The position numbers and the translations under genes are program-made. The notes under the pieces are model-generated. The model made no database searches. It had not been told where the DNA came from and saw only the letters and a list, made by a program, of their open reading frames with translations. Of a DNA stretch of 64,000 nt, positions 1-64,000 are shown one piece after another (position 1 is the first letter of the stretch; each line of letters opens with the position of its first letter). Where the stretch lies: the IMG/VR virus record IMGVR_UViG_3300049489_000540; one strand, given 5' to 3'. The stretch is from a virus (taxonomy: Duplodnaviria; Heunggongvirae; Uroviricota; Caudoviricetes).

Positions 1-26
1 GTATAAATAGTAGTAGGTAAAATTAC

Positions 27-2111
27 ATGCCACAGCTTCCTTCGTATAAAGACGGTCAATGGAATGTTCAGCTTATAAATGTTTACACATTTAGCGCAAA
101 TGATATTCAGCTTATCGGTGGACCTGGCTTCGACTCTGGTTGGATAGGACCACCAAACGGTCCACAAACACGCACCGTCATTAGTAAAATATCGTCAAAG
201 TGCAATATTCAGAAATGTTTTGAAGGTCTATCAAGCAACTCAAGTATCTCAAGCAAATCGAGCAACTCAAGCTCATGGTCATCGTCCAGTAAATCGTCGC
301 AATCGGGCTTTTCAATATCTTCTCTTTCGTCACCAAGTTCAGTTTCCTCACCTAGTTCCTTTTCGTCACCGAGTTCACTTTCATCACCAAGTTCAAAATC
401 GTCTACATCGTCATCAAGTTTCTCAAGTAAATCCAGTAGCTCAAAGTCGAGTAGCTCAAAATCTTCAAGTAGCTCATCTGGACCACAGATTAACGGATAT
501 ACGGTATCTGGTTCGTGTGTTGATGGTCTATTTGTCCAAGCTGGTTACGGTGAATGGAATGGTTCATTTATTTTTGGCGGTAGCTTCCCATACTACACCA
601 GCACACTAGATCCTAATTTCGCTATATTTTTTCATTCGGGCGCTGGTTGTTGGGTTTTAGATTATTACTTGTCATATGCTGGTGATTGTCCATATTGTGG
701 TTACAGTTGTACATATGCATTTACACCACCAGAAGGAACATGGTCATCGTGTGGAATTGGATCCCCGACTGTTACAGCATACCCACCACCGCCACCCCCA
801 CCTCCTGTTGTTGGCTATACGGTAGTTGGATCGGACTCCTGTGATGGTACATATTTGGCGGCTGGATATGGTTATATACAAAGTTGGTCATATTCTTTCA
901 TTCCTGGCGGAACATATCAATACTTTGTCAACCAAGCGAATCCTAATCAAGCAATCATATATGTGCCAGATTGGGGATGCTGGTACATCGACAACTATCT
1001 CTCGTTTACTGCTAATTGTGCATGTGGTTATGATTGCAGTTATTCTCAGACCCCATACTCAGGTATGTGGTATTCGTGTGGAATGGGTTATCCAACCGTA
1101 ACACAAATAACTGATAATAATTCATCAAGCTCCTCAAGTAGCACGTTACAGCAACAGTCATCAAGCAACTCATCCAGTTCATCGTCATCAAGCTCATCAA
1201 GCTCTTCGTCATCAAGCTCATCCAGTTCATCATCAAGTTCACTTGATAATGATGTTATGATCGTTGAATACCGCAACTTTAATGGTTGCGATTTGATTAC
1301 AAAAACATTGTTACCAAACGGTGCTGATGTTGGTTGGTCATGTGGATACACAGGAACATGCGCTTCTCTCACAACCATACCAGTTTCGGCATGTGTTTCT
1401 ATTGATCAAGTATCTATAGACATGAATTGCTTAAGGACAACAGATCCTTCTGGAAGAATATATCTCAATGCATGCTGGGGAACAACCGTTTCACCAAGCT
1501 CGTTTAAGATTGATGTTTGGTGGAATAGCGTTCATCAGACAATCAATGTCACAACACCATTGCAGATGATAACATGCTGTGATAACCAAGTCGCATATAT
1601 CGATTACTACGCAAACGATGTTTACAATCTTGTAAAGCTTAACAGAAAGCCACACATTTCCAATGGACCAACGAATGCTATAGTTACTGCAACACCATCA
1701 GCATACCCAACACAAGATGTCGATGTCATATTAGCACCAACATTTGAATTACCAAACATTTCGATATATGTACCATATCTCGTTGTTGGTGGTTCCTTTG
1801 AAAATGCACTTCCAACATACGATCCTAATATTCTTGTATACGATGAAGAATTTACAGTCAACATATCAGGCAGTAACTATGGAGATTGGATACTTCCTTC
1901 GTATGTGGTTGGTGCTTCCGGTCAGTTTATAAATGCACCAGTTGTTTCTGGACCATATATCGTACCTGATTACGACATCATTATTGAGGTACTTGACCTC
2001 CATCCCGATAATGATTTCGTTATTGATATAAGCACATCGAGCAACTCAAGCTCAAGCGATTCAAGCTCAAGTGATTCAAGCAGTTCGAGTAATTCAAGTT
2101 CATCTAGTTAA
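27..2111 (+). CDS. Ser-rich putative structural/adhesin protein with two tandem ~95-aa Cys/aromatic-rich domains separated by a poly-Pro (P9) linker
   Basis: 694-aa ORF with ATG at 27; poly-Ser low-complexity linkers at both ends; internal duplication GYTVSGSCVDG...CGIGSPTVTAY vs GYTVVGSDSCDG...CGMGYPTVTQI; no catalytic motif seen. Confidence 0.55.
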   Translation: MPQLPSYKDGQWNVQLINVYTFSANDIQLIGGPGFDSGWIGPPNGPQTRTVISKISSKCNIQKCFEGLSSNSSISSKSSNSSSWSSSSKSSQSGFSISSLSSPSSVSSPSSFSSPSSLSSPSSKSSTSSSSFSSKSSSSKSSSSKSSSSSSGPQINGYTVSGSCVDGLFVQAGYGEWNGSFIFGGSFPYYTSTLDPNFAIFFHSGAGCWVLDYYLSYAGDCPYCGYSCTYAFTPPEGTWSSCGIGSPTVTAYPPPPPPPPVVGYTVVGSDSCDGTYLAAGYGYIQSWSYSFIPGGTYQYFVNQANPNQAIIYVPDWGCWYIDNYLSFTANCACGYDCSYSQTPYSGMWYSCGMGYPTVTQITDNNSSSSSSSTLQQQSSSNSSSSSSSSSSSSSSSSSSSSSSSSLDNDVMIVEYRNFNGCDLITKTLLPNGADVGWSCGYTGTCASLTTIPVSACVSIDQVSIDMNCLRTTDPSGRIYLNACWGTTVSPSSFKIDVWWNSVHQTINVTTPLQMITCCDNQVAYIDYYANDVYNLVKLNRKPHISNGPTNAIVTATPSAYPTQDVDVILAPTFELPNISIYVPYLVVGGSFENALPTYDPNILVYDEEFTVNISGSNYGDWILPSYVVGASGQFINAPVVSGPYIVPDYDIIIEVLDLHPDNDFVIDISTSSNSSSSDSSSSDSSSSSNSSSSS

Positions 2112-2138
2112 TAAATATAAATAGTCATAGGAGTTATT

Positions 2139-4394
2139 ATGGCAGACTTCGTAAATTATAGAGGTGTCAGTCACCAAGTTGTATATGTTGACCCAACATT
2201 AGGTTCGGGTCTTAATGACGGAACGACAACGGCTGACGCATTTCAGCAACTTCCACACACGGTTTCCTTGTCTGGAAATGCTCTCTATTTACTTCGTCGT
2301 TCAAATACTCCAGTAATAGCACAAAAAGGTAATTGTCCAAATAGCCACGTTTTGGTTGTCGGTATGCCAGCAACCTCTGGACAAATGTTCTTTACCGATT
2401 TACCAGCAACTGTCAGAAATACATGGGGTCTTGATAGCGAACCTAGTGTTACTGTATTTGTGAGTGGAGCCGCCGCAAATACACCTTGGCGTTTTGGTTT
2501 GTCTGATTCAAACGCTGGTTATGGTTTATTTAATTTGTTCATTCATACATCACCAACCATAAATCAAAAATATGGAATGGTTCACATTTATGGACCAAAT
2601 GTTACTGTTGATAGCTGCACATTTACGATATCTGGAACGCCAATTTCTGGAAATGCATCGTCATCCTTGACTGAATGGACCGGTTTACATATAAGTAATG
2701 GTGATGGCTGTTCCATTAATAATATAGATACTATTTCATATGGTTATGGAGATAGTTATTCGGACCCAAACAGCTATCAAATGCCTAGTGCTTTATTCGT
2801 TGAAAACTACTACTCTGGTGGCATGTCAAATGCATGTATATCAAACTCAACCTTCAGATGCATAACGAACCCATCAGTTAACTCAAGAACATATGGATTG
2901 AATATAAGAGGCTGGTCATATGCCAGTGTATTCAAAAACTTAAAGTTCTACACAAACTTATCGTATACGGGAAATAGTAACTCTTACACACTCATGCGCC
3001 TTGGAAGTATTTCAAATGCATGTGTCGTTGACGGTATTTCTGGATGGTGTGGATTCAATCATAAAAATCCCGCACAGAACCAAACTGGATATGGCATATA
3101 TGTCGATTATGGTGTTAACGCAACAAGCGAAAGCTACATGCACAGAAAAGTTTCAAAGCACACATTTAAAAATATCTACTTCGATGACCAATCAGATTAC
3201 TACGGATGTTTCTGTGGTATTCGTTTAGGTGATTACTGGCAAGATTGCACATTTGATAACATAAAGCTATATTCACCAAATGCATCAAATCTTTTAGGAA
3301 CTCCTATATTTTCTATCGGTGCATACACAAACCATCTTACATTCGATAACATAGATTTAGACGCTGGAAGTAACTTATCACAGCCTATTCCAAATAATAA
3401 CAACATTCATGGTTTATACATTGGTGGTGATATAAACCAGCAAAGATCAGCTAAGAGCTACCTGAAAAATTCAAGAATAAAGTCCAGCAAGTTAGGAATT
3501 TATTCTCTAGGAAGTCTGGATATCAGCAACACATCGGTAACTGGTGGTGTATATGTGTATGGTGATGCTGTAGAATTAAATACTTTGGCAGCACCTCTAT
3601 CAAGCGGAAGATTCTCGTCAGCACCAAATCTTCTATACCATATTGGTGGCTCTGGTGACGAAAGATGGGCAACAAATTCGGTCATAAAAATTAATGAATT
3701 AGTTAATAGAAGTATAATTGGACACTCTATTAATTTCGGATCAGCATTAGTTGCTGTTGAATGTATGTCGGCTGCTGGCGTTTTAAATTCAATTGGCGGT
3801 CCAACATACGATACAACTGTTCCAAATGCTGGTGCAATATATGTGAACAATTTCCCACAAGATGGATACTGGCTTGGTCAAAATGCATGGCATCGCTTTA
3901 GCACATCAGTTGTACAATTTACAACGGCAAATAGCGTAAATTCTGGATTTAGTCTTGAATACATGCAAATTACATCATCGAACTTTACTGGCGCGGTCGA
4001 ACAAGCATTTGAAATATCCCCACCGCCATACAAAGGAAATGAAGTTTCGACCACAACATTAGCAGCACAAAGACAATATAAAGCTGTCTTGTATTTCGCA
4101 ACAAAATACGCTACAGCAGTAACCAGCAGCGAATTGTGGTTCGAGATAGAGATACCAAGTGGAGTTTCTGGAACAGACACCAGAATCATGACCACCAGAG
4201 GAATGCTTGATGGTGTGCAAGTTGATAATACAGGAACCGTATGGCTTGGTGAATCACCACTAAGTATTTACAGGATCGTGTTACCATTCATTCTTGATCG
4301 TCAAGAAAGCATATACACAAGAATATTCTGGAACAAGACATTCGGACCACCGGGCAAGGCATTCATTGCTCCAAGAATAATTATCGAAGAGTAG
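2139..4394 (+). CDS. putative tail spike/fiber-like protein (Asn/Gly/Ser-rich, beta-helix-like repeats)
   Basis: 751-aa ORF 27 nt after the previous gene; many short N/G/S/I-rich repeats consistent with a right-handed beta-helix; function inferred from composition only. Confidence 0.5.
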   Translation: MADFVNYRGVSHQVVYVDPTLGSGLNDGTTTADAFQQLPHTVSLSGNALYLLRRSNTPVIAQKGNCPNSHVLVVGMPATSGQMFFTDLPATVRNTWGLDSEPSVTVFVSGAAANTPWRFGLSDSNAGYGLFNLFIHTSPTINQKYGMVHIYGPNVTVDSCTFTISGTPISGNASSSLTEWTGLHISNGDGCSINNIDTISYGYGDSYSDPNSYQMPSALFVENYYSGGMSNACISNSTFRCITNPSVNSRTYGLNIRGWSYASVFKNLKFYTNLSYTGNSNSYTLMRLGSISNACVVDGISGWCGFNHKNPAQNQTGYGIYVDYGVNATSESYMHRKVSKHTFKNIYFDDQSDYYGCFCGIRLGDYWQDCTFDNIKLYSPNASNLLGTPIFSIGAYTNHLTFDNIDLDAGSNLSQPIPNNNNIHGLYIGGDINQQRSAKSYLKNSRIKSSKLGIYSLGSLDISNTSVTGGVYVYGDAVELNTLAAPLSSGRFSSAPNLLYHIGGSGDERWATNSVIKINELVNRSIIGHSINFGSALVAVECMSAAGVLNSIGGPTYDTTVPNAGAIYVNNFPQDGYWLGQNAWHRFSTSVVQFTTANSVNSGFSLEYMQITSSNFTGAVEQAFEISPPPYKGNEVSTTTLAAQRQYKAVLYFATKYATAVTSSELWFEIEIPSGVSGTDTRIMTTRGMLDGVQVDNTGTVWLGESPLSIYRIVLPFILDRQESIYTRIFWNKTFGPPGKAFIAPRIIIEE

Positions 4395-4398
4395 TAAG

Positions 4399-5814
4399 TT
4401 ATATAAAAGCACTTACGGTTGGGTCACACGCATAGCTGTACCATTCGAAACCAGCGTCATACCTATAATGTTGTAATGATGCTCCACCGGCAACTGGTTG
4501 ACTAAAATAAGTCGTGACTACACGCGAACTTGTAAAACCAATCTTCATAATTTGGAATACAGTTATTTGATATGTCCAACCAGCGGGTAATGTGCCGCTA
4601 AAACATACACAATTAGAGTTCGGTCCATATGTTTGTACGGGTGGACATGGTGCTAAGTTTGTGTTGTTACAGTAAAGAGAAACACTAATAGTACCACGGT
4701 AATTATTTTCCCATGGGGCATTTTCGAATACGGTATAAGAACCAGAATTGTTGTTCATTTCTATTCCAAATGTTCCGTTCATTCGTGGATCGTATTCACT
4801 AGATCCAGCCGTATTAATAGTTACCGATACATAACCAATTGGTGGCATCGACGGACATACTGCTGGTGGAGTAGATGTTGGCGAACATGTTAAGCATGTT
4901 TGGCTAGGCGCAACTGCTGGTTCTCCACATGATCCGGTCGCCCCCGGTCCACTACCAGAATTCCTTGTTAACCAATATATCTTATCATCGGCACATGTTT
5001 CTACATTATTCCAATCTTTTAATGGTTGCTTATTTAAAAGTGGTCCAAGTGGGGCTGATTGATAAACATCCCATATAACCGTCGATCCGCTGCACGCAAC
5101 ACCAGCATTACAAGCAACACGATAGTAATCACAGCAACCTTCACCCGGAGAAATTGTTGGATCAGCCTCGGAAGGAATTGTACAATCACCATCAACCAAA
5201 CACGCAGATCCTTTAACCACTTTAGTTGCTTGACAAGGTGATCCGTCAATTTGCCAACCATGGATCGTGTGGGCATTATCTAGGTCACATGATTTCGTCG
5301 GCACTCCTTGAGTCCATACCGAAGAATTACAATCATATGTTGCCGTATAGAAGTACCAGCATACCAAACCATCACTTGATGGACTACTTGGGTTTGGACT
5401 GCTCGAACTGCTTGGACTACTTGGGCTATTTGGTGATTCACTTTGTGATAAGCTCATCGATTCACTTGGCGACATGCTCTGTGAAATACTTTCACTTGGC
5501 GACATGCTCTGTGAAATACTTTCACTTGGTGATTCGCTTTGTGATTCGCTTTGTGATAAACTTTCACTCTCGGATTGTGAGCTATTACTTGACTCTTGTG
5601 TTCGTCTCCACACATAGACGCAGTAGCAGCAACAACCGTCCGTGTTTTCTGGATGGTCAAAAGGTATATCTGGACATGCTTCCGTATAAATTGGATCTGG
5701 TGGTACAACGGTCCTTGTATAAACACAATTTCCACCAACCCATCCCGTATCAGTACCAGGAACGACTTGATGAGGCTTGACTTTTCTAACAACCAGCTTC
5801 CTAATCCATGCCAT
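4399..5814 (-). CDS. Cys-rich putative adhesin/structural protein with Ser/Glu-rich repeat linker
   Basis: 471-aa ORF convergent with the previous gene; >40 Cys; central linker SESESLSQSESQSESPSESISQSMSPSESISQSMSPSE encoded by tandem DNA repeats. Confidence 0.5.
   Translation of the reverse strand: MAWIRKLVVRKVKPHQVVPGTDTGWVGGNCVYTRTVVPPDPIYTEACPDIPFDHPENTDGCCCYCVYVWRRTQESSNSSQSESESLSQSESQSESPSESISQSMSPSESISQSMSPSESMSLSQSESPNSPSSPSSSSSPNPSSPSSDGLVCWYFYTATYDCNSSVWTQGVPTKSCDLDNAHTIHGWQIDGSPCQATKVVKGSACLVDGDCTIPSEADPTISPGEGCCDYYRVACNAGVACSGSTVIWDVYQSAPLGPLLNKQPLKDWNNVETCADDKIYWLTRNSGSGPGATGSCGEPAVAPSQTCLTCSPTSTPPAVCPSMPPIGYVSVTINTAGSSEYDPRMNGTFGIEMNNNSGSYTVFENAPWENNYRGTISVSLYCNNTNLAPCPPVQTYGPNSNCVCFSGTLPAGWTYQITVFQIMKIGFTSSRVVTTYFSQPVAGGASLQHYRYDAGFEWYSYACDPTVSAFI
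5461..5553. repeat. perfect 30-nt tandem repeat x2 (plus partial third copy) followed by 12-nt x2 repeat, inside the 4399..5814 CDS
   Basis: ttcacttggcgacatgctctgtgaaatact at 5461-5490 and 5491-5520, partial 5521-5529; tgattcgctttg x2 at 5530-5553; in-frame, encodes the Ser-rich linker. Confidence 0.85.
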
Positions 5815-5831
5815 ATCACTATTTATAAAAA

Positions 5832-6266
5832 CTAATTATTTTTCTTAATACTTTTCAAAATCTTCATAGTGTCTTCTATTTCTTTTTTATCTTCAAAAAC
5901 CCACTGATCGCCGTAGGACATCTGTGTTGTGTACTTCACAGGAGAATATGGAACGATTAACATTCCTGTTATACAAAAATACTTAAAGTCAAATCCATCT
6001 TTTTCAAATCTCTTTTTGAAATCTTTTCTAAAACTACTCCAGTGTCTTTTTAAATGCTTGCATGCTTCAAGGCTGTCACGAAATTGAAGGTCATCGGTCC
6101 ATGGCACACCAATAAGATGACCATTAACCCGCATGAATAGGGCAATAGAATAAGATTTCTGCCGACCCAACAGATCGCTGTAGTGTTCATTTAGTTTTTG
6201 TGATTCAGCAAGAAGAGCTTGTAGCTCTTCATTCTGCTTCTCGATATCCTCGACATACTTACTCAT
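5832..6266 (-). CDS. family-1 small protein (conserved N-terminal LE-x3-EELQE-x-LA motif)
   Basis: N-term MSKYVEDIEKQNEELQALLAESQ from the internal Met at 6266; the longer ORF start at 6302 precedes the motif. Confidence 0.65.
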   Translation of the reverse strand: MSKYVEDIEKQNEELQALLAESQKLNEHYSDLLGRQKSYSIALFMRVNGHLIGVPWTDDLQFRDSLEACKHLKRHWSSFRKDFKKRFEKDGFDFKYFCITGMLIVPYSPVKYTTQMSYGDQWVFEDKKEIEDTMKILKSIKKNN

Positions 6267-6456
6267 GCGACCGTTCCTCGTCGCACATGTCTTGGATATC
6301 ACCTATACATGATCCACACCGAGTTCCAGCGGGACAATGCTTTTGAACATCTTTATAGGTTACACACTTATGTTTTCGAATGACCTCTTGAATATCAATA
6401 TATGGAATATTCAAACAGACACATAAACGAGGCACTTCTAGTGGTATCATGACCAC
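6259..6456 (-). CDS. small Cys-rich (CxxC-type, Zn-binding-like) protein
   Basis: 65 aa; CPAGTRCGSCIGDIQDMC; tightly packed between family-1 genes. Confidence 0.4.
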   Translation of the reverse strand: MVMIPLEVPRLCVCLNIPYIDIQEVIRKHKCVTYKDVQKHCPAGTRCGSCIGDIQDMCDEERSHE

Positions 6457-6472
6457 TAGATTATATCATAAA

Positions 6473-6880
6473 TTATCTTTTATCTAATGAGTGTTCGAAA
6501 AATTCTGGCTCTTTTTCTAAGTAGCCCGCCTCTTTTATGGCATATACGACCGCATCACGAATATCACCTACATAGCGTCCAGTTTTCGTCCGTCTGTCTG
6601 TAAACGGTTTGCCTTCCTCATACTCAGCACCATACAATATCTGCCACGCTTTTCCCATGCGGTGGATAACACACAAACCGATAGATTTGGCGTTGTCGCC
6701 AGTATACATGCCCTTGGAATTATGATATTTCGCATACAAGTAGATAACGGCGAACTTAGGTTCATTTTTTAAATTATAAATCGCCGCCACCAGGCTGATC
6801 TGGTGTTCGTAGGCTAGGACTTTTTCTTGGAGAATCTCACAACGTTCTTCAAGTTCTTCAATATACTTCTTAGTGTCCAT
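6473..6880 (-). CDS. family-1 small protein
   Basis: N-term MDTKKYIEELEERCEILQEKVLAYEHQ; overlaps the upstream gene's 3' end by 67 nt. Confidence 0.6.
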   Translation of the reverse strand: MDTKKYIEELEERCEILQEKVLAYEHQISLVAAIYNLKNEPKFAVIYLYAKYHNSKGMYTGDNAKSIGLCVIHRMGKAWQILYGAEYEEGKPFTDRRTKTGRYVGDIRDAVVYAIKEAGYLEKEPEFFEHSLDKR

Positions 6881-7482
6881 GGTGACGATTCTACAGGCTT
6901 TTCTGATTTTGCAACGAATTTTTTCATGTTGTCTATTACTTCATCTGTGAAAATTTCATTGAATTTCTTAAGATTTACAAGGTTTTTACCAAGTTCATCA
7001 TATGACATCGAATCAGCTTGTGAATTGGAAGTAATACTGATATTCCCATATGTCGTAAAAGAACCACTTGAATCTGAATACGCTAACAATCCTTTAAGCA
7101 TATTGTGATCTGTTTTAGCTTTGACATCTTTGGACGTTGTATATCCAAGTGCTGCAAGACCAGTATACTCCATAGCGTACTGGATAACTTCATCGTAGCT
7201 ACATTCTTTTACAACTTCTGTAGTATCTTTTGTATCATTTTGAAAATATATATGCCACTTTTTATCTGGATTTTTAATGGTACATGCGGTATTCTTATAA
7301 CCTAATCTACGAGAAGCATCACTAAAAAAGCTCATACTTATGGTAATTTCATCTACTGTTGTCTCGTCCGATTCATATATGGTATACACATGAACATGAA
7401 CAAACTTTCCAATATTGGCATACGATGCTAATTTTTCTTCTAGTTCTTCACAGCGTTTTTCCAACTCATGTACATATGTCAT
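6814..7482 (-). CDS. family-1 protein (222 aa)
   Basis: N-term MTYVHELEKRCEELEEKLASYANIG. Confidence 0.65.
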   Translation of the reverse strand: MTYVHELEKRCEELEEKLASYANIGKFVHVHVYTIYESDETTVDEITISMSFFSDASRRLGYKNTACTIKNPDKKWHIYFQNDTKDTTEVVKECSYDEVIQYAMEYTGLAALGYTTSKDVKAKTDHNMLKGLLAYSDSSGSFTTYGNISITSNSQADSMSYDELGKNLVNLKKFNEIFTDEVIDNMKKFVAKSEKPVESSPWTLRSILKNLKNVVRFSKKKS

Positions 7483-7838
7483 CGTAGTATCTCCACCTTA
7501 TAGGTAATGCCCGTCATGTGCATTATATCTAATATTTTTTCAATATAATACTGCACGGGTTGATTGTCTTTTATATCTTTTTCCACCTGACCAAATGCAT
7601 CCGTTGAGAATACCCATTTCCTATTGCTTTTTGCCAATGAAGCCAAATACAAACTATCATCCAGAGCGGCTTCGTGTCCCATCATAAAGCTGATATCTTT
7701 TACTTTATTATTATGAACTTTACATACGAAACTAAATGTTACTTTTTTATAAACTTCTAATAAACGCTCTGTGCATGCAAGCTGCTCTTGAAGCTCTTCG
7801 ATGTTCTTTTCCAATGATGCCGTATACGAAATACTCAT
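7479..7838 (-). CDS. family-1 small protein
   Basis: N-term MSISYTASLEKNIEELQEQLACTERLL; ATGA overlap with upstream gene. Confidence 0.65.
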   Translation of the reverse strand: MSISYTASLEKNIEELQEQLACTERLLEVYKKVTFSFVCKVHNNKVKDISFMMGHEAALDDSLYLASLAKSNRKWVFSTDAFGQVEKDIKDNQPVQYYIEKILDIMHMTGITYKVEILR

Positions 7839-8170
7839 GCTTTAAAAGAATATCTAACCTTGATGCCACGCAAGTTATAGGATTCTAAAATCTTCTCTAC
7901 AACATCTTGGATAGTCAGCCTCCTATCATAATACTTATCTTTTTTACTGGTCATGGTCCACACCCAAACAGGCTTTTCATCAAGTGTCGTATCAATAATG
8001 GTAAATAGCGGCTCTATATGACTTTCAAACAACGACATAGTTAATTCACATCTATATACCTTGCCGCTTTTTGTGATAACAGCAGAAAACATGGAACGCA
8101 ACGAAGCCGCTTCCATAAGCTGCTCTTGTAATTCCTCGCAGCGTTTTTCAAGCTCCGTCACATAGCTCAT
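7835..8170 (-). CDS. family-1 small protein
   Basis: N-term MSYVTELEKRCEELQEQLMEAASLRS; ATGA overlap. Confidence 0.65.
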   Translation of the reverse strand: MSYVTELEKRCEELQEQLMEAASLRSMFSAVITKSGKVYRCELTMSLFESHIEPLFTIIDTTLDEKPVWVWTMTSKKDKYYDRRLTIQDVVEKILESYNLRGIKVRYSFKA

Positions 8171-8760
8171 TATCGTTTAGCTTTTTCAACGGTTATTGGT
8201 GGTTGGTTTGCATTGACAACCATGACAACACCAGCGGTGTATACGAAGAGTACAAACAAACATGCCGCTACATATCCCAAGATTTTGGCGATATGCTTTC
8301 TAGCGTTCCACGAAACAATAATATATTCTTCATTGTTATTGTCGTATCTTATCCAAAATTTCCGTCTTTTTAGCTCTTTTAAAACTTGTTTTTGTGCGCC
8401 TGGTGAAAGCGTCTGTAAAGACACCCATGCTTCAAACTCTCCACGAAGCGAACATTTTGCAATGTAGGTGCAAATAGCATCCATACACTTTTTATAATCA
8501 TCGGGATCGTATGTATATTTAATACGACATGATTCTTTAAAGGCATCTTCGGCAGTAAACGAATCTGGATTGACTTCGACTTCTTTCGGCTTCATATCTT
8601 TTAAAAGAGCTTCGGCTTCTTTCTCTTTTAATTTTTGTAGACGAATTTCTTCCATTCGTGCTGTATAGGGATCGATATTCGAAGCCCCATTTTTCAGCAT
8701 TTTAGACCATGCATCGTAGTTTCTGCGTATATCGTCGGTTGACATTGCCATAATACGCAA
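8170..8760 (-). CDS. hypothetical protein with coiled-coil and C-terminal transmembrane helix
   Basis: 196-aa ORF; C-term ILGYVAACLFVLFVYTAGVVMVV hydrophobic segment. Confidence 0.5.
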   Translation of the reverse strand: MRIMAMSTDDIRRNYDAWSKMLKNGASNIDPYTARMEEIRLQKLKEKEAEALLKDMKPKEVEVNPDSFTAEDAFKESCRIKYTYDPDDYKKCMDAICTYIAKCSLRGEFEAWVSLQTLSPGAQKQVLKELKRRKFWIRYDNNNEEYIIVSWNARKHIAKILGYVAACLFVLFVYTAGVVMVVNANQPPITVEKAKR

Positions 8761-8790
8761 AGTATAAGAATGAATTAATATTATTCAATA

Positions 8791-8825
8791 GACGAGCGGC
8801 TGGTCTAAAAAACCAGCCGCTCGTC
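8791..8825 (-). terminator. 13-bp perfect hairpin downstream of rIIB (likely bidirectional)
   Basis: gacgagcggctgg-tctaaaaaa-ccagccgctcgtc; AT/T-rich on both flanks. Confidence 0.55.
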
Positions 8826-8847
8826 GTAGCATCACCGCACGGTGTTT

Positions 8848-9786
8848 TTAGTGCTTACGGATGAAGTGCCCGTGAGCATCGCGGGGCTGCCGCAGATGGT
8901 TCTTGTCGGTCGGACGGTGACCATCGGCGCGGAGCCGCCGCGCACCCACCTTGTCAGCGACCGCACTATCACCAAGCACGAAGAGCGGCTGTTCCTCGGG
9001 CGTCTTTTGCGCTTCCGCCTGGTTATCGACACCAGCATTGTAGACGGGCTTGGTGATGGGCTTGCTCACATCCACCATGACTTCCAGAACATCGTACCCA
9101 CAAGTACGCATCTTGGTCATGTTGTAGTCGGGCGGGATCGCGCACACATTCTTCGGATGGACCTTGATGGCGATCAGCACACCACAGCCGCTCTGGTACT
9201 GGTCACGCGCATATTCCAGCGAAGCGACATGCAGACCACGCGAACAAGTGTTCTTCGGATTGCAGTCAACCTCGTTGCGAGGCATGGACGGACTTACACC
9301 CACGGAGTTGTCGATGGTGCCCGTATAGTGGTCGGTGAAGTTATCACGGACACGCTTGTAGGCGATGAAGCAGCCATCATCGGTGATCGGATGCTGGCGA
9401 CGATCAAGGAAGGTATACAGATCCTTCACAGCGACGGGATCGGGATTCATCTTGATGTTCGCCCACAGCGCGAGCAGCGGTCGGACATTCAGACCAAGAT
9501 CCGCCATTTCCAGCGCCCGCTTGGCGAAGAGGTCGGGAGTGCGCTCACCGTTGATGTAGACGCCGCCATTGCAGACATCGAACAGACCGCACGCATGCGC
9601 CTTGATACGCATGGACGGGTCGAGGAAGGTCAGAATTTCCTCAGTCGTGGCGGGATTGTCCTCGCGCAGCATTTCGATCAGCTTGGGGAAAGCCGCATCG
9701 GTTCGTGCCACCGTCTTGGTAACCGTACCGAAGTAGACGGCGATGGGACCATTGGAAGTCAAGATGAAGTAAGGCTTGATAGCCAT
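8848..9786 (-). CDS. rIIB: rIIB-like protein
   Basis: 312 aa (same length as T4 rIIB), immediately downstream of and co-oriented with the rIIA-like gene; ~50% GC island. Confidence 0.8.
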   Translation of the reverse strand: MAIKPYFILTSNGPIAVYFGTVTKTVARTDAAFPKLIEMLREDNPATTEEILTFLDPSMRIKAHACGLFDVCNGGVYINGERTPDLFAKRALEMADLGLNVRPLLALWANIKMNPDPVAVKDLYTFLDRRQHPITDDGCFIAYKRVRDNFTDHYTGTIDNSVGVSPSMPRNEVDCNPKNTCSRGLHVASLEYARDQYQSGCGVLIAIKVHPKNVCAIPPDYNMTKMRTCGYDVLEVMVDVSKPITKPVYNAGVDNQAEAQKTPEEQPLFVLGDSAVADKVGARRLRADGHRPTDKNHLRQPRDAHGHFIRKH

Positions 9787-9843
9787 GGGTTGCTCCTTGC
9801 GTATGGGTTTGATGTTAGCTTGGTTTCTCGGAATGTCAATCTT

Positions 9844-11991
9844 TTACTTAAGTCCGTTCGCAGCATCGACTAGCATGATGTAGTTGAGCAGGTCTTTCGT
9901 GGCGACCTTATCTAGCGTAAGGTACTTCATCATGGGATAGGTGCTGGTGACTTGATTGTGGAAGCGCACAACCTCATGTTGGGGGGTGGTCGTTTCATTG
10001 ATCACCTTCACCCTCTTGAGGTTTGCAATGGCTGCGGTGCAGCACGAACCATCCACATACAGCGTACCCAGCGCCAACTTATTCTGCTTGAATTTGATAA
10101 CAGCCTCCAGCCACAGCCGCATGGGCGAATCGGCATGAAGAGCATTTGGATCAATCTTGATGTATGTGTTGTCAACAGCAGTATCAACACCATTACTTCC
10201 TCTGGTCGCCTGATATGTTTCGATATCATTCATAACATCGTCATTATCAACGATTTCGTGCAGCGGCTTCCAGTTTTTTGGATTCAGAAACTTGACATTA
10301 CCAGGCGCGACACCGACAATCTGAATCTTGAATGCGCTCTGCACATCATGCATACTACGGTTATCCATGGTGCGACCATTTCCGAGAATCGCATTCGAAT
10401 GATCATTCTTTTTATCATACAAGAAGTAATAGCCGTGATCGTCATTATTATCGTAATCGAATTCACCACAGACTTCAAACTTCCGACGCCACGAATTCGA
10501 AGCCTTCCACTTATTGATCGTCTTGGTGGGTCTGACATACTGACCCTTCACCCGCTTTGCCTTGACATATCCGCATGTATCGATATCGAACATGGTCGGA
10601 ATGACTTCTTCCAAGTTATTATCACTCAGGAAGCTATCAACATTGTGTCTAGCACCCTTGAAGATAACCATCTGCTGGTTGCGCCAATTCAGACCCAGCT
10701 TGCTGAACGCAAACTTGATGCATGCGACATCGTAGGTCTTGGAAGTATAGAAAACGGGAATGTTAGCCTTCTTCATGTTGACGAACATTTCGATTTGTGC
10801 GGAATCATACTTCTTGCCACACATCTTGTTGTCATAGTCGATAGCGAAGGTCATGCATGACACGGGCATCTTTTTCTTGTCGTATGCATCACCAAAAGCA
10901 TTGCACTTGGGTGCCGAGACGCTGTATACGATCCTTACACCGTTCCATGTCACATCAGTATGGCTATCAAGCCAATTCGCATCACGCAGCAGCTTGACAT
11001 AATTCCATGCGTCAAGGTAGGTCTTTTGCGAATCGATGATGCGGAACAGATGTTCCTTGATGGTCGCAAGTGCCTCATTGAATCGATTGTTGATCTTGAT
11101 CTTCGCATCATCATCGATCTGGAGCGATTCGCGGTTCAGTGTCGGCAGCAATTCACCGATACCGAAGTGAAGGAAGATATTTCCAGCAAACGCCTTGTTG
11201 TTGATGACACTGGAATGGATGGGATACTTGATGCCGTTCACAACGGCATATAGCTCTGATTCGTAGCATCGGCTTGACATGACGAAATCAAACGCCTCAC
11301 AGCGGTGCATCCAATTGCGCTCAGGATACGTCAGTTCATTTTCAGCAGCACCCGTAATGGTCGGGCGAACCTTCCAGAATTCGGTCTTGGCAAGGACGGC
11401 ATTCCGTACTTCACCGAAATCCTCGGGCTTGACGGGAATGGTGATGGAAGTGCCAGTGTGCTGATCACCCTCGGGATCGGATGAATTCACGATATGCGGC
11501 TCACCGAGTTCAAGCAGCTTGATGGAGAAGTCATCCCGCTTCACCACAGCATAAAGGCGGCGAACCAGATTGTCATCTTCACGAACGACCGTCTTGACGG
11601 TAAACTGATCAGTGTAGGCGAGGGGGATTTTCGAACCGATGCCGAATGTACCATCGCTCTTATCATCCTCACGCTTCGTGGAATTACCAATCAGCACGAA
11701 CACCGTATGCATACGGTGCGGTGAGATACCAATGCCATGGTCGGAAATGATAAGGTTATTGTCGAGTGTGCTTGGCACTTGGATCTGAATAGGAACATCG
11801 GGATTACCAGACTCCACATTCGCATCGCGGGCATTGCTTGCGATTTCCTGCACCATCGTGATTTTCGGATACTGATAAACACTCTTCACAAGGTGATGGA
11901 TGATGATGCGCGGATCACCGACTCCCATATCGGTTTCAACCATTTCACCGCCGCCCACGAACAGGTCATTGATTTTGAGGGACATCTTCAT
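9844..11991 (-). CDS. rIIA: rIIA-like protein with N-terminal GHKL (histidine-kinase-like) ATPase domain
   Basis: 715 aa; GHKL motifs EIASNARDA (N-box), DHGIGIS (G1), GTFGIGSK (G2); IQVP...LD pattern as in T4 rIIA. Confidence 0.9.
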   Translation of the reverse strand: MKMSLKINDLFVGGGEMVETDMGVGDPRIIIHHLVKSVYQYPKITMVQEIASNARDANVESGNPDVPIQIQVPSTLDNNLIISDHGIGISPHRMHTVFVLIGNSTKREDDKSDGTFGIGSKIPLAYTDQFTVKTVVREDDNLVRRLYAVVKRDDFSIKLLELGEPHIVNSSDPEGDQHTGTSITIPVKPEDFGEVRNAVLAKTEFWKVRPTITGAAENELTYPERNWMHRCEAFDFVMSSRCYESELYAVVNGIKYPIHSSVINNKAFAGNIFLHFGIGELLPTLNRESLQIDDDAKIKINNRFNEALATIKEHLFRIIDSQKTYLDAWNYVKLLRDANWLDSHTDVTWNGVRIVYSVSAPKCNAFGDAYDKKKMPVSCMTFAIDYDNKMCGKKYDSAQIEMFVNMKKANIPVFYTSKTYDVACIKFAFSKLGLNWRNQQMVIFKGARHNVDSFLSDNNLEEVIPTMFDIDTCGYVKAKRVKGQYVRPTKTINKWKASNSWRRKFEVCGEFDYDNNDDHGYYFLYDKKNDHSNAILGNGRTMDNRSMHDVQSAFKIQIVGVAPGNVKFLNPKNWKPLHEIVDNDDVMNDIETYQATRGSNGVDTAVDNTYIKIDPNALHADSPMRLWLEAVIKFKQNKLALGTLYVDGSCCTAAIANLKRVKVINETTTPQHEVVRFHNQVTSTYPMMKYLTLDKVATKDLLNYIMLVDAANGLK

Positions 11992-12081
11992 GGTTGTTGT
12001 TCCTTATGCCCGTACATTAGCAGCGTATTCGAAAAATGAAAGAGTATGTGTTGGTTGGTAAGATGCGTGTATCACACAGAC

Positions 12082-12510
12082 TTAGATGCCACCCTTGACC
12101 ATATCAGCGCAAATCTCTAAAGCCATGTCGTATGTCAGCTTATACTTGGTTCTTTTCATCGTCCATGCCTCAAAAATGCCAGTCGGATATAGGAAGATTT
12201 TCCGTTGCATGACCAATTCGCTGATTTCCGACATATGTACTTCATTTAAGTTTTCGTCTTCATTGATTTTAAGATACTCGTAAATATCAGAACCCATTAA
12301 AACATTAAATTCGCCTGGATTGAATGCGAAGAATTCAATCAAATGATGTGTTAGAATCTCGGTATCAAGAAAACGTTTATGGGCGATGATCATGGTAGCC
12401 AAATAATCTGTATCTGGAACACCATCTCTATCAGACAGACTAAAATCTTTCCGCCGCCGCCTATGAACAGCTTCAATTTCTTTTTTCAACTTCTTGTGTA
12501 TCAGGTCCAT
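12082..12510 (-). CDS. hypothetical protein
   Basis: 142-aa ORF upstream of rIIA, same strand. Confidence 0.5.
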   Translation of the reverse strand: MDLIHKKLKKEIEAVHRRRRKDFSLSDRDGVPDTDYLATMIIAHKRFLDTEILTHHLIEFFAFNPGEFNVLMGSDIYEYLKINEDENLNEVHMSEISELVMQRKIFLYPTGIFEAWTMKRTKYKLTYDMALEICADMVKGGI

Positions 12511-12932
12511 AAGTATTTTCTCAGTGCTATGAGTCGAGTGAGTTTTTCGTTTTCTATATCATAAGTTTCATACATACCCTTTTTTTGAAACTCAGGATAT
12601 TCCTTTTTCCACCAATCATATAGTGCCATGATTTCTTTTAAATCATTATTTTCTTTTGTAAAACTAACCTCGTCACCAGGAATGGTCGCATCATTCATGT
12701 CACGGAACGGTGGGTTATTATGCCACTCCCCCTCTACAAATTCGACCAGTATGGCGAAACTCGCATGTAGTAATGCATAGTCACGATCACAGAAACCAGG
12801 CTCAAGTGTCGGCACTTTTATAGTATGGTGACTTTCAAACCCCATGATGATGTCTTGTAATTCCTCGCAACGAATTTCCAATTCTTTTATATACAAATCC
12901 TTATTCATGCGACTGACAAGCATATCAGCCAC
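12501..12932 (-). CDS. family-1 protein (motif slightly internal)
   Basis: ...DLYIKELEIRCEELQDIIMGFESHH near N-terminus. Confidence 0.55.
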   Translation of the reverse strand: MADMLVSRMNKDLYIKELEIRCEELQDIIMGFESHHTIKVPTLEPGFCDRDYALLHASFAILVEFVEGEWHNNPPFRDMNDATIPGDEVSFTKENNDLKEIMALYDWWKKEYPEFQKKGMYETYDIENEKLTRLIALRKYLWT

Positions 12933-12956
12933 ATCATAGATATCAAATAAAAGCTT

Positions 12957-13904
12957 TTAGAGCGTCTTTACATGTTGAAACATGGTGTCAATGGTATCAC
13001 TGACATCAAAACGCCGCATGTCTGTCGATGATTTGGCGTATTTCTTTTCAATGGCATCGACATACATGGTGAATTGTCCATCGTCACCCATATAAAAAGA
13101 GTCCCATTCGTCTTGTAAAAGCATACGACGGACTTTGAGTTGCTGAATTGCCAAGTTATCGAACGACACGACTTTAAATTCGCGCCGAATCCACGGCAGC
13201 ATATCGTACATGTCTTTCATGCGCTGATCTACTTCGGCATTGTGATAGGAAGCACCACGCCGAATATCCTTATAGCCCAATATAAGGATCTTGCGTCCAT
13301 ACAGTGGTTCAAGATCCTTTGGATCGACTACGCCGTTGATAACATGGAAAACCACATTATCTGATTCAATGACATTGATCACATCCTTTTTACCAAAGTA
13401 TGAAATACCAAGTCCTCGAATCAGATTCTCACGCATCAGCTTGTTGATGATGGATGGTTTCAAGGAATTTTGATGCATGGTCAAGTTGCACAACACACCT
13501 TGATCCTTCATATCATTCAGAAATTGAAAGATATGGGGATGGAGCATCGGATTTCCACCACCAATAGCTAGCTCTGTGCCTGGTCGTAGAGTCTTGAAGA
13601 ACGGTAGATGTAAATCTCCGTGTTTTCCAGTTGGAACGGAGCCTTCATGACAGAAATGACATGCCTGCTCACACGCATTGGTGATTTTCACATCAATGTT
13701 TTCTGGAAACGCTACATTGAAGTTGCTATCATTTGTCTGACGGATCTTCGTACCATCAGCATAAATCGTAATAACACTGTTTCCGTTTTCGTAGGTACGA
13801 ATGACGGGACTAGTGGTTATCGTTGTCGATAACGATGGTGTACTTCCGATTGAAGATAAGCTCTCCGATGTCATTCTTGAAATCTTCATCGGTTTTTCCT
13901 TCAC
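12957..13904 (-). CDS. radical SAM domain protein
   Basis: CxxxCxxC cluster (NACEQACHFCHEG) and Gly-rich SAM motif AIGGGNP; 315 aa. Confidence 0.7.
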   Translation of the reverse strand: MKEKPMKISRMTSESLSSIGSTPSLSTTITTSPVIRTYENGNSVITIYADGTKIRQTNDSNFNVAFPENIDVKITNACEQACHFCHEGSVPTGKHGDLHLPFFKTLRPGTELAIGGGNPMLHPHIFQFLNDMKDQGVLCNLTMHQNSLKPSIINKLMRENLIRGLGISYFGKKDVINVIESDNVVFHVINGVVDPKDLEPLYGRKILILGYKDIRRGASYHNAEVDQRMKDMYDMLPWIRREFKVVSFDNLAIQQLKVRRMLLQDEWDSFYMGDDGQFTMYVDAIEKKYAKSSTDMRRFDVSDTIDTMFQHVKTL

Positions 13905-14373
13905 TCAAATAGTCGCTTAATGTGTCATGAGATTGGTGGTCAATGTAACCATATGGATGGTAGCCTTGAAGCTTTTGTAAATTGACGCTCAATCCAGTGA
14001 AGTCAGCAACGACTTCCTTTACGAGCCGATACTGGCGATTATTTTCAACATCGCTTATTTCTGGAGTATCATTCATATGACTGATGATACTAGTCACAAC
14101 ATAAGAAAGCTTGGAATCCCACGATTCACATGTGTCTGGACCCCAGCCAAATTCACCACATGTAAGGGTAAATTCTCTGTCTTTTCCCTTGGTCTTGAAC
14201 GAAACATATCCGTCTTGCTCGACACTCATGGAAATGGAATGTACGGAGCTAGAATTTGTTTCAAAAACATTCTTTCTTATAACGGTCTTCATATATGCGT
14301 CCTTTGTAGATAGGATAATAGCACAAGTTTCGGGAAAGTAAACTACTTTTCGCTTAGACGCTTTTCGACCCAT
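13810..14373 (-). CDS. hypothetical protein
   Basis: 187-aa ORF; 3' end overlaps the radical-SAM ORF start region so one of the two boundaries is uncertain. Confidence 0.45.
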   Translation of the reverse strand: MGRKASKRKVVYFPETCAIILSTKDAYMKTVIRKNVFETNSSSVHSISMSVEQDGYVSFKTKGKDREFTLTCGEFGWGPDTCESWDSKLSYVVTSIISHMNDTPEISDVENNRQYRLVKEVVADFTGLSVNLQKLQGYHPYGYIDHQSHDTLSDYLSEGKTDEDFKNDIGELIFNRKYTIVIDNDNH

Positions 14374-14615
14374 GCCATAGCGTCTTTTTTGCTTTTAAAA
14401 TCACTAACTGTCTTACCATCATCAATTTGCATTGTTAAGACGGCTCTCCAGGTTGATGCCTTTATTTTATTAACAAAGGCTACTTTGATTTTATAGATAC
14501 CAAAGTACCACAAGCCATCACCTTCATGCCACTGTAAGTACCAGCGTTCCGTGGTGGCTAGCCGCTCTTGCAATTCCTCGTTATGTTTTTCCAATTCTTC
14601 GCTATATTTTCCCAT
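14343..14615 (-). CDS. family-1 small protein
   Basis: N-term MGKYSEELEKHNEELQERLATTERWYLQW. Confidence 0.65.
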   Translation of the reverse strand: MGKYSEELEKHNEELQERLATTERWYLQWHEGDGLWYFGIYKIKVAFVNKIKASTWRAVLTMQIDDGKTVSDFKSKKDAMAWVEKRLSEK

Positions 14616-14931
14616 TGTTCTCGTTTCTTAGGTAAAGGTCATGTGAAATAACTGAAAAAATAACCGATGGTTTGAGTGTACATGCAAGCATAAAAGCTAA
14701 AAAGATGCGCCAATCACCAGCCACTCTACGGCATTGCTGTATATATCTCCATACGGGTTTGCGTGCCGTCATTGGTGGTATATCATCCTTGAGTTTATAG
14801 GTAATCCAGATGATGTTATCAATAAAATCGTGGACGCCGCGCCGATACACAAACACATACAAGGTCAGAATGATTGGTCCAGTGGATATATAAATGCCGA
14901 TGATAATCAGGAAGCAATATAAAAATATCAT
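14602..14931 (-). CDS. small integral membrane protein
   Basis: 109 aa; N-terminal hydrophobic helices FLYCFLIIIGIYISTGPIILTLYVFV; ATGA overlap with upstream RHH gene. Confidence 0.5.
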   Translation of the reverse strand: MIFLYCFLIIIGIYISTGPIILTLYVFVYRRGVHDFIDNIIWITYKLKDDIPPMTARKPVWRYIQQCRRVAGDWRIFLAFMLACTLKPSVIFSVISHDLYLRNENNGKI

Positions 14932-15071
14932 TTTCTCTTGGTTCGTTTAATGTGTTTGTTTAATAGCTTAACGATTAGAGCATTAAGGGTGATCCGCCGC
15001 TCATGTGCCATCAGCGCCAATTTAAGCAGCAAATCATCGTCAATATCAATCGTTATGGTGACTTGTTTCAT
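14928..15071 (-). CDS. small ribbon-helix-helix (CopG/Arc-like) DNA-binding protein, not in ORF track
   Basis: 47 aa MKQVTITIDIDDDLLLKLALMAHERRITLNALIVKLLNKHIKRTKRK; ATGA overlaps at both ends (15068-15071 and 14928-14931). Confidence 0.55.
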   Translation of the reverse strand: MKQVTITIDIDDDLLLKLALMAHERRITLNALIVKLLNKHIKRTKRK

Positions 15072-15769
15072 TTCACTTTCACCTTCACTTTGTTACTTTT
15101 GACTTTTTTGAAGTAATCGTGTAAAAACTTACTTGCCACAAATTCATCGTCCCACAAGAATGCTGCTGCTGGCGGTGATGTATTATTGTTGAATCCATTT
15201 AGTACATACTGTAAATCCAAATATGCATACGGATATGTATCTACTGAATGTGTATAGATGCACCACTTACTAGAAGTCTTGTGTTTGTGAATGGTAAACG
15301 CATATTTGCTATATGCAGCAGTTGGTTCGATAATCACATAATTCAAGTTAACGATTTTTTTGATATGATCAGCTAACGTAAATGGTTTCTTCTTTTTGTG
15401 CTTCTTCGTCACATCTTCCAATTTCTTGGCTTCAAGAAGATTACCATCCAAAAATTTGAATTGAAGTGTAATTGAACGGGTTACGCGGGAATCACCATTC
15501 TTGTATGTTTTTAATGTCTGGTAATCGTAGATTTCAACGATGCCAGTATGGTTACAAAAGACCCAACGATCAGGCAATGTCGGTGTTACATCCTCATTGG
15601 ATGTTTCCAATCGCATCAATTTACGGGTTGCGCTAATTTTATACTGCCACAGCAAATTTTCTAATGACTTCGTTTGATAGTCGTATTTACTGTATGTATT
15701 AAGCAGCTTTCCCATGTCATCTGCGATGACCAAAGGTGGCTCTATGGTAACTGAATCAAACATACCCAT
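15068..15769 (-). CDS. hypothetical protein
   Basis: 233-aa ORF; Lys-rich tail; translationally coupled to the RHH gene. Confidence 0.5.
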   Translation of the reverse strand: MGMFDSVTIEPPLVIADDMGKLLNTYSKYDYQTKSLENLLWQYKISATRKLMRLETSNEDVTPTLPDRWVFCNHTGIVEIYDYQTLKTYKNGDSRVTRSITLQFKFLDGNLLEAKKLEDVTKKHKKKKPFTLADHIKKIVNLNYVIIEPTAAYSKYAFTIHKHKTSSKWCIYTHSVDTYPYAYLDLQYVLNGFNNNTSPPAAAFLWDDEFVASKFLHDYFKKVKSNKVKVKVK

Positions 15770-15770
15770 G

Positions 15771-16103
15771 TTACTGTATCTCTAAAAATCTTGGTGAAAT
15801 CAACGCAATATCTTCTGGTGTTGGCGGCACACCTTGAGTGATTAGATCGTATTTTTTTAATTCCTTATGAGGAATAACTTCAAGAATATACGAATCGTTT
15901 TCCATTCTTTTCATAAGTACATCACCAGGATACATCTTACAAACAATGAGGTCATCGTCGCAAATATAGATGACTTCTGACGAATGACCACTATCATGGT
16001 GGGTTACCGTATATTCGTCGCTTACAAATTCACTGATATTTTCACTATGTCCAGATATAAACATTTCAGCATCATATGTTTGGTTAGGACGGATCTTAAG
16101 CAT
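15771..16103 (-). CDS. hypothetical protein
   Basis: 110-aa ORF, 1-nt spacing to next gene. Confidence 0.5.
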   Translation of the reverse strand: MLKIRPNQTYDAEMFISGHSENISEFVSDEYTVTHHDSGHSSEVIYICDDDLIVCKMYPGDVLMKRMENDSYILEVIPHKELKKYDLITQGVPPTPEDIALISPRFLEIQ

Positions 16104-16171
16104 GGTCCCAATTCTAGGTGTTTTTTTAATAAGTCAATGAATATTCTACTTGATTATTTTTAGATACTTAT

Positions 16172-16510
16172 ATGATGGTCGCTATGGCAAAGAACGATCC
16201 AGTTGACTCGTCCGATGAATACAAGGTATTTCGAGTACATCTTTTTGACTATAATAGGCTTACCCAGCCACAAAAGAACTTCCTTCAAGAGTATGAAACT
16301 ATTGAGTTTTATCCGAATGGTCGTAAACACGGAAAGAAAATTGATAAAGTGAAAGAGTTACTTGCCAGAAACAAAGAGCGGCTACGCATACAGAAGAAAA
16401 ACAAAAACAAAGAAAGTAACGAAGAATGCATATGCGTCTCGATTATGTTAGAATTAATGGAGCGCATGCTTCTAAAAGATTTTAGGCGCATACACATATC
16501 AGGAAAGTAA
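16172..16510 (+). CDS. hypothetical basic protein
   Basis: 112-aa ORF, Lys/Arg-rich centre. Confidence 0.45.
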   Translation: MMVAMAKNDPVDSSDEYKVFRVHLFDYNRLTQPQKNFLQEYETIEFYPNGRKHGKKIDKVKELLARNKERLRIQKKNKNKESNEECICVSIMLELMERMLLKDFRRIHISGK

Positions 16511-16924
16511 ATGAATCCAAATTTTCAACATGAATTGTTCAGCCAATTTCCACAGTTATATCGGCATCGTATTTTGCCCGATACGGAGTCTCGTATGTGT
16601 GAGGGATTCTGTTGTGGTGATGGCTGGTATAAGCTGCTGTATGGTTTGTCAGAAACCATAGACAGGATCTGTCAACAATATAACTTGCGTGGCGAGACAT
16701 ACCCTACGGTTTTCCAGGTGAAAGAGAAGTATGGTGGTCTGCGTTTCTACATAGATACACACAAGAAAACACCAAAGGCGGCGTACCTTGCCATTCGAGA
16801 AGCCGTACACTATATCGAAATAAAGTCAGAAGAAACATGTGAAGTATGTGGTGCCAAGGGTCGCATTGTCGAAGTCAGGAATTGGATCTTCACCCGATGT
16901 GACCAACACATTCCAGCCGAGTAA
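16511..16924 (+). CDS. hypothetical Cys-rich protein
   Basis: 137 aa; CEGFCCGDGW and CEVCG...RCDQH; abuts previous gene. Confidence 0.5.
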   Translation: MNPNFQHELFSQFPQLYRHRILPDTESRMCEGFCCGDGWYKLLYGLSETIDRICQQYNLRGETYPTVFQVKEKYGGLRFYIDTHKKTPKAAYLAIREAVHYIEIKSEETCEVCGAKGRIVEVRNWIFTRCDQHIPAE

Positions 16925-16927
16925 TAC

Positions 16928-17167
16928 TTACTCAACAGAAATTGATATTTTGAGCTTATTTGTCCCATTAAAAAATACATGTGGGTAAATCAGCATATAG
17001 TCTTGTTTGATGTAGGGTAGTCCAGATTCTTGGGCAAGTATCTGCTGATAGTCAATTTCAGCGTCATATGCCTTTTTACCCATAAGTGCAATGTATGTTT
17101 CTTTATCGACTTTGAAACAAAAACATTCGCCGTCACCAGAAGGTATAGCTTCGAATTTATAATGCAT
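16928..17167 (-). CDS. hypothetical protein
   Basis: 79-aa ORF. Confidence 0.4.
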   Translation of the reverse strand: MHYKFEAIPSGDGECFCFKVDKETYIALMGKKAYDAEIDYQQILAQESGLPYIKQDYMLIYPHVFFNGTNKLKISISVE

Positions 17168-17168
17168 G

Positions 17169-17462
17169 TTAATTCCTTAAGCGAAAAACTTCGCGTTGAT
17201 GATCGAGAGATACTTCGAATTTCGTGCGTTCATCACTTGTCATGGCTACAATCGCATCACCAATAATGACATTGAATATAATCAAATCAACTGGAGTGAT
17301 GAATTTCTCTCGCAGAAGAATATCATAGGCTTCCATGAACAGCAGCTTGGATTTCAACTCATCGGGTTCGTCCAATGACTTCTGTAGACTCTTCACAAAC
17401 ACATCCGGTATACCAGGCTTGGAATACGCTGTAACTATTTTTTGAAGATTATCGTGCCACAT
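17169..17462 (-). CDS. hypothetical protein
   Basis: 97-aa ORF, 1-nt gap to previous. Confidence 0.45.
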   Translation of the reverse strand: MWHDNLQKIVTAYSKPGIPDVFVKSLQKSLDEPDELKSKLLFMEAYDILLREKFITPVDLIIFNVIIGDAIVAMTSDERTKFEVSLDHQREVFRLRN

Positions 17463-17715
17463 TGAAAATACTCACTTGAGAAAAATATCTGCGATCTGGT
17501 CGGTGTGTTAATACAGCATATACATTTGTTCTTCCGTTACCCACAAATTCAAAACCAGGGATGCGTTGAAGGTCGCAAAAATTTTCCAGATGCTTTTCGT
17601 TTTTAAACTTGTATCCCGCGACAACAATAGGACCATCATTTATAAAAATAGTCCAGTCATCAAAATGCTTTTTTAAATCATCTGGTATTGGCGAGTATTT
17701 TGGCTCGGTAACCAT
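17449..17715 (-). CDS. hypothetical protein
   Basis: 88-aa ORF. Confidence 0.45.
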   Translation of the reverse strand: MVTEPKYSPIPDDLKKHFDDWTIFINDGPIVVAGYKFKNEKHLENFCDLQRIPGFEFVGNGRTNVYAVLTHRPDRRYFSQVSIFNVAR

Positions 17716-17750
17716 ACACGAATTATATCTTTGGATTTATAAATGCAATA

Positions 17751-17777
17751 TTGATTTCATAAAACAGTCTATATAAT
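17751..17777 (+). promoter_or_regulatory. sigma70-like promoter TTGATT-N15-TATAAT
   Basis: ttgatttcataaaacagtctatataat; the -10 overlaps the annotated ATG at 17776, so the gene may be translated leaderless from the in-frame GTG at 17785 (MPTYVHELEQ). Confidence 0.4.
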
Positions 17778-18267
17778 GGCTACGGTGCCTACCTATGTTC
17801 ATGAATTGGAGCAGCGAGTTGACGAATTGGAAAATTTGTTAGGTCATCTTTCAAAAAGACACGAAGACTTACAAAATCGATATGCTCTATTAGACGAGTA
17901 TTCAAAGCAATGGTGTGCGTTTCTAAAAGCCGATAATTCATATATAAATTACACACAATTTGAATATCATACAATAAAGGCGGCTAGTTTATGTAATATG
18001 CTGCGAAAGCTCGGTTGTTGGCGAAAGAAAAGTGAGACATTAGCTTTAACCATCGGTAAACGGGGTGTGCCATGTTGGCATGTTATATTTGTGAAAGTGA
18101 GAGATAAAAAAACACGCGACATATGGACATATGAGTTAACTATATTCGGTGATAAAGATGTTACGCCATTACCTAGAAAATATGTAAAAACCGGTGAGGT
18201 ATCATGGAGACAAATTATAGCATGGGCTAAAAAACGTTGGTTAAATCGAGACGGAGTATTACCATGA
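17776..18267 (+). CDS. family-1 protein
   Basis: N-term MATVPTYVHELEQRVDELENLL; ATGA overlap with next gene at 18264-18267. Confidence 0.65.
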   Translation: MATVPTYVHELEQRVDELENLLGHLSKRHEDLQNRYALLDEYSKQWCAFLKADNSYINYTQFEYHTIKAASLCNMLRKLGCWRKKSETLALTIGKRGVPCWHVIFVKVRDKKTRDIWTYELTIFGDKDVTPLPRKYVKTGEVSWRQIIAWAKKRWLNRDGVLP

Positions 18268-18614
18268 CCTACACACATGATCTTGAAAAGCATGTCGAAG
18301 AGTTACAAGAAAAGCTAGCAGAGGCTGAATTGTATATATCGTCAGTTAAAAATTTACATATTCGTTTAAAACCATCTAGTTTCGCATACGGTACAAAAGA
18401 AATTATTGGATATAAATTTATGATTGGACGATTTGAAGTTGGATCTATCTGCCAACATAATAACAAGTCTAAGAGATGGTTTGGAAATTTATATGTTGGA
18501 CAACGATTCTTAGAACTAGGTGGCGGCGCGGTGTATGGTCGTGGTCACAACACACCACAAGAAGCTATGAACGAGCTTGAACAACTGCTATCGTTCAATC
18601 CTTCAGAAGCTTGA
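18264..18614 (+). CDS. family-1 small protein
   Basis: N-term MTYTHDLEKHVEELQEKLAEAELYIS; ATG at 18264 overlaps previous TGA. Confidence 0.7.
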   Translation: MTYTHDLEKHVEELQEKLAEAELYISSVKNLHIRLKPSSFAYGTKEIIGYKFMIGRFEVGSICQHNNKSKRWFGNLYVGQRFLELGGGAVYGRGHNTPQEAMNELEQLLSFNPSEA

Positions 18615-18867
18615 AAAATTCAGTCAACTCTCTGATTTCGCGTTCTTCGCTATGATCACCAGAATCAACCCATTCGATAGTATGGGCTATTTCAGCCACC
18701 TTGCGCATATGATCAACAAATTTTTGCCGCATATCTAGATGCTCTTTCGTATAGCCAGGCGACCAATCACCTTTTTCGGGATTTCTAAAATTGGCTATTT
18801 CATGATCCATTTCGTCACACAATTCCATGACTTTGAAAGATTTATAGTCGTAGTGTCCACCGCTCAT
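18595..18867 (-). CDS. hypothetical acidic protein
   Basis: 90-aa ORF, ATGA overlap with the upstream family-1 gene. Confidence 0.45.
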   Translation of the reverse strand: MSGGHYDYKSFKVMELCDEMDHEIANFRNPEKGDWSPGYTKEHLDMRQKFVDHMRKVAEIAHTIEWVDSGDHSEEREIRELTEFFKLLKD

Positions 18868-19154
18868 ACAAACTCCTTTTCGTATTTCTTTTTATATGTA
18901 TCTTTTACACTGAAAATTTCTTGCATGATTGTAAATGCAGCAAAATTCGCTTGTCTACGAGTTTTTATAAATTTTCCATCTATTAACGACATGGCGATAT
19001 TACAGTGAAATGTCCACGCATAGTCTGGATCTTTATCTAATCGTTCGCATAAATTGATATATGGATTGGACAATTTAGCAAGGGTCGTTTCCGCTTGAGT
19101 CAGTTTCTCTTGCAGTTCTTCAACATGCTGTTCAAGTGACTCGTTATATTTCAT
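18864..19154 (-). CDS. family-1 small protein
   Basis: N-term MKYNESLEQHVEELQEKLTQAETTLAKL. Confidence 0.65.
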   Translation of the reverse strand: MKYNESLEQHVEELQEKLTQAETTLAKLSNPYINLCERLDKDPDYAWTFHCNIAMSLIDGKFIKTRRQANFAAFTIMQEIFSVKDTYKKKYEKEFV

Positions 19155-19534
19155 TCTGGATTTTTCCTGACGAGATTAAGATACTCCAACAGAACAGACT
19201 CCAAAAATTCCGAAAAAGCTTCATAATTATCGGATGAAAGCGGCATATGGTAATGTCGAAGATTGGTCGCTGGTAACGGTGTTTTCCCCCAATATTCATC
19301 TACAACTTTTCTACAACCAATATTTTCAATATATTGAACAAATGGTACTATATATTTACCAGATAAATCTTTTTTCGCGTTTTTATGGTACTGGTCGGCA
19401 AAATACATGAGGATGAAATCGCGGACAAGTAGATTTGAAGCATGTGTAGATTCAACTTCCTTTTCCTTTTCAGCCAACCGCTCCATCAATTCTTCATTCT
19501 GCTTTTCTAACTCATGTGTATATTTTCTTTTCAT
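19151..19534 (-). CDS. family-1 small protein
   Basis: N-term MKRKYTHELEKQNEELMERLAEKEKEVE. Confidence 0.65.
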   Translation of the reverse strand: MKRKYTHELEKQNEELMERLAEKEKEVESTHASNLLVRDFILMYFADQYHKNAKKDLSGKYIVPFVQYIENIGCRKVVDEYWGKTPLPATNLRHYHMPLSSDNYEAFSEFLESVLLEYLNLVRKNPE

Positions 19535-20145
19535 TCTTTATTCTTCTCCAAAAATTCTTCTATTTCCTCCCGGTTCCACAAACCTTGTATCTTGGGTGCG
19601 AACCATGCGACATAGGGAAAGATCAGTCCCGAATCAATCGCTTTACGATATTTCATCCATACGAAGTTGATGAGACGATCTTTACCTTCATCTGTACATG
19701 GGCAGCCAATATGTCCTCCACCCATTCCAAATCCCCTGTCTGTTATGATATAACCCATCTTTACAAGGTCTTTGGATACTTGGGCAATAACTCCATTGCT
19801 TGAGTATTCTGTGAATTTTTGCGGATCATCAAGTAAAAGTTGTAGTTTATTGATGACCACATCTTCATCTTCGTCGCCACATTCTATAGGCTTGCCGAAA
19901 GGTATCTCTGATCCGAATCGTATATCAACCATCCATGGTGACATGATATGACGCAAATGTGGAGTGGAATAAATGTACTTACCGATCTTTTCCAGATCAT
20001 GTTCAATAGTTTTTGTAATGATGTTAGCGTTTTCATCTTGTGTATCCGGCGAACAACATCCACCACCACCATTCTTGTCGTACATATTCAGCAACTCCAG
20101 GCGCTTTTTCGCCCACATGATACGAGCTTGTAATTCAGTGATCAT
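19531..20145 (-). CDS. hypothetical protein (weak family-1-like N-terminus)
   Basis: 204 aa; N-term MITELQARIMWAKKRLELL; Gly/Cys-rich segments GGGGCC, GGGHIGCPC. Confidence 0.5.
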   Translation of the reverse strand: MITELQARIMWAKKRLELLNMYDKNGGGGCCSPDTQDENANIITKTIEHDLEKIGKYIYSTPHLRHIMSPWMVDIRFGSEIPFGKPIECGDEDEDVVINKLQLLLDDPQKFTEYSSNGVIAQVSKDLVKMGYIITDRGFGMGGGHIGCPCTDEGKDRLINFVWMKYRKAIDSGLIFPYVAWFAPKIQGLWNREEIEEFLEKNKE

Positions 20146-20588
20146 TTGTGAGGCTCCTTCTCTTCGGGTTCGGTATTGCGTATGATAATGCGTCCAAGTA
20201 TATTGATACCGTTTTGCATGGTTGCTTCCAGATGCTTGGCGTACTTATCAAGATCCTCTGGATTATCGAAATTCAACTTGTCGGCTTGCATCCTCTTGCT
20301 GTCACCCAAAAAGCGAATGAAGTCACCAAGTAAGTTGGCATTGTATTGGGCGGTCGATTCTTGCTTATAACCAATAGCTTCCTTAGCGATATCTCGCTCG
20401 ATACGAAGCTGATTGTTCAGTGACAGTTGCTTACGATACTCAAGAGTAGCTTCTTCAAGCTGCTGGTGTTGAACAGCTAATTCTGCTTGCAATTTGGTAA
20501 TTTTTATAGCTAGCATCGAAACGACTATGCCACCCACAAACGAAAAACATATAAGAAGGAGTAAAAAACTTCGTTCGGGTTTGTGCAT
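20142..20588 (-). CDS. type-II membrane protein with periplasmic coiled coil (i-spanin-like)
   Basis: 148 aa; N-terminal TM FLLLLICFSFVGGIVVSMLAI followed by long coiled coil KLQAELAVQHQQLEEATLEYRKQL. Confidence 0.45.
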   Translation of the reverse strand: MHKPERSFLLLLICFSFVGGIVVSMLAIKITKLQAELAVQHQQLEEATLEYRKQLSLNNQLRIERDIAKEAIGYKQESTAQYNANLLGDFIRFLGDSKRMQADKLNFDNPEDLDKYAKHLEATMQNGINILGRIIIRNTEPEEKEPHK

Positions 20589-20633
20589 AGAATCCTCAAG
20601 CCACGGATTCTACATTGCAATTTTTATACGCAA

Positions 20634-21260
20634 CTATATTTTTATATCTAAAACTTTTGGAAACTTATCGGGATTTGCATAGCACATGATTTTATTGGCA
20701 CCATCTTCTGGATCATGCACAAGCTTTACAACAACACTATAATCCCGATCCCGTGTGAAATCATTTGGAGCAGTACCATCACTCCACCTATTCGCATTCG
20801 GTTTATATTGAAGTAGCTCATAAAACTTTTCAACGGCTGCTGTCATCTTCTCAACCAATGCCTTTTTATCCAGCAATATGACGCGATTATCAATAGTCTT
20901 TACGGAGTAGTATCGAGCTTGACTCAATAGATCACGACCAGGCTTCTTGGTTTTGTAGTCTTTATAGAATTCAAAAATGATGTCTTTACCAGTTTTCTTG
21001 TCTAGGCGACTTTTTAAAGTTACGGACAAGCGTTTATCATCGGACAGAATGATCCAGCCATCGATTTTTTGTTTATGATCTTCGGCATGTGAGCTATGGA
21101 CAACATTTTTAATCTTGCCTGGAAACTTCGCTTGTAAGCCTTTGCGCAAAGCATGTAGGATGACTTCTTCATCACGATTGCCGATACCCGTGGCGTCGAT
21201 GAATCCCGCTTCAAGTGCAAGATAAGCCTCTTGGAGTTGGCGGAATAATATGTCACTCAT
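20634..21260 (-). CDS. hypothetical protein; N-terminus resembles the family-2 C-terminal motif
   Basis: 208 aa; starts MSDILFRQLQEAYLALEAG (compare SQLEAAYLALERI). Confidence 0.5.
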   Translation of the reverse strand: MSDILFRQLQEAYLALEAGFIDATGIGNRDEEVILHALRKGLQAKFPGKIKNVVHSSHAEDHKQKIDGWIILSDDKRLSVTLKSRLDKKTGKDIIFEFYKDYKTKKPGRDLLSQARYYSVKTIDNRVILLDKKALVEKMTAAVEKFYELLQYKPNANRWSDGTAPNDFTRDRDYSVVVKLVHDPEDGANKIMCYANPDKFPKVLDIKI

Positions 21261-21269
21261 GTAACATAT

Positions 21270-21788
21270 TTATATTTTATAACCGTATCTCCTTAAAAAT
21301 TTATTGTATGGTGCAATGGGGTGGGATGCCCAATTCGGGCTGGTGCAGATAACCAATTTATCAATGTGATCCAAGTTGAGTTTCGCAATGGTTTCCAGTT
21401 TTGTATACTTCACATGCGTTATCTTAGGCACGGCTCGATTGCCTATACATATGCCTTCTCTGCGGCGTATACACTCGGTCTTGTCGGGGTATATCCATAC
21501 GAATTCTTTGACAGCTTTTGGAATGAAGTTGCCCCATGTTCCTTCATTCAAATCCAGAGTCGGATCAACATCAACTACATCATTATGAAAATCGATGTTA
21601 TAAATGATTTCAGTATCTTTTGGAATAAGCCGCTTGGTCACAACATGATGGTGATAGCGCACCACCCGAGATACTTTTGAAATTTCTATAAGATACTCTA
21701 GATAATTCGTATGCGCTTTGTCGTACTCGTTTAAAATCGTCCAGTAATCCAGATCAATCGTCACGAAATTTTTTCTCATAAGGCGCAT
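21270..21788 (-). CDS. hypothetical protein
   Basis: 172-aa ORF. Confidence 0.5.
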   Translation of the reverse strand: MRLMRKNFVTIDLDYWTILNEYDKAHTNYLEYLIEISKVSRVVRYHHHVVTKRLIPKDTEIIYNIDFHNDVVDVDPTLDLNEGTWGNFIPKAVKEFVWIYPDKTECIRRREGICIGNRAVPKITHVKYTKLETIAKLNLDHIDKLVICTSPNWASHPIAPYNKFLRRYGYKI

Positions 21789-21833
21789 GAGTGTATGCGC
21801 CTGGTATGTGATGTAAAGAAATATGTATAAAAA

Positions 21834-22613
21834 TTACATCATTACGGTAAGTGTGGTTCCGTCGATGTGTACAGCCTTGTCGGAAAATATCTCCAACAGC
21901 TTCGCAAAAATTCTTTTAGTGTTTTCGACGCTGTAGGTTGATGTCAGACGAAAGGTATTTCCGTGCCAAGCATACGATATGCCACCCGAATCTGGCTGAA
22001 TCAACAGACCCAATTTCCGTTGAGCATAGACGATAATATCCTGTCGAACGCGCCAATCATCGACAGTAGGAACCCTGTCGTTACACTCTTTCATAAAATG
22101 ATTGAATTCTGTTTCGGACAAGGACTTTGTTTCCTTCTCACATATGAATATGTCGTATTTAAAAATATAGAGATTATCTTTCAAGTCCCATGCTGGCGTT
22201 GATGCCACTTGAAACCTGTGCCGCAGTAATATGTTGCGCAGCTTAGACAATATCACATGAAAAATAACATTATCATCAGTCGATATGCGACAATGATGAA
22301 AGCCGCTCGTCTTAAAATGATCGGTATGTTCTAAAATGTCATATTTTGGTATGTTAGATATGTTCTTATCATGTATCGAGCAGAAATCTGATGCATGAAT
22401 AGACCATGTTCCCTTTTGATATGTGACTGACGCGGCGTACTCACCAAGCACATCCCGTAACTCACACAAGGCGGCTACGAGTGTCTTCTTATCATGTTCT
22501 TTTAATTGTATTTGCGCTTTGGCGTTGATGTGGCTCTCATCATCACTCTTCTTAACCGCTATGTGCATCAATGACTCCGACTTACAACTATATTCTTCAT
22601 TTTTAGAACGCAA
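21834..22613 (-). CDS. hypothetical protein
   Basis: 259-aa ORF. Confidence 0.5.
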   Translation of the reverse strand: MRSKNEEYSCKSESLMHIAVKKSDDESHINAKAQIQLKEHDKKTLVAALCELRDVLGEYAASVTYQKGTWSIHASDFCSIHDKNISNIPKYDILEHTDHFKTSGFHHCRISTDDNVIFHVILSKLRNILLRHRFQVASTPAWDLKDNLYIFKYDIFICEKETKSLSETEFNHFMKECNDRVPTVDDWRVRQDIIVYAQRKLGLLIQPDSGGISYAWHGNTFRLTSTYSVENTKRIFAKLLEIFSDKAVHIDGTTLTVMM

Positions 22614-22689
22614 TCCATATATTTATGAGTACCTTGTAAATATGTTAGAACGCCCATTCTATGTAAAAAGTCACATATGTCAATACCCA

Positions 22690-22716
22690 TTGACTTTTAT
22701 GGCTGATTGTTAGACT
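22690..22716 (+). promoter_or_regulatory. sigma70-like promoter TTGACTT-N15-TAGACT
   Basis: ttgacttttatggctgattgttagact; same consensus as the GC-rich-module promoters; -10 ends 8 nt before the ATG at 22725. Confidence 0.5.
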
Positions 22717-22724
22717 GCATGCCT

Positions 22725-23153
22725 ATGGCATCATACGCACAAGGATTAGAAGAGCAAATTGAGGTTTTACAAGAGAAACTTGCTAACTCTGAAATGACTA
22801 CGCAAGTTATTGCTAAGATGCTTCTAAAATTACATGAAAGTCTTGTGCTAGCCAACAACGGAACACTTCGATTAAATGCCCCATTACAATTCAACAAACA
22901 AGAAGTAGATAATATTTTAAAACAAATGAATGATGAATGGAAACCGATTTTTAAAAAATCGTTCGATGATCTACAGAAAAAGATAGAAAAGAGTCCATCG
23001 CCACCTTGGAAGATGCCTTCTCCATCTCCATCAGTACCAACACAAGCAGAAATTGCGAAAAAATATTTTGATCACATATCCCAATACACAGCAGACAAAA
23101 ATGAACAATTTCGTAAGATAGAACAATTCCGTAAGATTTTCTTACAGCCCTAA
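22725..23153 (+). CDS. family-1 protein
   Basis: N-term MASYAQGLEEQIEVLQEKLANSE; start moved from the TTG at 22707 to the ATG at 22725 after the promoter, so possibly leaderless; ATG 22719 is the alternative. Confidence 0.55.
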   Translation: MASYAQGLEEQIEVLQEKLANSEMTTQVIAKMLLKLHESLVLANNGTLRLNAPLQFNKQEVDNILKQMNDEWKPIFKKSFDDLQKKIEKSPSPPWKMPSPSPSVPTQAEIAKKYFDHISQYTADKNEQFRKIEQFRKIFLQP

Positions 23154-23750
23154 CTGCGAACGAATCTTATCTCGGAATTCGTCTATCTTCTTTTTCTTAT
23201 CAACTTTCTTGTCATTGATAAGGTTCTGAATTTTTGCTATTTTAGCGTCAACAGAACCGTGATCATTGAAGCCAACCACTTGCTTGCCACCATTTTTGGT
23301 AATCAATTCAAAGACCAAACCATAGAAACCATACTCAGCAAGTATATCTTTAATGGTTCTGATTTGTGCGTCAGTGAGTGTCAGACCACCACTAAATGCA
23401 TCGGTTTCTGGTGACCAACGCACCCAGCCTGTTGCCTTATAAAAATCATCAAGGCGACGGAAGCCGGTATAGCCCATTTCATGCACAGATTGGTCGTGTC
23501 CCATTCCACCAATTTCAATAATCTTTCCTTCAGGATCAATGAATCCTCGACGATCACGGTATGGTTTGACATCGGCTCCACCCAAGTCAGGAGCCTTAGA
23601 CCGGTTATACTGCACTTCAAATTCATTTGATTTGCGCAATGCTTCTAAATCTTCTGGCGACATGCCACCAAGGTAATCACCTGGATCATCATATTCAACA
23701 ATATCAGCTTCGACAAATAGCTTGCGTAGGGAGTTAGTGCGGTCACTCAT
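23142..23750 (-). CDS. hypothetical protein
   Basis: 202-aa ORF. Confidence 0.5.
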   Translation of the reverse strand: MSDRTNSLRKLFVEADIVEYDDPGDYLGGMSPEDLEALRKSNEFEVQYNRSKAPDLGGADVKPYRDRRGFIDPEGKIIEIGGMGHDQSVHEMGYTGFRRLDDFYKATGWVRWSPETDAFSGGLTLTDAQIRTIKDILAEYGFYGLVFELITKNGGKQVVGFNDHGSVDAKIAKIQNLINDKKVDKKKKIDEFRDKIRSQLGL

Positions 23751-23795
23751 ATTATCTTATTTATAAGCTCTTGCTTTTTAAAAACTCACGATAAC

Positions 23796-24179
23796 ATGTC
23801 CTACGGCATGACTGTATATACTGAGGAATTGGAAAAGACCGTTAATGAGCTACAAGACAGGCTGACACAAGCTGCTTGTTGGGAGCCTCAGTGGGTGCGT
23901 GATAAGAAAAACCATTTAAAAGTAGAGCCATGGTTTCAAGATAAAGAATGCCGTATACATTATTACATGTCACAGTACATCATATATGCATATGTGATGC
24001 CCGTGGTCAGAGATAACGATAATGGAAAATCTGTATTAATATACGCAGCAAACACTATTCAAGCAGTTACTGATTTTCAGAAGTCACCCCATAGGCAATT
24101 TACGGACATGCTTCAAGCTATGTCGTGGGTGGAAACACATATGAAAACAATGTTTTCAGGTATTACAATACAGTATTAA
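23796..24179 (+). CDS. family-1 protein
   Basis: N-term MSYGMTVYTEELEKTVNELQDRLTQAACWEPQW. Confidence 0.65.
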   Translation: MSYGMTVYTEELEKTVNELQDRLTQAACWEPQWVRDKKNHLKVEPWFQDKECRIHYYMSQYIIYAYVMPVVRDNDNGKSVLIYAANTIQAVTDFQKSPHRQFTDMLQAMSWVETHMKTMFSGITIQY

Positions 24180-24181
24180 CT

Positions 24182-24709
24182 ATGCCGACATACATTGAAG
24201 AATTAGAGAAACAAAATGAAGAATTGCAAGAGAAGCTTGCAATAGCCGAAAAGTTTATTGCGGAACACAACATATGCATCGAAAATGGTGATGGTAAGCC
24301 GTATGCACCTTCATCAACAGAAATCGTTCGTGGTTGGCATTTACATGATATCAAACGCACATGCTACGAATGGGGCGTAGTCATTACTTGTAAAAAATCT
24401 TCTAAGACCTGGCTGGGCAAGACTAATGTTTCTTTATATTCGTTTGTATGTAAAATAAAGTTTGCTGCCAATACGACAAATTTTTCTGTCACCTATGCCA
24501 CATATCCTTCAAACGAATCCATATATCTAACACATGAAGAAAAATTCTGTGAATCAATGTTTGAAATGGCTCGACACAATCGCTTTGTGTTCATTGGAAC
24601 GATAAATAGTAAATCCACTGTTTTAGATTATGTTCAAATTGAAAAAAATGGAAAAACTTTTCACCGATGTCTTGAAAACGGTATAATACGATTAAAGTTA
24701 CCTTCATGA
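24182..24709 (+). CDS. family-1 protein
   Basis: N-term MPTYIEELEKQNEELQEKLAIAEKFIAEH from the ATG at 24182; the longer ORF from 24125 precedes the motif. Confidence 0.65.
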   Translation: MPTYIEELEKQNEELQEKLAIAEKFIAEHNICIENGDGKPYAPSSTEIVRGWHLHDIKRTCYEWGVVITCKKSSKTWLGKTNVSLYSFVCKIKFAANTTNFSVTYATYPSNESIYLTHEEKFCESMFEMARHNRFVFIGTINSKSTVLDYVQIEKNGKTFHRCLENGIIRLKLPS

Positions 24710-25260
24710 ACTATACACGGCAGTTAGAGCAACATGTCGAAGAGCTTCAAGAGAAGCTTACACATGCACATGATGTGATACATATGCATGAGAATAAAGA
24801 AAAGTTGCTAAAGAATTCATACATGTATTGTCCGTTTTATGTGCGTGTGGTACGATTCGATCAAGTTGCAAGTAAATTAGACACCAAGGAAGAAAGATAC
24901 GGTTGCATAGATTCTTTATTGTTAAATTTATCATTTTTAACACTTGATAAACGAGTGGTAGCTATACATATAACCAAATATGGTTTATTCAGTAAATTAG
25001 TATTTCATACGCTAGCTTTTCCACCAGAAGTTGCATTGCTCTCAACATCCATGTTATCATCTACGGAGAAGAAATGTAATCATAAAACATTTGCGTTTTA
25101 TGTGAAATATTCTGGTGATCCCATTCTAGATGCCATGGGTGGCAAATATATACATATATTAGACCACAATCCAACAGCCCACACCGTAACGCATTTTATT
25201 GATTTACATGAGATTTTGAAGAAGCGTTACCAGAGGCGAGGCGATCCTCTATCTCTTTAA
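24706..25260 (+). CDS. family-1 protein
   Basis: N-term MNYTRQLEQHVEELQEKLTHAHDVIHMHE; ATGA overlap with previous gene. Confidence 0.65.
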   Translation: MNYTRQLEQHVEELQEKLTHAHDVIHMHENKEKLLKNSYMYCPFYVRVVRFDQVASKLDTKEERYGCIDSLLLNLSFLTLDKRVVAIHITKYGLFSKLVFHTLAFPPEVALLSTSMLSSTEKKCNHKTFAFYVKYSGDPILDAMGGKYIHILDHNPTAHTVTHFIDLHEILKKRYQRRGDPLSL

Positions 25261-25459
25261 TGACCAACATCGTCATGGCATGCATATAGAAAAATTCTTG
25301 AATTGAAACGACTTTGTTAAGTGTTGGATCAAAAACGGTACGCTGCGGATTGCAGCGCATATCACGAATGACATGACGCTGAACAATGATCGATTCATCG
25401 TCAGTCGGGCATGGTATTTCTTCACCATCACTTTGACCATCGGGATAACGGACGATCAT
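25196..25459 (-). CDS. hypothetical protein
   Basis: 87-aa ORF; 3' end overlaps the convergent family-1 gene by 65 nt. Confidence 0.35.
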   Translation of the reverse strand: MIVRYPDGQSDGEEIPCPTDDESIIVQRHVIRDMRCNPQRTVFDPTLNKVVSIQEFFYMHAMTMLVIKEIEDRLASGNASSKSHVNQ

Positions 25460-25710
25460 AATTGTTTAAATTCTAAAAAAGTATCGTACATATCCTTGTC
25501 CATATGATTCCACCATCGACAAAAACAATGTGGGCATTCCCTGGCTATAACAGCGTACCCATTCCAATCATAGAATCCAATGACATACTCGATATGGCAC
25601 GCATCATATGCACATTCAGGACACGCAGAAACAAGTATATTACTGCGTAGACTAGGTACTATACCAAGTCTGTATTTTTTATCAATATCAATATACAGTA
25701 TCATATTCAT
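25456..25710 (-). CDS. small Cys/His-rich (zinc-finger-like) protein
   Basis: 84 aa; CPECAYDACH...CPHCFC; ATGA overlap. Confidence 0.45.
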   Translation of the reverse strand: MNMILYIDIDKKYRLGIVPSLRSNILVSACPECAYDACHIEYVIGFYDWNGYAVIARECPHCFCRWWNHMDKDMYDTFLEFKQL

Positions 25711-26204
25711 CGTTTAGGATGCGTTCGTATAATATACGAATCTACTTCAACATCCTCAAGTCGCTCGAAGTAGCCGATCCATGAACACCATATTTTCCCA
25801 TCATATGGCGTTTTCGGTGTGAATGAATATGACTCTTTTCTATTCTTCCTGGTGTCGTAGTGTTTTTCTATCTCTCTTGCCAATTCCTTCGCCATGTCAT
25901 AGGTATCATAACATGCAACGAACACAAATTTTCCGCTGGTGGTTCCGAATGTGCTTCCCGTCTGATACCGTGCTGTGACGAGATAGCCATCATCACCAAC
26001 TTTAGGCTCAAAAAACGCCTTGACTTCCTCGGCGTAATTGTCCTTTTCGGTGTATAGATGTTTAATCGTCAAGTCAATATATTCGGGTTCGTGGCTTGCC
26101 CATGGACCATCATCCATGGCTTCGCCACCACGCCGAGATTCAGAATAATTGACATACAATGGGTGTACGATCATAGCAAAGATCCAATAAACATCATCTG
26201 CCAC
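25707..26204 (-). CDS. hypothetical protein
   Basis: 165-aa ORF. Confidence 0.5.
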   Translation of the reverse strand: MADDVYWIFAMIVHPLYVNYSESRRGGEAMDDGPWASHEPEYIDLTIKHLYTEKDNYAEEVKAFFEPKVGDDGYLVTARYQTGSTFGTTSGKFVFVACYDTYDMAKELAREIEKHYDTRKNRKESYSFTPKTPYDGKIWCSWIGYFERLEDVEVDSYIIRTHPKR

Positions 26205-26228
26205 ACTTGAAGTATGACAGATGATAGG

Positions 26229-26891
26229 TTAAACGGGCGCAGTAACGGGCGCTACTTCGACCGGCACTTCGACCGGCTTGGTTGCCACTTCGACCGGCAC
26301 GGTCGGAGCCGCCGTAGGAGCCTCGTCCAGCCAGCCGCGACCGCCGCGCTTACGAAGCGGAAGGTCCACTCCACGCTGACGCAGACGGTGTACCTTCTGG
26401 ATGACGGTGCCCTCGGTGGTCTTGAGCGCCTTGGCGATTTCCAAGTACGAAGCGCCAGCATTCCACATTTCGATCAGGCGCTCTTCCTTGCGCTTCGTCT
26501 TTTCCGATCTGATGCGTAGTGCGACCTCGCGCCGATCAACTTCGACGCCCATGATCTGGCGCAGCTTGAATACCTCGTCGTAGCCAAGGTTCAGACCGCC
26601 CTCATACAGCTTCGCCTTCAATTCCTCTTGGGTCAGCCCGAGACGGAGGCACACGCCTTCCAGATAGAATTTGCGCTTGTCACTGATGATGGTGTCGTGC
26701 TGCCGTTCAACCTCCAAGTGGCGGCAGTAGCGGTCTATGACCCACCACTCAAGCCCAAGACGCTCACGGCATTCCGTGGCGAGGCGGTTGCGGGCAGCTT
26801 CAACGCTATCGACATTCAAGGTCTTAAGTGCCTCGGCAATGTTGCGACTGCGCGTATCAGGGGTATTACTCATAGTATTCCTACCTTTCAC
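26229..26891 (-). CDS. DNA-binding regulator with sigma-70 region-4/LuxR-type HTH (paralog of 46841..47749)
   Basis: 220 aa; HTH IEMWNAGASYLEIAKALKTTEGTVIQKVHRLRQRG; N-terminal region alignable with the 47749 paralog; GC-rich; Pro/Val/Ala-rich tail. Confidence 0.65.
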   Translation of the reverse strand: MKGRNTMSNTPDTRSRNIAEALKTLNVDSVEAARNRLATECRERLGLEWWVIDRYCRHLEVERQHDTIISDKRKFYLEGVCLRLGLTQEELKAKLYEGGLNLGYDEVFKLRQIMGVEVDRREVALRIRSEKTKRKEERLIEMWNAGASYLEIAKALKTTEGTVIQKVHRLRQRGVDLPLRKRGGRGWLDEAPTAAPTVPVEVATKPVEVPVEVAPVTAPV

Positions 26892-26986
26892 TGGTCATAT
26901 TACCAGCCTAGCCAACGAATGCAAGCACTTCTTTCTACCATCAACTTGGACAACATGTAACCTCTTATATGGGCTATCTTTAAAAC

Positions 26987-27019
26987 GGCATAAGCGGAGC
27001 CAAAAGCCCCGCTTATGCC
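26987..27019 (-). terminator. 11-bp hairpin downstream of the SPFH gene
   Basis: ggcataagcgg-agccaaaagcc-ccgcttatgcc followed on the minus strand by GTTTTAAAG. Confidence 0.5.
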
Positions 27020-27039
27020 CGTGCGACATGTCCGACTAC

Positions 27040-27999
27040 TTACTTGGAAGTTTTAGTCGGAGTTTTTGGTTCCACGATATTCGGTGGATTCTCTATCCCA
27101 TCGCCCATGTGAAGCAGCGGAACGGGGTACTGTCCCTTGTTGTCGATGAAGAACAGCTTGTGGGCTGGGTTCTTGCTCAACTCGTTCAGCGTCTCCAGTG
27201 CCTTAAGCTGCACATAGACGGGCGATGATGCCGCAGCTTCATTCAGCGTCTTGATCTTATATGCCTCGGCATCGGCTTCGATTCGCATACGAAGTGCGGC
27301 TTGTTCGGCTGCTGTCTTTTCTGCGGTAGCTTGTGCGACCTTCTGTTGCTGTTCGACAGTGAATCGCTGCAATTCAGCCTCTTGTCTGACGGCTGCTTGT
27401 TCGCGTTCTTTCTTCTGCTGCACAGCGGTCGAAATGACGGGTGGCAGCTTGATATCGCGCACCAGCACTTCGCTGATAGTGATGCCCATCGGTTCAAGTG
27501 TCTTCAATTCCGTTTCGATGAAATTCTGTAACTTTGTCTGTGTTTCATTGGTCATGTAATCTTCGGCACGATCAATCGTCTTGGTTGCTTCACGCAGCGC
27601 AGAACGCAACTTTGGTTGTAGAACAATAGCCTTCACACGTTCAATATCTCCAATTTCCTTGAGAATCTTGGGTGCCAGTGCTGGGTTGAGCGTGTATTGA
27701 ACGCTGACATCCAACTGGCTTTGAAGCTGATCGCGGCTCGGAACCGCAACATCATCTTCGGTGTGTGATTGTTGGCGAATATCAAATTCCACGACATGGC
27801 TCATGGGATTGATAGCATGCATGCCTTCACGCAGCGCCTGTTCATTGACGCTACCAAAGGTGACTTGAACACCAGCATGTCCGGGTTCAATGACGGTACA
27901 TGACTTGACCCCAAGGATCAAGAATGCTACGACGATGACCAAGAGAACGATCATGATGACGATATTGCCTTCGGTGAAGGCTCTGCGACTGTGATTCAT
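27040..27999 (-). CDS. SPFH/band-7 (stomatin/prohibitin/HflK-C-like) membrane protein
   Basis: 319 aa; N-terminal TM IVIMIVLLVIVVAFLILGV then VIEPGHAGVQVTFG band-7 start and long Ala/Gln/Glu coiled-coil tail. Confidence 0.7.
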   Translation of the reverse strand: MNHSRRAFTEGNIVIMIVLLVIVVAFLILGVKSCTVIEPGHAGVQVTFGSVNEQALREGMHAINPMSHVVEFDIRQQSHTEDDVAVPSRDQLQSQLDVSVQYTLNPALAPKILKEIGDIERVKAIVLQPKLRSALREATKTIDRAEDYMTNETQTKLQNFIETELKTLEPMGITISEVLVRDIKLPPVISTAVQQKKEREQAAVRQEAELQRFTVEQQQKVAQATAEKTAAEQAALRMRIEADAEAYKIKTLNEAAASSPVYVQLKALETLNELSKNPAHKLFFIDNKGQYPVPLLHMGDGIENPPNIVEPKTPTKTSK

Positions 28000-28002
28000 G
28001 GG

Positions 28003-28104
28003 TTAGTTTTCCTTTTTATTTTGTCCGGCAGTATAGCCAAGACGGTAGGCGACATAAAGCAGACCTGACACGATGATGACGCTGAGTGCGCCGAGAATAA
28101 ACAT
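28003..28104 (-). CDS. tiny single-TM protein directly upstream of the SPFH gene (NfeD/YbbJ-like partner position), not in ORF track
   Basis: 33 aa MFILGALSVIIVSGLLYVAYRLGYTAGQNKKEN; RBS aaggagaagcct; stop 3 nt before the SPFH ATG. Confidence 0.45.
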   Translation of the reverse strand: MFILGALSVIIVSGLLYVAYRLGYTAGQNKKEN

Positions 28105-28160
28105 AGGCTTCTCCTTGTGGATGGGTACTCTACCGATGATTTTTAAACATCAAGATCATT

Positions 28161-28544
28161 TTATATGCAGCCAACAAGCTTCTCAACCATGGCTTTTTCG
28201 ATGATCTTTTTAGAGATTGACAGATGGGGATGGGTCTTGTTCCAATCGAGCATGCCTTCCAGATCGTTTTCACTGATCAACTTCTGGCGCACCACCGCCT
28301 GGTGGTTTGGATCTGATGTGGCTTCGGCTGTCAGCGACCGTTTCTTCAAGATACGGTTTTTGATGGTGTCTTGCACCGCCTTTTCTTCTGGTCGGTACCG
28401 TGGAGAACTGGTCAGATGAAAGTCGCCGCAGCTTGGGCATGCGTACCAATACAATGACTGTCCACGAATTCCCTCGTACAGCAGAGCAGCAGTCGCAACC
28501 GAGTTTTCATCTCGGTAGCCTTGCTTACCGTGACACATGTGCAT
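28161..28544 (-). CDS. hypothetical protein with CxxC motif
   Basis: 127 aa; YACPSCGDFH. Confidence 0.45.
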   Translation of the reverse strand: MHMCHGKQGYRDENSVATAALLYEGIRGQSLYWYACPSCGDFHLTSSPRYRPEEKAVQDTIKNRILKKRSLTAEATSDPNHQAVVRQKLISENDLEGMLDWNKTHPHLSISKKIIEKAMVEKLVGCI

Positions 28545-28643
28545 GGTAACCTTTCGTTACTGGTTTAGGTCATAGTACCATGTGGGGACGAAAATCAATA
28601 AAAATCCATAAGATACAATCTTGTAAGGGTTTGGGTGTTTAAT

Positions 28644-28671
28644 TTGACAATAGCTCAATGATTGCTAGTAT
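28644..28671 (+). promoter_or_regulatory. sigma70-like promoter TTGACA-N16-TAGTAT
   Basis: ttgacaatagctcaatgattgctagtat, then SD aggag 7 nt before the ATG at 28690. Confidence 0.55.
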
Positions 28672-28689
28672 ACCCACTAGGAGTAATAT

Positions 28690-29106
28690 ATGGCAAAAGA
28701 ATTCCATACTGGCGATCTGGTCTGGGTCGATAAAAAGAAAGTGCCATCACATTTTACTGGTGATTGTTATGCACTGGTGTTGGAGAAGTCCAATCATTTA
28801 GATGATTATTCTTTAATGTTACATGGCACGGATTTTCATGCGTGGTATCCAGCCGAATGTCTTGAATTGATTCAAGAGGGTAATTTCCAACTGTTGCAGC
28901 AAAAAGAAAAAGAGTTGAAAGCTGCTAACGAAAAACCATACATCAGCCATGTTGTTGTCTCGACGGAACAAAGATACAATCCCGAATATGGGGATGAACG
29001 CATTTGCACATGTGGTCATGTCTATCGTCGCCACTTCGATACCTACGATAATATGGCAGCTATTGGCTGCAAATATTGCCAGTGCCGTACATTCGTTGAG
29101 GCTTAA
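28690..29106 (+). CDS. hypothetical protein with C-terminal Cys cluster
   Basis: 138 aa; CTCGHVYRRHFDTYDNMAAIGCKYCQC. Confidence 0.5.
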   Translation: MAKEFHTGDLVWVDKKKVPSHFTGDCYALVLEKSNHLDDYSLMLHGTDFHAWYPAECLELIQEGNFQLLQQKEKELKAANEKPYISHVVVSTEQRYNPEYGDERICTCGHVYRRHFDTYDNMAAIGCKYCQCRTFVEA

Positions 29107-29111
29107 CACCG

Positions 29112-29285
29112 ATGATTAAAACATTTGAAGATTTCATCAAGTACGCCAACAAAACTCCAGAATTACTATCATTGCTCTATGATTTGGGGCTTATGCCTGA
29201 GCAACTCAATACTCCCGAAGAAAAGCGAGCATTCTTGGCATGCTGCATTGGCTATGCGTTGGGGAAGGGCGGGAAGGATGAATAA
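29112..29285 (+). CDS. small hypothetical protein (alternative to the track ORF 29125..29316)
   Basis: 57 aa MIKTFEDFIKYANKTPELLSLLYDLGLMPEQLNTPEEKRAFLACCIGYALGKGGKDE reads as a real protein whereas the overlapping-frame track ORF is low-complexity. Confidence 0.35.
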   Translation: MIKTFEDFIKYANKTPELLSLLYDLGLMPEQLNTPEEKRAFLACCIGYALGKGGKDE

Positions 29286-29290
29286 AACCA

Positions 29291-29635
29291 TTACGGCATT
29301 AAATAGAAAACAGTAAGTTGTTTTTCAACATGCTGTTGAGCATCTTCTTTCGTTTTGAACATACCTATTTCAAGTGTTAATACGGCATGGTGATCATCAA
29401 TGTGTGGCATCGGTCGCCCCAACCAATAATCGCCGCGCCTGGTTACAGATCCATGTACATTACCAAGATTCGATGTTGGGCGTATTACCAAATAATACAG
29501 ATCATCTGTATCTTTGACCCACCGCAACATCAAATGCTCGCGTTTTCTAAACTGGTCTACTGTTTTTTCAGCAGCGGCAAGTAGCTCTTGTAATTCTGCA
29601 TTCTGCTTTTCTAGCTGTTCAATGTACTTATTCAT
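29291..29635 (-). CDS. family-1 protein
   Basis: N-term MNKYIEQLEKQNAELQELLAAAEK from the internal ATG at 29635; 8-nt overlap with upstream gene. Confidence 0.6.
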   Translation of the reverse strand: MNKYIEQLEKQNAELQELLAAAEKTVDQFRKREHLMLRWVKDTDDLYYLVIRPTSNLGNVHGSVTRRGDYWLGRPMPHIDDHHAVLTLEIGMFKTKEDAQQHVEKQLTVFYLMP

Positions 29636-29942
29636 TTTTGAGTTTTCGTAAAATAACATTAAACATGACTTTTTCGACATGTTCTTTACATTGTGACAAC
29701 GACTTACCTCTGGTCCCTTCCATGATAATGCCTGTTTCTGTATCGGAAACCAAAACATGCACACCATATGAGATATTATAATTTTTATCAACTTTATATA
29801 TCTGTGCAAGGTGAATACCCATGAAAATATAGGCTCCATTTGACCATCGTGGAGTATATACATGTTGCTTCGTCAACTCATTGGACAGTTGCTCTTGCAA
29901 CTCTTCACACCGCTTCTCAAGCTGCTCTGTGTATTTACTCAA
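29628..29942 (-). CDS. family-1 protein, probable TTG start
   Basis: (M/L)SKYTEQLEKRCEELQEQLSNELTKQ; TTG at 29942 preceded by GAAGGA SD; the track ORF start at 30047 is also TTG and lies upstream of the motif. Confidence 0.5.
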   Translation of the reverse strand: MSKYTEQLEKRCEELQEQLSNELTKQHVYTPRWSNGAYIFMGIHLAQIYKVDKNYNISYGVHVLVSDTETGIIMEGTRGKSLSQCKEHVEKVMFNVILRKLKNE

Positions 29943-30747
29943 AGCGTATCCTTCTAAAGTATCTTGGAGTATATTCGTCAGAACATAGTGCCCGATTGTC
30001 TCCACACGATACAACAGTAGCACCACAATCATTGCCTTTACTTCCAATGTATGTTATCAATGCTGTTTTTTCCGATGTCATTTTCGAATCTACAATGAAA
30101 GAAAATCTGCCTCTTTGCATACTGGAAAATCTGCTATTCACACTAAACTTATGAATATCATTTGTTATGATAGAACTATTATCATATTTAATTATATCAT
30201 CCCAAAGATGTGAGCTTACTAGACATACATTTCCAGCCCCCCTTCTCGTATCTCTGGCAATTTTATTTGACTCAATAACAAATAAGGTCAATGCGTCAGG
30301 TAATTTTGCTAATGGATATGCAGTTAATTCTCCGAAGTTCCAAAATTGTTTGTATACATCAAATGGATTTATGTTTGGTTTAAGAGTACATGCTATTTTG
30401 TGTATTGTAAGTCCCATGTAATTAGTAGTAGCACCATTATTATCATAGACATAACGCAAAAAATAAGCATGCGCCTCCGTGACATCCTTTTGATCTATAA
30501 CTTGTTGAGGTATTATTTTATATACCTCTGCGTGCAATTGATACAAATATGTATCCCATTCCATCAGAAGACTATCAAGGTATTCTATACCAGTTTCGTA
30601 ATGGCTGAATGAACCATCGTGCTGTGGTTGTATGACACCTGTAAATTGTGTGTCTATTGACTTAATGTTGTTTAAGAGTGTTTCTGCACGAAACACTCGT
30701 TGCTGATAAGCCTCTTTCAATTCATGTAAATATTGTTCTTTATACAC
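29935..30747 (-). CDS. hypothetical protein (270 aa; weak family-1-like N-terminus)
   Basis: N-term MYKEQYLHELKEAYQQRVFRAETLL. Confidence 0.5.
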   Translation of the reverse strand: MYKEQYLHELKEAYQQRVFRAETLLNNIKSIDTQFTGVIQPQHDGSFSHYETGIEYLDSLLMEWDTYLYQLHAEVYKIIPQQVIDQKDVTEAHAYFLRYVYDNNGATTNYMGLTIHKIACTLKPNINPFDVYKQFWNFGELTAYPLAKLPDALTLFVIESNKIARDTRRGAGNVCLVSSHLWDDIIKYDNSSIITNDIHKFSVNSRFSSMQRGRFSFIVDSKMTSEKTALITYIGSKGNDCGATVVSCGDNRALCSDEYTPRYFRRIRFE

Positions 30748-31051
30748 GGCGACCTCTTAATTGCTTCATGACTTCTCTTTCAACCCATTCCTTAGCTGTT
30801 TCAACATTGGCATATATATTCGTCACAAACTGATGTACCGCACTGTATCCCATTGCGATATGTCCAGCACGATAGGTATTTTCTTCACACATCAGGTCAT
30901 TGACGTATCCATATGTGCAGACACCATTCGTGTAATCCCACGCATGACCATCTTGATTACACACCCATCGAGGAACCCACATAGCTTGCTCGATGCACAA
31001 CGACTCTAGCTGTTCGCATCGTTTCTCTAGCTGTTCTACATATTCGCTCAT
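30740..31051 (-). CDS. family-1 protein
   Basis: MSEYVEQLEKRCEQLESLCIEQAMWVPRW from the ATG at 31051; ATGA overlap with upstream gene at 31048. Confidence 0.6.
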   Translation of the reverse strand: MSEYVEQLEKRCEQLESLCIEQAMWVPRWVCNQDGHAWDYTNGVCTYGYVNDLMCEENTYRAGHIAMGYSAVHQFVTNIYANVETAKEWVEREVMKQLRGRRV

Positions 31052-31494
31052 GTTGGCTCTTCTGGCATCCATAGGTAAATATTTTTTGGTGGTGTGATTG
31101 GAATTGGAGCCATATATCTAGATCCAGGGACTACCATGCAGGTTCTAGCATCCATAACCTGACACAATACTGCCATTTCTATGAAAAAACTAATTCTTAC
31201 AATTGTATGTGATTCCATGATAAATCGTAATGCAGATGATTCGTTTTTAAAGTATTCAAGTCCTTTAAGTTTGAGTAATTTTATCGTATCTCGAAATTCT
31301 GGTCGAGTCAAACTGAATGTTACACGGTTATATGTACGCACATCTTCCATTTCGACACGCATTGTGTATAAAAAACACCTATTACGCCTACGCCGGTTTT
31401 CATTATCCGAAATATTGATATATGTTAGAGCATCTGCAAGTAGCTCTTGCAACTCGGCATTCTGCTTCTCTAGTTGTTCACAATAGTTAGCCAA
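31048..31494 (-). CDS. family-1 protein
   Basis: N-term MANYCEQLEKQNAELQELLADALTYINIS. Confidence 0.65.
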   Translation of the reverse strand: MANYCEQLEKQNAELQELLADALTYINISDNENRRRRNRCFLYTMRVEMEDVRTYNRVTFSLTRPEFRDTIKLLKLKGLEYFKNESSALRFIMESHTIVRISFFIEMAVLCQVMDARTCMVVPGSRYMAPIPITPPKNIYLWMPEEPT

Positions 31495-31813
31495 GGAATA
31501 TTTTCCTTATAATTAACTTTTCCATAACTCGTTCAACATGATTTTTACATTGAGTCAATGATTTTCCTTTCGTTCCCCCTCTTATAGTACCGGCATTCAA
31601 ATCTTTGGTTTTTAATGGTATACCATATACAATAGTGAAGCTATCTCCATTCGGTAGGATTTCAGCCAGCGATATATCTAAAAATACATAGTGGTGATGA
31701 TTGGCAGTTTTTCTCCATATAGGCACATATTTGCTGTGTTTCGTCATTAATTCTGACAGTTGCTCCTGCAACTCGTCACACCGCTTCTCTAATTCATCAA
31801 CATATATACTCAT
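31487..31813 (-). CDS. family-1 protein
   Basis: N-term MSIYVDELEKRCDELQEQLSELMTKH. Confidence 0.65.
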   Translation of the reverse strand: MSIYVDELEKRCDELQEQLSELMTKHSKYVPIWRKTANHHHYVFLDISLAEILPNGDSFTIVYGIPLKTKDLNAGTIRGGTKGKSLTQCKNHVERVMEKLIIRKIFLG

Positions 31814-31821
31814 AATTTCCT

Positions 31822-32304
31822 TTAAGTCATAACCACGATAGGATGCTTATTTCGTATTATCGAATACAGATGTTGAAAGACTCTATCTTCGTCAATAGTA
31901 TTTAAAAAATTATCAAGCAAATAAAGTTTATATACGACATTTATTCTTTGAAATTCCGAGAATGTTTTCATACCCGGTATAAGTCGTTTCATGCCAGGAA
32001 AAGCCGTACAGAGCAGCGTATTCTCTGGATCCGATGTGTATATGTTTTTTAGGGCTGTCGTATGCCCCTCTCGTCGCCCCATATTAAGTCGAATTGTAAA
32101 CAATTCGCGGACGCGATTTTGATCAATGGAATATGTAGTATTAGTGACAATCTTATCGATACTTTTACGCTTCATGTCGATAGCCATGCGCAGTATATTC
32201 TCAAGCGACGGTTCACGCCGTGCCAATTCAGCTTCTAGCTGCGCTTGTTTCTCTTCTAGCTGCTCAACATGCTGTTCAAGTTGTTCGATATACTTCACGA
32301 TCAA
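31822..32304 (-). CDS. family-1 protein
   Basis: N-term MIVKYIEQLEQHVEQLEEKQAQLEAELARREP. Confidence 0.65.
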   Translation of the reverse strand: MIVKYIEQLEQHVEQLEEKQAQLEAELARREPSLENILRMAIDMKRKSIDKIVTNTTYSIDQNRVRELFTIRLNMGRREGHTTALKNIYTSDPENTLLCTAFPGMKRLIPGMKTFSEFQRINVVYKLYLLDNFLNTIDEDRVFQHLYSIIRNKHPIVVMT

Positions 32305-32629
32305 GTCTCTCTAAGGTTTTAAAATAAAATTTTTGTACGGCATCCATCGCATCGTTGATACATTTATAATCGGATCTTATTGCGCCACCACACCAAAAAT
32401 TTGTTAAGTTACAACTATGTTCGTTCTCTATTACAACTGTAGCGATAAGATTTCCGACACTATTTGTAGCAATATATTTGACACCCATGGGATTTTCTTC
32501 TTTTCGCCAGTGGACACTAGACATCATTTGTCTATATGGCGACAAATCCTCGACCATTTTATGACTGATCGCCAATTCCTCTTCAAGATCATGAATATGC
32601 TGTTCGAGCGCGTTCACATATGACGGCAT
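32276..32629 (-). CDS. family-1 protein
   Basis: N-term MPSYVNALEQHIHDLEEELAISHKMVEDL. Confidence 0.65.
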   Translation of the reverse strand: MPSYVNALEQHIHDLEEELAISHKMVEDLSPYRQMMSSVHWRKEENPMGVKYIATNSVGNLIATVVIENEHSCNLTNFWCGGAIRSDYKCINDAMDAVQKFYFKTLERLDREVYRTT

Positions 32630-32740
32630 CGTGATAGCTTATCTATATATAAAAATTAGCAAGAAGATTATAAAGACATACAACACAAGTCATTAAGCAA
32701 GACATTGACAATATAGAATGATAATGTAATATGCGTCCGC

Positions 32741-33172
32741 TTGCATAGTTATACTACCAATCTTGAGCAGCATGTTGAGCAACTTCAAGAGTTGCTTGCA
32801 GCCGAACAAGCTGCGCACGCTCATACTAAAGTCTGGTCTGATCAGCGTATTGTACTATCATATAAAGCGTACTATATAATCATAACGACACTTAAATCAC
32901 GCATACGATCCAGAGAACTAACACGGGCTGGCGCAAAAGAATGTTTCCGCAACAGAAGATTTACATTATCCGATCAATTGAAAATTATAGGAAGATATTA
33001 CGATGCCAATTTCTATGCCTTTATAAACAGTCTCGATGATGTCTTAAATATACAACTTTCAATATCCAATGTAAAACCCATAAAAAGTTCAGATGGAATT
33101 CATTATAATTACACCGTATCAAATTACACAGAAATATATCTCTACATGAAATCACATGCCGTATACACATGA
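32741..33172 (+). CDS. family-1 protein
   Basis: N-term MHSYTTNLEQHVEQLQELLAAEQAAHAHTKVW. Confidence 0.65.
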   Translation: MHSYTTNLEQHVEQLQELLAAEQAAHAHTKVWSDQRIVLSYKAYYIIITTLKSRIRSRELTRAGAKECFRNRRFTLSDQLKIIGRYYDANFYAFINSLDDVLNIQLSISNVKPIKSSDGIHYNYTVSNYTEIYLYMKSHAVYT

Positions 33173-33551
33173 TCTAGAAAAGCATATTGACGAGTTGCAA
33201 GAGTTGCTTGCAGCCGAACAAGAGCGTTCCAAGTGGCTGGAAGCCTGGGCGGATCAACGAGTCAATTATGGTAAGAAATTTTACTCGATGGTCGCAAACG
33301 TTGGCTACATGCACATACAATCCGCATATTTTACAAAATCCATTGCTAGGTCGTTTTTTTCGCCGGAATTACCACCACCAAGTAATCGTTTATCGACACT
33401 ATTGTCTACATATTTTACTGCTTCGATAAGTGAGAAAAATCTTGTGTCACTTCATTTGATTATAGGCTACCAGAAAATATTCCGTAGAGTTAACCGTCCT
33501 ACATATATTGAAACAAAATCAAAAGAAATATTGCTGTACAAGAAATTTTAA
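33156..33551 (+). CDS. family-1 protein
   Basis: N-term MPYTHDLEKHIDELQELLAAEQERSKWLEAW. Confidence 0.65.
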   Translation: MPYTHDLEKHIDELQELLAAEQERSKWLEAWADQRVNYGKKFYSMVANVGYMHIQSAYFTKSIARSFFSPELPPPSNRLSTLLSTYFTASISEKNLVSLHLIIGYQKIFRRVNRPTYIETKSKEILLYKKF

Positions 33552-33967
33552 GTCGATTGATTTATGTTTTTGATATGAGTATGAATAAGTTTTCTGGTGA
33601 GTTTCGGACACCAATGTATCATGGCAGCTTCGAATTCTTCCTCAATATACTTCTTCATTGAACGAATATCATGTGATTCAACTATGTCTTTCATTGGATT
33701 GATGCTGTTCAAATAAAAAGACTTAATTCTGCATTTACCAGTTCTTTTTTCTTCTGCTAAAATAGCAAATGTACAAACCGATGATTTGAAAATATGTTGA
33801 ACGCTTGGTCTTTCAAAGTCTGGTGATGGTGAAAATGTATCTGGTCCCACATACCATTCAGGTAGCAGCGCCCCAAGCAAGAAAGCATATTCTTCACATA
33901 ATGTGGACTTTTCTTGAAGTTCCTCAATATGACTTTCAAGTTGCTGAATATACGCATCTTTTGACAT
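33548..33967 (-). CDS. family-1 protein
   Basis: MSKDAYIQQLESHIEELQEKSTLCEEY from an internal Met; ATGA overlap with the convergent gene end. Confidence 0.55.
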   Translation of the reverse strand: MSKDAYIQQLESHIEELQEKSTLCEEYAFLLGALLPEWYVGPDTFSPSPDFERPSVQHIFKSSVCTFAILAEEKRTGKCRIKSFYLNSINPMKDIVESHDIRSMKKYIEEEFEAAMIHWCPKLTRKLIHTHIKNINQST

Positions 33968-34085
33968 GGTAAGCATCCTAGCATCTTTGTCGCACATATC
34001 AAGCGTGTCATCCACTATCGGCTTTAAAAAACTTTATGGTGGCTATTTCAGAATATGATGATAAGGTCCGCAGCACGGAGGACGT

Positions 34086-34400
34086 ATGGCAAATATTCAA
34101 TTGAAGTCGATTGGTGAAATCGTCGCATTGGTTAAACAGAAGGCTGAATTACCTGATGAAGTCATCGAAAAGCTGAATACCATGCTATTCAATGCGACCT
34201 ACAATGCCAACACTGACCATGGCATGCAGTACCTTTCCATTCATGCGGAAGACCTCAAACCGGCAAAGAATGTTCCACTTCCACTTATCGCAGCGATTCT
34301 ATGCAATGCTGGCTGGAGCGCCAAGTTCGAATCGTGTCAGCGGGATGGTTCGTGGGTTCATGTCGATCTGCCGCTGATCCCATTGGCAAAGTTAAAGTAA
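34086..34400 (+). CDS. hypothetical protein
   Basis: 104-aa ORF, GC-richer island. Confidence 0.5.
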   Translation: MANIQLKSIGEIVALVKQKAELPDEVIEKLNTMLFNATYNANTDHGMQYLSIHAEDLKPAKNVPLPLIAAILCNAGWSAKFESCQRDGSWVHVDLPLIPLAKLK

Positions 34401-34410
34401 GGACCGCACC

Positions 34411-34617
34411 ATGCTCTATGCTCTTGATCCCGTGAAGGTGCGTGCCACTCCTGAATGCAGAGCAAGCACAGCCATTGCCGAAGCAAAGGCTCTATCATAT
34501 ACGCTCGGTACATGTATTGTTCATTTGTATATACCTGGATCGGGATTGCATATCATCGAAGGTGATAGTGTGAAAATGCAATCAAATCTCAAGTCAAGTG
34601 AGGATTCGGGATTATGA
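34411..34617 (+). CDS. hypothetical small protein
   Basis: 68-aa ORF, ATGA overlap with next. Confidence 0.4.
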   Translation: MLYALDPVKVRATPECRASTAIAEAKALSYTLGTCIVHLYIPGSGLHIIEGDSVKMQSNLKSSEDSGL

Positions 34618-35039
34618 ATTACAATGATTACAAGCTGCATGCTATTCTCTATGCCAAGGGGCATTACAAGCAAGATCGTAAGATGACGGGTCTGCGTATC
34701 ATTGTTGGGCATTATGCATGTATGGATCCCCAACATATTGATGATGAACACTTGATGCATTTCGCACTCATGCTGCTGGAAGAATTCACCCCCGCTTCTA
34801 AAAAGAATGTGAGCGATGTCATATTCGCTACATTCAAAGATTGCTGGATGTGGCGACCACGCCGCAGAGTCTTCAATAGGATTCATCACATCAATCGGCT
34901 GGACATCGTGCAAGGCGTCTTAATGGTGCTGCGCCACATCATGGTCAAGGATCTTCCACCACTTCCGGTTGCTGATGAAAAAGTTGCGCCACTCAAGGTT
35001 AAGGTCAAGTATCCTTTACCAAACAAGGATGTTGATTGA
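34614..35039 (+). CDS. hypothetical protein
   Basis: 141-aa ORF. Confidence 0.5.
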   Translation: MNYNDYKLHAILYAKGHYKQDRKMTGLRIIVGHYACMDPQHIDDEHLMHFALMLLEEFTPASKKNVSDVIFATFKDCWMWRPRRRVFNRIHHINRLDIVQGVLMVLRHIMVKDLPPLPVADEKVAPLKVKVKYPLPNKDVD

Positions 35040-35142
35040 CCATTCAGATCATACAAACCCATTCCAACACACACATTACAAAATCCTCTTGATTCTTTCT
35101 TGATCGTGTTATTATATAGGTCACCCGCCAGAAAGGCATAAT

Positions 35143-35586
35143 ATGAGTACCATTACGGAAACCATCAACGAAATCAGCCAAGCCGCCAAGCCGCGCCAGG
35201 AAATGCGCGTCATCAAGTCGATCCAGCCAGGGCAGATGATCCGCCAAGGCGACATCTATCTCGTCTGCATCAGCGGCATGACGGACATCAAGGTGTTCGA
35301 CAACATCAAGGTCACCGTCGCTGAATACACCAAGCCCGTCAAGACCAACAAGAAGCATCACCAGCTTGTGCCTGGCTCCACCATGGGCAGCCGCCACATG
35401 GTCGATTCCAAGGTCATGATGTCGCTCAACCCCACCAACAAGAGCAGCCTCGTCGGTCCCATCTTACGCTCGGTCGAAGCGTTCGAAGTGACCCACCCCG
35501 AACACGCTCACTTCCGCATGCCCGCTGGTGAATACCTCGTCTGCTACCAGTTGAACGACAAGACGAAGGAACGGGTCAAGGACTAA
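35143..35586 (+). CDS. hypothetical protein (GC-rich)
   Basis: 147-aa ORF, ~55% GC. Confidence 0.55.
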   Translation: MSTITETINEISQAAKPRQEMRVIKSIQPGQMIRQGDIYLVCISGMTDIKVFDNIKVTVAEYTKPVKTNKKHHQLVPGSTMGSRHMVDSKVMMSLNPTNKSSLVGPILRSVEAFEVTHPEHAHFRMPAGEYLVCYQLNDKTKERVKD

Positions 35587-35625
35587 TCGGTTCAAACGCA
35601 GCATCATAGACGCTAAAGGAAAACC

Positions 35626-36540
35626 ATGATCCAGAAGCTGACCGTTGAGCAAATCAACTTGTTCCCCCATTATGTTGAAAAGTGGACCAAGCACGGCTAC
35701 GACACTTCACCACTTGATCCCGTAGCCGTGAAGTCAGCTATCGAAAAGCTGTACACATGCGGCGGCTTGAAGCCACCCGAAAAGATTGTGTTGTGTCGCG
35801 GTCCAATCGAAGCGATCCTCACCGTCAACATGTACTTCTTCAAGAAGGAAAATCCGAAGGCGACGAAGAAGGAAATCATCGCTTTCGCCAAGAAAAACAG
35901 CGTATTCACATCATGTGGCTATGGAAGCTTCGACGCTAGCTGGGTCAGCTTCTATGATTTCTTCCAGAACGAAACCGATATCGGCAATCTGGATATCATC
36001 AATGGTATCAAGGAAACCACGCTTGCGTGTGGCTGGTATTGGGCATATTCTGATATCTGCTTCGTCAGCGAAAAGCCGTACATTCTCAAGGTCAATGATG
36101 TGAATATGCTGCATTGCGAAGATGGTCCAGCCCTGGCATATCACGACGGCACCGAATTGTATTTTTACAACGGTGTTATGATGGACAAGGAAACCATCTG
36201 CAATCACGCTTCGATCACGCCCGAGTCGATCAACAACACCGACAACGAAGAACAGAAGCGCATCAAGATCGAAATCTACGGCGTCAACAAGTACCTCGAA
36301 GATATCAAGGCTGATGTGATCGACATGGATATGGTCAAGATCAACAGCTACGACAAGGACTCCGACGCCATTCCTCGCGCACTGATCAAGGACAAGGACG
36401 GCAACCACTACCTCGTCGGCACGGACGGATCCACGGAACGCACGTACTACATGAACGTGCCGAACACCGTCAAGACTTGTGCCGCAGCCCACAACGCTAT
36501 CGCACCGCTTAAAGAGAGCAACTGCATAGCCTCGTCGTAG
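35626..36540 (+). CDS. hypothetical protein (GC-rich)
   Basis: 304-aa ORF. Confidence 0.55.
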   Translation: MIQKLTVEQINLFPHYVEKWTKHGYDTSPLDPVAVKSAIEKLYTCGGLKPPEKIVLCRGPIEAILTVNMYFFKKENPKATKKEIIAFAKKNSVFTSCGYGSFDASWVSFYDFFQNETDIGNLDIINGIKETTLACGWYWAYSDICFVSEKPYILKVNDVNMLHCEDGPALAYHDGTELYFYNGVMMDKETICNHASITPESINNTDNEEQKRIKIEIYGVNKYLEDIKADVIDMDMVKINSYDKDSDAIPRALIKDKDGNHYLVGTDGSTERTYYMNVPNTVKTCAAAHNAIAPLKESNCIASS

Positions 36541-36547
36541 TGGTCAG

Positions 36548-36817
36548 ATGAAACGCAAAAAATGCTTTCAGAACCGTCTCTGTGATGCTAGTGTCATGGA
36601 GACGGTTTATACAAAACAACTTGATAGCTGTTATGCGAAAAGGCATGATGCTGGATATATTGCTTGGATCCCAGCGAGAGATAATATTTTACACAATGTT
36701 GGAACAAATCTATGGGAAAATATCGCAGAACATATACGCAATAAAGTTTCAGCACATATACTAAAGGATATATACACAAAGTCACAGCTTGAAGCAGCTT
36801 ACGGTAACTTATTATGA
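36548..36817 (+). CDS. family-2 mini-protein (divergent body, conserved C-terminal helix)
   Basis: ends ...TKSQLEAAYGNLL; ATGA overlap with next gene. Confidence 0.6.
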   Translation: MKRKKCFQNRLCDASVMETVYTKQLDSCYAKRHDAGYIAWIPARDNILHNVGTNLWENIAEHIRNKVSAHILKDIYTKSQLEAAYGNLL

Positions 36818-37062
36818 TGATAGTGAGCGATAATGTTTGGTGTAAAATAGCACACGATATTTCGCTTCGTCTTGCTGATATTTTATCAAAAAGGGATATT
36901 GAACATTCTGCTCAATACGATGTTATTAATAATGTCAGGACATTGGTTCATAACAATGTTATAGATAATGTTAAAGACCATGTTAGTACATATGCCAGTT
37001 GTTACACAAAACCAACCAGATCACAGCTTGAAGCAGCTTACAAGGTCTTGGGGCAGATATGA
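36814..37062 (+). CDS. family-2 mini-protein
   Basis: V-x-x-N/H tetrapeptide repeats; ends TRSQLEAAYKVLGQI; ATGA overlap. Confidence 0.65.
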   Translation: MMIVSDNVWCKIAHDISLRLADILSKRDIEHSAQYDVINNVRTLVHNNVIDNVKDHVSTYASCYTKPTRSQLEAAYKVLGQI

Positions 37063-37313
37063 AACTTGTTAGCGTTTATGAAGATGTTAGTGCGAATGTT
37101 TACCAGAATGTCATGACCGCTGTCTGGGATAATATCAGGACTAATGTCAAGGATAATGTCTGGAATACTGTCAGAAATAATGTCTGGAATAATATCTGGA
37201 ATAATATCTGGAATAATACCAAGATTAATGTTGAGGATAATGTCAGGAATACTATCAGAAATGATGTCGTTGCTGATTCGCAGCTTGAAGCAGCTTACGG
37301 TAACTTGTTGTAG
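37059..37313 (+). CDS. family-2 mini-protein
   Basis: VWDNIRTNVKDNVWNTVRNNVWNNIWNNIWNN tetrapeptide repeats; ends DSQLEAAYGNLL. Confidence 0.65.
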   Translation: MKLVSVYEDVSANVYQNVMTAVWDNIRTNVKDNVWNTVRNNVWNNIWNNIWNNTKINVEDNVRNTIRNDVVADSQLEAAYGNLL

Positions 37314-37627
37314 CTCGATCGCGTCTTAAGATACATGATCACCAATAGACCAAGAGCCATTGGTGTAGAAAGCCACCATGGCATCCAATTGTTGCTGATG
37401 ATTTGGATATATTGTTCTTTACCAATAATATCTTGATTTATACTTATTGCGAGTATTCCCACAATTGTTCCAGCATCAAATCCTCGCATGTAGTCTTCTT
37501 GTACTTTTGCGGCTTTGAAGAAGAAATGTCGAAGAATAACAAATATCACAAGAAGTGTTACTATATACATATTATCACTCCTTCGGCTTTTCGACTGATG
37601 CTTTTGGTGTGTATGGCATGATGCCAC
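37295..37627 (-). CDS. small integral membrane protein
   Basis: 110 aa with 3 hydrophobic segments. Confidence 0.45.
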   Translation of the reverse strand: MASCHTHQKHQSKSRRSDNMYIVTLLVIFVILRHFFFKAAKVQEDYMRGFDAGTIVGILAISINQDIIGKEQYIQIISNNWMPWWLSTPMALGLLVIMYLKTRSSYNKLP

Positions 37628-37850
37628 CAGCGGAAGTCATCAAGAATTGCTGTCCTTGTGGATCAGTTAAAAGATATACTTTAGGAGCAGCCACCTTTGG
37701 AATAAGGTCAGTTGTGCATGACCAATCAGGCTGGATTGGTTTTGTTTGCGTTGTTGGTTCTCCTTGCAACATTAATGCCGAAAGGATAACCACGACACAT
37801 GCAGCGACAACGCCAATGGCAATCGCAGCGTCTTTTGTAATTAATGTCAT
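37575..37850 (-). CDS. single-TM protein, paralog of 44091..44369
   Basis: N-terminal TM AIAIGVVAACVVVILSAL; shared C-terminal motif GQQFLM...MPYTPKA versus GQQFMV...LPYTVPA. Confidence 0.5.
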   Translation of the reverse strand: MTLITKDAAIAIGVVAACVVVILSALMLQGEPTTQTKPIQPDWSCTTDLIPKVAAPKVYLLTDPQGQQFLMTSAGGIMPYTPKASVEKPKE

Positions 37851-37988
37851 GGTGATTCCTTGGTTATTTGAATACTATCGAAGTGTTTCTTAGCGGTGTA
37901 TACATGTATTCCGATAACGATACAACTTACCAGGCACACGACAAAAAGCGCATATGCTGATATAAGTACCATTTTCTCATACGGACTC

Positions 37989-38267
37989 TTAAGATGCATC
38001 ATTCTCTTTTTCCTTTAAAAGTTTTGCATACAACATATCTGCATGTCGTATGGCTTGAACCATATTCTTACCATAATCAGCAACAGCAATCTTGGGTCCG
38101 TAGATATGACATATCCAGCCATCTATATAGCGGCGACACCGTACCTTTTTTTTAATTTGCTGGGGGTTTATCGGTCTTGACATGTGCTTCAAATCACGGA
38201 GCATGTTGGAAACAGCCCATTCCATGTCTCGCATTTTGTGAAGCCTTCGACAGTACGCTTGATGCAT
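37989..38267 (-). CDS. hypothetical basic protein
   Basis: 92-aa ORF. Confidence 0.4.
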   Translation of the reverse strand: MHQAYCRRLHKMRDMEWAVSNMLRDLKHMSRPINPQQIKKKVRCRRYIDGWICHIYGPKIAVADYGKNMVQAIRHADMLYAKLLKEKENDAS

Positions 38268-38335
38268 AGTTGTAGTATCCTATCGTCATTTTATAGCTCT
38301 GCAACACTTTAATTATCTGCTATTAATAGCAACCA

Positions 38336-38626
38336 TTAATCACCGAAAATCATTTTCTCAACATACTTTTTTGCTTCTTCAATATCAACAAATCGTATTT
38401 CATCATCATTAAATTTTAAAACACTTTCCAATCGAGGAATGAAATACCCATCTATCGTTTCAATACTGGCAATGTATGCACGACCAATCGCATAGTGCCA
38501 GGTTCCAGCTTGTGTGAGTTCTCGAAGCCACTCTGGCTTATATCGGCTCAATTCTGTTTGAGCAACGGCAAGAGCGTCTTGCAGTTCTGTATTTTGCTTC
38601 TCTAGAGAATCGGTATATTCGCTCAT
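38336..38626 (-). CDS. family-1 protein
   Basis: N-term MSEYTDSLEKQNTELQDALAVAQTELSRYKPEW. Confidence 0.65.
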   Translation of the reverse strand: MSEYTDSLEKQNTELQDALAVAQTELSRYKPEWLRELTQAGTWHYAIGRAYIASIETIDGYFIPRLESVLKFNDDEIRFVDIEEAKKYVEKMIFGD

Positions 38627-38958
38627 GCGTATCGTTTAAGTATTTCTTCTTCAAAGGCTTTCATAGCTTCTGCTGGGGTATCATATACTTTATTATGAGA
38701 TATGTTATCTATGGGTTCATCATCGCGTTTTTTGAAAAAAAGATTATATTTCCTATCTTTTTCTCGTAACCAAACCGACCCAAACGAATAATATCTTTTT
38801 CCATATAGCACATTTGTTGTGACGAATTCATAGTTTTCATCTTTGCATCGTACAGTTTTTATCCACTTGGGTTTCCATTTCGACAAGTCATGTTCAGTCT
38901 CGGCAAGCCGCTGTTCCAGTTCAAGAACATGCTGCTCTAGTGACTCGGTGTAAACCAT
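38623..38958 (-). CDS. family-1 protein
   Basis: N-term MVYTESLEQHVLELEQRLAETEHDLSKWKPKW; ATGA overlap. Confidence 0.65.
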   Translation of the reverse strand: MVYTESLEQHVLELEQRLAETEHDLSKWKPKWIKTVRCKDENYEFVTTNVLYGKRYYSFGSVWLREKDRKYNLFFKKRDDEPIDNISHNKVYDTPAEAMKAFEEEILKRYA

Positions 38959-38997
38959 AAGCAGCTATCCTATACCCTATATGCAGTTTTTCAACAA

Positions 38998-39354
38998 CTA
39001 TTTTTTAGATGTATACGGTACAACAGTACGACCATGGGCATAATTCCTCAACATATCAATGTCATAAATGGACCCACAAGGATTACAACGGTCTTTAACT
39101 GACTTATATAGTCTGCTACTGCTATATGGCGTTGGCGACGATAATGGAACCACATAAACAACGTCCAGCATCGGAACAACCACCAAATCAGCAGTAATAT
39201 TCAAAGCAGCTTCTCTAGAAACATTACCATCACAAATAACAACGAATCGTGTATTGTTTTGTAAATCTTCAACTGTCTTTTGTTGAATAGCAAGCTGCTC
39301 TTGCAGTTCCTCGATGTGTAATTCCAATTGGCGGGTATAGGATTTATGCTGCAT
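38998..39354 (-). CDS. family-1 protein
   Basis: MQHKSYTRQLELHIEELQEQLAIQQKTVEDL from an internal Met; 11-nt overlap with upstream gene. Confidence 0.55.
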   Translation of the reverse strand: MQHKSYTRQLELHIEELQEQLAIQQKTVEDLQNNTRFVVICDGNVSREAALNITADLVVVPMLDVVYVVPLSSPTPYSSSRLYKSVKDRCNPCGSIYDIDMLRNYAHGRTVVPYTSKK

Positions 39355-39667
39355 ATTTAGGTCCAAATAGCACTTCGACATGCGCTTTCGCCTCTTCAAT
39401 CGAAGTAAAAAATTTCTGCACAGGAGGACTCATATCAACATGATATTTACTGTCATCGGTTATTGATTGCCGTATGGTAGCTAAACAGATACCGTTGATC
39501 ATATATTTTGTGTACCAACTGAAAATTGCTCTTGGTGGCTGTGCAGCATCTTCCCATCGCGGAACCAATCGTTGTAGTGCTTCAACTTTAGCTTCCGATA
39601 CTGCAAGCTGCTCTTGCAGTTCTTCAATGTGCTGTTCTAGGTCCAACACATAACTCACAAAACACAT
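39344..39667 (-). CDS. family-1 protein
   Basis: N-term MCFVSYVLDLEQHIEELQEQLAVSEAKVEALQRL. Confidence 0.65.
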   Translation of the reverse strand: MCFVSYVLDLEQHIEELQEQLAVSEAKVEALQRLVPRWEDAAQPPRAIFSWYTKYMINGICLATIRQSITDDSKYHVDMSPPVQKFFTSIEEAKAHVEVLFGPKYAA

Positions 39668-40062
39668 CCTTTGAATAACACGATTTCTTTAAATGTTTCT
39701 TGCATGTACACGGTCCCATCTTCATCTTTTGCCACGCGAGTAAACCCTTGAACACGGATACACGCATGTGCAATCATGAATCCTTGTTGTATGTTTTCTG
39801 CATGCGTCACAAACATATACCATGGGAGATAGTTTGGCAATTCTGGCATATCAACTGTAAATTTACGCTTAATAAGATCATGGGCTACGGATCTTGTTAT
39901 CTCTTCACGCAATCCTGTTATTCCATGTTCTTTGGTGTAATTAATATGAAGTTCGTAGTAATACCGTGGTCTATGCCACAGCCAATCATTGGTTGCTTGC
40001 TCTTTAGCAAGCAACTCTTGTAGCTGCTCAATATGCTCTTCAAGTTGCTTCGAGTAGCTCAT
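39655..40062 (-). CDS. family-1 protein
   Basis: N-term MSYSKQLEEHIEQLQELLAKEQATNDWLW. Confidence 0.65.
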   Translation of the reverse strand: MSYSKQLEEHIEQLQELLAKEQATNDWLWHRPRYYYELHINYTKEHGITGLREEITRSVAHDLIKRKFTVDMPELPNYLPWYMFVTHAENIQQGFMIAHACIRVQGFTRVAKDEDGTVYMQETFKEIVLFKGCVL

Positions 40063-40424
40063 CGGTGTAGCTCATACATAATTTTTATATTTGTTGTTTT
40101 TGCACTCATTCCGTCAAACTCGTCATGGTTATGGTAAGGAAGAGCAACCAATGTGAGCATGAATGTTCTTATATGCTTTTTTGGAAACATAGCCATGAGA
40201 AGGAAATCTATTCCATTCTCTTTAATACTTTTCAGCATGCGAGTCATATGACTTCGAACGATGAATCGCCGTTGAGATTCTTCATCCGTTTCATGAAGCA
40301 TAACATAGTAAAAGTGTAATCTTTGCCTTTCTTTCCAGGCAATGAATGCCCGAGCCTCACTAAGCAACTCTATAAGCTGCTCGTTCTGCTTTTCCAGAGA
40401 TTCAGTGTAGGCTTTAGAGTTCAC
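40059..40424 (-). CDS. family-1 protein
   Basis: N-term MNSKAYTESLEKQNEQLIELLSEARAFIAWKE; ATGA overlap. Confidence 0.65.
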   Translation of the reverse strand: MNSKAYTESLEKQNEQLIELLSEARAFIAWKERQRLHFYYVMLHETDEESQRRFIVRSHMTRMLKSIKENGIDFLLMAMFPKKHIRTFMLTLVALPYHNHDEFDGMSAKTTNIKIMYELHR

Positions 40425-40698
40425 TTGTCTCTTTATTGGTATTACGATTAGCTATACCATAACTCGCCTCTTCGCTCCGTCGATACCGCGCCAGGTACGC
40501 ACCATATAGCCGACCTCGTTCATCTGGACTGTGTGTTGATAGTTTCCGACCCTTAATACGATCCGACAATCGACACCATTCTTCGTAGGTCATCGGTGGC
40601 AATCGTTTCAACAACGGATCATTCTTACGGTATTTAACTACCTTGACCGATCCAAGTCCCCTGGTAGCTCCTACAAAGTTGTGTGAGTGTATGCCCAT
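40414..40698 (-). CDS. hypothetical basic protein
   Basis: 94-aa ORF, Arg/Lys-rich. Confidence 0.4.
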   Translation of the reverse strand: MGIHSHNFVGATRGLGSVKVVKYRKNDPLLKRLPPMTYEEWCRLSDRIKGRKLSTHSPDERGRLYGAYLARYRRSEEASYGIANRNTNKETSEL

Positions 40699-40709
40699 AA
40701 GTTATATCT

Positions 40710-41072
40710 TTATATGTATTTTTCTTTGTACTCTTTATGAACCATATCCATAGCCTTGAAAATTTTCTCCATATGTTGTTTCACTTCGTCAAATGTTCTG
40801 AAATCACTAAATTTAAACTCCCATTTATCATCCGAAAATACTTTATATAAGTCTTCCGAGTAAGAAATACAAAATTTACTACTGGCATGTTGTCGAGTCA
40901 CAGAACAGAGAATTATTGTGGACATATATAATTTTGCTTCAAATACATTGTGTCGTGGTTTTGGATTTATGAACCACTCTGGTGTCCACCTTTCGGCTAC
41001 TGCCAGGCGCTCCGTCAAATCCTCATTCCGCCTTTCTAATTCGGCTACATACTGTTGCATGGGGGTCGGCAT
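40710..41072 (-). CDS. family-1 protein
   Basis: N-term MPTPMQQYVAELERRNEDLTERLAVAERWTPEW. Confidence 0.6.
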   Translation of the reverse strand: MPTPMQQYVAELERRNEDLTERLAVAERWTPEWFINPKPRHNVFEAKLYMSTIILCSVTRQHASSKFCISYSEDLYKVFSDDKWEFKFSDFRTFDEVKQHMEKIFKAMDMVHKEYKEKYI

Positions 41073-41075
41073 ATG

Positions 41076-41348
41076 TTATTTTCCAGAACGCTGCCGCCTC
41101 GGCTTCACGGTACCCCAGCGTGTCTTGTCCCGATCCGGCAGCGTCTTTCGTCCCTTGATCGACACAAACTGCGCCTTGTCAGGAAAGTCAGCGACTCCAA
41201 GATACAAGTGCCGTATGGTATTCAACATAGGATACTTGTCCACATCAAGGTCCATATAATGCAGATACTCACATACCCGCATAAAGGCTATGAATTCCTT
41301 GGTGTCTTTACACTGAATATGCATGGTGAGCCACATGCTACATAACAC
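41076..41348 (-). CDS. hypothetical protein
   Basis: 90-aa ORF. Confidence 0.4.
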   Translation of the reverse strand: MLCSMWLTMHIQCKDTKEFIAFMRVCEYLHYMDLDVDKYPMLNTIRHLYLGVADFPDKAQFVSIKGRKTLPDRDKTRWGTVKPRRQRSGK

Positions 41349-41384
41349 ATGCCATTTTTCAAGACATATTCTAAAAACAGCAGC

Positions 41385-41412
41385 TTGACTATTTCCTAAA
41401 GCCTATTAGTAT
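41385..41412 (+). promoter_or_regulatory. sigma70-like promoter TTGACT-N16-TAGTAT upstream of the + family-2 array; near-duplicate of 43786..43813
   Basis: cttgactatttcctaaagcctattagtatcaacc versus cttgactattttttaaaacctactagtatcacc. Confidence 0.55.
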
Positions 41413-41460
41413 CAACCATGTGTCATTTTATAGGTACTGTGAATTACTCAAAGGATTGAC

Positions 41461-41742
41461 ATGAACATTGTTAAATACAATGCTTGTAGAGACATTTGCC
41501 TTTATCATGTCATGGATAGTGTTAAGAATGATGTTGGCATGCTTATGCATAACGAAATAGAACACAACATTACGAAGTTCGTTACCAGCCTCGTTTTCGA
41601 TAATATTGAAACTCACGTTGAGTCTTCCGTAGACGATAATGTATGGGAACCTGTATGGGATAGTATGTTCAGTAATGTTGTATGTAAAATATTTACGGAT
41701 TCACAGCTTGAAGCGGCATTTGCAGCACTGGAGCGGATATGA
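41461..41742 (+). CDS. family-2 mini-protein (array 2, gene 1)
   Basis: SD aaagga; V-x-x-x-V-x-x-N octad/tetrad repeats; ends DSQLEAAFAALERI; ATGA overlap. Confidence 0.65.
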   Translation: MNIVKYNACRDICLYHVMDSVKNDVGMLMHNEIEHNITKFVTSLVFDNIETHVESSVDDNVWEPVWDSMFSNVVCKIFTDSQLEAAFAALERI

Positions 41743-42005
41743 AATCCATTATTAACGATGTTTGCGATACTCTGGATAAGTTAGATAATGTTGAAGGTAT
41801 CAGAATATATATTCAGGAGCATGCTTCGGTGCGTGCATATAATCCAGTCTGGGACATTGTTCAGTTAACTGTCTGGGATAATGTCTGGGAGAATGTGTTA
41901 AACCATCTTGATGCTGAAATTACAAGCACATTTTGTCATATGAAATATAAAAGATTCACCAAATCACAGCTTCAAGCCGCTTACCAGGCACTGGAGCAGC
42001 TATGA
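41739..42005 (+). CDS. family-2 mini-protein
   Basis: ends KSQLQAAYQALEQL; ATGA overlap. Confidence 0.65.
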   Translation: MKSIINDVCDTLDKLDNVEGIRIYIQEHASVRAYNPVWDIVQLTVWDNVWENVLNHLDAEITSTFCHMKYKRFTKSQLQAAYQALEQL

Positions 42006-42253
42006 AGGATAATGTGAGGGTCCGTATATGGGTTGATGTTCGTAGCAACATCATAGATAATGTTTGGAGTATTCTCAAACGGATCATTAGGGAACATACT
42101 GGTGTTAACGTCAGAAATAGTGTATGGGATAATATTCCAGAGCGCACTACGGATGACATGGAGGGTCTTACGAAGCCACATATCATGCATCATCTATGTA
42201 AGTCAACGGACCAACAGCTTGAAGCTGCTTACTTAGCACTGGAGCGGATATGA
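42002..42253 (+). CDS. family-2 mini-protein
   Basis: ends DQQLEAAYLALERI; ATGA overlap. Confidence 0.65.
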   Translation: MKDNVRVRIWVDVRSNIIDNVWSILKRIIREHTGVNVRNSVWDNIPERTTDDMEGLTKPHIMHHLCKSTDQQLEAAYLALERI

Positions 42254-42513
42254 ACCAGAGCCATCATAGAGATATTGTGATACGCCATGAAATAAAGGAT
42301 TATGTTGGTAGTATTGTCAGAAGTAAAGTTATAAGTCGTTGTGTAGACAAAGTAAAAGCTAATACCTTGGGTAATGTGTATGCTGATGCTACATCACATA
42401 TTCGTGATAATGTTAGGAGTTTTATTGATACAAATACTATAGCTAATGTTGGAAAAAGATCATGTACAGATTCACAGCTTGAAGCAGCTTACCAGTCACT
42501 GGAGCAGATATGA
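42250..42513 (+). CDS. family-2 mini-protein
   Basis: ends DSQLEAAYQSLEQI; ATGA overlap. Confidence 0.65.
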   Translation: MNQSHHRDIVIRHEIKDYVGSIVRSKVISRCVDKVKANTLGNVYADATSHIRDNVRSFIDTNTIANVGKRSCTDSQLEAAYQSLEQI

Positions 42514-42767
42514 TCGAGGATTATATAAAAGATTCTGTCTTGGAAACTATTCGGTCAACAACCAGTAACCGTTTAGATTCTATTATCATGGATAAGGCTT
42601 ATGACATTATGGATATTGTCAGAGAGAATGTTTGGGATCATCTTGATGGCAGTATATGGTCTAATGTCGATATGAATGTTAGGAATCAAATATGTCATGT
42701 TGCCCGTTATCAGTTGTTCACTCATTCACAGCTTGAAGCAGCTTATACCGTATTGGAGCAGATATGA
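42510..42767 (+). CDS. family-2 mini-protein
   Basis: ends HSQLEAAYTVLEQI; ATGA overlap. Confidence 0.65.
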   Translation: MIEDYIKDSVLETIRSTTSNRLDSIIMDKAYDIMDIVRENVWDHLDGSIWSNVDMNVRNQICHVARYQLFTHSQLEAAYTVLEQI

Positions 42768-43015
42768 GTAATGCAAAAAATGAAGAAATTTTATGGTGTA
42801 AACTCTGGAATAAGATCAAACAACGAAGCTGGAGTGTTGTCGCAAATAGTAATAGGGTTCACAATGTTCATGCTCATATCTGGACCAATGTTGATAATAG
42901 GATTGATTCGTGGCTCATGAGACATATACGGTCGGAAGTTAAGGAGACTATTCGTGATCGTAGATATGCTGAATTGCAACTTGAGGCAGCTTACCAGGCA
43001 CTGGAGCAGATATGA
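42764..43015 (+). CDS. family-2 mini-protein
   Basis: ends ELQLEAAYQALEQI; ATGA overlap. Confidence 0.65.
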   Translation: MSNAKNEEILWCKLWNKIKQRSWSVVANSNRVHNVHAHIWTNVDNRIDSWLMRHIRSEVKETIRDRRYAELQLEAAYQALEQI

Positions 43016-43263
43016 AACGTATATATATCCAAGTCAACGAAAAGGTTTGGGATGCGGTTAAGAAAGCAACAGATAGGCATATAAAACAGACATTTAAATA
43101 TGGTGTAGATCCCGTCAGCAGGCATGTTGATGATGTTGTCTACGATAATGTTTGGAATAATGTCTTGATGCATATTCGTATACGAGTAAACCATTCCAAC
43201 ATACGCAGATTATATACTGATTCGCAGCTTGAAGCCGCTTATGAGTCGCTGGAGGGATTATGA
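43012..43263 (+). CDS. family-2 mini-protein
   Basis: ends DSQLEAAYESLEGL; ATGA overlap. Confidence 0.65.
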   Translation: MKRIYIQVNEKVWDAVKKATDRHIKQTFKYGVDPVSRHVDDVVYDNVWNNVLMHIRIRVNHSNIRRLYTDSQLEAAYESLEGL

Positions 43264-43505
43264 ACCGATGTGAAAATACAGCCATCAATGATGTTTGGGA
43301 TAATATCTTATACAAAGCGCGGGAAGCCGTTAGATTCAGCATCGATAATGAATTATTTGAATTTGTTGAACTTCATATCGATATGAGAGTCCACAGTAGT
43401 GTGTGGAGTAACATCGGTGCCCCGACTTTTAACATGAATTTTAAACATATAATATGCACAGATTCGCAGCTTGAAGCCGCTTACCAGGCACTGGAGCAGT
43501 TATGA
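43260..43505 (+). CDS. family-2 mini-protein
   Basis: ends DSQLEAAYQALEQL; ATGA overlap. Confidence 0.65.
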   Translation: MNRCENTAINDVWDNILYKAREAVRFSIDNELFEFVELHIDMRVHSSVWSNIGAPTFNMNFKHIICTDSQLEAAYQALEQL

Positions 43506-43789
43506 TACTGGATGATATTTTCGCGGCTACTACGAATACTTCTGAGGGTACAATTAGACATGGTGTTGCGTCCATTGCCAAGACGAGAATCAAAGATAAT
43601 GTCGATGAGAATGATTATTGGAGCGTGTGGAACAGTGTGTTGGTTAGTAGTAGGAGTAATGTTATGGATAATGTCAATGAACATATCGCTAATAATACTT
43701 TGCGCAAATTCAAATACTTTTTCAGAGATGCGTCAATTACTGATTCGCAGCTTGAGGCTGCATATGCTGCTTTAAAAACTACAACTTGA
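43502..43789 (+). CDS. family-2 mini-protein (last of array; modified C-terminus)
   Basis: ends DSQLEAAYAALKTTT; stop overlaps the duplicated promoter. Confidence 0.6.
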   Translation: MILDDIFAATTNTSEGTIRHGVASIAKTRIKDNVDENDYWSVWNSVLVSSRSNVMDNVNEHIANNTLRKFKYFFRDASITDSQLEAAYAALKTTT

Positions 43790-43813
43790 CTATTTTTTAA
43801 AACCTACTAGTAT
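43786..43813 (+). promoter_or_regulatory. sigma70-like promoter TTGACT-N16-TAGTAT (duplicate of 41385..41412)
   Basis: -10 ends 10 nt before the ATG at 43824, so a near-leaderless transcript. Confidence 0.5.
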
Positions 43814-43823
43814 CACCAGTGTA

Positions 43824-43985
43824 TGACGCTTATCATTAGCACTATCATCGCCTTTATTCTCGTTCGATTCGTTATCTATCTGTTTAGCGATGATGAACAA
43901 ACATCATGCCCGACATGCGACGATGCTCGCTTTCAGAGCAACGATGACAAATGCCCTGTATGCCGCAAGCCTCGCCACCGATAAT
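43824..43985 (+). CDS. small membrane protein with C-terminal zinc ribbon, not in ORF track
   Basis: 53 aa MTLIISTIIAFILVRFVIYLFSDDEQTSCPTCDDARFQSNDDKCPVCRKPRHR. Confidence 0.4.
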
Positions 43986-44090
43986 GCTAAGGAATCTTAT
44001 GATTGGTTTCGTGCTTATTTCAGCATGCTTTATTTTTCTAATCGTCGCTATTCTCTTTATCCTATTTAAATCTGATAGGCAATAACGGGA

Positions 44091-44369
44091 TCAAAATCCC
44101 TTGTGCGGCTCGATCCCAGCGGGCACGGTATATGGCAGCACAACCACGCCCTGCGCCGTTCGCACGACCATGAATTGCTGCCCATAAGCATCAGCAATAA
44201 CCGTGACGAGGAAGTTGAATCCTACCTTATCATCTGAAATGATTTTGAATGCTGATGGGGCTACTTCAACGGGAGCTTCTGGTTTAGATGGGCTAAAAAT
44301 CATATAAATCCAAAAGATAACCACCGACACTATCGCAATCGCTATCAAACAATCAGCGAGGAACCTCAT
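44091..44369 (-). CDS. single-TM protein, paralog of 37575..37850
   Basis: N-terminal TM LIAIAIVSVVIFWIYMIF; C-term GQQFMVVRTAQGVVVLPYTVPAG. Confidence 0.5.
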   Translation of the reverse strand: MRFLADCLIAIAIVSVVIFWIYMIFSPSKPEAPVEVAPSAFKIISDDKVGFNFLVTVIADAYGQQFMVVRTAQGVVVLPYTVPAGIEPHKGF

Positions 44370-44419
44370 AGTTTATTTCTCCGTGCATATTATAGTTGTA
44401 TATGTATAAAGTCAATGGT

Positions 44420-44674
44420 CTACGGTGACTCTTCCATAACTCTGTAAGCTGCTTGAAGTTGTGATTCTGTAAATGATGCGTATTCGAAATGAGCAATAGT
44501 AATAGCTCTAATGTTCCATCCAACATTATTCCAAACATTAATTCCAGTATTATCATCTATATGATCTCCGACTAAAATCCAATCATCCTCACCGACATGA
44601 GTTCTGACAGCACCGTAGCTTTTAACTCTGATACTTATCCCAACATCAGGATCTACATTATGTAGGATTTTCAT
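44420..44674 (-). CDS. family-2 mini-protein (minus array, last gene)
   Basis: ends ESQLQAAYRVMEESP. Confidence 0.6.
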   Translation of the reverse strand: MKILHNVDPDVGISIRVKSYGAVRTHVGEDDWILVGDHIDDNTGINVWNNVGWNIRAITIAHFEYASFTESQLQAAYRVMEESP

Positions 44675-44922
44675 ATCCGCTCAGTCGCTTCATAAGATGC
44701 TCGAAGCTGTGAATCAGTGAACGATGTATATCCGACAGTATCATGAACATTATTCCAGACATTGCGTTTGATATTAATCCATATATTATCATGAATATTA
44801 GCTCTGATATAAGCTCCGACATAAGTTAATGCAATAGTTTCAGCACCACGCCCGATAATACCATGTGCATTGCTCCATATATCAGCCTTGACAGTTTCCA
44901 AGACACTATTTTTAACTCTCAT
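44671..44922 (-). CDS. family-2 mini-protein
   Basis: ends DSQLRASYEATERI; ATGA overlap. Confidence 0.65.
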   Translation of the reverse strand: MRVKNSVLETVKADIWSNAHGIIGRGAETIALTYVGAYIRANIHDNIWINIKRNVWNNVHDTVGYTSFTDSQLRASYEATERI

Positions 44923-45158
44923 ATCCGCTCCAATGCTTCAAATGCCGCTTCAAGTTGTGATTCGACATTCTTTTTACTAATGAATGTAGACGAAACCACA
45001 TGTCCGATATTGCGTCTGACATGATCTATGACATTAGCACTGACATTATTAAATATATTATTCGTGACAATGTGCATGATGTCAGCACCAACATGATTCT
45101 CGGCATTATCAAAGCCATTTTGTAAGATCCGGTTTTTGACAAGATTCCTGACATTCAT
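44919..45158 (-). CDS. family-2 mini-protein
   Basis: ends VESQLEAAFEALERI; ATGA overlap. Confidence 0.65.
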   Translation of the reverse strand: MNVRNLVKNRILQNGFDNAENHVGADIMHIVTNNIFNNVSANVIDHVRRNIGHVVSSTFISKKNVESQLEAAFEALERI

Positions 45159-45394
45159 ATCTGCTCCAATGCTGCATAAGCACCTTCAAGCTGCGAATTG
45201 GTACATGAATTTCTTTTAAACCTAGTCTTGACCGTATCTCTAACATTCATATAGAAATTGGTTCTGACATTGGCTCTGACATGAAACCAGACCTTACCTT
45301 GAAGATTATTTCTGACATTATTCTTGATATAAGACCATGTACTGTCTCTGACATCACTTCTAATATCTTTTGTAATACCTAGCATAATACTCAT
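45155..45394 (-). CDS. family-2 mini-protein
   Basis: ends TNSQLEGAYAALEQI; ATGA overlap. Confidence 0.65.
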   Translation of the reverse strand: MSIMLGITKDIRSDVRDSTWSYIKNNVRNNLQGKVWFHVRANVRTNFYMNVRDTVKTRFKRNSCTNSQLEGAYAALEQI

Positions 45395-45672
45395 ATTTTC
45401 TCCATTGCTGCATACGCTGCTTCAAGCTGCGAATACATGTGTGGTAGTCCGCGTCCGTAGTTGAATCTATTTCTGACATCCTCCCAAACACGATCACCCA
45501 CATTAGCCCATACATTGACTCTGACAGTATTTCTAACATTCATAAAAATAAGAGCAATATTACCATTATTATTTTTATCTATACAAATATCAGCTTTATA
45601 TCGGGCAAGCTTTAAGACAGTATAATCGACACTACCCCAAATATTATCCCAGACATATTCATCTGTACTCAT
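45391..45672 (-). CDS. family-2 mini-protein
   Basis: ends MYSQLEAAYAAMEKI; ATGA overlap. Confidence 0.65.
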   Translation of the reverse strand: MSTDEYVWDNIWGSVDYTVLKLARYKADICIDKNNNGNIALIFMNVRNTVRVNVWANVGDRVWEDVRNRFNYGRGLPHMYSQLEAAYAAMEKI

Positions 45673-45914
45673 ATCCGCTCCAATGCTGCATAAGCGGCTT
45701 CAAGTTGCGAATCATCATGTAGTGATTTGAATGCGAAATTATCTACAGTATCATAATAAACATGACTACCGACATTAGCCCATACGGTATCTCTGACAGT
45801 ATTTCTGATATTAATATAAACATCATTAACATATTCACACTTATCAGCTTTAGATCGAGCAACACCAAAGACATTATCTCTGACATCTTTCCAGCAATTA
45901 TGTCCAAACATCAT
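45669..45914 (-). CDS. family-2 mini-protein
   Basis: ends DDSQLEAAYAALERI; ATGA overlap. Confidence 0.65.
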   Translation of the reverse strand: MMFGHNCWKDVRDNVFGVARSKADKCEYVNDVYINIRNTVRDTVWANVGSHVYYDTVDNFAFKSLHDDSQLEAAYAALERI

Positions 45915-46162
45915 AGCTGCTCCAGTGCTTCGTAAGCTGCTTCAAGCTGCTGGTTTGTATATACTTTACGAATAGTATAACTTTTAACATACATTCTGGC
46001 ATTACTCCTGACATTATCGGAGACATTGGTACTGACAAATGCTAAAATATAATCCACAGCATCGGCTCTGACGCCAATCTCAACATTACTCGCAGAATTT
46101 ATCCTGGCTTGAGCCTTAATACTATCCCAGACATAAGCCAAAACAGATTTATCTACTCTCAT
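45911..46162 (-). CDS. family-2 mini-protein
   Basis: ends NQQLEAAYEALEQL; ATGA overlap. Confidence 0.65.
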   Translation of the reverse strand: MRVDKSVLAYVWDSIKAQARINSASNVEIGVRADAVDYILAFVSTNVSDNVRSNARMYVKSYTIRKVYTNQQLEAAYEALEQL

Positions 46163-46476
46163 ATTTGCTCCAGTGACTTGTAAGCGGCTTCAATCTGCGA
46201 ATCACATTCACATTCAATTTTATATTCAAGATTGGTGTCAACATGTTTAGCCACATGAGCATAAATGTGAGCCTCAACACCAAGCCAAACATTTCTTTCA
46301 ACACGCTCCCAAATATTACTCTCAACAAGGTTGAAGATAGATAGCTTGGTTTGTTTAAAAACAACAGCCTTAGCGGTATGTCCAATGTCAGACCAGACAT
46401 TGACCCGAACATCGTTACGGACAACATGCATGTTGCTACACCTATCGTTGCATTTAAGCTTACGAGTATTCTTCAA
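46159..46476 (-). CDS. family-2 mini-protein (true start may be the internal Met at 46431)
   Basis: ends CDSQIEAAYKSLEQI; NVWxxV repeats. Confidence 0.6.
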   Translation of the reverse strand: MKNTRKLKCNDRCSNMHVVRNDVRVNVWSDIGHTAKAVVFKQTKLSIFNLVESNIWERVERNVWLGVEAHIYAHVAKHVDTNLEYKIECECDSQIEAAYKSLEQI

Positions 46477-46535
46477 AAAGTCAACAATGACTTTTTAAAG
46501 TACCTATGAATGTAAACACATGCAGCTAAAGGTGT

Positions 46536-46844
46536 TTATTCCAATGCGGCATAAGCAGCTTCGAGTTGACTTTCGATATTTGGTGTGTTGAGGAAATTAC
46601 CTCTGATATTTCCGTCAACATTATTACTGACATTTTCAATAACATTATCCCAAACATTCCTATTTACATGAATCTTAACATTATCAAAAACACGAACATT
46701 GGTATTATTCTTGACATGATTCCTGGTACGATTCTTGACACTATCCCAAACCTTTGTCATGACATCGTTCCAGACAGCATTTTTGACATGAAGCCTGGTA
46801 CTGATCTTCATGACATCGTTCCAGACAGCATTTTTGACACTCAT
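46536..46844 (-). CDS. family-2 mini-protein (first gene of minus array; internal 31-nt duplication)
   Basis: ends IESQLEAAYAALE; the VKNAVWNDVM segment appears twice because of the direct repeat catgacatcgttccagacagcatttttgaca; ATGA overlap with the regulator gene. Confidence 0.6.
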   Translation of the reverse strand: MSVKNAVWNDVMKISTRLHVKNAVWNDVMTKVWDSVKNRTRNHVKNNTNVRVFDNVKIHVNRNVWDNVIENVSNNVDGNIRGNFLNTPNIESQLEAAYAALE

Positions 46845-47749
46845 ATCTGCTCACCTTCGACTTCGCGGACATAGGGAATGAGGTCGGGATGCCGCTTACG
46901 CCACCCATACACCAGCGCATGGAAACTCTGTATTTTATCTTCCTTACCAAACGACCTGGCAATATCTGAAATGGATTCACCATTGCGCATGCGCCGACCA
47001 ATATTCTCTGGTGTATATCCTTCGGGGCGAACCCAGCCATATGGCTGACGCTTCGGCATATCAATGCCACGCTTCCGTAAACGGTTCACATGTTGTATGG
47101 CACTACCGATAGAACATTTCATTGCCAGAGCGATTTCTTCGTAGGTCTTGCCTTCATGCCACAGTGCGATCAATCGCTTCTCACGACTAATGGTGCTGAT
47201 TCCTCTGGTCGCCATGCGATACCGAATACGATCAAATTTTACACCCAATGTTTCACGCATGAGAGTTGATTTGTTTGGATCATCGTCCACACACAAATAC
47301 TCCAATCGACGCTTCAATTCTTCCACGCCGATATGCAGCCGCGCACAGACTTCCTTCACAGCAGCTTCACCTTTCTCTCGCTGCCGCTCGACGAACAGAT
47401 CCTTCACATTCATGTCGAATATGCCGCGCAATTCACCAGCCAAGTATCGTGTCAGACCAGCAGGAGCAGGATCTTTCACATGCTCTCGCAATTGATCCTC
47501 AGTCATACCCAGCATCTTGCAGCATCCTTGGACTCGCTTTTCGTTTTGAAATTCCCGCTTGTCCATGAGCCTGGCTGTCTCGTCGGACAGAAAACCATAT
47601 GCTCGTTGTAATGCATGAAAGGTAGCACAGTCGATACCTAGCCGCTGGTTGCACTTGGTCTGTAACAGTCGGATGACAGCAGATGTGTCGGCTGCTCCCG
47701 TATGAGCAGCAATCTTCCGCATCCATGTATCTTTTTTGTCTTTGTTCAT
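46841..47749 (-). CDS. DNA-binding regulator with sigma-70 region-4/LuxR-type HTH (paralog of 26229..26891), first gene of the family-2 minus-array operon
   Basis: 302 aa; HTH LIALWHEGKTYEEIALAMKCSIGSAIQHVNRLRKRG; ~50% GC; stop overlaps the ATG of 46536..46844. Confidence 0.65.
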   Translation of the reverse strand: MNKDKKDTWMRKIAAHTGAADTSAVIRLLQTKCNQRLGIDCATFHALQRAYGFLSDETARLMDKREFQNEKRVQGCCKMLGMTEDQLREHVKDPAPAGLTRYLAGELRGIFDMNVKDLFVERQREKGEAAVKEVCARLHIGVEELKRRLEYLCVDDDPNKSTLMRETLGVKFDRIRYRMATRGISTISREKRLIALWHEGKTYEEIALAMKCSIGSAIQHVNRLRKRGIDMPKRQPYGWVRPEGYTPENIGRRMRNGESISDIARSFGKEDKIQSFHALVYGWRKRHPDLIPYVREVEGEQI

Positions 47750-47770
47750 GTGGGTATTTCTTGCTTATTA

Positions 47771-48010
47771 CTACTGAATGACTGATAGAATCTCGTTCCA
47801 CTGATTATCGGGAATTCGTAGTTGCTTTCCAGCGTGTCGTTCAATTTCTTTAACCAGTGATCGCAACAAGGACACATCGCTGTAACCTGGACCAATATCA
47901 GGATTTGCGTCATCATCGCTTTTCTTATATTTGAGAGCGACTTTGAGCATTGCTAATTCCGTAGGAGTTAGTGCATCATCGTCTTCAACTTCTCCTGCCG
48001 ACATAATCAT
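47771..48010 (-). CDS. small acidic protein
   Basis: 79-aa ORF. Confidence 0.4.
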   Translation of the reverse strand: MIMSAGEVEDDDALTPTELAMLKVALKYKKSDDDANPDIGPGYSDVSLLRSLVKEIERHAGKQLRIPDNQWNEILSVIQ

Positions 48011-48116
48011 GCTCCTTGAGCCACCACTCTACAGACCCCATGCTATTTTTCAAGTGCGTATTTTCGCTTGCTTTTTTAAAGACTTCTCTAACATATAGGG
48101 CTGAAGGGGCACTATC

Positions 48117-48356
48117 ATGGCTACCAATAAGCATGAGCGGAATTACCTGAGATTTGTCGAAGCTCAACAGAACGAGGTCATCAATGAACGGAACCGATTC
48201 CAGACCCAGCTAACGCTGTCGATTTACGATCTGGAAACCATCATCTGCCTTCTGCCGCCCGGCAGACTCAGTGCCAAACTCCAAGGTGCGCTCAAGCATG
48301 CTGAACAACAGTTCAAAATACGAGATGTCGATTTCGGTGATTTGAAAGAGGACTGA
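48117..48356 (+). CDS. hypothetical small protein
   Basis: 79 aa; stop overlaps the next gene's ATG at 48356. Confidence 0.45.
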   Translation: MATNKHERNYLRFVEAQQNEVINERNRFQTQLTLSIYDLETIICLLPPGRLSAKLQGALKHAEQQFKIRDVDFGDLKED

Positions 48357-48640
48357 TGAAGTCCTATACGCAGCAGCTTGAGGAACATATTGAGCAGCTA
48401 CAACAGTCGCTTGCCAAGACGCAAGCACATTCGTTACAGTGGTATAAGGTTTCACCACGACTATACGAATTCCGTGTAGGTGCATATGCCATTGGTAAAG
48501 TCGAAAAATACAATGATCATTGGGTAGCTATGATCATTGCAAAAGGATTCAATAACGGATCGGGTGGATTCTGCGTACATCAGACGCCGGAAGCCGCCAA
48601 GATGGATGTAGAGGAAACCATATTCAGTACCATACCATGA
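48356..48640 (+). CDS. family-1 protein
   Basis: N-term MKSYTQQLEEHIEQLQQSLAKTQAHSLQWYKV. Confidence 0.65.
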   Translation: MKSYTQQLEEHIEQLQQSLAKTQAHSLQWYKVSPRLYEFRVGAYAIGKVEKYNDHWVAMIIAKGFNNGSGGFCVHQTPEAAKMDVEETIFSTIP

Positions 48641-49149
48641 GCGAATACACCACAAAACTAGAGAACCATATCGAGCAACTGGAAGAGCAGCTTGCCGATG
48701 CTGAACGGAAACTTGCCAAGTTTCCATCCATCAATAAACGAGATATCAATCCCGAGTATATGACCAGCCCCATGTATCCATTCTTGCAAAAGCTGCATGC
48801 GCTGCCAGGAATCATGGTTGATTGGGTACATCCACATGCACCTATTATTGAAAGTTTTGCAATTAAAATAGGTTTTACAGCAATACCATGTTATGACAAT
48901 ATTGGTCTATGGATCTTTCTGCGTGCCATAAACCAGAGATATTGGAATTATGCTGATGATTGGATGTTAGAATCAGCCATAGATGATGTCAGTATCCGCA
49001 CGCGGTTCGTGTTCCTTTCGAAAAAACCATATAAAGAAGCCAAATCCGAATTAGATAATCTTGGACGGCAAATAGATTTCATAGTCAATCATCCGAATTT
49101 ATCTCAAGATTTTGGCATCACCAAAGAACGATTACATGAACCCGTATGA
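48637..49149 (+). CDS. family-1 protein
   Basis: N-term MSEYTTKLENHIEQLEEQLADAERKLAKF; ATGA overlap. Confidence 0.65.
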   Translation: MSEYTTKLENHIEQLEEQLADAERKLAKFPSINKRDINPEYMTSPMYPFLQKLHALPGIMVDWVHPHAPIIESFAIKIGFTAIPCYDNIGLWIFLRAINQRYWNYADDWMLESAIDDVSIRTRFVFLSKKPYKEAKSELDNLGRQIDFIVNHPNLSQDFGITKERLHEPV

Positions 49150-49472
49150 GCAGCTACACACAACAACTAGAAGAACACATCGAGCAGCTACAAGAGAAAC
49201 TTACCCGTGCTGAAACATTACTGCATGCATCTGTTGTCTTAACATGGTATCGACTGCCTAAAAATGAAAACCGATGGGATTTGATGATCATAGGAATTCC
49301 AAATACGCATATTGCGACAATATTACGATTTCAAGATTATTATCAATTATCATGGGCAGGAACAAACCCAATATATATTCCATCGAATTATCCGTCGCTT
49401 AAACAAGCACAAGACGAAGCACGGGAAATTCTCAAGGTACGCGCCGAGTCATACATTAAAATCGCATTGTGA
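49146..49472 (+). CDS. family-1 protein
   Basis: N-term MSSYTQQLEEHIEQLQEKLTRAETLLHAS; ATGA overlap. Confidence 0.65.
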   Translation: MSSYTQQLEEHIEQLQEKLTRAETLLHASVVLTWYRLPKNENRWDLMIIGIPNTHIATILRFQDYYQLSWAGTNPIYIPSNYPSLKQAQDEAREILKVRAESYIKIAL

Positions 49473-49480
49473 TTGTGGCT

Positions 49481-49762
49481 TTACTGCTTATGATCAATAG
49501 ACCATTCAGCTAACAAAGCCATGACCGCATCATGACACCGATGTATGTCCATTTTCGTTACATACCAGTCAAGTTTCCTATTCTGTAGACCATAGAACAA
49601 TTCAATCCAATCCAGACCGCCCCGCTGCGCCAGTTGTTCAAGCGTCTGCCCATGGTTCGATTCAATGCGTGCCCGCGCTGGCTCAACAAATGCCCACGGA
49701 ACCGCCCGCAGCCAGATGTTCTTGTTATATCGCCACGGCGTGAGTATGGGAAACGAACGCAT
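49481..49762 (-). CDS. hypothetical protein
   Basis: 93-aa ORF. Confidence 0.45.
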   Translation of the reverse strand: MRSFPILTPWRYNKNIWLRAVPWAFVEPARARIESNHGQTLEQLAQRGGLDWIELFYGLQNRKLDWYVTKMDIHRCHDAVMALLAEWSIDHKQ

Positions 49763-49763
49763 G

Positions 49764-50222
49764 CTATTTTCGATGTGCTATTTGATCAGCAACTTCGCCA
49801 GTAGCATTTTTGAGAGCCTCGATCTTGATTCCCAGCTTGGTGGATATCTCTTGTAAGTATGCACTCATGCTCACGACCGTTTCACGACCGTCCACCGTAT
49901 AGATCATAACCATATTGGCAGTTGCATACATAGGAAACTCTTGGCTCGCAATTACCCGCAATGCAGCGATTCCCAACATGTCCACACACGGATCATCACG
50001 AACCAATATCACACCACGGATCTTCGCATTCCCCGTAGACTTATGGATGAAACCTAAACAGAGAACCCGCATATCGGAACCATCAGGAGAACCATGCATA
50101 CCATCAATGGAATAGAATTTATGCCTATATGCAGGATCAGCAATCTCTTGGCTCACATGCGAATGCAAGCGAGCGTCCATAACAGCCGTGTACTCGGTGA
50201 GCGGAATGTTGGTGTAGAGCAT
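49764..50222 (-). CDS. hypothetical protein
   Basis: 152-aa ORF, 1-nt gap to previous. Confidence 0.5.
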   Translation of the reverse strand: MLYTNIPLTEYTAVMDARLHSHVSQEIADPAYRHKFYSIDGMHGSPDGSDMRVLCLGFIHKSTGNAKIRGVILVRDDPCVDMLGIAALRVIASQEFPMYATANMVMIYTVDGRETVVSMSAYLQEISTKLGIKIEALKNATGEVADQIAHRK

Positions 50223-50225
50223 GGT

Positions 50226-50501
50226 TCAAACGACCTTGACCGTATAGGTTTTCTGGACTTGAACCTTAACGGGTTTCAGAGCATGGTAACGACAATAGAC
50301 GCATTGCTTGATCCAATCCCTGACTGATTGACGGGTATCCCATATGGCTGCACTTTGAATACGATCCGTGAATTGCAGTCCAGTATATCCATGGTCAGTT
50401 GTAAGCTGCTCATAGAACTTACCACAGTCACTACGGATAGCCCACATGTAGTCCGTTTCGACCGTCGAGTAGACCCAGGCATTGTTCACGGTGCGTTTCA
50501 T
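50226..50501 (-). CDS. hypothetical protein
   Basis: 91-aa ORF. Confidence 0.45.
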   Translation of the reverse strand: MKRTVNNAWVYSTVETDYMWAIRSDCGKFYEQLTTDHGYTGLQFTDRIQSAAIWDTRQSVRDWIKQCVYCRYHALKPVKVQVQKTYTVKVV

Positions 50502-50554
50502 AGGGCACTCCTTGTGCCACTATACTAGCAGCCGTTTTTCAAAACGCAAGAGGC

Positions 50555-50830
50555 TTATTTTTCAGTAACTATTTTATAAGCTGCTTCAAGCTGCGAATCC
50601 GTGAACAATTCATTACTAACATACCCACTGACGCAAGCCCAAACAATGGTCCCAATAATATCCCATACTCTACCTCCAATATTCCTTCGAATATTCGCAC
50701 CAACCAGATCGACAATATCGTTCTCGACACGATACATAACACAATTATACGCCATATCACCGCACTGGTTCCGCACATCACAACCAACATTAAGAACATT
50801 TACAAACACATCCGTTCGTAATTGCTTCAT
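50555..50830 (-). CDS. family-2 mini-protein
   Basis: ends FTDSQLEAAYKIVTEK. Confidence 0.6.
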   Translation of the reverse strand: MKQLRTDVFVNVLNVGCDVRNQCGDMAYNCVMYRVENDIVDLVGANIRRNIGGRVWDIIGTIVWACVSGYVSNELFTDSQLEAAYKIVTEK

Positions 50831-51102
50831 AGCTGCTCCAGTGACTCATAAGCTGCTTCAAGCTGTGAATCCGTATGTGTGTTAGCTTTGATATTATTCC
50901 AAACATGAACATAGACCCTATCCTTGACACTACGTTTGATATTGGTCAACGTATGATCCCGCATATGAGTCAAAGCATAATTCCAAACAGCAGCCTTGGA
51001 ATTACTTTTGACGGCATTCCAGCCGCTGTCCCCGACATATTTCCTGACTAATAAATGAATAGGCGCACTACAAATCATGTCTTCAATAAAGTCACTACTC
51101 AT
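50827..51102 (-). CDS. family-2 mini-protein
   Basis: ends HTDSQLEAAYESLEQL; ATGA overlap. Confidence 0.65.
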   Translation of the reverse strand: MSSDFIEDMICSAPIHLLVRKYVGDSGWNAVKSNSKAAVWNYALTHMRDHTLTNIKRSVKDRVYVHVWNNIKANTHTDSQLEAAYESLEQL

Positions 51103-51401
51103 AGCCGCTCCAATGCCATATATGCTGCTTCAAGCTGCGACTTGGTTACTCTCGCTTCCATATCTTCCACACCAATGTCCCAAATATCATCCCTGATAGC
51201 ATCAATACGCTCGGTAGCATTCCAGACGTTCTCCACAACGAGATTCCAAACAATATTCGTAACATTCTTACCAATATGACTATGGAACGTATTCTTGACT
51301 TTGCGTATAACGCCATCCTCAACGTGATCCCATATACGATCATTGACTCTATCAAGAGTACGCATGCCGTTATACATTACTGTCATCTTTAAAAAGAGCA
51401 A
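51099..51401 (-). CDS. family-2 mini-protein
   Basis: ends TKSQLEAAYMALERL; ATGA overlap. Confidence 0.65.
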   Translation of the reverse strand: MLFLKMTVMYNGMRTLDRVNDRIWDHVEDGVIRKVKNTFHSHIGKNVTNIVWNLVVENVWNATERIDAIRDDIWDIGVEDMEARVTKSQLEAAYMALERL

Positions 51402-51404
51402 GTG

Positions 51405-51671
51405 CTATTTTCGAGGGGCTTTTCTGGCTTGCTCGTAGAGCTTATGGGTTATTTTGCCGCACTCAGACTTCAGTTCACAGTCATTGCAGCCTTGGATGTA
51501 AGCCATTTCGCCACCTTGGGGCTGCGTGCCATAGCAGTCAGGACAGGTATCAATGGTATAGTGCCGTTCGATGGGCTTGAAGTTCTTGACCGCTTGCTTG
51601 GCAAGTTTCTTCCAGCGTTTACAATGGGCAAGGATTGTGTCTGCCATGGTCGGGTTCTCCTTCCATGTCAT
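51405..51671 (-). CDS. small zinc-ribbon protein
   Basis: 88 aa; CPDCYG...CNDCELKSEC. Confidence 0.45.
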   Translation of the reverse strand: MTWKENPTMADTILAHCKRWKKLAKQAVKNFKPIERHYTIDTCPDCYGTQPQGGEMAYIQGCNDCELKSECGKITHKLYEQARKAPRK

Positions 51672-51701
51672 ACTAGCAACGACTTACTGAAAGTCAATGG
51701 T

Positions 51702-53006
51702 CTATTTTAGAGGGTCTATTAAGACCCTCTTTAGCTCTTGTTTTATTTCTTCCCATGTTTGTTTATAGGTAAAATAGAGAAGCTGATATCCATTGTCAGC
51801 AGCCCATGCTTTCTTAATAGCATCATGTCGTTGCCGTTCTTCAAAATTCAATTGAGCATCTTCAGTGGATGAACCAAACACTGGTCTAAAATGCTGCTCA
51901 CCTTGATACTCAATAAGCAACTTGCGCTGATCAATATAAAAATCAAATGGTAACGGTCGAATGTTTCTACATTCTTCAAACTTCTTCTGGTGTACATATG
52001 TAATTTTATGCCTATCTAAAAACTCAAATATGTTCTGCTCTCCTAATGATGACGCACATCGAGGACAACCATATCCTTGTAAAATACTAGTTGGACAAGT
52101 CACCCATTCATGCCCATCAATTAAACACTTCCATGCTATTTTTATTCCAGAATTAACAACATTACCAAGCCGCCGAATGTGCATATCAGCAATTCTCTCA
52201 TCTACACGCTCATTCGTTAGTGGAAGATTACCAGCACACTTCGGACATCCACTTTTATACGATACACTACTTGGAGTAGCCATCCACTCATGCCCATCCA
52301 CTAAACATCTAAATAAAATTCTACTACCAGAATTTATAATGTTACCAAGCCGCTGAATCTGCTTATCCTTAAGCCGCTCGTCCATAATCTCGTTCGTTAT
52401 TGGAAGTTTACCAGCACACTTCGGACATCCTTTACCTTTCGATATATCATTTGGTCGAGCCATCCACTCAAGACCATCAATCGTACATTTCCATAATACG
52501 CATGTTTCTGTATCAACAACCTCACCAAGACGCACGATAGGTCGATTCTTAATCCTCTTGTCCATAATCTCATTTGTTAGCCGCCGTGCTTGTGAGGCTT
52601 GCTTACGCATTAACTTACCACATTTCGGACATCCCTTACCCATCGATATATCATTTGGACTTGCCATCCATTCATGTCCATCAATCGTACACTTCCATAG
52701 TACCTTTGTTTTGCTTGTCGTAACATCACCAAGCCGCTGAATTGGTCTATCCTTAAGCCGCTCATCCATGATTTCGTTCGTTACATGAGCCGTACCAGCA
52801 CACTTCGGACAACCATGACCTTTTGAAACTTCGGATGGTGTAGTCATCCATTCATAACCATCAATTAAACATTTAAATAAAGTCTTTGCCTTACCATGAG
52901 TAACATCACCAAGCCGCTGAATAGGTCTACCTTTAAGTCGTGTATCGATTATCTCATTGGTTAGCTTCCTCATCCATGTATTATAGGAAACCGTCCTAGG
53001 TTTCAA
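51702..53006 (-). CDS. putative endonuclease: five tandem ~55-aa zinc-ribbon repeats plus C-terminal restriction-endonuclease-like (PD-(D/E)xK-type) domain
   Basis: 434 aa; repeat unit TNEIMDERLKDRPIQRLG...W(K/R)C.IDGHEW...GCPKCAG x5; C-term PFDFYIDQRKLLIEYQGEQHF; homing-endonuclease-like architecture inferred. Confidence 0.55.
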   Translation of the reverse strand: MKPRTVSYNTWMRKLTNEIIDTRLKGRPIQRLGDVTHGKAKTLFKCLIDGYEWMTTPSEVSKGHGCPKCAGTAHVTNEIMDERLKDRPIQRLGDVTTSKTKVLWKCTIDGHEWMASPNDISMGKGCPKCGKLMRKQASQARRLTNEIMDKRIKNRPIVRLGEVVDTETCVLWKCTIDGLEWMARPNDISKGKGCPKCAGKLPITNEIMDERLKDKQIQRLGNIINSGSRILFRCLVDGHEWMATPSSVSYKSGCPKCAGNLPLTNERVDERIADMHIRRLGNVVNSGIKIAWKCLIDGHEWVTCPTSILQGYGCPRCASSLGEQNIFEFLDRHKITYVHQKKFEECRNIRPLPFDFYIDQRKLLIEYQGEQHFRPVFGSSTEDAQLNFEERQRHDAIKKAWAADNGYQLLYFTYKQTWEEIKQELKRVLIDPLK

Positions 53007-53041
53007 TACACCAGCTTATTTTTTAATGGCTATTCTTTCAG

Positions 53042-53165
53042 CTATCAAACCGTCTATTTTTTAGAGTCTATTTTGTAGCTGCTTATTTTGTAGCCTTCTA
53101 TTTTGATACATCTATTTTCGCTCGTCTATTTTGAGCCTTCTATTTTCAGCTTACTATTTTTAGAG
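53042..53165. repeat. array of ~9 direct 12-14-nt repeats TCTATTTT(G/T)(A/T)GCC (iteron-like)
   Basis: gtctatttttt agagtctattttgtagc tgcttattttgtagcc ttctattttgataca tctattttcgctcg tctattttgagcc ttctattttcagc ttactattttt; non-coding, at the AT-rich/GC-rich boundary. Confidence 0.7.
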
Positions 53166-53299
53166 AACTATATCTAGTACCCTTCCAAACACTATTCTAT
53201 ATATGGTATGTTCTTATTTATAAAAGATCCCGTGGTTTTTATAAGAGTGCAACTGCCAGCTACTTACAACTACTTGCAACTACCATTATCCCATACCAG

Positions 53300-54040
53300 G
53301 CAATAGACGAAAGAGAGAGGCACTAGAAAGGGCTTGTTCAGTTCCATAGGAAGGCTCATAGATAAAAGAAATAGAACATGCCTCTGGTCGAGTCAGAGAG
53401 GTTACTTCATAGGTCGCTGGATAGGCTGCTGATAGGCTGCTGGTGAAGCTGCTTGTCAAGTTGCTGGATAGGCTGCTGGATAAGCCGCTGGCATAGCTAC
53501 GAACCAAGCTGCTTCTTTCTCGTAAGTATACCTCAAGCAGCTTATACGCCCCTTCCGAGTAACTGAAAAATCCGCCAGGAAATCGGACCAGCAGCTTTAT
53601 AGGGGTCCAAAAGAACCCCTTATGAGCCGCTTGAAGTGATTTCGAGTCCTTGAAAAATCGGAAGGACTTGTCAAGCGGCTTTTCCAGTGTATGACACAGC
53701 CGCTTGGACCAGCAACGTGTAGTGTACCTGGCGGGCGGAACTTTGCAAGCGACTTCCCTGCCGCTCGAAAGCTGCTGTGTGACACACTCGCCCAGGTCCA
53801 TGACACAGCGGACACGCCGGTCCAGGCTGCTCTTGAGAGCAGACTAAGCCACTTACCATGCTCTTGCGAGCAGCTATGCAGTCCCCGTATAGCCGCTTGC
53901 TAGTCCCTCCAAGGACTTACAGGAAATAACACAATACCTGCTATCGGACAAATCGACTGTCAAGCCGCTCGGAAGGGAATGGAAAACTGCTCGGAAGCTG
54001 CTGGCAGAGTGACACACCGGATACGCCCGCCTGGACCTGG
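53300..54040. repeat. non-coding GC-rich zone dense in AAGC(N)GCTT / TCAAGCGGC motifs in both orientations (iteron-like; relics of the family-2 junction repeat)
   Basis: e.g. caagcagcttatacg 53531, gagccgcttgaag 53622, tgtcaagcggctt 53668, cagccgcttgg 53697, tagccgcttgc 53887, tgtcaagccgct 53957; the track ORFs here translate to low-complexity junk. Confidence 0.55.
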
Positions 54041-54050
54041 AATCTCGATG

Positions 54051-54077
54051 TTGACTTTCTACAAAGCATGGTAGGAT
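54051..54077 (+). promoter_or_regulatory. promoter TTGACTT-N15-TAGGAT (early-module consensus)
   Basis: gttgactttctacaaagcatggtaggat; SD aaggag precedes the ATG at 54096. Confidence 0.55.
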
Positions 54078-54095
54078 GATGGGTACAAGGAGCCA

Positions 54096-54545
54096 ATGAC
54101 CATGGGCTACTGCATCGAGATGGATGTCAACGACCTCATCATTCCGCAGAAGCACATGGCAAAGGCTCTCAGTGACATCAATGCGCTGCACAAGGACCAG
54201 GCGACCATCATCAAGAACCATGGTGGCGGCATGTCCACTTGTGGCGGCAAGACCACTTACAGCTACTCCTGGGTCGATCAGCCGCCCGAAGGTGGTTTCA
54301 AGACGCTGGTGGAAGCGTTCGATGCGTGGCGATACGAAGCTCGCATCACCGAGAACGGTGATTGCCTGGTCGATGCGTTCCAAGGTGAGAAGCTGGGTGA
54401 TTGCCATGTGCTGTGGTCGGCAGTCGCCAAGTACGTCAATCCCAAGGCATGGATTCATGTCAAGGGTGAGGACGGTGACCAGTGGAAGTGGGAGTTCAAG
54501 AAGGGGAAGTTCAAGGAGTTCAAGGGCAAAGTTTCTTTCCGTTGA
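54096..54545 (+). CDS. hypothetical protein (GC-rich early-module gene)
   Basis: 149 aa MTMGYCIEMDVNDLIIPQKH... Confidence 0.55.
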   Translation: MTMGYCIEMDVNDLIIPQKHMAKALSDINALHKDQATIIKNHGGGMSTCGGKTTYSYSWVDQPPEGGFKTLVEAFDAWRYEARITENGDCLVDAFQGEKLGDCHVLWSAVAKYVNPKAWIHVKGEDGDQWKWEFKKGKFKEFKGKVSFR

Positions 54546-54569
54546 CTTTCATCCGAAGTCTGATAGAGT
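54542..54569 (+). promoter_or_regulatory. promoter TTGACTT-N16-TAGAGT
   Basis: gttgactttcatccgaagtctgatagagta; SD aaggaa before the ATG at 54598. Confidence 0.55.
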
Positions 54570-54597
54570 ACAAACACAACCAAGGAATCCTTTTCCC

Positions 54598-55092
54598 ATG
54601 AGTACCCGCTCGAACATCGGCTACAAGCATCCCGTCACCGGCAAGTACCACTACTGCTACTGCCATTGGGACGGCTACATGTCATGGAACGGTCGCATCC
54701 TGCGCGACAACTACAAGTCGCTCCAGAAGGTCAAGATGCTGGTCAATCTGGGGGACATTTCGGTTCTCAAGAAGAATGTGCGTCCTCCGAAGAAGCCGAT
54801 GTATGAGGACTACACCAAGCGGGTCGGGAACAAGCGGGTCTATGTGCCCGTGGAGAAGCATTCCTTCGAGACGCCCGACCGCAATACGGTCATCGCGTAC
54901 CATCGGGACCGTGGTGAGCCGCTGAACAAGCCCAAGGTCAGTGACGAATTCCCCGTGGAGCAGGAATGGGCGTACTGCTTCATCGACGGTCGCTGGTTCT
55001 TCAAGTGGGGTCGGATGAAGGAGTGGCACAACATGCCCTCTGGTGACCAGAAGGCATTGCAGGCATTCGAAAAGAACTTATACGGAGACTAG
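54598..55092 (+). CDS. hypothetical protein
   Basis: 164 aa from MSTRSNIGYKHPVTGKYHYCYCHWDGYMSWNG; the upstream part of track ORF 54124..55092 is a spurious alternative frame of gene 54096..54545. Confidence 0.55.
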   Translation: MSTRSNIGYKHPVTGKYHYCYCHWDGYMSWNGRILRDNYKSLQKVKMLVNLGDISVLKKNVRPPKKPMYEDYTKRVGNKRVYVPVEKHSFETPDRNTVIAYHRDRGEPLNKPKVSDEFPVEQEWAYCFIDGRWFFKWGRMKEWHNMPSGDQKALQAFEKNLYGD

Positions 55093-55295
55093 TGCGCTCC
55101 GACCGCATACCGTTACATCCAGGCACCCATCTCTCTGACATGGGGGCACTGGTCAAGCTGCGGGACAAGTGGCTGCACTCGTCCCCAGCGGAGCGGCTTG
55201 CCATAGTGCAAAACATCTGGTACGAGATAGATACCTTCGGGGACATCTATCGCATGGATTTAGAAGGAGACGATGATGGACCAGGCACAGATTGA
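55092..55295 (+). CDS. hypothetical small protein (GTG start; may start at a later ATG)
   Basis: 67-aa ORF, start overlaps the previous stop. Confidence 0.35.
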   Translation: MRSDRIPLHPGTHLSDMGALVKLRDKWLHSSPAERLAIVQNIWYEIDTFGDIYRMDLEGDDDGPGTD

Positions 55296-55548
55296 TCGCA
55301 TCCATGATGCCACGAAGCATGCACGATCCTATGAGCGGTATGGTATGGTTGGCTGGGTTCGAAGTATTACATATCTGTTGAAGTATTTTTCCGAAATTCA
55401 GACAACGAAGATCATGAAATCGCAGTTTCCTCGATGGGCAGCCCAGATCCATATGACTGACAAGCCTTTACGAGAAGACGCACTGGAGTATTACATTGAA
55501 ACGGAAAGCATACGGCACGAATTGCCGTTGATCTTCCCAGACAGTTGA
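55273..55548 (+). CDS. hypothetical protein
   Basis: 91-aa ORF. Confidence 0.45.
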   Translation: MMDQAQIDRIHDATKHARSYERYGMVGWVRSITYLLKYFSEIQTTKIMKSQFPRWAAQIHMTDKPLREDALEYYIETESIRHELPLIFPDS

Positions 55549-55572
55549 CATTCTCGAAGATCCTGGTAGGAT
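55545..55572 (+). promoter_or_regulatory. promoter TTGACA-N16-TAGGAT, 6 nt before the ATG (leaderless)
   Basis: cagttgacattctcgaagatcctggtaggat gtgggc ATG. Confidence 0.5.
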
Positions 55573-55578
55573 GTGGGC

Positions 55579-56148
55579 ATGAACATCGATGAGATCCGTG
55601 CCCACCTCTCCTACCTGGATCGGGAGTTTCCCGACCGTGGGGACTTCAACGAAGCGGTCGGCTGGGACTTTCCCGAGATGGGCGGCGGTCTGTTCCGCAC
55701 CGTCTACGATGCTGGTCCGTATGTGGTCAAGCTGCTGAACACGGTTGGTGAGTTCGAGCGGCATAACATGTTCCATGACCGCCGGGAACTGCATCGTGCC
55801 AATACGCAGGAGTTGAAGGCATGGAAGCAGATCGAACGGAAGTATCCGAGTCTGCTGCCGTTCTTGCTTGAGCCGCATCTGTGGAAGGGTATGTTCAACG
55901 ATGCGATCATCATGGAGAAGGTCGATGTGTTGAAGTATGCGTCCAGCGGTGGTCTGGAGAAGATCAAGCCGCTCTGGTCGGAGCGCATGAAGAAGCAGTA
56001 CAAGTTCATCGAACAGCACTTTGCCGACACCCATGTGGGTAACATCGGCTGGTCGATTGAGCGTGATCGGGTCTGGTTGATCGACTTCAACATGCATTGG
56101 GACGATTACACAACCGAGTGTCTGGAGGAAGCGAAGCTCGTCGCTTGA
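55579..56148 (+). CDS. putative small protein-kinase-like/phosphotransferase-fold protein
   Basis: MNIDEIRAH...; catalytic-loop-like HVGNIGWSIERD and DFG-like LIDFN; start placed at the ATG 6 nt after the -10, whereas the track start 55573 is GTG. Confidence 0.45.
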   Translation: MNIDEIRAHLSYLDREFPDRGDFNEAVGWDFPEMGGGLFRTVYDAGPYVVKLLNTVGEFERHNMFHDRRELHRANTQELKAWKQIERKYPSLLPFLLEPHLWKGMFNDAIIMEKVDVLKYASSGGLEKIKPLWSERMKKQYKFIEQHFADTHVGNIGWSIERDRVWLIDFNMHWDDYTTECLEEAKLVA

Positions 56149-56171
56149 CTTTCCAAATAGCTTGCTAGAAT
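56145..56171 (+). promoter_or_regulatory. promoter TTGACTT-N15-TAGAAT, 6 nt before the ATG (leaderless)
   Basis: gcttgactttccaaatagcttgctagaat acattc ATG(56178). Confidence 0.5.
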
Positions 56172-56177
56172 ACATTC

Positions 56178-56762
56178 ATGATACGACACGACACCCCTTA
56201 CGGTGACCTGATCCAGCGGCTGGAAGAGAAGCTGGTGAGCTTCGGCTACAAGCTGGATCTGGAACTGTGGACGATCGAGATGGATCCACGGCAGCGCACC
56301 AAGGGTGGTTGTTGCTCCGTCAACTTCCACTTCGGCACGGTTCGGCTGCGGCTGAATGAGCGGCTGTTCAAGACGCTGACCGATGAGGAACGCTGGAACA
56401 TTCTGGCGCATGAGGCAGCGCACGGTGTCTGCTTCAAGACGGGTGCTTGGAAGGACGGGCATGGTCCGATCTGGAAGGTGTGGCATCGGCGGCTGGGTGG
56501 TACTGCCGAGCGGTGCCATGATCATGAGGTCAAGCACAATCTGGTGAAGCGGTACATTCTGACGGATCGGACTCGTCCTGGCGTCCACTACTCGGTGAGC
56601 AGCCAGAAGGCACGGAAGTATCTGGCATGGAACGCCATACGCTTCACGCTCGTCGGCATCACTCTCTGTGATCGCAACACCATGACATGGCGCTGGGAAA
56701 AGCTCTACGATGCCAACATGCGTGAGGCTGCGATCTTCACCAAGCTGCGGAGGATTGAATAA
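56178..56762 (+). CDS. SprT-like zinc metalloprotease domain protein
   Basis: 194 aa; HExxH motif NILAHEAAHGV, size and context typical of the SprT family. Confidence 0.55.
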   Translation: MIRHDTPYGDLIQRLEEKLVSFGYKLDLELWTIEMDPRQRTKGGCCSVNFHFGTVRLRLNERLFKTLTDEERWNILAHEAAHGVCFKTGAWKDGHGPIWKVWHRRLGGTAERCHDHEVKHNLVKRYILTDRTRPGVHYSVSSQKARKYLAWNAIRFTLVGITLCDRNTMTWRWEKLYDANMREAAIFTKLRRIE

Positions 56763-56763
56763 C

Positions 56764-57018
56764 ATGTGTGATAATCCCTTCGAACTGTACGCTTCGATGC
56801 CGGGTGTATGTGGTGCTACTCGCTCCATCAAGGCTGCGATCAAGCGGGCGCAGCACAAGGTGATCGAAGGCATGCCTGCCCAGATGGCATATAAGGAGGT
56901 CCGCAAGGTGCTGGACCGCTACACGCACCTGGGTGCGGGCGACTCCGAGCCACGCTGGCATGCTGCCAAGCTGTTCGCTCAAGGCTGCGGTCTGGATCCC
57001 GACGATTTCTACTGCTAG
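56764..57018 (+). CDS. hypothetical small protein
   Basis: 84 aa MCDNPFELYASMPGVCGATRSIKAAIKRAQHK... from the internal ATG of the track ORF. Confidence 0.45.
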   Translation: MCDNPFELYASMPGVCGATRSIKAAIKRAQHKVIEGMPAQMAYKEVRKVLDRYTHLGAGDSEPRWHAAKLFAQGCGLDPDDFYC

Positions 57019-57026
57019 CCGCTGGG

Positions 57027-57060
57027 AAAGCCACTCGTCAAGAGTGGCTTTCTTGGTTTT
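57027..57060 (+). terminator. rho-independent terminator
   Basis: aaagccactc-gtcaa-gagtggcttt cttggtttt. Confidence 0.65.
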
Positions 57061-57112
57061 ATTCGAGAGAGTGATACAGCGGATACGCCAGCCGCCTGGT
57101 CAAGAAACGACA

Positions 57113-57150
57113 AAAGCCACTCCGAAGAGTGGCTTGTCGGTTTGCTTATT
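57113..57150 (+). terminator. second near-identical hairpin, 86 nt downstream (tandem or bidirectional terminator)
   Basis: aaagccactc-cgaa-gagtggctt gtcggtttgctt. Confidence 0.55.
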
Positions 57151-57159
57151 CAGCCGCTA

Positions 57160-57396
57160 TCAGCCTACTGGTTCCAGCTTGAGAACGCTTTCTTGAAGGA
57201 TCTTGCTGGAAATGTAGATCGCAGCACCTTCACGCGCAAACTTGATGTAGGTGGTTTTACCCGCCGCGCCCATGGCAAGCATGTCTTTCAGTTCCTTGAT
57301 TTCATCTGCCGTATGCTCGTTGGGGTCCGAGTAGTAGGTCGAACCTGACGGCAGATGATGAACGACGATGCGGTGTCTGGTCACGGTCGCCATCAA
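57160..57396 (-). CDS. hypothetical protein
   Basis: 78-aa ORF. Confidence 0.45.
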   Translation of the reverse strand: MMATVTRHRIVVHHLPSGSTYYSDPNEHTADEIKELKDMLAMGAAGKTTYIKFAREGAAIYISSKILQESVLKLEPVG

Positions 57397-57590
57397 GCCA
57401 TCTCGCTCAACAGCTTGAGGGCGGTGACCGCCTTGTGCTTCTTGAGGACGCGCTCGACCTTGAACGCCTTGACCTTGCTGGACGGGCGACCGCGCTTGCC
57501 CGTGTGGGAGAGAGCCTTCAGGTGTGGCACGACATCGGGATCGACGGCGCAGACCTTGATGACTTCGTTGAGGTTGAGGATTCGGCTCAT
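57393..57590 (-). CDS. small basic, possibly DNA-binding protein
   Basis: 65 aa, Lys/Arg-rich (GKRGRPSSKVKAFKVERVLKKHK); ATGA overlap. Confidence 0.45.
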   Translation of the reverse strand: MSRILNLNEVIKVCAVDPDVVPHLKALSHTGKRGRPSSKVKAFKVERVLKKHKAVTALKLLSEMA

Positions 57591-57621
57591 GGTATTCCCT
57601 TTCTTGGGATGTTGTGAATTT

Positions 57622-57648
57622 AATTTACCGTAAATTTGAAGAAGTCAA
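57622..57648 (-). promoter_or_regulatory. promoter TTGACTT-N15-TAAATT (minus strand)
   Basis: minus strand reads ttgacttcttcaaatttacggtaaatt; SD aaaggga before the ATG at 57590. Confidence 0.45.
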
Positions 57649-57656
57649 TAGTGTTT

Positions 57657-57989
57657 TTAGAGGCACTTCAGATTTTTGGTATCCCAGCGATCTTCCACGA
57701 TGATGGAATCAATTTCATCGGGAGTCGGGAACTGATTCTGAGCGAGCGACAGATCGATGAAATTGAACGGGATGCCGCGATTCGTCTCGAAGTAGTCGGC
57801 ATTGTGGCGCATGAACTTCGAGAACAGAATCCATTCCGTCTGAGCGACCGAGTAGCGCATGAGCAGCTTCTGGACGCAGCGCCTCCACAGCTTCTCACCG
57901 TAGCGGTCGCGGCTGTAGGCGTCCTCAGTGCGATCCATAATGGACTGCACGATCTGCTTGCCGATCTGGGCATCAAGGCTGTTGCTCAT
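57657..57989 (-). CDS. hypothetical protein
   Basis: 110-aa ORF. Confidence 0.5.
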   Translation of the reverse strand: MSNSLDAQIGKQIVQSIMDRTEDAYSRDRYGEKLWRRCVQKLLMRYSVAQTEWILFSKFMRHNADYFETNRGIPFNFIDLSLAQNQFPTPDEIDSIIVEDRWDTKNLKCL

Positions 57990-57995
57990 GGTTGT

Positions 57996-58023
57996 ACTCT
58001 ACCTTGGTTTTGTAGGAAGTCAA
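57996..58023 (-). promoter_or_regulatory. promoter TTGACTT-N16-TAGAGT, 6 nt before the ATG (leaderless)
   Basis: minus strand reads ttgacttcctacaaaaccaaggtagagt acaacc ATG(57989). Confidence 0.55.
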
Positions 58024-58472
58024 CGATGAATCTTGGGACGGGGCTTCATGCCCTCATCCGTGGATTCGTAGATGCCAGGCACGGTGCAGTTGATACCCGA
58101 CGCATGCAGTTCTGCCACGCTCACATCGGATAGTTCCGACCACATCAATTCCAATTCCCGCTTGCCAATGATCGGATTGCGGAAGGTCGGATTGGCGACT
58201 TGAATGGCACCGAATTCATCGGCAGCGACGATCAGACAGTGACCATGCTGCTGGTGCTTGTCATTGTCACCAGATTCGCCAGCGACTCCCGTGAGCCTCC
58301 AGACACGCAAGGCACCAGGCAGCTTGGAATCGTCCTTGGTCTTGGACGCATCGACCTTGGGCAGCGGCTCACCAGCCATCATGGCACAGACCCACAGCGG
58401 CTTGCGCCCACGCTTGCCGCTGGTCCAGACTTCGCCCGTTTCGGGATGCGTGAGGCTGATGGGGTCAGCCAT
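58020..58472 (-). CDS. hypothetical protein
   Basis: 150-aa ORF. Confidence 0.5.
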   Translation of the reverse strand: MADPISLTHPETGEVWTSGKRGRKPLWVCAMMAGEPLPKVDASKTKDDSKLPGALRVWRLTGVAGESGDNDKHQQHGHCLIVAADEFGAIQVANPTFRNPIIGKRELELMWSELSDVSVAELHASGINCTVPGIYESTDEGMKPRPKIHR

Positions 58473-58656
58473 GGGTGTACATGTCCTTCAAGATGTCATC
58501 GATCAGCGACTGTGCCGACTTGGTAGTATCGACAAAGCCTTCGCGGGTAAGATTTGAAATCTGTGCGCTGTCGGCAGCCTTGATCGTGGCTTCCACCACG
58601 GCAGCCAGAGCCGCCAGTTCCTTGGCGCGAATCTCACGTTCTTGTATGGTTGGCAT
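58465..58656 (-). CDS. hypothetical small protein
   Basis: 63-aa ORF. Confidence 0.45.
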   Translation of the reverse strand: MPTIQEREIRAKELAALAAVVEATIKAADSAQISNLTREGFVDTTKSAQSLIDDILKDMYTHG

Positions 58657-58663
58657 GGTTATT

Positions 58664-58691
58664 ACTCTACCAGAGGTTTCGAGGAAGTCAA
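58664..58691 (-). promoter_or_regulatory. promoter TTGACTT-N16-TAGAGT, 7 nt before the ATG (leaderless); the -35 lies in the 16-bp palindrome GAAGTCAATTGACTTC
   Basis: minus strand reads ttgacttcctcgaaacctctggtagagt aataacc ATG(58656); palindrome at 58684-58699 gives a TTGACTTC on both strands. Confidence 0.55.
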
Positions 58692-58969
58692 TTGACTTCT
58701 GAAAGCGCCATCTTTTTGCGCCGAGCCGCTTCGTTTATCAACTCCGTTTTCATTTTCAGAACGACCAAGCTGACGCGAATGGTATTTGCCATGTCACCAT
58801 TGGCACATGAAGCTGCGCCGATCATCATCACTTGCCAGATCACAGCGCCTTCGGGTAGACTCTTGCAGAGCCGAGCGCAGACCTTCACGATGCGACGGGC
58901 ATATACCCGCTGCTGCTCGTCTTGCTTCTTGAGCATATTACCGAAGGCGAGCAACATGCAGAAGAGCAT
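58688..58969 (-). CDS. hypothetical protein (start uncertain)
   Basis: C-terminal ~93 aa of track ORF 58688..59185 (MLFCMLLAFGNMLKKQDEQQ...); the upstream part overlaps 58984..59220 and looks like an alternative frame. Confidence 0.3.
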   Translation of the reverse strand: MLFCMLLAFGNMLKKQDEQQRVYARRIVKVCARLCKSLPEGAVIWQVMMIGAASCANGDMANTIRVSLVVLKMKTELINEAARRKKMALSEVN

Positions 58970-58983
58970 GTAGTCTTTGAGCG

Positions 58984-59220
58984 TCACTTGCACCGCTCCC
59001 AGAACTTCTTGACGCCTTCCTCTTCGGTCTTGCAGTAGCTGCCATTCTCGTAAGCCCAGCCGCCATTGTACTCGTAGGCGTTGTGGACCACGAAGGGATG
59101 GTAGCCGTCGCACTTGTGCAGCACGGTCTTGACGCGAGTGCGGTAGCCATCGCCAGCAGGGATCACTCCACTGTGGAGAATCCAATCGGCAGGGATGGCG
59201 GGGATGGTGATCGTGTTCAT
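58984..59220 (-). CDS. hypothetical small protein
   Basis: 78 aa from MNTITIPAIPADW; the longer track start at 59280 would overlap its own promoter. Confidence 0.45.
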   Translation of the reverse strand: MNTITIPAIPADWILHSGVIPAGDGYRTRVKTVLHKCDGYHPFVVHNAYEYNGGWAYENGSYCKTEEEGVKKFWERCK

Positions 59221-59227
59221 GTTGGTC

Positions 59228-59255
59228 ACTTTACCACGATCACACCAGAAGTCAA
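59228..59255 (-). promoter_or_regulatory. promoter TTGACTT-N16-TAAAGT, 7 nt before the ATG (leaderless)
   Basis: minus strand reads ttgacttctggtgtgatcgtggtaaagt gaccaac ATG(59220). Confidence 0.5.
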
Positions 59256-59368
59256 TAGAGAGTTTATCACCCATGGGCACATGCTACCAAGGACTATAAA
59301 AATTACAAGAGAGTGATACACCAGAAACGCCGCCCGAATTCAAAATACACTCTAGACTTTTTTCAAAC

Positions 59369-59731
59369 ATGTGCTATGATATTGGCATGAAGACAGCATC
59401 GAAATCTGATCCATCCACCGATCTGCTCAAGCTCAGTGACTTCTGCTGCATCATCAATGCCATAGAGGGAATGGATGCGCTGAATGATGATCGCCCAGCC
59501 AACTGTGGTGATGAAGCGGTCGATGCCTACCATACCAGGCGGCGGAAGCGTCGGACGAACCTGGAACGGCAGCGGCAGATGATCTACGATCTGATGATCG
59601 CCCATGCCAACAAGCTGGTCGCCGCCCAAGTGCCGCTCCCACAACTCGATGCAGCTATTCATGCTGCTGGCTGGACCGATCAGCACTTCATTGCCGATGC
59701 TCGTCCCTCCGTCACGATTGTTGAGAATTGA
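59369..59731 (+). CDS. hypothetical protein
   Basis: 120-aa ORF. Confidence 0.5.
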   Translation: MCYDIGMKTASKSDPSTDLLKLSDFCCIINAIEGMDALNDDRPANCGDEAVDAYHTRRRKRRTNLERQRQMIYDLMIAHANKLVAAQVPLPQLDAAIHAAGWTDQHFIADARPSVTIVEN

Positions 59732-59925
59732 TGCCTATTACGATTGATCGCATCGAGCGGCTGGAAAAGCTGCTGACCCGCACCGATCTTCCCGTCCAGA
59801 AGAAGCAGGGTTTCGACCGCAACATCAATCGCGTCCAGTGGTTGAAGGACAACTTCGATGTACGGAACAAGGATCATCCCAAGCGGGATGAAATTATGAA
59901 ACTGATCGATGATATCTTAAGTTGA
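59728..59925 (+). CDS. hypothetical small protein
   Basis: 65 aa, ATGA overlap. Confidence 0.45.
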   Translation: MMPITIDRIERLEKLLTRTDLPVQKKQGFDRNINRVQWLKDNFDVRNKDHPKRDEIMKLIDDILS

Positions 59926-59945
59926 AAGTTTTTGAAAATAGATGA

Positions 59946-59972
59946 TTGACCTCTAAAAAGGTTTGCTATTAT
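59946..59972 (+). promoter_or_regulatory. promoter TTGACC-N15-TATTAT
   Basis: ttgacctctaaaaaggtttgctattat; SD aggaga before the ATG at 60011. Confidence 0.5.
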
Positions 59973-60010
59973 GAGTGTCTCAATATGCGGCACAGCCGCA
60001 GGAGACACGG

Positions 60011-60352
60011 ATGAAGAAGGCTACAGCTACAAAAGAGAAAACAACTAAAAAGGAACAGGCGGAACCAAAAGCCACGCCGCGTGCCTATACGTTCTACGAT
60101 GTTTTTAGTAAACAGCGTGGATACCTCTGTTCATGTATAGATGAAAATGCTGTACATAAAACGCTCTATGCACTGTTCCGAGAAAATGAAAAGTATTGGC
60201 ACCGTGATCGTTCAGAGGGCAAGAAGTCACGGGCGTTCGATTGCTACGGTATTGCCAGGTGCGGTAACTCCAGTCGTATCATCGAGTTGATGTTCGAGGA
60301 AGAAACCGAAACCGATACCTATGATGATGTGGTGGAGCAGTCGAACAAATGA
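60011..60352 (+). CDS. hypothetical protein
   Basis: 113 aa MKKATATKEKTTKKEQAEPK...; the track ORF starts at the GTG at 59975. Confidence 0.5.
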   Translation: MKKATATKEKTTKKEQAEPKATPRAYTFYDVFSKQRGYLCSCIDENAVHKTLYALFRENEKYWHRDRSEGKKSRAFDCYGIARCGNSSRIIELMFEEETETDTYDDVVEQSNK

Positions 60353-60558
60353 TATATATCGGAATTGTTTCATCGAAAAGCCAGCAAGACGGTAGTGGCA
60401 CATTCAAAGCTATCTACCCCGAAGGGCAAATCGCCATCGTCAATGACAATGGTACCTACGGTGCATACGTTGCTGGGCGAACCGAAGGCATACGCATCGA
60501 AGGTTATCAGGTTTTTGAGAACGCTCAAGATGCATTATCATGGGTGATGCAAAAGTGA
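60349..60558 (+). CDS. hypothetical small protein
   Basis: 69 aa, ATGA overlap. Confidence 0.45.
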   Translation: MIYIGIVSSKSQQDGSGTFKAIYPEGQIAIVNDNGTYGAYVAGRTEGIRIEGYQVFENAQDALSWVMQK

Positions 60559-60610
60559 TTGACACGGTACGGATTTCGTTTACATTACTCCCCTCTCTAC
60601 AAGGAACCGC

Positions 60611-60988
60611 ATGAAGAAATCAGCAGGCAAAGGACACTTCACAGCAACACCACTTGAGTTCCAACTCGATGGTAAGACATATACTTATGCCGGTCGTGGG
60701 CGCTGGTCAGTCCAGCTTGCGACCCGCATTGCCACCGACAAGAAGGCTCCTGTCAAGGCAGAAGATGGAACTTGGACCTGGCGTGATGCCACACCGTCCG
60801 AACTCGCATCGGCTGAGAAGCTGACTGCCAAGGTCGCCAAGTCGTTGGAGGACAAGGCTGCGAAGGCTACTGCCCGCATCGCTCGTAAGGCTGCCAAGGG
60901 TCGCAAGAAGGCGACCGAGGAAGTGCCCGTCGAAGCTGCTGCCGAAGTAGCCGAAGCCGCTCCCGAAGCCGCCAAAGCTGGGGCTTGA
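60611..60988 (+). CDS. hypothetical protein with Ala/Lys-rich (histone-H1-like) C-terminal tail
   Basis: 125 aa; tail AKVAKSLEDKAAKATARIARKAAKGRKKATEE. Confidence 0.5.
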   Translation: MKKSAGKGHFTATPLEFQLDGKTYTYAGRGRWSVQLATRIATDKKAPVKAEDGTWTWRDATPSELASAEKLTAKVAKSLEDKAAKATARIARKAAKGRKKATEEVPVEAAAEVAEAAPEAAKAGA

Positions 60989-61019
60989 TATTTTCTGATG
61001 GTGTGTTAGACTACGCATG

Positions 61020-61320
61020 TCAACATTCCGATAAGCAATGACCGCCGAGTGGGATCAGCCCGCTAGGTCGCTAGAGGATGGCGAACAAGCCCATCGGTCC
61101 ATTAGACTTTAGATCCGGTCGATGTTGACGCTCTTTTTCAACCCAAGGCTAGGTTCAGCAAATCCTAAAATAAAGGACGCCGTAAGGGCACAACGGTCTT
61201 CGATTTCTCCGTGGGCAACGCCAGGAAACTGGTAAAAGCCCTAAATGAAGTAGGCAACTAGCCTGTTTTTCTCTCTCATAAGAATCCGTCAGCAATCCCG
61301 CTCATAGCGGATTCTGTTAA
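61020..61320 (+). ncRNA. candidate structured non-coding RNA in the 350-nt ORF-free gap upstream of the vWA/TROVE-like gene
   Basis: no ORF; long-range complementarity catgtcaacat (61027) with atgttgacg (61121) and local hairpin aatcccgct-cat-agcggatt (61296-61316); strand and extent not determined. Confidence 0.25.
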
Positions 61321-61338
61321 CAAAGGAATATACTACCT

Positions 61339-62709
61339 ATGAGTATCAAGACTGTTACTGCCAATGGCGCTGCTACCTTCAAGTCCACGGGTGATGCGCT
61401 CGTCAACCTCTTCTTCCAGATCGGCGCGAGCCGCAACAATCCAGACGCTGCCAAGCGTCTGTTCGATGCTGCGATGGCTGATGATCTGCTCAAGGCAACC
61501 GCCATTCTCTGCTGGGCGCGTGACGCTCGCGGTGGTGCTGGTGAGCGTAATATCTTCCGTGTGCTGGTGAAGGAGCTTGTCGATTCCGACGAGTCGCTGG
61601 CTCGCAAGGTCGTGAACCTTGTGCCGCGCATCGGTCGTTTCGATGACCTCACCGTGTTCTACGGCACCAAGGTGGAAGCCGACGCCATCAATGTGTGGGT
61701 CGGTGCGCTTCGTTCCGACAATGCGCTCGCTGCGAAGTGGGCGGATCGTAAGGACAAGAAGCTCCAGCGTGCGCTGCGCATGAACGAGGCTGCGCTGCGT
61801 AAGTTCCTGTCGAACATGCGCAAGCACACCATCGTGGAAAACGCGATGTGCCAGAACGAGTGGTCCAACATCGAGTACGGCAAGCTGCCGTCCGTCGCTG
61901 GCATGCGCTACTCCAAGGCGTTCAAGAAGCACGATGAAACCCGCTATGCGGAGTTCATGGGCAACAAGAACACCAAGGTCAATGCTGGTGTCGCGTACCC
62001 ATACGATGTGTACCGTCTGCTCATGGCTGGTCAGAGCGATGCAACCGTGGTCGCAGCGGCTACCAAGTATTGGGAGAATCTGAACAAGCTGTCGGTGGCT
62101 GGCAACATCCTCTGCATGGCTGACGTTTCGGGTTCGATGGCTGGTGCGATAGCATCGGGTTCCGTCACATGCATGGATGTGTCGATTTCCTTGTCCGTGT
62201 TCTTGTCGCAACAGATCAAGGGCGCGTTCAACGGCAAGCTGATGACATTCAGTGAGTCCCCGACGCTGGTGAATCTGCCGTCCAAGGGCAATCTGCTTGA
62301 TCTGTTCCAGTTCACCAGCCGCATGAATTGGGGCATGAACACGAACCTTGAGGCAGCGTTCGCTGCGATTCTCAAGGAGGCGGTGCGCTTCAAGGTCAAG
62401 CCAGCCGACATGCCGACCATGCTGCTGGTTCTCTCCGACATGGAGTTCGACCGTGCGGCTGGTGGAGCGACCCTGAGCGATTCCATGAAGGCGCAGTACA
62501 AGGCTGCTGGCTACGAGCCGCCGAAGATGTGCTGGTGGAATCTGAATGGCAGCGGAAAGAATTTCCCTGTCATGAAGAACGAGAAGGGTTCCTGTCTGGT
62601 GTCTGGTTTCAGCCCGAAGGTGCTGGAAGCGGTCATCGCTGCCAAGGAATTCACGCCGATCAGCGTGGTTGAGGAAGCGATCAAGCCGTACCTTGACCTC
62701 TTGAAGTGA
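61339..62709 (+). CDS. vWA-domain protein (MIDAS motif DxSGS) with N-terminal alpha-helical domain, possibly TROVE/Ro60-like
   Basis: 456 aa; MIDAS CMADVSGSMAG near residue 264; SD aaaggaa. Confidence 0.55.
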   Translation: MSIKTVTANGAATFKSTGDALVNLFFQIGASRNNPDAAKRLFDAAMADDLLKATAILCWARDARGGAGERNIFRVLVKELVDSDESLARKVVNLVPRIGRFDDLTVFYGTKVEADAINVWVGALRSDNALAAKWADRKDKKLQRALRMNEAALRKFLSNMRKHTIVENAMCQNEWSNIEYGKLPSVAGMRYSKAFKKHDETRYAEFMGNKNTKVNAGVAYPYDVYRLLMAGQSDATVVAAATKYWENLNKLSVAGNILCMADVSGSMAGAIASGSVTCMDVSISLSVFLSQQIKGAFNGKLMTFSESPTLVNLPSKGNLLDLFQFTSRMNWGMNTNLEAAFAAILKEAVRFKVKPADMPTMLLVLSDMEFDRAAGGATLSDSMKAQYKAAGYEPPKMCWWNLNGSGKNFPVMKNEKGSCLVSGFSPKVLEAVIAAKEFTPISVVEEAIKPYLDLLK

Positions 62710-62714
62710 TCGTT

Positions 62715-62752
62715 GCAGCTACGATGGGCAACTGTCGTAGCTGCTTCGTTTA
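62715..62752 (+). terminator. rho-independent terminator after the vWA gene
   Basis: gcagctacga-tgggcaact-gtcgtagctgc ttcgttt. Confidence 0.6.
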
Positions 62753-62753
62753 T

Positions 62754-62839
62754 GCCCTTGTGGCGGAATGGTATACGCAAAAGTTTTAAAAACTTTCGGG
62801 GGAAACCCCATGTCGGTTCGAGTCCGACCACCGGCACCA
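62754..62839 (+). tRNA. tRNA-Leu: tRNA-Leu(UAA)-like gene (type II, long variable arm); acceptor stem has two mismatches
   Basis: anticodon stem aaagt/acttt with loop TTTAAAA (anticodon TAA); variable arm ggggg-aaa-cccc; T-arm gtcgg-TTCGAGT-ccgac; 3' caccggc-A-CCA; 5' strand gcccttg pairs only 5/7. Confidence 0.55.
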
Positions 62840-62848
62840 TTTCGTCTA

Positions 62849-62875
62849 TTGACTTCTCCTAGATCATGGTAGAGT
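62849..62875 (+). promoter_or_regulatory. promoter TTGACTT-N15-TAGAGT, 6 nt before the ATG (leaderless)
   Basis: ttgacttctcctagatcatggtagagt acaccc ATG(62882). Confidence 0.55.
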
Positions 62876-62881
62876 ACACCC

Positions 62882-63175
62882 ATGATCGAAGATACCGACC
62901 TCTACAACACCCGCCGCGCCGGTTCCGAAAAGACCGAAGACGGTGATCGCTACTTCTCCTTCGAAGTTCGCGCTAAGGGTTTCGCTGGGGTTCGCGCCTT
63001 TCATGCCGCTGCTGATCGCTTCATTCGGGATTGGACCGCTTGCGGCGATGGCTGGCTCAAGGGCACCTACGGCATCCTGGTCGATGGGGCGGAAATCGCC
63101 ATCGAAGCTCGCAACGACGAGTGGGCTTCCCGTCAGCAGGAAATCGAAGATCACGCTCTCGGATACTGGAGATAA
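62882..63175 (+). CDS. hypothetical protein
   Basis: 97-aa ORF. Confidence 0.5.
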   Translation: MIEDTDLYNTRRAGSEKTEDGDRYFSFEVRAKGFAGVRAFHAAADRFIRDWTACGDGWLKGTYGILVDGAEIAIEARNDEWASRQQEIEDHALGYWR

Positions 63176-63178
63176 ACC

Positions 63179-63427
63179 ATGAGTACCAAATCCTCGATCG
63201 AGTCCGTCTACAAGGTCTATGATGACGGCGAAGGCGTTTCCATCAACGTCGAAAGCGACTGTGATGCGCTGGGATTTGTCCGCATCACAACCGCCGATAA
63301 TCCGAAGTCGGTCGAGTTTTGGGGCAAGATCGACTTCACCATGGCTCCCGAGATTGCTGAAAATCTCGCCAAGGCACTTCTCAAAAAGGTCAAGGACATT
63401 CGGGACGAGGAAAAGACCAATGGATGA
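63179..63427 (+). CDS. hypothetical protein
   Basis: 82-aa ORF. Confidence 0.5.
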   Translation: MSTKSSIESVYKVYDDGEGVSINVESDCDALGFVRITTADNPKSVEFWGKIDFTMAPEIAENLAKALLKKVKDIRDEEKTNG

Positions 63428-63641
63428 TAAAAACATTCTGGATTGGATTCAAGAGCATCTGACGGATTTCCGTGAGACGGTATATGATGGTGTGGATGAC
63501 GATGGAAAGAAAGTCAGCATCTACGATATGGGATGGTTGGACGATGATGGAGTCCATCACAGTGTCAGGGGTAGAAGCCTCCGCGATTGCGTCAAAATCG
63601 CCATCAACCAGAACCCGCCCGTGCCTCCGTGGCTGAAATAA
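63420..63641 (+). CDS. hypothetical small protein
   Basis: 73 aa from MDDKNILDWIQEHLTDF; 8-nt overlap with previous gene; the upstream part of track ORF 63219..63641 is an alternative frame. Confidence 0.45.
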   Translation: MDDKNILDWIQEHLTDFRETVYDGVDDDGKKVSIYDMGWLDDDGVHHSVRGRSLRDCVKIAINQNPPVPPWLK

Positions 63642-63647
63642 GACTCT

Positions 63648-63674
63648 TGACTTCCTTCAACACTCTGGTAGAGT
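63648..63674 (+). promoter_or_regulatory. promoter TTGACTT-N15-TAGAGT, 7 nt before the ATG (leaderless)
   Basis: cttgacttccttcaacactctggtagagt aacaacc ATG(63682). Confidence 0.55.
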
Positions 63675-63681
63675 AACAACC

Positions 63682-64000
63682 ATGACCACCACCCTCTCCC
63701 CCGCCCCTCTCGCCCCCATCGCCACCAAGTACAAGCTGCTCGTTCGCACCCGCAACGATGGCTACATCTACTTGGGTAACGACTTCAAGCTCTACTTCTG
63801 CGATCACAGCGGCGATGACCGCTGGGACAATCCGCAGGGTCCAGAGGCATGCGAGGATAAGCCGTCCCCGCTCGTCATCGAGTCGCTGACGAGGCACGCT
63901 GGCAAGGACTTCTGTGGTCCCATCACCGTCAAGCGTGAGGATGGCTACTCCACGATGCTCACGACCGATGTGTTCCGCCGCACGCTGGATCTGATCAAGC
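63682..64000 (+). CDS. hypothetical protein (3'-truncated by the window end)
   Basis: MTTTLSPAPLAPIATKYKLLVRTRNDGYIYLGN...; ORF still open at the window edge. Confidence 0.5.
   Translation, partial: MTTTLSPAPLAPIATKYKLLVRTRNDGYIYLGNDFKLYFCDHSGDDRWDNPQGPEACEDKPSPLVIESLTRHAGKDFCGPITVKREDGYSTMLTTDVFRRTLDLIK

What the first reader, a model, noticed from the sequence alone, without database searches (positions are those of the whole stretch)
5832..49472. About 35 paralogous small genes share a 20-aa N-terminal leucine-zipper-like motif but have unrelated C-termini
At least 35 ORFs in eight clusters on both strands (5.8-8.2 kb, 12.5, 14.3, 17.8-19.5, 22.7-25.3, 29.3-34.0, 38.3-41.1, 48.4-49.5 kb) start with the pattern M-(S/P)-x-Y-(T/V)-x-x-LE-(K/Q)-(H/Q/R)-(V/I/C/N)-EELQE-(K/Q)-LA. 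A Trp usually follows 8-12 residues later (WYLQW, KPEW, VPRW, KWKPKW, WLEAW). The next 70-200 residues have no detectable similarity between copies. The hydrophobic positions L/I/L/L are spaced a-d-a-d, as expected for a short amphipathic coiled coil. Synonymous codon positions differ between copies, so conservation is at the protein level. These genes take up about 15 kb, close to a quarter of the window. I do not recognise a described family with this signature. The pattern fits a shared docking or targeting helix fused to a diversified effector set.
Basis: seen in the sequence. Interest (0 to 1): 0.9.

Follow-up and report, generated by a model that had tools for sequence, protein, structure and literature searches.

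The report
Expanded phage family sharing N-terminal helix
An uncultured large phage carries 35 diverged copies of an undescribed small-protein family that all start with the same 20-residue acidic, leucine-zipper-like helix; the helix is joined to two recognisable C-terminal parts and about 15 unrelated ones, and the family's function is unknown.

Summary
Exactly 35 ORFs (90-222 aa, 13.7 kb, 21% of the window) between 5832 and 49472 begin with M-x-x-Y-[TVI]-x-x-L-E-x-x-[N/IV/C]-E-E-L-Q-E-x-L-A. Conservation is at the protein level, not the DNA level.

The claim of "unrelated C-termini" is only partly right. Fifteen copies share one collinear domain (WxPxW, five strands, a C-terminal "F-x-S/T-x-x-E-A-K-x-x-V-E" helix; confident AlphaFold model). 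Five share a second domain. Fifteen match neither.

The window is phage DNA (rIIA, rIIB, a Ro-like protein, a tRNA). The family is absent from Pfam, PHROGs, NCBIfam, PDB and GenBank phages. It does have about 190 further clusters in metagenomes, always near-N-terminal and often in tandem arrays. Syntenic orthologues in a related phage give dN/dS of about 0.2.

The heptad pattern, with Asn at a central "a" position, and a weak resemblance to the T7 gp5.9 coiled coil point to a short parallel dimerisation zipper. Conserved acidic surface residues suggest it also binds a common partner.

My best reading is a modular zipper/handle on diversified binding domains of early accessory proteins. The function is untested. 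A T4-type capsid-targeting leader remains a live rival.

The parts
5832..6266 (-). family member, 144 aa; helix class Q-N; orphan C-terminus
   Evidence: no match to type A or B
6473..6880 (-). family member, 135 aa; class R-C; orphan C-terminus; orthologue in L138
   Evidence: C-part 49% identical to L138_8135
6814..7482 (-). family member, 222 aa; class R-C; orphan C-terminus; orthologue in L138
   Evidence: 34% identical to L138_7554
7479..7838 (-). family member, 119 aa; class N-I; orphan C-terminus; orthologue in L138
   Evidence: 36% identical to L138_7183
7835..8170 (-). family member, 111 aa; class R-C; orphan C-terminus; orthologue in L138; same strand as rIIB and downstream of it
   Evidence: 26% identical to L138_6842
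12501..12908 (-). family member, 135 aa; class R-C; orphan acidic C-terminus; orthologue in L138
   Evidence: 53% identical to L138_2042; dN/dS 0.23
14343..14615 (-). family member, 90 aa; type A; class H-N; the copy modelled with AlphaFold
   Evidence: AlphaFold pLDDT 85.8: helix 2-23, five strands, helix 76-89; leave-one-out score 31.7 bits; orthologue P0017
17776..18267 (+). family member, 163 aa; class R-V; orphan basic C-terminus
18264..18614 (+). family member, 116 aa; type A; class H-V
   Evidence: leave-one-out score 8.4 bits, above all shuffles
18864..19154 (-). family member, 96 aa; class H-V; orphan C-terminus
19151..19534 (-). family member, 127 aa; class Q-N; orphan C-terminus
22725..23153 (+). 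family member, 142 aa; class Q-I; orphan C-terminus
23808..24179 (+). family member, 123 aa; type A; class T-V
   Evidence: 22.5 bits
24182..24709 (+). family member, 175 aa; class Q-N; orphan C-terminus
24706..25260 (+). family member, 184 aa; class H-V; orphan C-terminus
29291..29635 (-). family member, 114 aa; type A; class Q-N; orthologue L140_7433
   Evidence: (19.8 bits)
29628..29942 (-). family member, 104 aa (TTG start); type A; class R-C; paralogue of 31487-31813
   Evidence: 65% identical to L140_6862; dN/dS 0.22
30740..31051 (-). family member, 103 aa; type A; class R-C
   Evidence: 87% identical to L140_5722; dN/dS 0.17
31048..31494 (-). family member, 148 aa (TTG start); type B; class Q-N
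   Evidence: orthologue L140_4870
31487..31813 (-). family member, 108 aa; type A; class R-C
   Evidence: 21.8 bits
31822..32298 (-). family member, 158 aa (GTG start); class H-V; C-part matches phrog_2586 (function unknown)
   Evidence: phrog_2586 at E 1.6e-6
32276..32629 (-). family member, 117 aa; type A with weak support; class H-I
   Evidence: leave-one-out score 4.4 bits, with 7 of 200 shuffles as high
32741..33172 (+). family member, 143 aa (TTG start); type B; class H-V
33156..33551 (+). family member, 131 aa; type B; class H-I
33548..33967 (-). family member, 139 aa; aligned with type A but not supported by the leave-one-out test; class H-I
   Evidence: -0.2 bits
38336..38626 (-). family member, 96 aa; type A; class Q-N
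   Evidence: 30.4 bits
38623..38958 (-). family member, 111 aa; type A; class H-V
   Evidence: 11.8 bits
38998..39354 (-). family member, 118 aa; class H-I; orphan C-terminus
39344..39667 (-). family member, 107 aa; type A; class H-I
   Evidence: 18.3 bits
39655..40062 (-). family member, 135 aa; type B; class H-I
40059..40424 (-). family member, 121 aa (GTG start); type B; class Q-N; modelled with low confidence
   Evidence: AlphaFold pLDDT 64.5
40710..41060 (-). family member, 116 aa; type A; class R-N
   Evidence: 11.5 bits
48356..48640 (+). family member, 94 aa; type A; class H-I
   Evidence: 7.7 bits, above all shuffles
48637..49149 (+). family member, 170 aa; class H-I; orphan C-terminus
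49146..49472 (+). family member, 108 aa; type A; class H-I
   Evidence: 10.0 bits
8848..11991 (-). context: rIIA (9844-11991) and rIIB (8848-9786), on the same strand as the 5.8-8.2 kb family cluster and directly upstream of it
   Evidence: PHROG rIIA at E 1.7e-60; the same order in related contig L138, with Pfam Phage_T4_rIIB

Best explanation
SHOWN. This is a phage-specific, undescribed family of small proteins that has expanded to 35 diverged copies in this genome. Every copy begins, 2-7 residues after the start codon, with a helix of about 20 residues.

INFERRED. The helix is a short, acidic, parallel leucine-zipper-like coiled coil: a = T/V/I5, d = L8, a = N/I/V/C12, d = L15, a = L19. It acts as a portable module. 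It dimerises the protein and, through its conserved acidic outer face (E9, E13, E14, E17, E23), probably contacts one common partner.

The sequence after the helix is the variable working part. In 15 copies it is one small domain with a WxPxW motif, five strands and a C-terminal helix (type A). In 5 copies it is a second domain (type B). In 15 copies it matches neither.

The genes lie in early-type accessory regions; one cluster runs on directly from rIIA-rIIB. I therefore read them as early host-interaction proteins (takeover or anti-defence) whose different C-terminal parts bind different targets. Pairing preference may be set by the coupled g/a residues: Q-N, H-I/V, R-C.
For: Family and copy number. 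Protein-level conservation.

The genes are real and under constraint. A related metagenomic phage (L138, L140) has syntenic orthologues with C-parts 25-87% identical and dN/dS of 0.17-0.23.

The family is wider than this genome. There are 192 clusters at E<=1e-3 among 1.84 billion representatives, nearly all 87-140 aa and matched over the full length. The conserved Tyr sits at residue 3-5 in 120 of 137 relatives. More distant contigs also carry tandem arrays: 7 in a row in L141 and 4 in L142.

Modularity. The same helix sits on type A, on type B and on orphan C-termini. Profile-profile comparison finds no relation between these. One copy's C-part hits phrog_2586. One relative has a membrane-like tail. 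Helix class is independent of C-domain type.

Coiled coil. There is a single a/d hydrophobic stripe. Asn occupies the central 'a' position in 67% of relatives. From established knowledge of GCN4-type zippers, that is the signature of parallel dimers. The g11-a12 coupling has chi-square 104. The best PDB sequence match is the parallel coiled coil of T7 gp5.9, in the same register (PMC9836394). The helix has a mean net charge of -3.4 and the remainder +2.6.

Structure: helix 2-23, five strands, helix 76-89, pLDDT 85.8.

Context: rIIA, rIIB, then five members, all on one strand.
Against: No dimer was modelled or measured. In type A the helix could simply pack on its own sheet, because the monomer model gives it pLDDT of about 84.

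Two and a half heptads is short for a stable zipper.

The gp5.9 resemblance is below significance in a database-wide search (E 0.087), and 0 of 35 copies hit the gp5.9-like PHROG.

Strong conservation at b, c and e positions is not explained by self-association alone.

Early expression is inferred from position only; sigma-70-like promoter matches are not above chance (59 found against 62 expected).

Confidence: 0.4

Rival explanations
1. Common-partner docking or targeting leader, as in the T4 capsid targeting sequence. The N-terminal helix binds one phage component, such as the scaffold or core. The diverse proteins are then packed into the head, perhaps trimmed by the prohead protease, and injected with the DNA as anti-defence proteins like T4 IPI*.
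For: The motif has a strict near-N-terminal position. Surface positions E9, E13, E14 and Q16 are conserved, which suggests one shared partner. Diverse C-termini and gain and loss of members between related phages resemble the variable T4 internal-protein set, which shares only a CTS (PMC3012670). Tyr at residue 4 and an aliphatic residue at 8 echo MKTYQEFIAE (the T4 CTS as I recall it, not checked here). An L-x-E site is present in 27 of 35 window copies. A gene inside the array (29935-30747) has a weak Gp23-type Pfam hit.
Against: The L-x-E site is not conserved in the wider family: E17 occurs in 29% of relatives. The motif is a 20-residue heptad helix, not a 10-residue leader. Conservation continues past the putative cut site (L19, A20, E23, WxPxW). 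Thirty-five packaged species would be unprecedented. One cluster is co-linear with rIIA/rIIB. No head, scaffold or protease gene is in the window, and the Gp23 hit is below cut-off and unsupported by PDB or tblastn.
Confidence: 0.2
2. A gp5.9-like DNA-mimic coiled coil. The acidic dimeric helix imitates DNA and blocks DNA-binding host enzymes, as T7 gp5.9 blocks RecBCD and MukBEF. The variable C-domains supply target specificity.
For: The best PDB hit of the family profile is gp5.9, in the same a/d register over six core positions. Pairwise hhalign gives probability 92%. One of 43 relatives hits the gp5.9-like phrog_9014 at E 0.0024. The helix is acidic, with net charge -3.4. gp5.9 is a parallel coiled-coil DNA mimic (PMC9836394; PMC7617805).
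Against: The database-wide E-value is only 0.087. None of the 35 copies hits phrog_9014. The whole proteins are not acidic: median pI is 6.4 and the C-parts are net basic. The helix is half the length of the gp5.9 coil. The same sequence signature also occurs in unrelated bacterial PAS-sensor linkers, so it may simply be a favourable zipper sequence.
Confidence: 0.12
3. There is no separate module. The helix is just the best-conserved structural element of one fast-evolving small fold, and the 'orphan' C-termini are the same domain diverged beyond recognition.
For: Fifteen copies are collinear from end to end. The monomer model is confident over the helix. Paralogues are very old: identity is 20-30% even within type A.
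Against: Type B has different predicted secondary structure (low confidence) and shows no profile similarity to type A (probability 0.1%). Orphans range from 96 to 222 aa. One carries a domain found in another PHROG and a relative carries a membrane-like tail. Asn at a core helix position fits poorly with packing on a sheet.
Confidence: 0.15
4. A DNA- or RNA-level element (promoter, terminator, recombination site) or a wrong reading frame produces the repeated motif.
For: The motif region shows up as a dispersed DNA repeat family at 60-82% identity.
Against: Third codon positions are the most variable and second positions the least. The upstream DNA is not conserved. The motif is always in frame with a 90-222-aa ORF directly after a start codon. 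Orthologues are under purifying selection. Full-length protein homologues exist elsewhere.
Confidence: 0.01

Closest known systems
T7 gp5.9 (RecBCD / MukBEF inhibitor; PDB 8b1r, 9gmb)
   Same: A small phage early protein. Its helix 'YIDSLERENDSLKNQLMEAD' aligns in register with the family consensus 'Y-v-e-e-L-E-k-q-N-e-e-L-q-e-k-L-a-e-A-e'. It has Asn at the central 'a' position, an acidic surface, and forms a parallel coiled-coil dimer (PMC9836394).
   Different: gp5.9 is 52 aa, has a beta-strand before the helix and nothing after it, and has pI 4.0. The family proteins are 90-222 aa, start with the helix, carry a folded and often basic C-part, and have median pI 6.4. The sequence match is sub-threshold (E 0.087; 0 of 35 copies hit phrog_9014).
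T4 internal proteins (IPI, IPII, IPIII) with the capsid targeting sequence
   Same: A set of small phage proteins that share only an N-terminal leader and otherwise differ. The set varies between related phages, and at least one member (IPI*) is an anti-restriction protein (PMC3012670). Tyr at residue 4 and an aliphatic residue at 8 are common to both (from my recollection of the T4 CTS).
   Different: The CTS is about 10 residues and is cut off at (L/I)-x-E. Here the conserved part is a heptad helix of about 23 residues, with no family-wide cleavage site. There are 35 copies rather than 3-5, more than half of them share a C-terminal domain, and virion location is unknown.
bZIP / GCN4-type leucine zippers
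   Same: Leu at d positions, beta-branched residues or Asn at a positions, charged e/g positions, and g-a coupling that could set pairing specificity.
   Different: There is no basic DNA-binding region, because the helix starts at residue 2-5 and is acidic. It has only about 2.5 heptads. Pfam bZIP_1 scores 15.8 bits against a cut-off of 27.6.
N-terminal coiled-coil linker 'VYQxELExQNEEL' of bacterial PAS-domain sensor proteins
   Same: The core sequence Y-x-x-E-L-E-x-Q-N-E-E-L is almost the same. It was found by the genome scan.
   Different: In the sensors the motif lies inside large signalling proteins, 20-500 residues from the N-terminus and ahead of PAS domains. The family profile finds no homology beyond the helix (0 hits).

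Membership tests
Any described protein family (Pfam-A, PHROGs v4, NCBIfam 20) | A match to a curated family model above its threshold | tested here: not met
   Pfam on 10 window members and on 43 family members: nothing above cut-off. PHROGs on all 35 and on the 43: no shared family; the single hit is phrog_2586 to the C-part of one copy. NCBIfam: nothing.
T7 gp5.9-like RecBCD inhibitors (phrog_9014) | Significant sequence similarity to gp5.9 | tested here: not met
   PDB-wide hmmsearch gives E 0.087. phrog_9014 is hit by 0 of 35 window copies at E<=0.05 and by 1 of 43 relatives at E 0.0024. Pairwise hhalign gives probability 92%, but that comparison was chosen after the database search.
T7 gp5.9-like RecBCD inhibitors (phrog_9014) | A very small (about 50 aa), strongly acidic protein (pI about 4) made only of the coiled coil | tested here: not met
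   Lengths are 90-222 aa and median pI is 6.4. The helix has net charge -3.4 but the remainder +2.6.
T7 gp5.9-like RecBCD inhibitors (phrog_9014) | A parallel coiled-coil homodimer that binds RecBCD or MukBEF in place of DNA | not testable with these tools
   No multimer prediction or binding assay is available.
T4-type internal proteins with a capsid targeting sequence | An N-terminal leader of about 10 residues related to MKTYQEFIAE | tested here: inconclusive
   Met1, Tyr4 and an aliphatic residue at 8 agree. Ten residues are too few for a statistical test, and no T4 sequence was aligned here.
T4-type internal proteins with a capsid targeting sequence | A conserved prohead-protease site, (L/I)-x-E, at the end of the leader | tested here: inconclusive
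   L-x-E at motif positions 15-17 occurs in 27 of 35 window copies. In 137 relatives, position 17 is Glu in only 29%.
T4-type internal proteins with a capsid targeting sequence | Presence in the virion, and a gp21-type protease and scaffold in the same genome | not testable with these tools
   The window has no recognisable head module, and the rest of the 91-kb contig could not be fetched. The only hint is a sub-threshold Gp23 Pfam hit, which searches do not support.
bZIP transcription factors | A basic DNA-binding region directly N-terminal to the zipper | tested here: not met
   The helix begins at residue 2-7 and the N-terminus is acidic. bZIP_1 scores 15.8 bits against a cut-off of 27.6.
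Dimeric parallel coiled coil (structural class, not a homology family) | A 3-4 hydrophobic a/d repeat with Leu at d and Asn or beta-branched residues at a | tested here: met
   Positions 5 (I/V/T), 8 (L, 95%), 12 (N 67%, I/V 21%, C 4%), 15 (L, 98%) and 19 (L, 89%) in 137 relatives. The 35 window copies show the same pattern.
Dimeric parallel coiled coil (structural class, not a homology family) | Actual dimer formation through the helix | not testable with these tools
   Only monomer AlphaFold models were available.

The most novel reading that the evidence does not exclude
The family is a phage-encoded combinatorial zipper system. The three coupled g/a classes of the helix (Q-N, H-I/V, R-C) form a pairing code that sorts 35 different C-terminal binding domains into defined homo- and heterodimers. 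The shared acidic coiled coil works as a gp5.9-like DNA-mimic handle. Together they would make a large, evolvable repertoire of inhibitors aimed at different host DNA-binding defence or housekeeping complexes.
Probability: 0.1. Interest if true: 0.85.

Novelty: new variant of a known kind. Interest (0 to 1): 0.62.

Why it matters
A phage that spends about a fifth of a 64-kb stretch on one family, and keeps each diverged copy under purifying selection, is signalling that the family matters for infection. Yet the family is missing from Pfam, PHROGs, NCBIfam, PDB and all cultured phages.

It is a compact, well-defined target for anti-defence or host-takeover screens. The proteins are about 100 aa, there is one confident fold model, and there are about 190 natural variants.

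If the helix is a dimerisation or docking handle, it would be a natural example of modular 'one handle, many heads' design in phage accessory proteins. It would be comparable in logic to the T4 capsid-targeting leader, and could be reused as an engineering tag.

It would also extend the gp5.9 type of coiled-coil protein from a single small inhibitor to a diversified family.

Tried and rejected
- DNA-repeat, promoter or wrong-frame artefact: rejected by codon-position entropy, unconserved upstream DNA and only 60-82% DNA identity.
- Known domain: Pfam, PHROGs and NCBIfam all negative.
- Word-indexed protein search: it returned almost only the source contig and was too insensitive. The exhaustive HMMER search was what revealed the wider family.
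- IMG/VR scan with the back-translated motif: 16 single matches, nearly all chance. rIIA has no close relative in IMG/VR.
- GenBank phages: tblastn with a family member and with the consensus N-terminus found nothing.
- Sigma-70 promoter scan: not above chance.
- Type B structure: low confidence (pLDDT 64.5), so it was used only as weak evidence.
- Fetching the rest of the 91-kb contig to look for head or protease genes: failed; only short Logan contigs came back.
- Gp23-like hit of 29935-30747: not supported by PDB or tblastn.

Full report

A strict regular expression found 16 copies. An HMM built from those and run with all filters off against every stop-to-stop segment of the six frames found 35. 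A broader HMM from 127 family N-termini found the same 35 at E<=6.5e-5, with the next hit at E=1.5, so the count is exact and has a clean gap.

The first and last genes are 5832-6266(-) and 49146-49472(+). The back-translated DNA pattern has 17 matches, against 0 in 100 dinucleotide shuffles.

In each copy a start codon lies 2-7 codons before the conserved Tyr, and the ORF runs on for 90-222 aa. The 35 genes total 13,674 nt, which is 21% of the window.

2. PROTEIN OR DNA?

Across the 21 motif codons the entropy is 1.13, 0.82 and 1.50 bits at codon positions 1, 2 and 3. The 30 nt upstream are essentially unconserved at 1.76 bits. As DNA, the motif region is only 60-82% identical over 38-76 nt, and there are no long exact repeats. 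The conservation is therefore at the protein level, and the DNA-element rival is rejected.

3. ARE THE C-TERMINI UNRELATED?

Only partly. All-against-all BLASTP of the parts after the helix finds one clear pair (29628-29942 and 31487-31813, 43% identity) and otherwise nothing below E 0.003.

Alignment, however, shows that 15 copies are collinear: helix, W-x-P-x-W, a strand-rich stretch of about 40 residues, then a C-terminal helix 'F-x-[ST]-x-x-[EDQ]-A-[KM]-x-x-V-E'. In a leave-one-out test on the C-terminal part alone, 13 of the 15 score above all 200 shuffles. I call this type A.

AlphaFold2 on one type A member (14343-14615) with this alignment gives pLDDT 85.8 and pTM 0.64: helix 2-23, five strands, helix 76-89.

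Five further copies (31048, 32741, 33156, 39655, 40059) share a second pattern with extra invariant Tyr and Arg residues. Relatives from other contigs share it too. I call this type B. Its model is of low confidence (pLDDT 64.5), but it has a different order of secondary structure.

Profile-profile comparison finds no relation between types A and B (probability 0.1%). It also finds none between either type and the remaining 15 copies (best probability 14.9%).

One of those 15 (31822-32298) carries a C-part that matches phrog_2586, of unknown function, at E 1.6e-6. A Trp follows the motif within 20 residues in 17 of the 35 copies.

4. WHAT IS THE GENOME?

It is a phage. rIIA (9844-11991) scores E 1.7e-60 against PHROGs. 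rIIB, an HNH endonuclease, a Ro/TROVE-like RNA-binding protein, an SPFH protein and a tRNA-Leu are also present.

It has no near relative among 50,697 GenBank phages: only two 100-nt blastn matches, and rIIA at no more than 29% identity. It has none in IMG/VR either.

The five-member cluster at 5.8-8.2 kb follows rIIA, rIIB and one further ORF on the same strand.

5. IS THE FAMILY KNOWN, AND DOES IT EXIST ELSEWHERE?

Pfam, PHROGs and NCBIfam give nothing shared by the members. The PDB sequence search gives nothing significant. tblastn of a member and of the consensus N-terminus against GenBank phages gives nothing.

The word-indexed search found only the source, a 91,024-bp JGI contig. The exhaustive HMMER search of 1.84 billion cluster representatives, using the type A alignment, found 192 proteins at E<=1e-3 and 23 at E<=1e-10. 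Nearly all are 87-140 aa and match from end to end.

Their consensus is 'MSDYIKQLEEQNEELKQKLAxAExWxPxW ... FxTLEEAKxYVE'. The Tyr is at residue 3-5 in 120 of 137. All are unnamed and lie on short metagenomic contigs.

Two contigs from another metagenome (L138, L140) are syntenic with the window. L138 reads: member, member, rIIA, rIIB, four members. L140 holds at least 12 members. Individual paralogues have recognisable orthologues there, with C-parts 25-87% identical, and there is some gain and loss of members. dN/dS is 0.17, 0.22 and 0.23 for the three pairs in which dS is not saturated.

More distant contigs also carry tandem arrays. L141 has seven consecutive members, including one type B copy and one with a membrane-like tail. 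L142 has four.

6. ANATOMY OF THE HELIX

The hydrophobic positions are 5 (I/V/T), 8 (L), 12 (N, I/V or C), 15 (L) and 19 (L). This is a single a/d stripe of about 2.5 heptads. Among relatives, position 12 is Asn in 67%. From established knowledge of GCN4-type zippers, a core Asn favours parallel, in-register dimers and is a poor fit for packing against a sheet.

Positions 11 (g) and 12 (a) are tightly coupled as Q-N, H-I/V and R-C/V/I, with chi-square 104; this value is not corrected for relatedness. The three classes occur on type A, type B and orphan C-termini alike.

Outward-facing E9, E13, E14, Q16 and E23 are also strongly conserved. Self-association alone does not require that, so it hints at a shared partner. 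The helix carries a mean net charge of -3.4 and the rest of the protein +2.6. Median pI is 6.4.

7. NEAREST KNOWN THINGS

The best PDB sequence match of the family profile is the coiled coil of T7 gp5.9, at E 0.087. The a/d register is identical: 'ssYveeLEkqneeLqekLaeaerwvp' against 'QGYIDSLERENDSLKNQLMEADEYVA'. Pairwise hhalign gives probability 92%.

gp5.9 is a parallel coiled-coil dimer and a DNA mimic that blocks RecBCD and MukBEF (PMC9836394, PMC7617805). This is a lead, not membership. None of the 35 copies hits the gp5.9-like PHROG, and the proteins are neither tiny nor strongly acidic.

The genome-collection scan also turned up nearly the same core, 'VYQxELExQNEEL', as an internal linker before PAS domains in many bacterial sensor proteins. 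The motif may therefore simply be a good zipper sequence.

The T4 internal proteins share only a capsid-targeting leader and are otherwise diverse anti-defence proteins (PMC3012670). The logic is similar, and Tyr4 and an aliphatic residue at 8 coincide. No head or protease genes could be examined.

8. INTERPRETATION

Shown:
- It is a real, constrained, undescribed phage protein family.
- It has expanded to 35 copies here and forms arrays in related uncultured phages.
- It has a near-N-terminal conserved helix attached to at least three kinds of C-terminal sequence, and probably many more.

Inferred, moderate confidence: the helix is a portable parallel-zipper module for dimerisation, possibly also a docking surface for one common partner.

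Inferred, low confidence: the proteins are early host-interaction factors whose variable parts bind different targets.

Rivals, in order:
- a capsid-targeting or docking leader of the T4 type;
- the helix as a mere structural core of one fast-evolving fold;
- a gp5.9-like DNA-mimic handle.

The modular 'shared helix, diversified remainder' idea holds. The '35 unrelated C-termini' and the processing site do not hold as stated.

9. VERDICT

This is a genuine and unusual finding: a new protein family and a striking expansion. Its closest analogues in logic are known (T4 internal proteins, gp5.9), but it is a member of neither. Its function remains open and is readily testable.

Noticed in passing
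window 41461-46844 (+ then - strand), 50226-51401 (-), and traces at 36.7-37.3 kb: A second, unrelated multi-copy family of about 25 tandem genes of 79-105 aa. They carry internal short periodic repeats ('NVWDNV', 'NVRNTV', with 12-nt periodicity at 37120-37267). They end in a conserved '[TC]-D-S-Q-L-E-A-A-Y-x-A-L-E-Q-I' whose stop codon overlaps the next ATG (ATGA). Six members tested have no Pfam hit.
   Followed up: partly
window 29935-30747 (-): A 270-aa gene embedded in the family array and conserved at the same place in the related contig L140 (6057-6872). It has a sub-threshold Pfam hit to the T4-type major capsid protein Gp23 (E 0.0019, 18.1 bits against a cut-off of 24.4). Neither PDB phmmer nor tblastn against phages supports the hit.
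   Followed up: partly
whole window (composition, 2-kb windows): G+C content is strongly heterogeneous. It is 0.36-0.39 in the family-rich stretches, against 0.48-0.52 at rIIA/rIIB, 26-28 kb and 34-36 kb, and 0.53-0.55 over 54-64 kb.
   Followed up: no
Genome-contig loci L145-L264 (for example L184, L193, L227, L243): The core of the motif, 'VYQxELExQNEEL', recurs as an internal coiled-coil linker ahead of PAS-type regions in many bacterial sensor proteins. The family profile does not match them beyond the helix.
   Followed up: partly
window 31822-32298 (-): The C-terminal part of this family member (residues 54-99, 'GRREGHTTAL...') matches phrog_2586, a phage family of unknown function, at E 1.6e-6. 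This is the only member with an outside domain hit.
   Followed up: partly
L141 685-1140 (+): A family member in a distant metagenomic array has a hydrophobic, transmembrane-like segment ('PVCIIFLVVAIIAIIGTVSYGMYATV') in place of the type A domain.
   Followed up: no
window 27-2111 (+) and 4399-5814 (-): Two large ORFs with long Ser-rich low-complexity tracts (SSSKSSS..., SESxSQS...) and Cys/Trp/Tyr-rich repeated modules, next to a 751-aa ORF (2139-4394). None has a PHROG hit. They may be fibre or surface proteins.
   Followed up: no
window 51702-53006 (-): An HNH/homing-endonuclease-like ORF (PHROG E 3.4e-88) that contains five internal repeats of about 180 nt, 65-76% identical.
   Followed up: no
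window 61339-62839 (+): A Ro/TROVE-like RNA-binding protein gene (DUF2828; 39% identical to those of Aeromonas and Citrobacter phages), immediately followed by the only tRNA in the window, tRNA-Leu(TAA) at 62754-62839.
   Followed up: no
window 12957-13904 (-), 27040-27999 (-), 35626-36540 (+): Other annotated accessory genes lie between the family clusters: a radical-SAM/Fe-S oxidoreductase-like protein (phrog_16999, E 3.9e-45), an SPFH/Band 7 protein (E 6.4e-23) and a DUF6745 protein (E 1.7e-27).
   Followed up: no

Follow-up and report, generated by a model that had tools for sequence, protein, structure and literature searches.

Exactly 35 open reading frames between positions 5832 and 49472 of the window (the whole 64,000-nucleotide stretch of phage DNA analysed here) share an N-terminus and are referred to below as family-1. 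They were delimited by iterated HMM searches of six-frame stop-to-stop segments; the regular-expression seed found 22 ORFs, and at convergence the E-values of the 35 ran from 1e-11 to 1e-18. With 131 database sequences as input, a second HMM recovered the same 35 and nothing further within the window. The first-pass annotation's claim that many genes have one N-terminus in common is thus confirmed by both profiles, and the span that it gave matches our first and last members (5832-6266, minus; 49146-49472, plus). All 35 ORFs open with the motif M-x(1-5)-Y-[TVI]-x-x-L-E-x-x-[NIVC]-E-E-L-Q-E-x-L-A, which forms a common 24-residue acidic, leucine-zipper-like helix and is followed by near-complete divergence. 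The Tyr lies at residue 3-7 in every member (position 4 in 17, position 3 in 9); variation is absent or nearly so at this residue, at L(+4)/E(+5) and at L(+11). A hydrophobic stretch of possible membrane-segment length occurs in only two of the 35. The presence of rIIA and rIIB, also reported earlier, is borne out by PHROG matches, and rIIB shares its minus-strand gene string with members of family-1. The members and these context genes are as follows (coordinates, strand, description, evidence).

5832..6266, minus: family-1 member, 144 aa, MSKYVEDIEKQNEELQ..., Q-N flavour; HMM, second HMM
6473..6880, minus: family-1 member, 135 aa, MDTKKYIEELEERCEILQ..., R-C flavour; HMM, second HMM
6814..7482, minus: family-1 member, 222 aa (longest), MTYVHELEKRCEELE...; regex seed, HMM
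7479..7838, minus: family-1 member, 119 aa, MSISYTASLEKNIEELQ...; regex seed, HMM
7835..8170, minus: family-1 member, 111 aa, MSYVTELEKRCEELQ...; regex seed, HMM
8848..9786, minus: rIIB, 312 aa; phrog_609 E 1e-51, PF26926
9844..11991, minus: rIIA, 715 aa, context gene; phrog_612 E 2e-60, HATPase_c_3
12501..12908, minus: family-1 member, 135 aa, MNKDLYIKELEIRCEELQD...; HMM
14343..14615, minus: family-1 member, 90 aa, MGKYSEELEKHNEELQ..., structure modelled; regex seed, HMM
17776..18267, plus: family-1 member, 163 aa, MATVPTYVHELEQRVDELE...; HMM
18264..18614, plus: family-1 member, 116 aa, MTYTHDLEKHVEELQ...; regex seed, HMM
18864..19154, minus: family-1 member, 96 aa, MKYNESLEQHVEELQ..., 'AWTFHCN' subfamily; regex seed, HMM
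19151..19534, minus: family-1 member, 127 aa, MKRKYTHELEKQNEELM...; HMM
22725..23153, plus: family-1 member, 142 aa, MASYAQGLEEQIEVLQ...; HMM
23808..24179, plus: family-1 member, 123 aa, MTVYTEELEKTVNELQD...; HMM
24182..24709, plus: family-1 member, 175 aa, MPTYIEELEKQNEELQ...; regex seed, HMM
24706..25260, plus: family-1 member, 184 aa, MNYTRQLEQHVEELQ...; regex seed, HMM
29291..29635, minus: family-1 member, 114 aa, MNKYIEQLEKQNAELQ...; regex seed, HMM
29628..29942, minus: family-1 member, 104 aa, TTG start, SKYTEQLEKRCEELQ...; regex seed, HMM
30740..31051, minus: family-1 member, 103 aa, MSEYVEQLEKRCEQLE...; HMM
31048..31494, minus: family-1 member, 148 aa, TTG start, ANYCEQLEKQNAELQ...; regex seed, HMM
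31487..31813, minus: family-1 member, 108 aa, MSIYVDELEKRCDELQ...; regex seed, HMM
31822..32298, minus: family-1 member, 158 aa, GTG start, KYIEQLEQHVEQLE...; regex seed, HMM
32276..32629, minus: family-1 member, 117 aa, MPSYVNALEQHIHDLE...; HMM
32741..33172, plus: family-1 member, 143 aa, TTG start, HSYTTNLEQHVEQLQ...; regex seed, HMM
33156..33551, plus: family-1 member, 131 aa, MPYTHDLEKHIDELQ...; regex seed, HMM
33548..33967, minus: family-1 member, 139 aa, MSKDAYIQQLESHIEELQ...; regex seed, HMM
38336..38626, minus: family-1 member, 96 aa, MSEYTDSLEKQNTELQD...; HMM
38623..38958, minus: family-1 member, 111 aa, MVYTESLEQHVLELE...; HMM
38998..39354, minus: family-1 member, 118 aa, MQHKSYTRQLELHIEELQ...; regex seed, HMM
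39344..39667, minus: family-1 member, 107 aa, MCFVSYVLDLEQHIEELQ...; regex seed, HMM
39655..40062, minus: family-1 member, 135 aa, MSYSKQLEEHIEQLQ...; regex seed, HMM
40059..40424, minus: family-1 member, 121 aa, GTG start, NSKAYTESLEKQNEQL...; HMM
40710..41060, minus: family-1 member, 116 aa, MQQYVAELERRNEDL...; HMM
48356..48640, plus: family-1 member, 94 aa, MKSYTQQLEEHIEQLQ...; regex seed, HMM
48637..49149, plus: family-1 member, 170 aa, MSEYTTKLENHIEQLE...; regex seed, HMM
49146..49472, plus: family-1 member, 108 aa (last), MSSYTQQLEEHIEQLQ...; regex seed, HMM

The N-terminal helix and the C-terminal bodies

The helix is amphipathic and spans 3.5 heptads, with a hydrophobicity periodicity that peaks at 100-105 degrees. 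Numbered from the invariant Tyr, its a positions are T/I/V2, N/I/V/C9, L16 and I/L/V23 and its d positions L5, L12 and A19; d5, d12 and a16 are almost always Leu, and the core position a9 is Asn in 85 of 131 sequences and Ile/Val or Cys in the remainder. Positions g8 and a9 covary, which yields three flavours of helix (Q-N, H-I/V and R-C), as would be expected of pairing-specificity classes. The exposed b/c positions E10, E11 and A17 carry about 3 bits each, equal to the core positions. These conserved exposed faces suggest a partner common to the members and, with the invariant Y1 and E6, point to one such partner rather than to 35 private dimers. When the helix profile was compared with PDB sequences, the top hits were leucine zippers (SYNZIP5, HY5 and CREB), at non-significant E-values of 0.02-0.2. 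Like the parallel zippers of the bZIP/GCN4 type and the designed SYNZIP pairs, the helix is built of 3-4 a/d heptads in which Leu occupies d, one core a position is Asn, and the e/g positions are charged; unlike bZIP/GCN4, it stands at the very N-terminus before a variable domain, its exposed faces are conserved, and its pairing is predicted. It begins between residues 2 and 7 in some 130 independent sequences, which a plain zipper need not do, and this extreme placement and the invariant Tyr and Glu look more like a recognition signal than a plain zipper. Another small, acidic, coiled-coil phage accessory protein is T7 gp5.9, a RecBCD inhibitor; its match to the helix profile was faint and not significant (E about 0.8-0.9) and, unlike family-1, it is encoded by one gene, consists entirely of coiled coil, lacks a variable domain and has not expanded into a family.

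The bodies that follow the helix form 34 BLAST clusters among the 35 window members and 96 among the 138 sequences of the wider set. The description of the C-domains as highly diverse is accurate at this level, but in roughly 17 of the 35 a common pattern runs the whole length: the N-helix, W-x-P-x-W, five strands and a C-terminal helix '(S/T)xxEAxxxVEK'. About half of the bodies are predicted to adopt one small alpha/beta (beta-sheet-plus-helix) fold. The AlphaFold single-chain model of the 90-aa member at 14343..14615 has a pLDDT of 84 (about 80 in the N-helix), and its best PDB structure matches align only about 55 of the 90 residues. Foldseek against viral models gave no match at E<0.01, and no fold or sequence comparison of the bodies returned a match hinting at an activity. 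Median pI is 4.5 for the leader and 8.9 for the small, mostly basic bodies, the latter barely higher than the 8.2 of the window's remaining small ORFs.

Distribution and promoters

Pfam, PHROG and NCBIfam contain no model for family-1, which was not found among the GenBank phages, IMG/VR and bacterial genome loci examined, and no cultured relative of this uncultured phage was found. Metagenomes yielded some 100 more members in an exhaustive profile search; every one is small and has the motif within residues 1-40. Related uncultured phages also carry arrays: a second phage has 18 copies within a 20.6-kb contig, a third 12 within a 6-kb stretch, and a fourth 12 within a 13.6-kb contig. Where flanks could be read, the arrays adjoin rIIA-rIIB in L135 and L029 and a DUF2828 gene in L037 and L097; in both L135 and L029 an orthologue of member 12501..12908 sits upstream of rIIA, and synteny with rII extends to several phages. 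The 'AWTFHCN' member (18864..19154) has orthologues P0048 and P0024. Since orthologues of single members occur in other phages at 27-65% identity, each member is maintained. Helix flavour often agrees between adjacent genes, which fits tandem duplication.

Sigma70-type extended -10 promoters number 10 in the window against 1.3 expected; they are consensus-level matches and cover few gene strings. One (34002-33975) directly abuts the start codon of member 33548..33967, a sigma70-like promoter at 32705-32732 lies ahead of member 32741..33172, and other extended -10 promoters head gene strings that include family-1 genes. As at least some family-1 strings start at such promoters, synthesis of the proteins probably begins early in infection. 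Five other window genes are preceded by the T4 late-promoter-like motif TATAAATA, and none of the 35 is.

Discussion

[quoted passage not shown] The helix would then dock on the prohead scaffolding core and be removed by a protease, and the bodies would be packaged as co-injected effectors. We regard this as unlikely, and the analogy as one that fits in architecture only. Like family-1, T4 IPI, IPII and IPIII combine a short conserved N-terminal acidic leader (pI 4.9-6.0) with small, mostly basic, unrelated bodies (mature pI 9.0-9.7), lie in a plastic region behind sigma70-like promoters, and carry diverse payloads thought to be arms-race proteins. They also have a Tyr near residue 4, which in T4 is a targeting determinant (PMC9026906). 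The strictly extreme N-terminal motif of the 35 members and some 100 database relatives favours such a signal, as does the conservation of every helix face, which implies one common receptor, perhaps a helical scaffold core. A further precedent is SPN3US, whose virion packages a paralogue family B of up to 20 members (PMC5694885). The head paralogues of the giant phages SPN3US and phiKZ, which have long propeptides, are large, lineage-variable phage families like family-1, their N-terminal regions are implicated in head targeting, and they offer a precedent for a particle that holds paralogues by the dozen; but these proteins are larger, are defined by virion proteomics and are processed at A/S/G-x-E, and the absence of any conserved [SAG]xE from family-1 counts against packaging. 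T4 has three IP genes, with packaging and processing demonstrated (PMC9026906, PMC3012670; Mullaney & Black 1996 as reviewed), whereas family-1 has 35 genes and the packaging of its products is hypothetical. The T4 leader has 10-19 residues (MKTYQEFIAE) and ends in a strict I/L-x-E (PMC9026906, PMC3012670), whereas the family-1 motif is a 24-residue heptad helix without a conserved cleavage register: the best [L/I]-x-E register is found in only 59 of 131 sequences (45%), 23 (18%) lack an [LI]xE up to residue 35, and some carry Gln or Asp at the would-be P1, where Asp blocks T4 processing (PMC9026906). Within the window, the claim of two or three L-x-E tripeptides stands in part, with L-Q-E in 27 of 35 members and L-E-E in five, but 'LAxxE' is not an L-x-E and four members lack any [LI]xE in the first 35 residues; the 31 that have one represent a modest enrichment over composition-matched shuffles (24 +/- 2.6). 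The T4-specific form of the hypothesis, with L-x-E processing, is therefore weakened. Against three family profiles, the bit scores of IPI, IPII and IPIII are negative, and homology between the T4 CTS and family-1 is not detectable by these. In about half of the members, moreover, the helix passes without a linker into the conserved W-x-P-x-W and first strand, and the basicity of the bodies is not distinctive in the window. T4 ip genes also stand behind sigma70-like promoters, so that context is no objection, and they too lack the late-promoter motif, so its absence before family-1 is weak evidence against packaging. No head genes lie within the window, which is part of a 91-kb JGI contig. Sequence alone cannot show whether the helix is a capsid-packaging tag.

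It is also rather improbable, in our view, that family-1 is simply one ancestral fold (N-helix, beta-sheet, C-helix) under rapid birth-and-death, with the helix as its slowest-evolving element, no shared partner or signal, and 'diverse C-domains' that are mostly the same domain beyond BLAST recognition. The members that align at full length, the model, the shared flavours of neighbouring genes and the failure to find a helix-free body in the window are all consistent with this. However, members of 140-222 aa are too long for a 90-120-aa fold, and the PDB matches leave much of the model uncovered. A helix packed in a monomer would conserve one face, whereas here exposed positions match the core, and helix positions hold 3-4 bits in the set of 131, in extreme contrast to the scattered bodies. 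That the conserved 5' segment is instead a nucleic-acid element (a recombination handle, a promoter/stem-loop like T4 PeSLs, or a translational operator) has a negligible chance of being correct. The conserved stretch does open every gene, and tandem, plastic arrays are what a cassette-shuffling handle would produce, but codon analysis contradicts it. In pairwise comparison, codon positions 1+2 are 63% identical and position 3 is 40% identical, each of the three conserved Leu positions uses 4-6 different Leu codons, and the 40 nt upstream of the starts are 28% identical, about random; selection on the helix is therefore at the protein, not the DNA, level. The profile also detects the family, as protein, across phages whose rIIA is only 39-44% identical.

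The best reading, to which we lean with somewhat less than even confidence, is a diversified, early-made accessory arsenal whose members have in common a coiled-coil helix for docking or dimerisation. Family-1 would thus consist of lineage-specific, hugely expanded, small soluble phage accessory proteins whose sole family-wide element is the N-terminal acidic amphipathic helix, a putative leucine-zipper-like coiled-coil segment. Inside the infected cell, this helix may act as a shared module that joins members to copies of themselves, to one another or to a single common partner, and the fast-evolving, mostly basic bodies would supply different target specificities. Packed in rIIA/rIIB gene strings and probably expressed from early infection, these genes may provide the phage with a diversified arsenal for host takeover or counter-defence.

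Results

A protein-level motif heads 35 divergent small genes

A regular expression of the reported family-1 motif matched 22 ORFs in the window, and iterated profile searches of six-frame stop-to-stop segments delimited the family at exactly 35 ORFs (E 1e-11 to 1e-18), small genes whose products carry a common N-terminal helix of about 24 residues on divergent bodies. The same 35, and no others in the window, were recovered with a second profile built from 131 database sequences. The outermost members lie where the first-pass annotation had set the limits of the family, and the rIIA and rIIB genes that it had named are both present according to PHROG profiles:

5832-6266, minus strand: first family-1 member
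8842-9873, plus strand: 343-aa shadow ORF opposite the GC-rich rIIB
8848-9786: rIIB
9844-11991: rIIA
49146-49472, plus strand: last family-1 member

rIIA and rIIB share a tightly packed gene string of the minus strand with seven family-1 genes, and the 35 family-1 genes together occupy 13.7 kb, about a fifth of the 64-kb window. Naive longest-ORF calling takes the shadow ORF in place of rIIB; the apparent conservation of this ORF in related loci simply reflects that of rIIB.

When the start codon nearest the motif is chosen, an invariant Tyr stands at residue 3-7 in 35/35 members and the consensus reads M-x(1-5)-Y-[TVI]-x-x-L-E-[KQE]-[HRQ]-[INVC]-E-[EQ]-L-[QE]-E-x-L-A. Since 4-6 different Leu codons are used at each of three conserved Leu positions, members are pairwise 63% identical at codon positions 1+2 against 40% at position 3, and the 40 nt preceding the start codons match at about the random level (28% identity), the motif is conserved as protein. 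On this codon analysis a DNA-level repeat, a promoter or a recombination handle was rejected, and we give a nucleic-acid element behind the motif practically no chance. It is established that a real, protein-level and strictly N-terminal motif stands at the front of small proteins that otherwise diverge extremely.

Once the helix is left out, BLAST sorts the 35 members in the window into 34 clusters, and 138 family-1 proteins into 96. The "highly diverse C-domains" of the first-pass annotation therefore hold at the BLAST level, but about 17 of the 35 members align end to end; in these, W-x-P-x-W follows immediately on the N-terminal helix, and a second helix, "(S/T)xxEAxxxVEK", lies at the C-terminus. 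The AlphaFold model of a 90-aa member (pLDDT 84), for which this end-to-end alignment was the input, predicts five strands between an N-terminal helix (2-25) and a C-terminal one (76-89). The median pI is 4.5 for the helix and 8.9 for the body (22/35 bodies above 8), a combination that resembles the T4 internal proteins. Other small ORFs of the window are nearly as basic (median pI 8.2, 50% above 8), and basic bodies were dropped as an argument for packaging, family-1 not being distinctive in this respect.

The helix has a coiled-coil pattern

Counting from the invariant Tyr, hydrophobic or small residues occupy helix positions 2, 5, 9, 12, 16, 19 and 23, which are the a/d positions of a canonical heptad over 3.5 repeats, and the hydrophobic periodicity peaks at 100-105 degrees. 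L5, L12 and L16 are near-invariant, with T/I/V at 2 and I/L/V at 23. In its sequence pattern the motif thus shows the heptad periodicity, the hydrophobic a/d positions and the at least three heptads of a leucine zipper, and this coiled-coil pattern is established. Position a9 also provides the polar core Asn of parallel zippers, in 85/131 sequences and 9/35 window members, the others having Ile/Val or Cys. A single core Asn is the classic determinant of register and partner in parallel leucine zippers (GCN4/bZIP). Residues g8 and a9 covary, giving the flavours Q-N, H-I/V and R-C in 7, 15 and 7 window members, respectively, with Q-N prevailing outside the window (76/131); these flavours could be pairing-specificity classes or simply sub-lineages. 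The best PDB matches of the helix profile were zippers (SYNZIP5, HY5 and CREB) and were not significant.

The exposed b/c positions E10, E11 and A17 are as conserved as the core, at about 3 bits, Y1 and E6 are invariant, and the helix begins at the extreme N-terminus without exception. Because exposed positions are conserved like the core and the helix is strictly N-terminal, these features suggest that one common partner recognizes it.

The motif and the T4 capsid-targeting sequence

[quoted passage not shown] The placement at the extreme N-terminus is indeed of the CTS type. The T4 leaders are MKTYQEFIAE in IPII and IPIII and MKTFKEFTSTTTPVSTITE in IPI, each followed by A. Three family-1 HMMs scored -0.2 to -2.1 bits against IPI, IPII and IPIII, all below zero, and produced no alignment to their N-termini; the caution was well placed, and direct comparison with the CTS (MKTYQEFIAE / MKTFKEF...) leaves no detectable homology. 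The two have nothing in common beyond a Tyr at about residue 4 and, four residues further on, a hydrophobic side chain (position 8). In T4, targeting rests mainly on CTS residues 4 and 7, processing rests on residues 8 and 10, and Asp at position 10 prevents processing (PMC9026906).

In family-1, no [L/I]-x-E register is conserved, and there is no leader of 10-19 residues ending in (L/I)-x-E. The best register, L12-x-E14, is found in 27/35 window members and 59/131 family-wide, and L16-x-E18 in 35/131; 4/35 window members and 23/131 overall have no [LI]xE within their first 35 residues, and some members have Asp at the would-be P1. The tripeptide is modestly enriched over composition-matched shuffles (31/35 members vs 24 +/- 2.6). 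A site of the phiKZ/SPN3US type, (S/A/G)-x-E, is not conserved either, no register exceeding 16/131, and there are no head genes within the window. The number of paralogues is no objection to a virion role, because the SPN3US virion holds a 20-member paralogue family (PMC5694885).

Promoters and gene timing

Two classes of promoter-like sites were found in the window. The extended -10, sigma70-type class TTGACW-N13-14-TGnTAGnAT occurs 10 times against 1.3 expected from shuffles, for example at:

28644-28671, plus strand: extended -10 promoter
34002-33975, minus strand: extended -10 promoter
51697-51670, minus strand: extended -10 promoter
54051-54077, plus strand: extended -10 promoter
55545-55572, plus strand: extended -10 promoter
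56145-56171, plus strand: extended -10 promoter
59946-59972, plus strand: extended -10 promoter

The 34002-33975 promoter stops 8 nt short of the ATG with which a family-1 gene starts at 33967; the mRNA of this gene would be nearly leaderless. The long rII string, with its seven family-1 genes, has a TTGACT/TAGAAT site at its head (16137). The second class is the T4 late-promoter-like octamer TATAAATA, in six copies, of which 5/6 lie 5-25 nt upstream of start codons, all of genes outside family-1:

2-9, plus strand: octamer copy
2116-2123, plus strand: octamer copy
5827-5820, minus strand: octamer copy
21274-21267, minus strand: octamer copy
23765-23758, minus strand: octamer copy
53222-53215, minus strand: octamer copy
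27-2111, plus strand: 694-aa ORF behind the octamer
2139-4394, plus strand: 751-aa ORF behind the octamer
4399-5814, minus strand: 471-aa ORF behind the octamer
20634-21260: gene behind the octamer
23142-23750: gene behind the octamer

The octamer may mark a late gene class, and it precedes none of the family-1 genes in the window. In T4, the ip genes likewise lie behind sigma70-like promoters, and TATAAATA does not occur within 80 nt of them; the promoter type of family-1 therefore says nothing against a virion role, and gene timing was abandoned as an argument against packaging. The three large ORFs of 694, 751 and 471 aa are mutually similar and have no Pfam or PHROG match.

Other features of the window

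A second family is likewise expanded, with 21 genes in tandem that encode proteins of about 83 aa; their bodies are made of short "xNVWxNV"-type repeats and their extreme C-terminal tail, T-D-S-Q-L-E-A-A-Y-x-A-L-E-Q-I, is nearly invariant. It mirrors family-1 in joining a conserved terminus to a variable body. These arrays and the remaining accessory genes are:

12957-13904, minus strand: radical-SAM/Fe-S oxidoreductase (phrog_16999), accessory gene among the arrays
20142-20588, minus strand: 148-aa ORF, N-terminal hydrophobic segment, then a Gln/Leu-rich helical stretch
27040-27999, minus strand: SPFH/Band-7 protein, accessory gene among the arrays
35626-36540: DUF6745 protein, just upstream of the first second-family array
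36548-37313, plus strand: second-family genes
41461-43789, plus strand: second-family genes
44420-46476, minus strand: second-family genes
51099-51401, minus strand: second-family genes
51702-53006, minus strand: 434-aa protein, DUF4379 treble-clef zinc fingers (five repeats) and CapR homology domains
61339-62709, plus strand: DUF2828 protein (phrog_850, PHROG label "RNA-binding protein")

The product of 20142-20588, which shares a gene string with two family-1 genes, looks like a membrane-anchored coiled coil. The 51702-53006 protein has a weak DUF559 (Vsr-like endonuclease) C-terminus and is conserved in L001, a related Logan contig. The DUF2828 gene adjoins family-1 arrays in other phages too. 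GC content is strongly heterogeneous along the window: family-1 and second-family genes average 38%, rIIA 48%, rIIB 57%, the SPFH gene 50% and the DUF2828 gene 57%, with 53-55% in the 54-64 kb stretch. A chimeric window was ruled out, as orthologues of the 59-63 kb genes adjoin family-1 arrays in L037 and L097, two other contigs.

Family-1 recurs in related uncultured phages

Word-indexed homologue searches found 1 and 3 matches only, and it was an exhaustive HMMER search of the 40-residue N-terminal profile against 1.84 billion representative proteins that uncovered the wider family. It gave 142 matches at E<1e-3, of which 20 are identical to window proteins and the rest lie on other metagenomic contigs; about 130 of the 142 are proteins of 40-223 aa aligned at residues 1-46. 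The window itself is part of a JGI contig of 91,024 bp, and Logan contigs from this phage stop within the window. The Logan contig of one related phage has 18 members in 20.6 kb around rIIA-rIIB, one JGI contig has 12 in a 6-kb stretch and a second, of 13.6 kb, another 12, and three further contigs have 7, 6 and 5. The presence of family-1 in dozens of copies across a clade of uncultured phages is thus established, as is its position beside rIIA-rIIB in the three phages for which this region was examined, where a syntenic block comprises the 12501-12908 member, a 142-aa protein, rIIA, rIIB and a 196-aa protein. The related phages with the expansion are clearly distinct (rIIA 39-44% identical), and the best rIIA match among known phages is about 29% identical. 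On one related contig, a RecA-like neighbour resembles RadA and not UvsX, and so gives no taxonomic anchor.

Scanning all 35 members against Pfam, PHROGs and NCBIfam returned isolated spurious coiled-coil matches only. Among GenBank phages there was no match to two window stretches by megablast, nor to one member and the consensus helix by tblastn; in IMG/VR, chance coiled coils were all that the 751-aa protein of the window and a degenerate pattern of the motif retrieved, and a motif scan of GTDB genomes found no true family-1 member in 120 bacterial/archaeal loci, among the matches listed. Thus none of the libraries scanned contains a model of family-1, and GenBank phages offer no relative of it. 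The GenBank searches and the rIIA comparison yielded no cultured relative of the phage either.

Discussion

In this study, we have followed a short N-terminal motif through a phage window and its relatives. We tentatively favor, at somewhat less than even confidence, a reading in which the family-1 helix would be a shared coiled-coil docking or dimerization module and the proteins bearing it an early-made, diversified accessory arsenal. Capsid targeting by the helix, the reading that the T4 analogy had raised, has the N-terminal placement in its favor, and neither paralogue number nor promoter type speaks against it. Its T4-specific content, L-x-E processing, is weakened by the scattered registers of the tripeptide, and we regard capsid targeting as unlikely. 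It survives as a special case of the common partner, with the prohead core as that partner. The helix could also be a purely structural, slow-evolving element of a single fold: about half of the window members align end to end and one of them is modeled as helix, five strands and helix, while the bodies as a whole form 34 clusters and the exposed faces of the helix are conserved like its core. We consider this explanation improbable as well.

In this deep-branching uncultured phage lineage, one portable N-terminal helix might serve as an address tag that sends dozens of unrelated small proteins, 35 in the window and 12-18 in the partial contigs of relatives, to a single hub, a proposal that we regard as rather doubtful. 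If the hub were the prohead core, family-1 would surpass in size every known arsenal of virion-packaged, co-injected effectors, with a targeting signal that has no sequence relation to the T4 CTS. If it were a host or phage machine, the phage would possess a family of F-box-like adaptors. The logic of family-1, with a constant terminal peptide carried by small proteins of varying sequence in a plastic part of the phage genome, is not categorically new, the T4 CTS and the head paralogue families of giant phages being precedents.

Because about a fifth of the window is spent on family-1, and relatives do likewise, the family must matter to the lineage. The helix, at 24 residues, is short enough to be used both as a handle for searches and as a tag in experiments. 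Were it a packaging or docking signal, a means of loading diverse cargo would have evolved a second time, independently; it would be of use in engineering phage-delivered proteins, and the at least 96 distinct bodies would form a catalogue of candidate anti-host and anti-defence proteins. Were it a dimerization zipper only, family-1 would still be a clear case of birth-and-death evolution in a plastic region of a phage genome.
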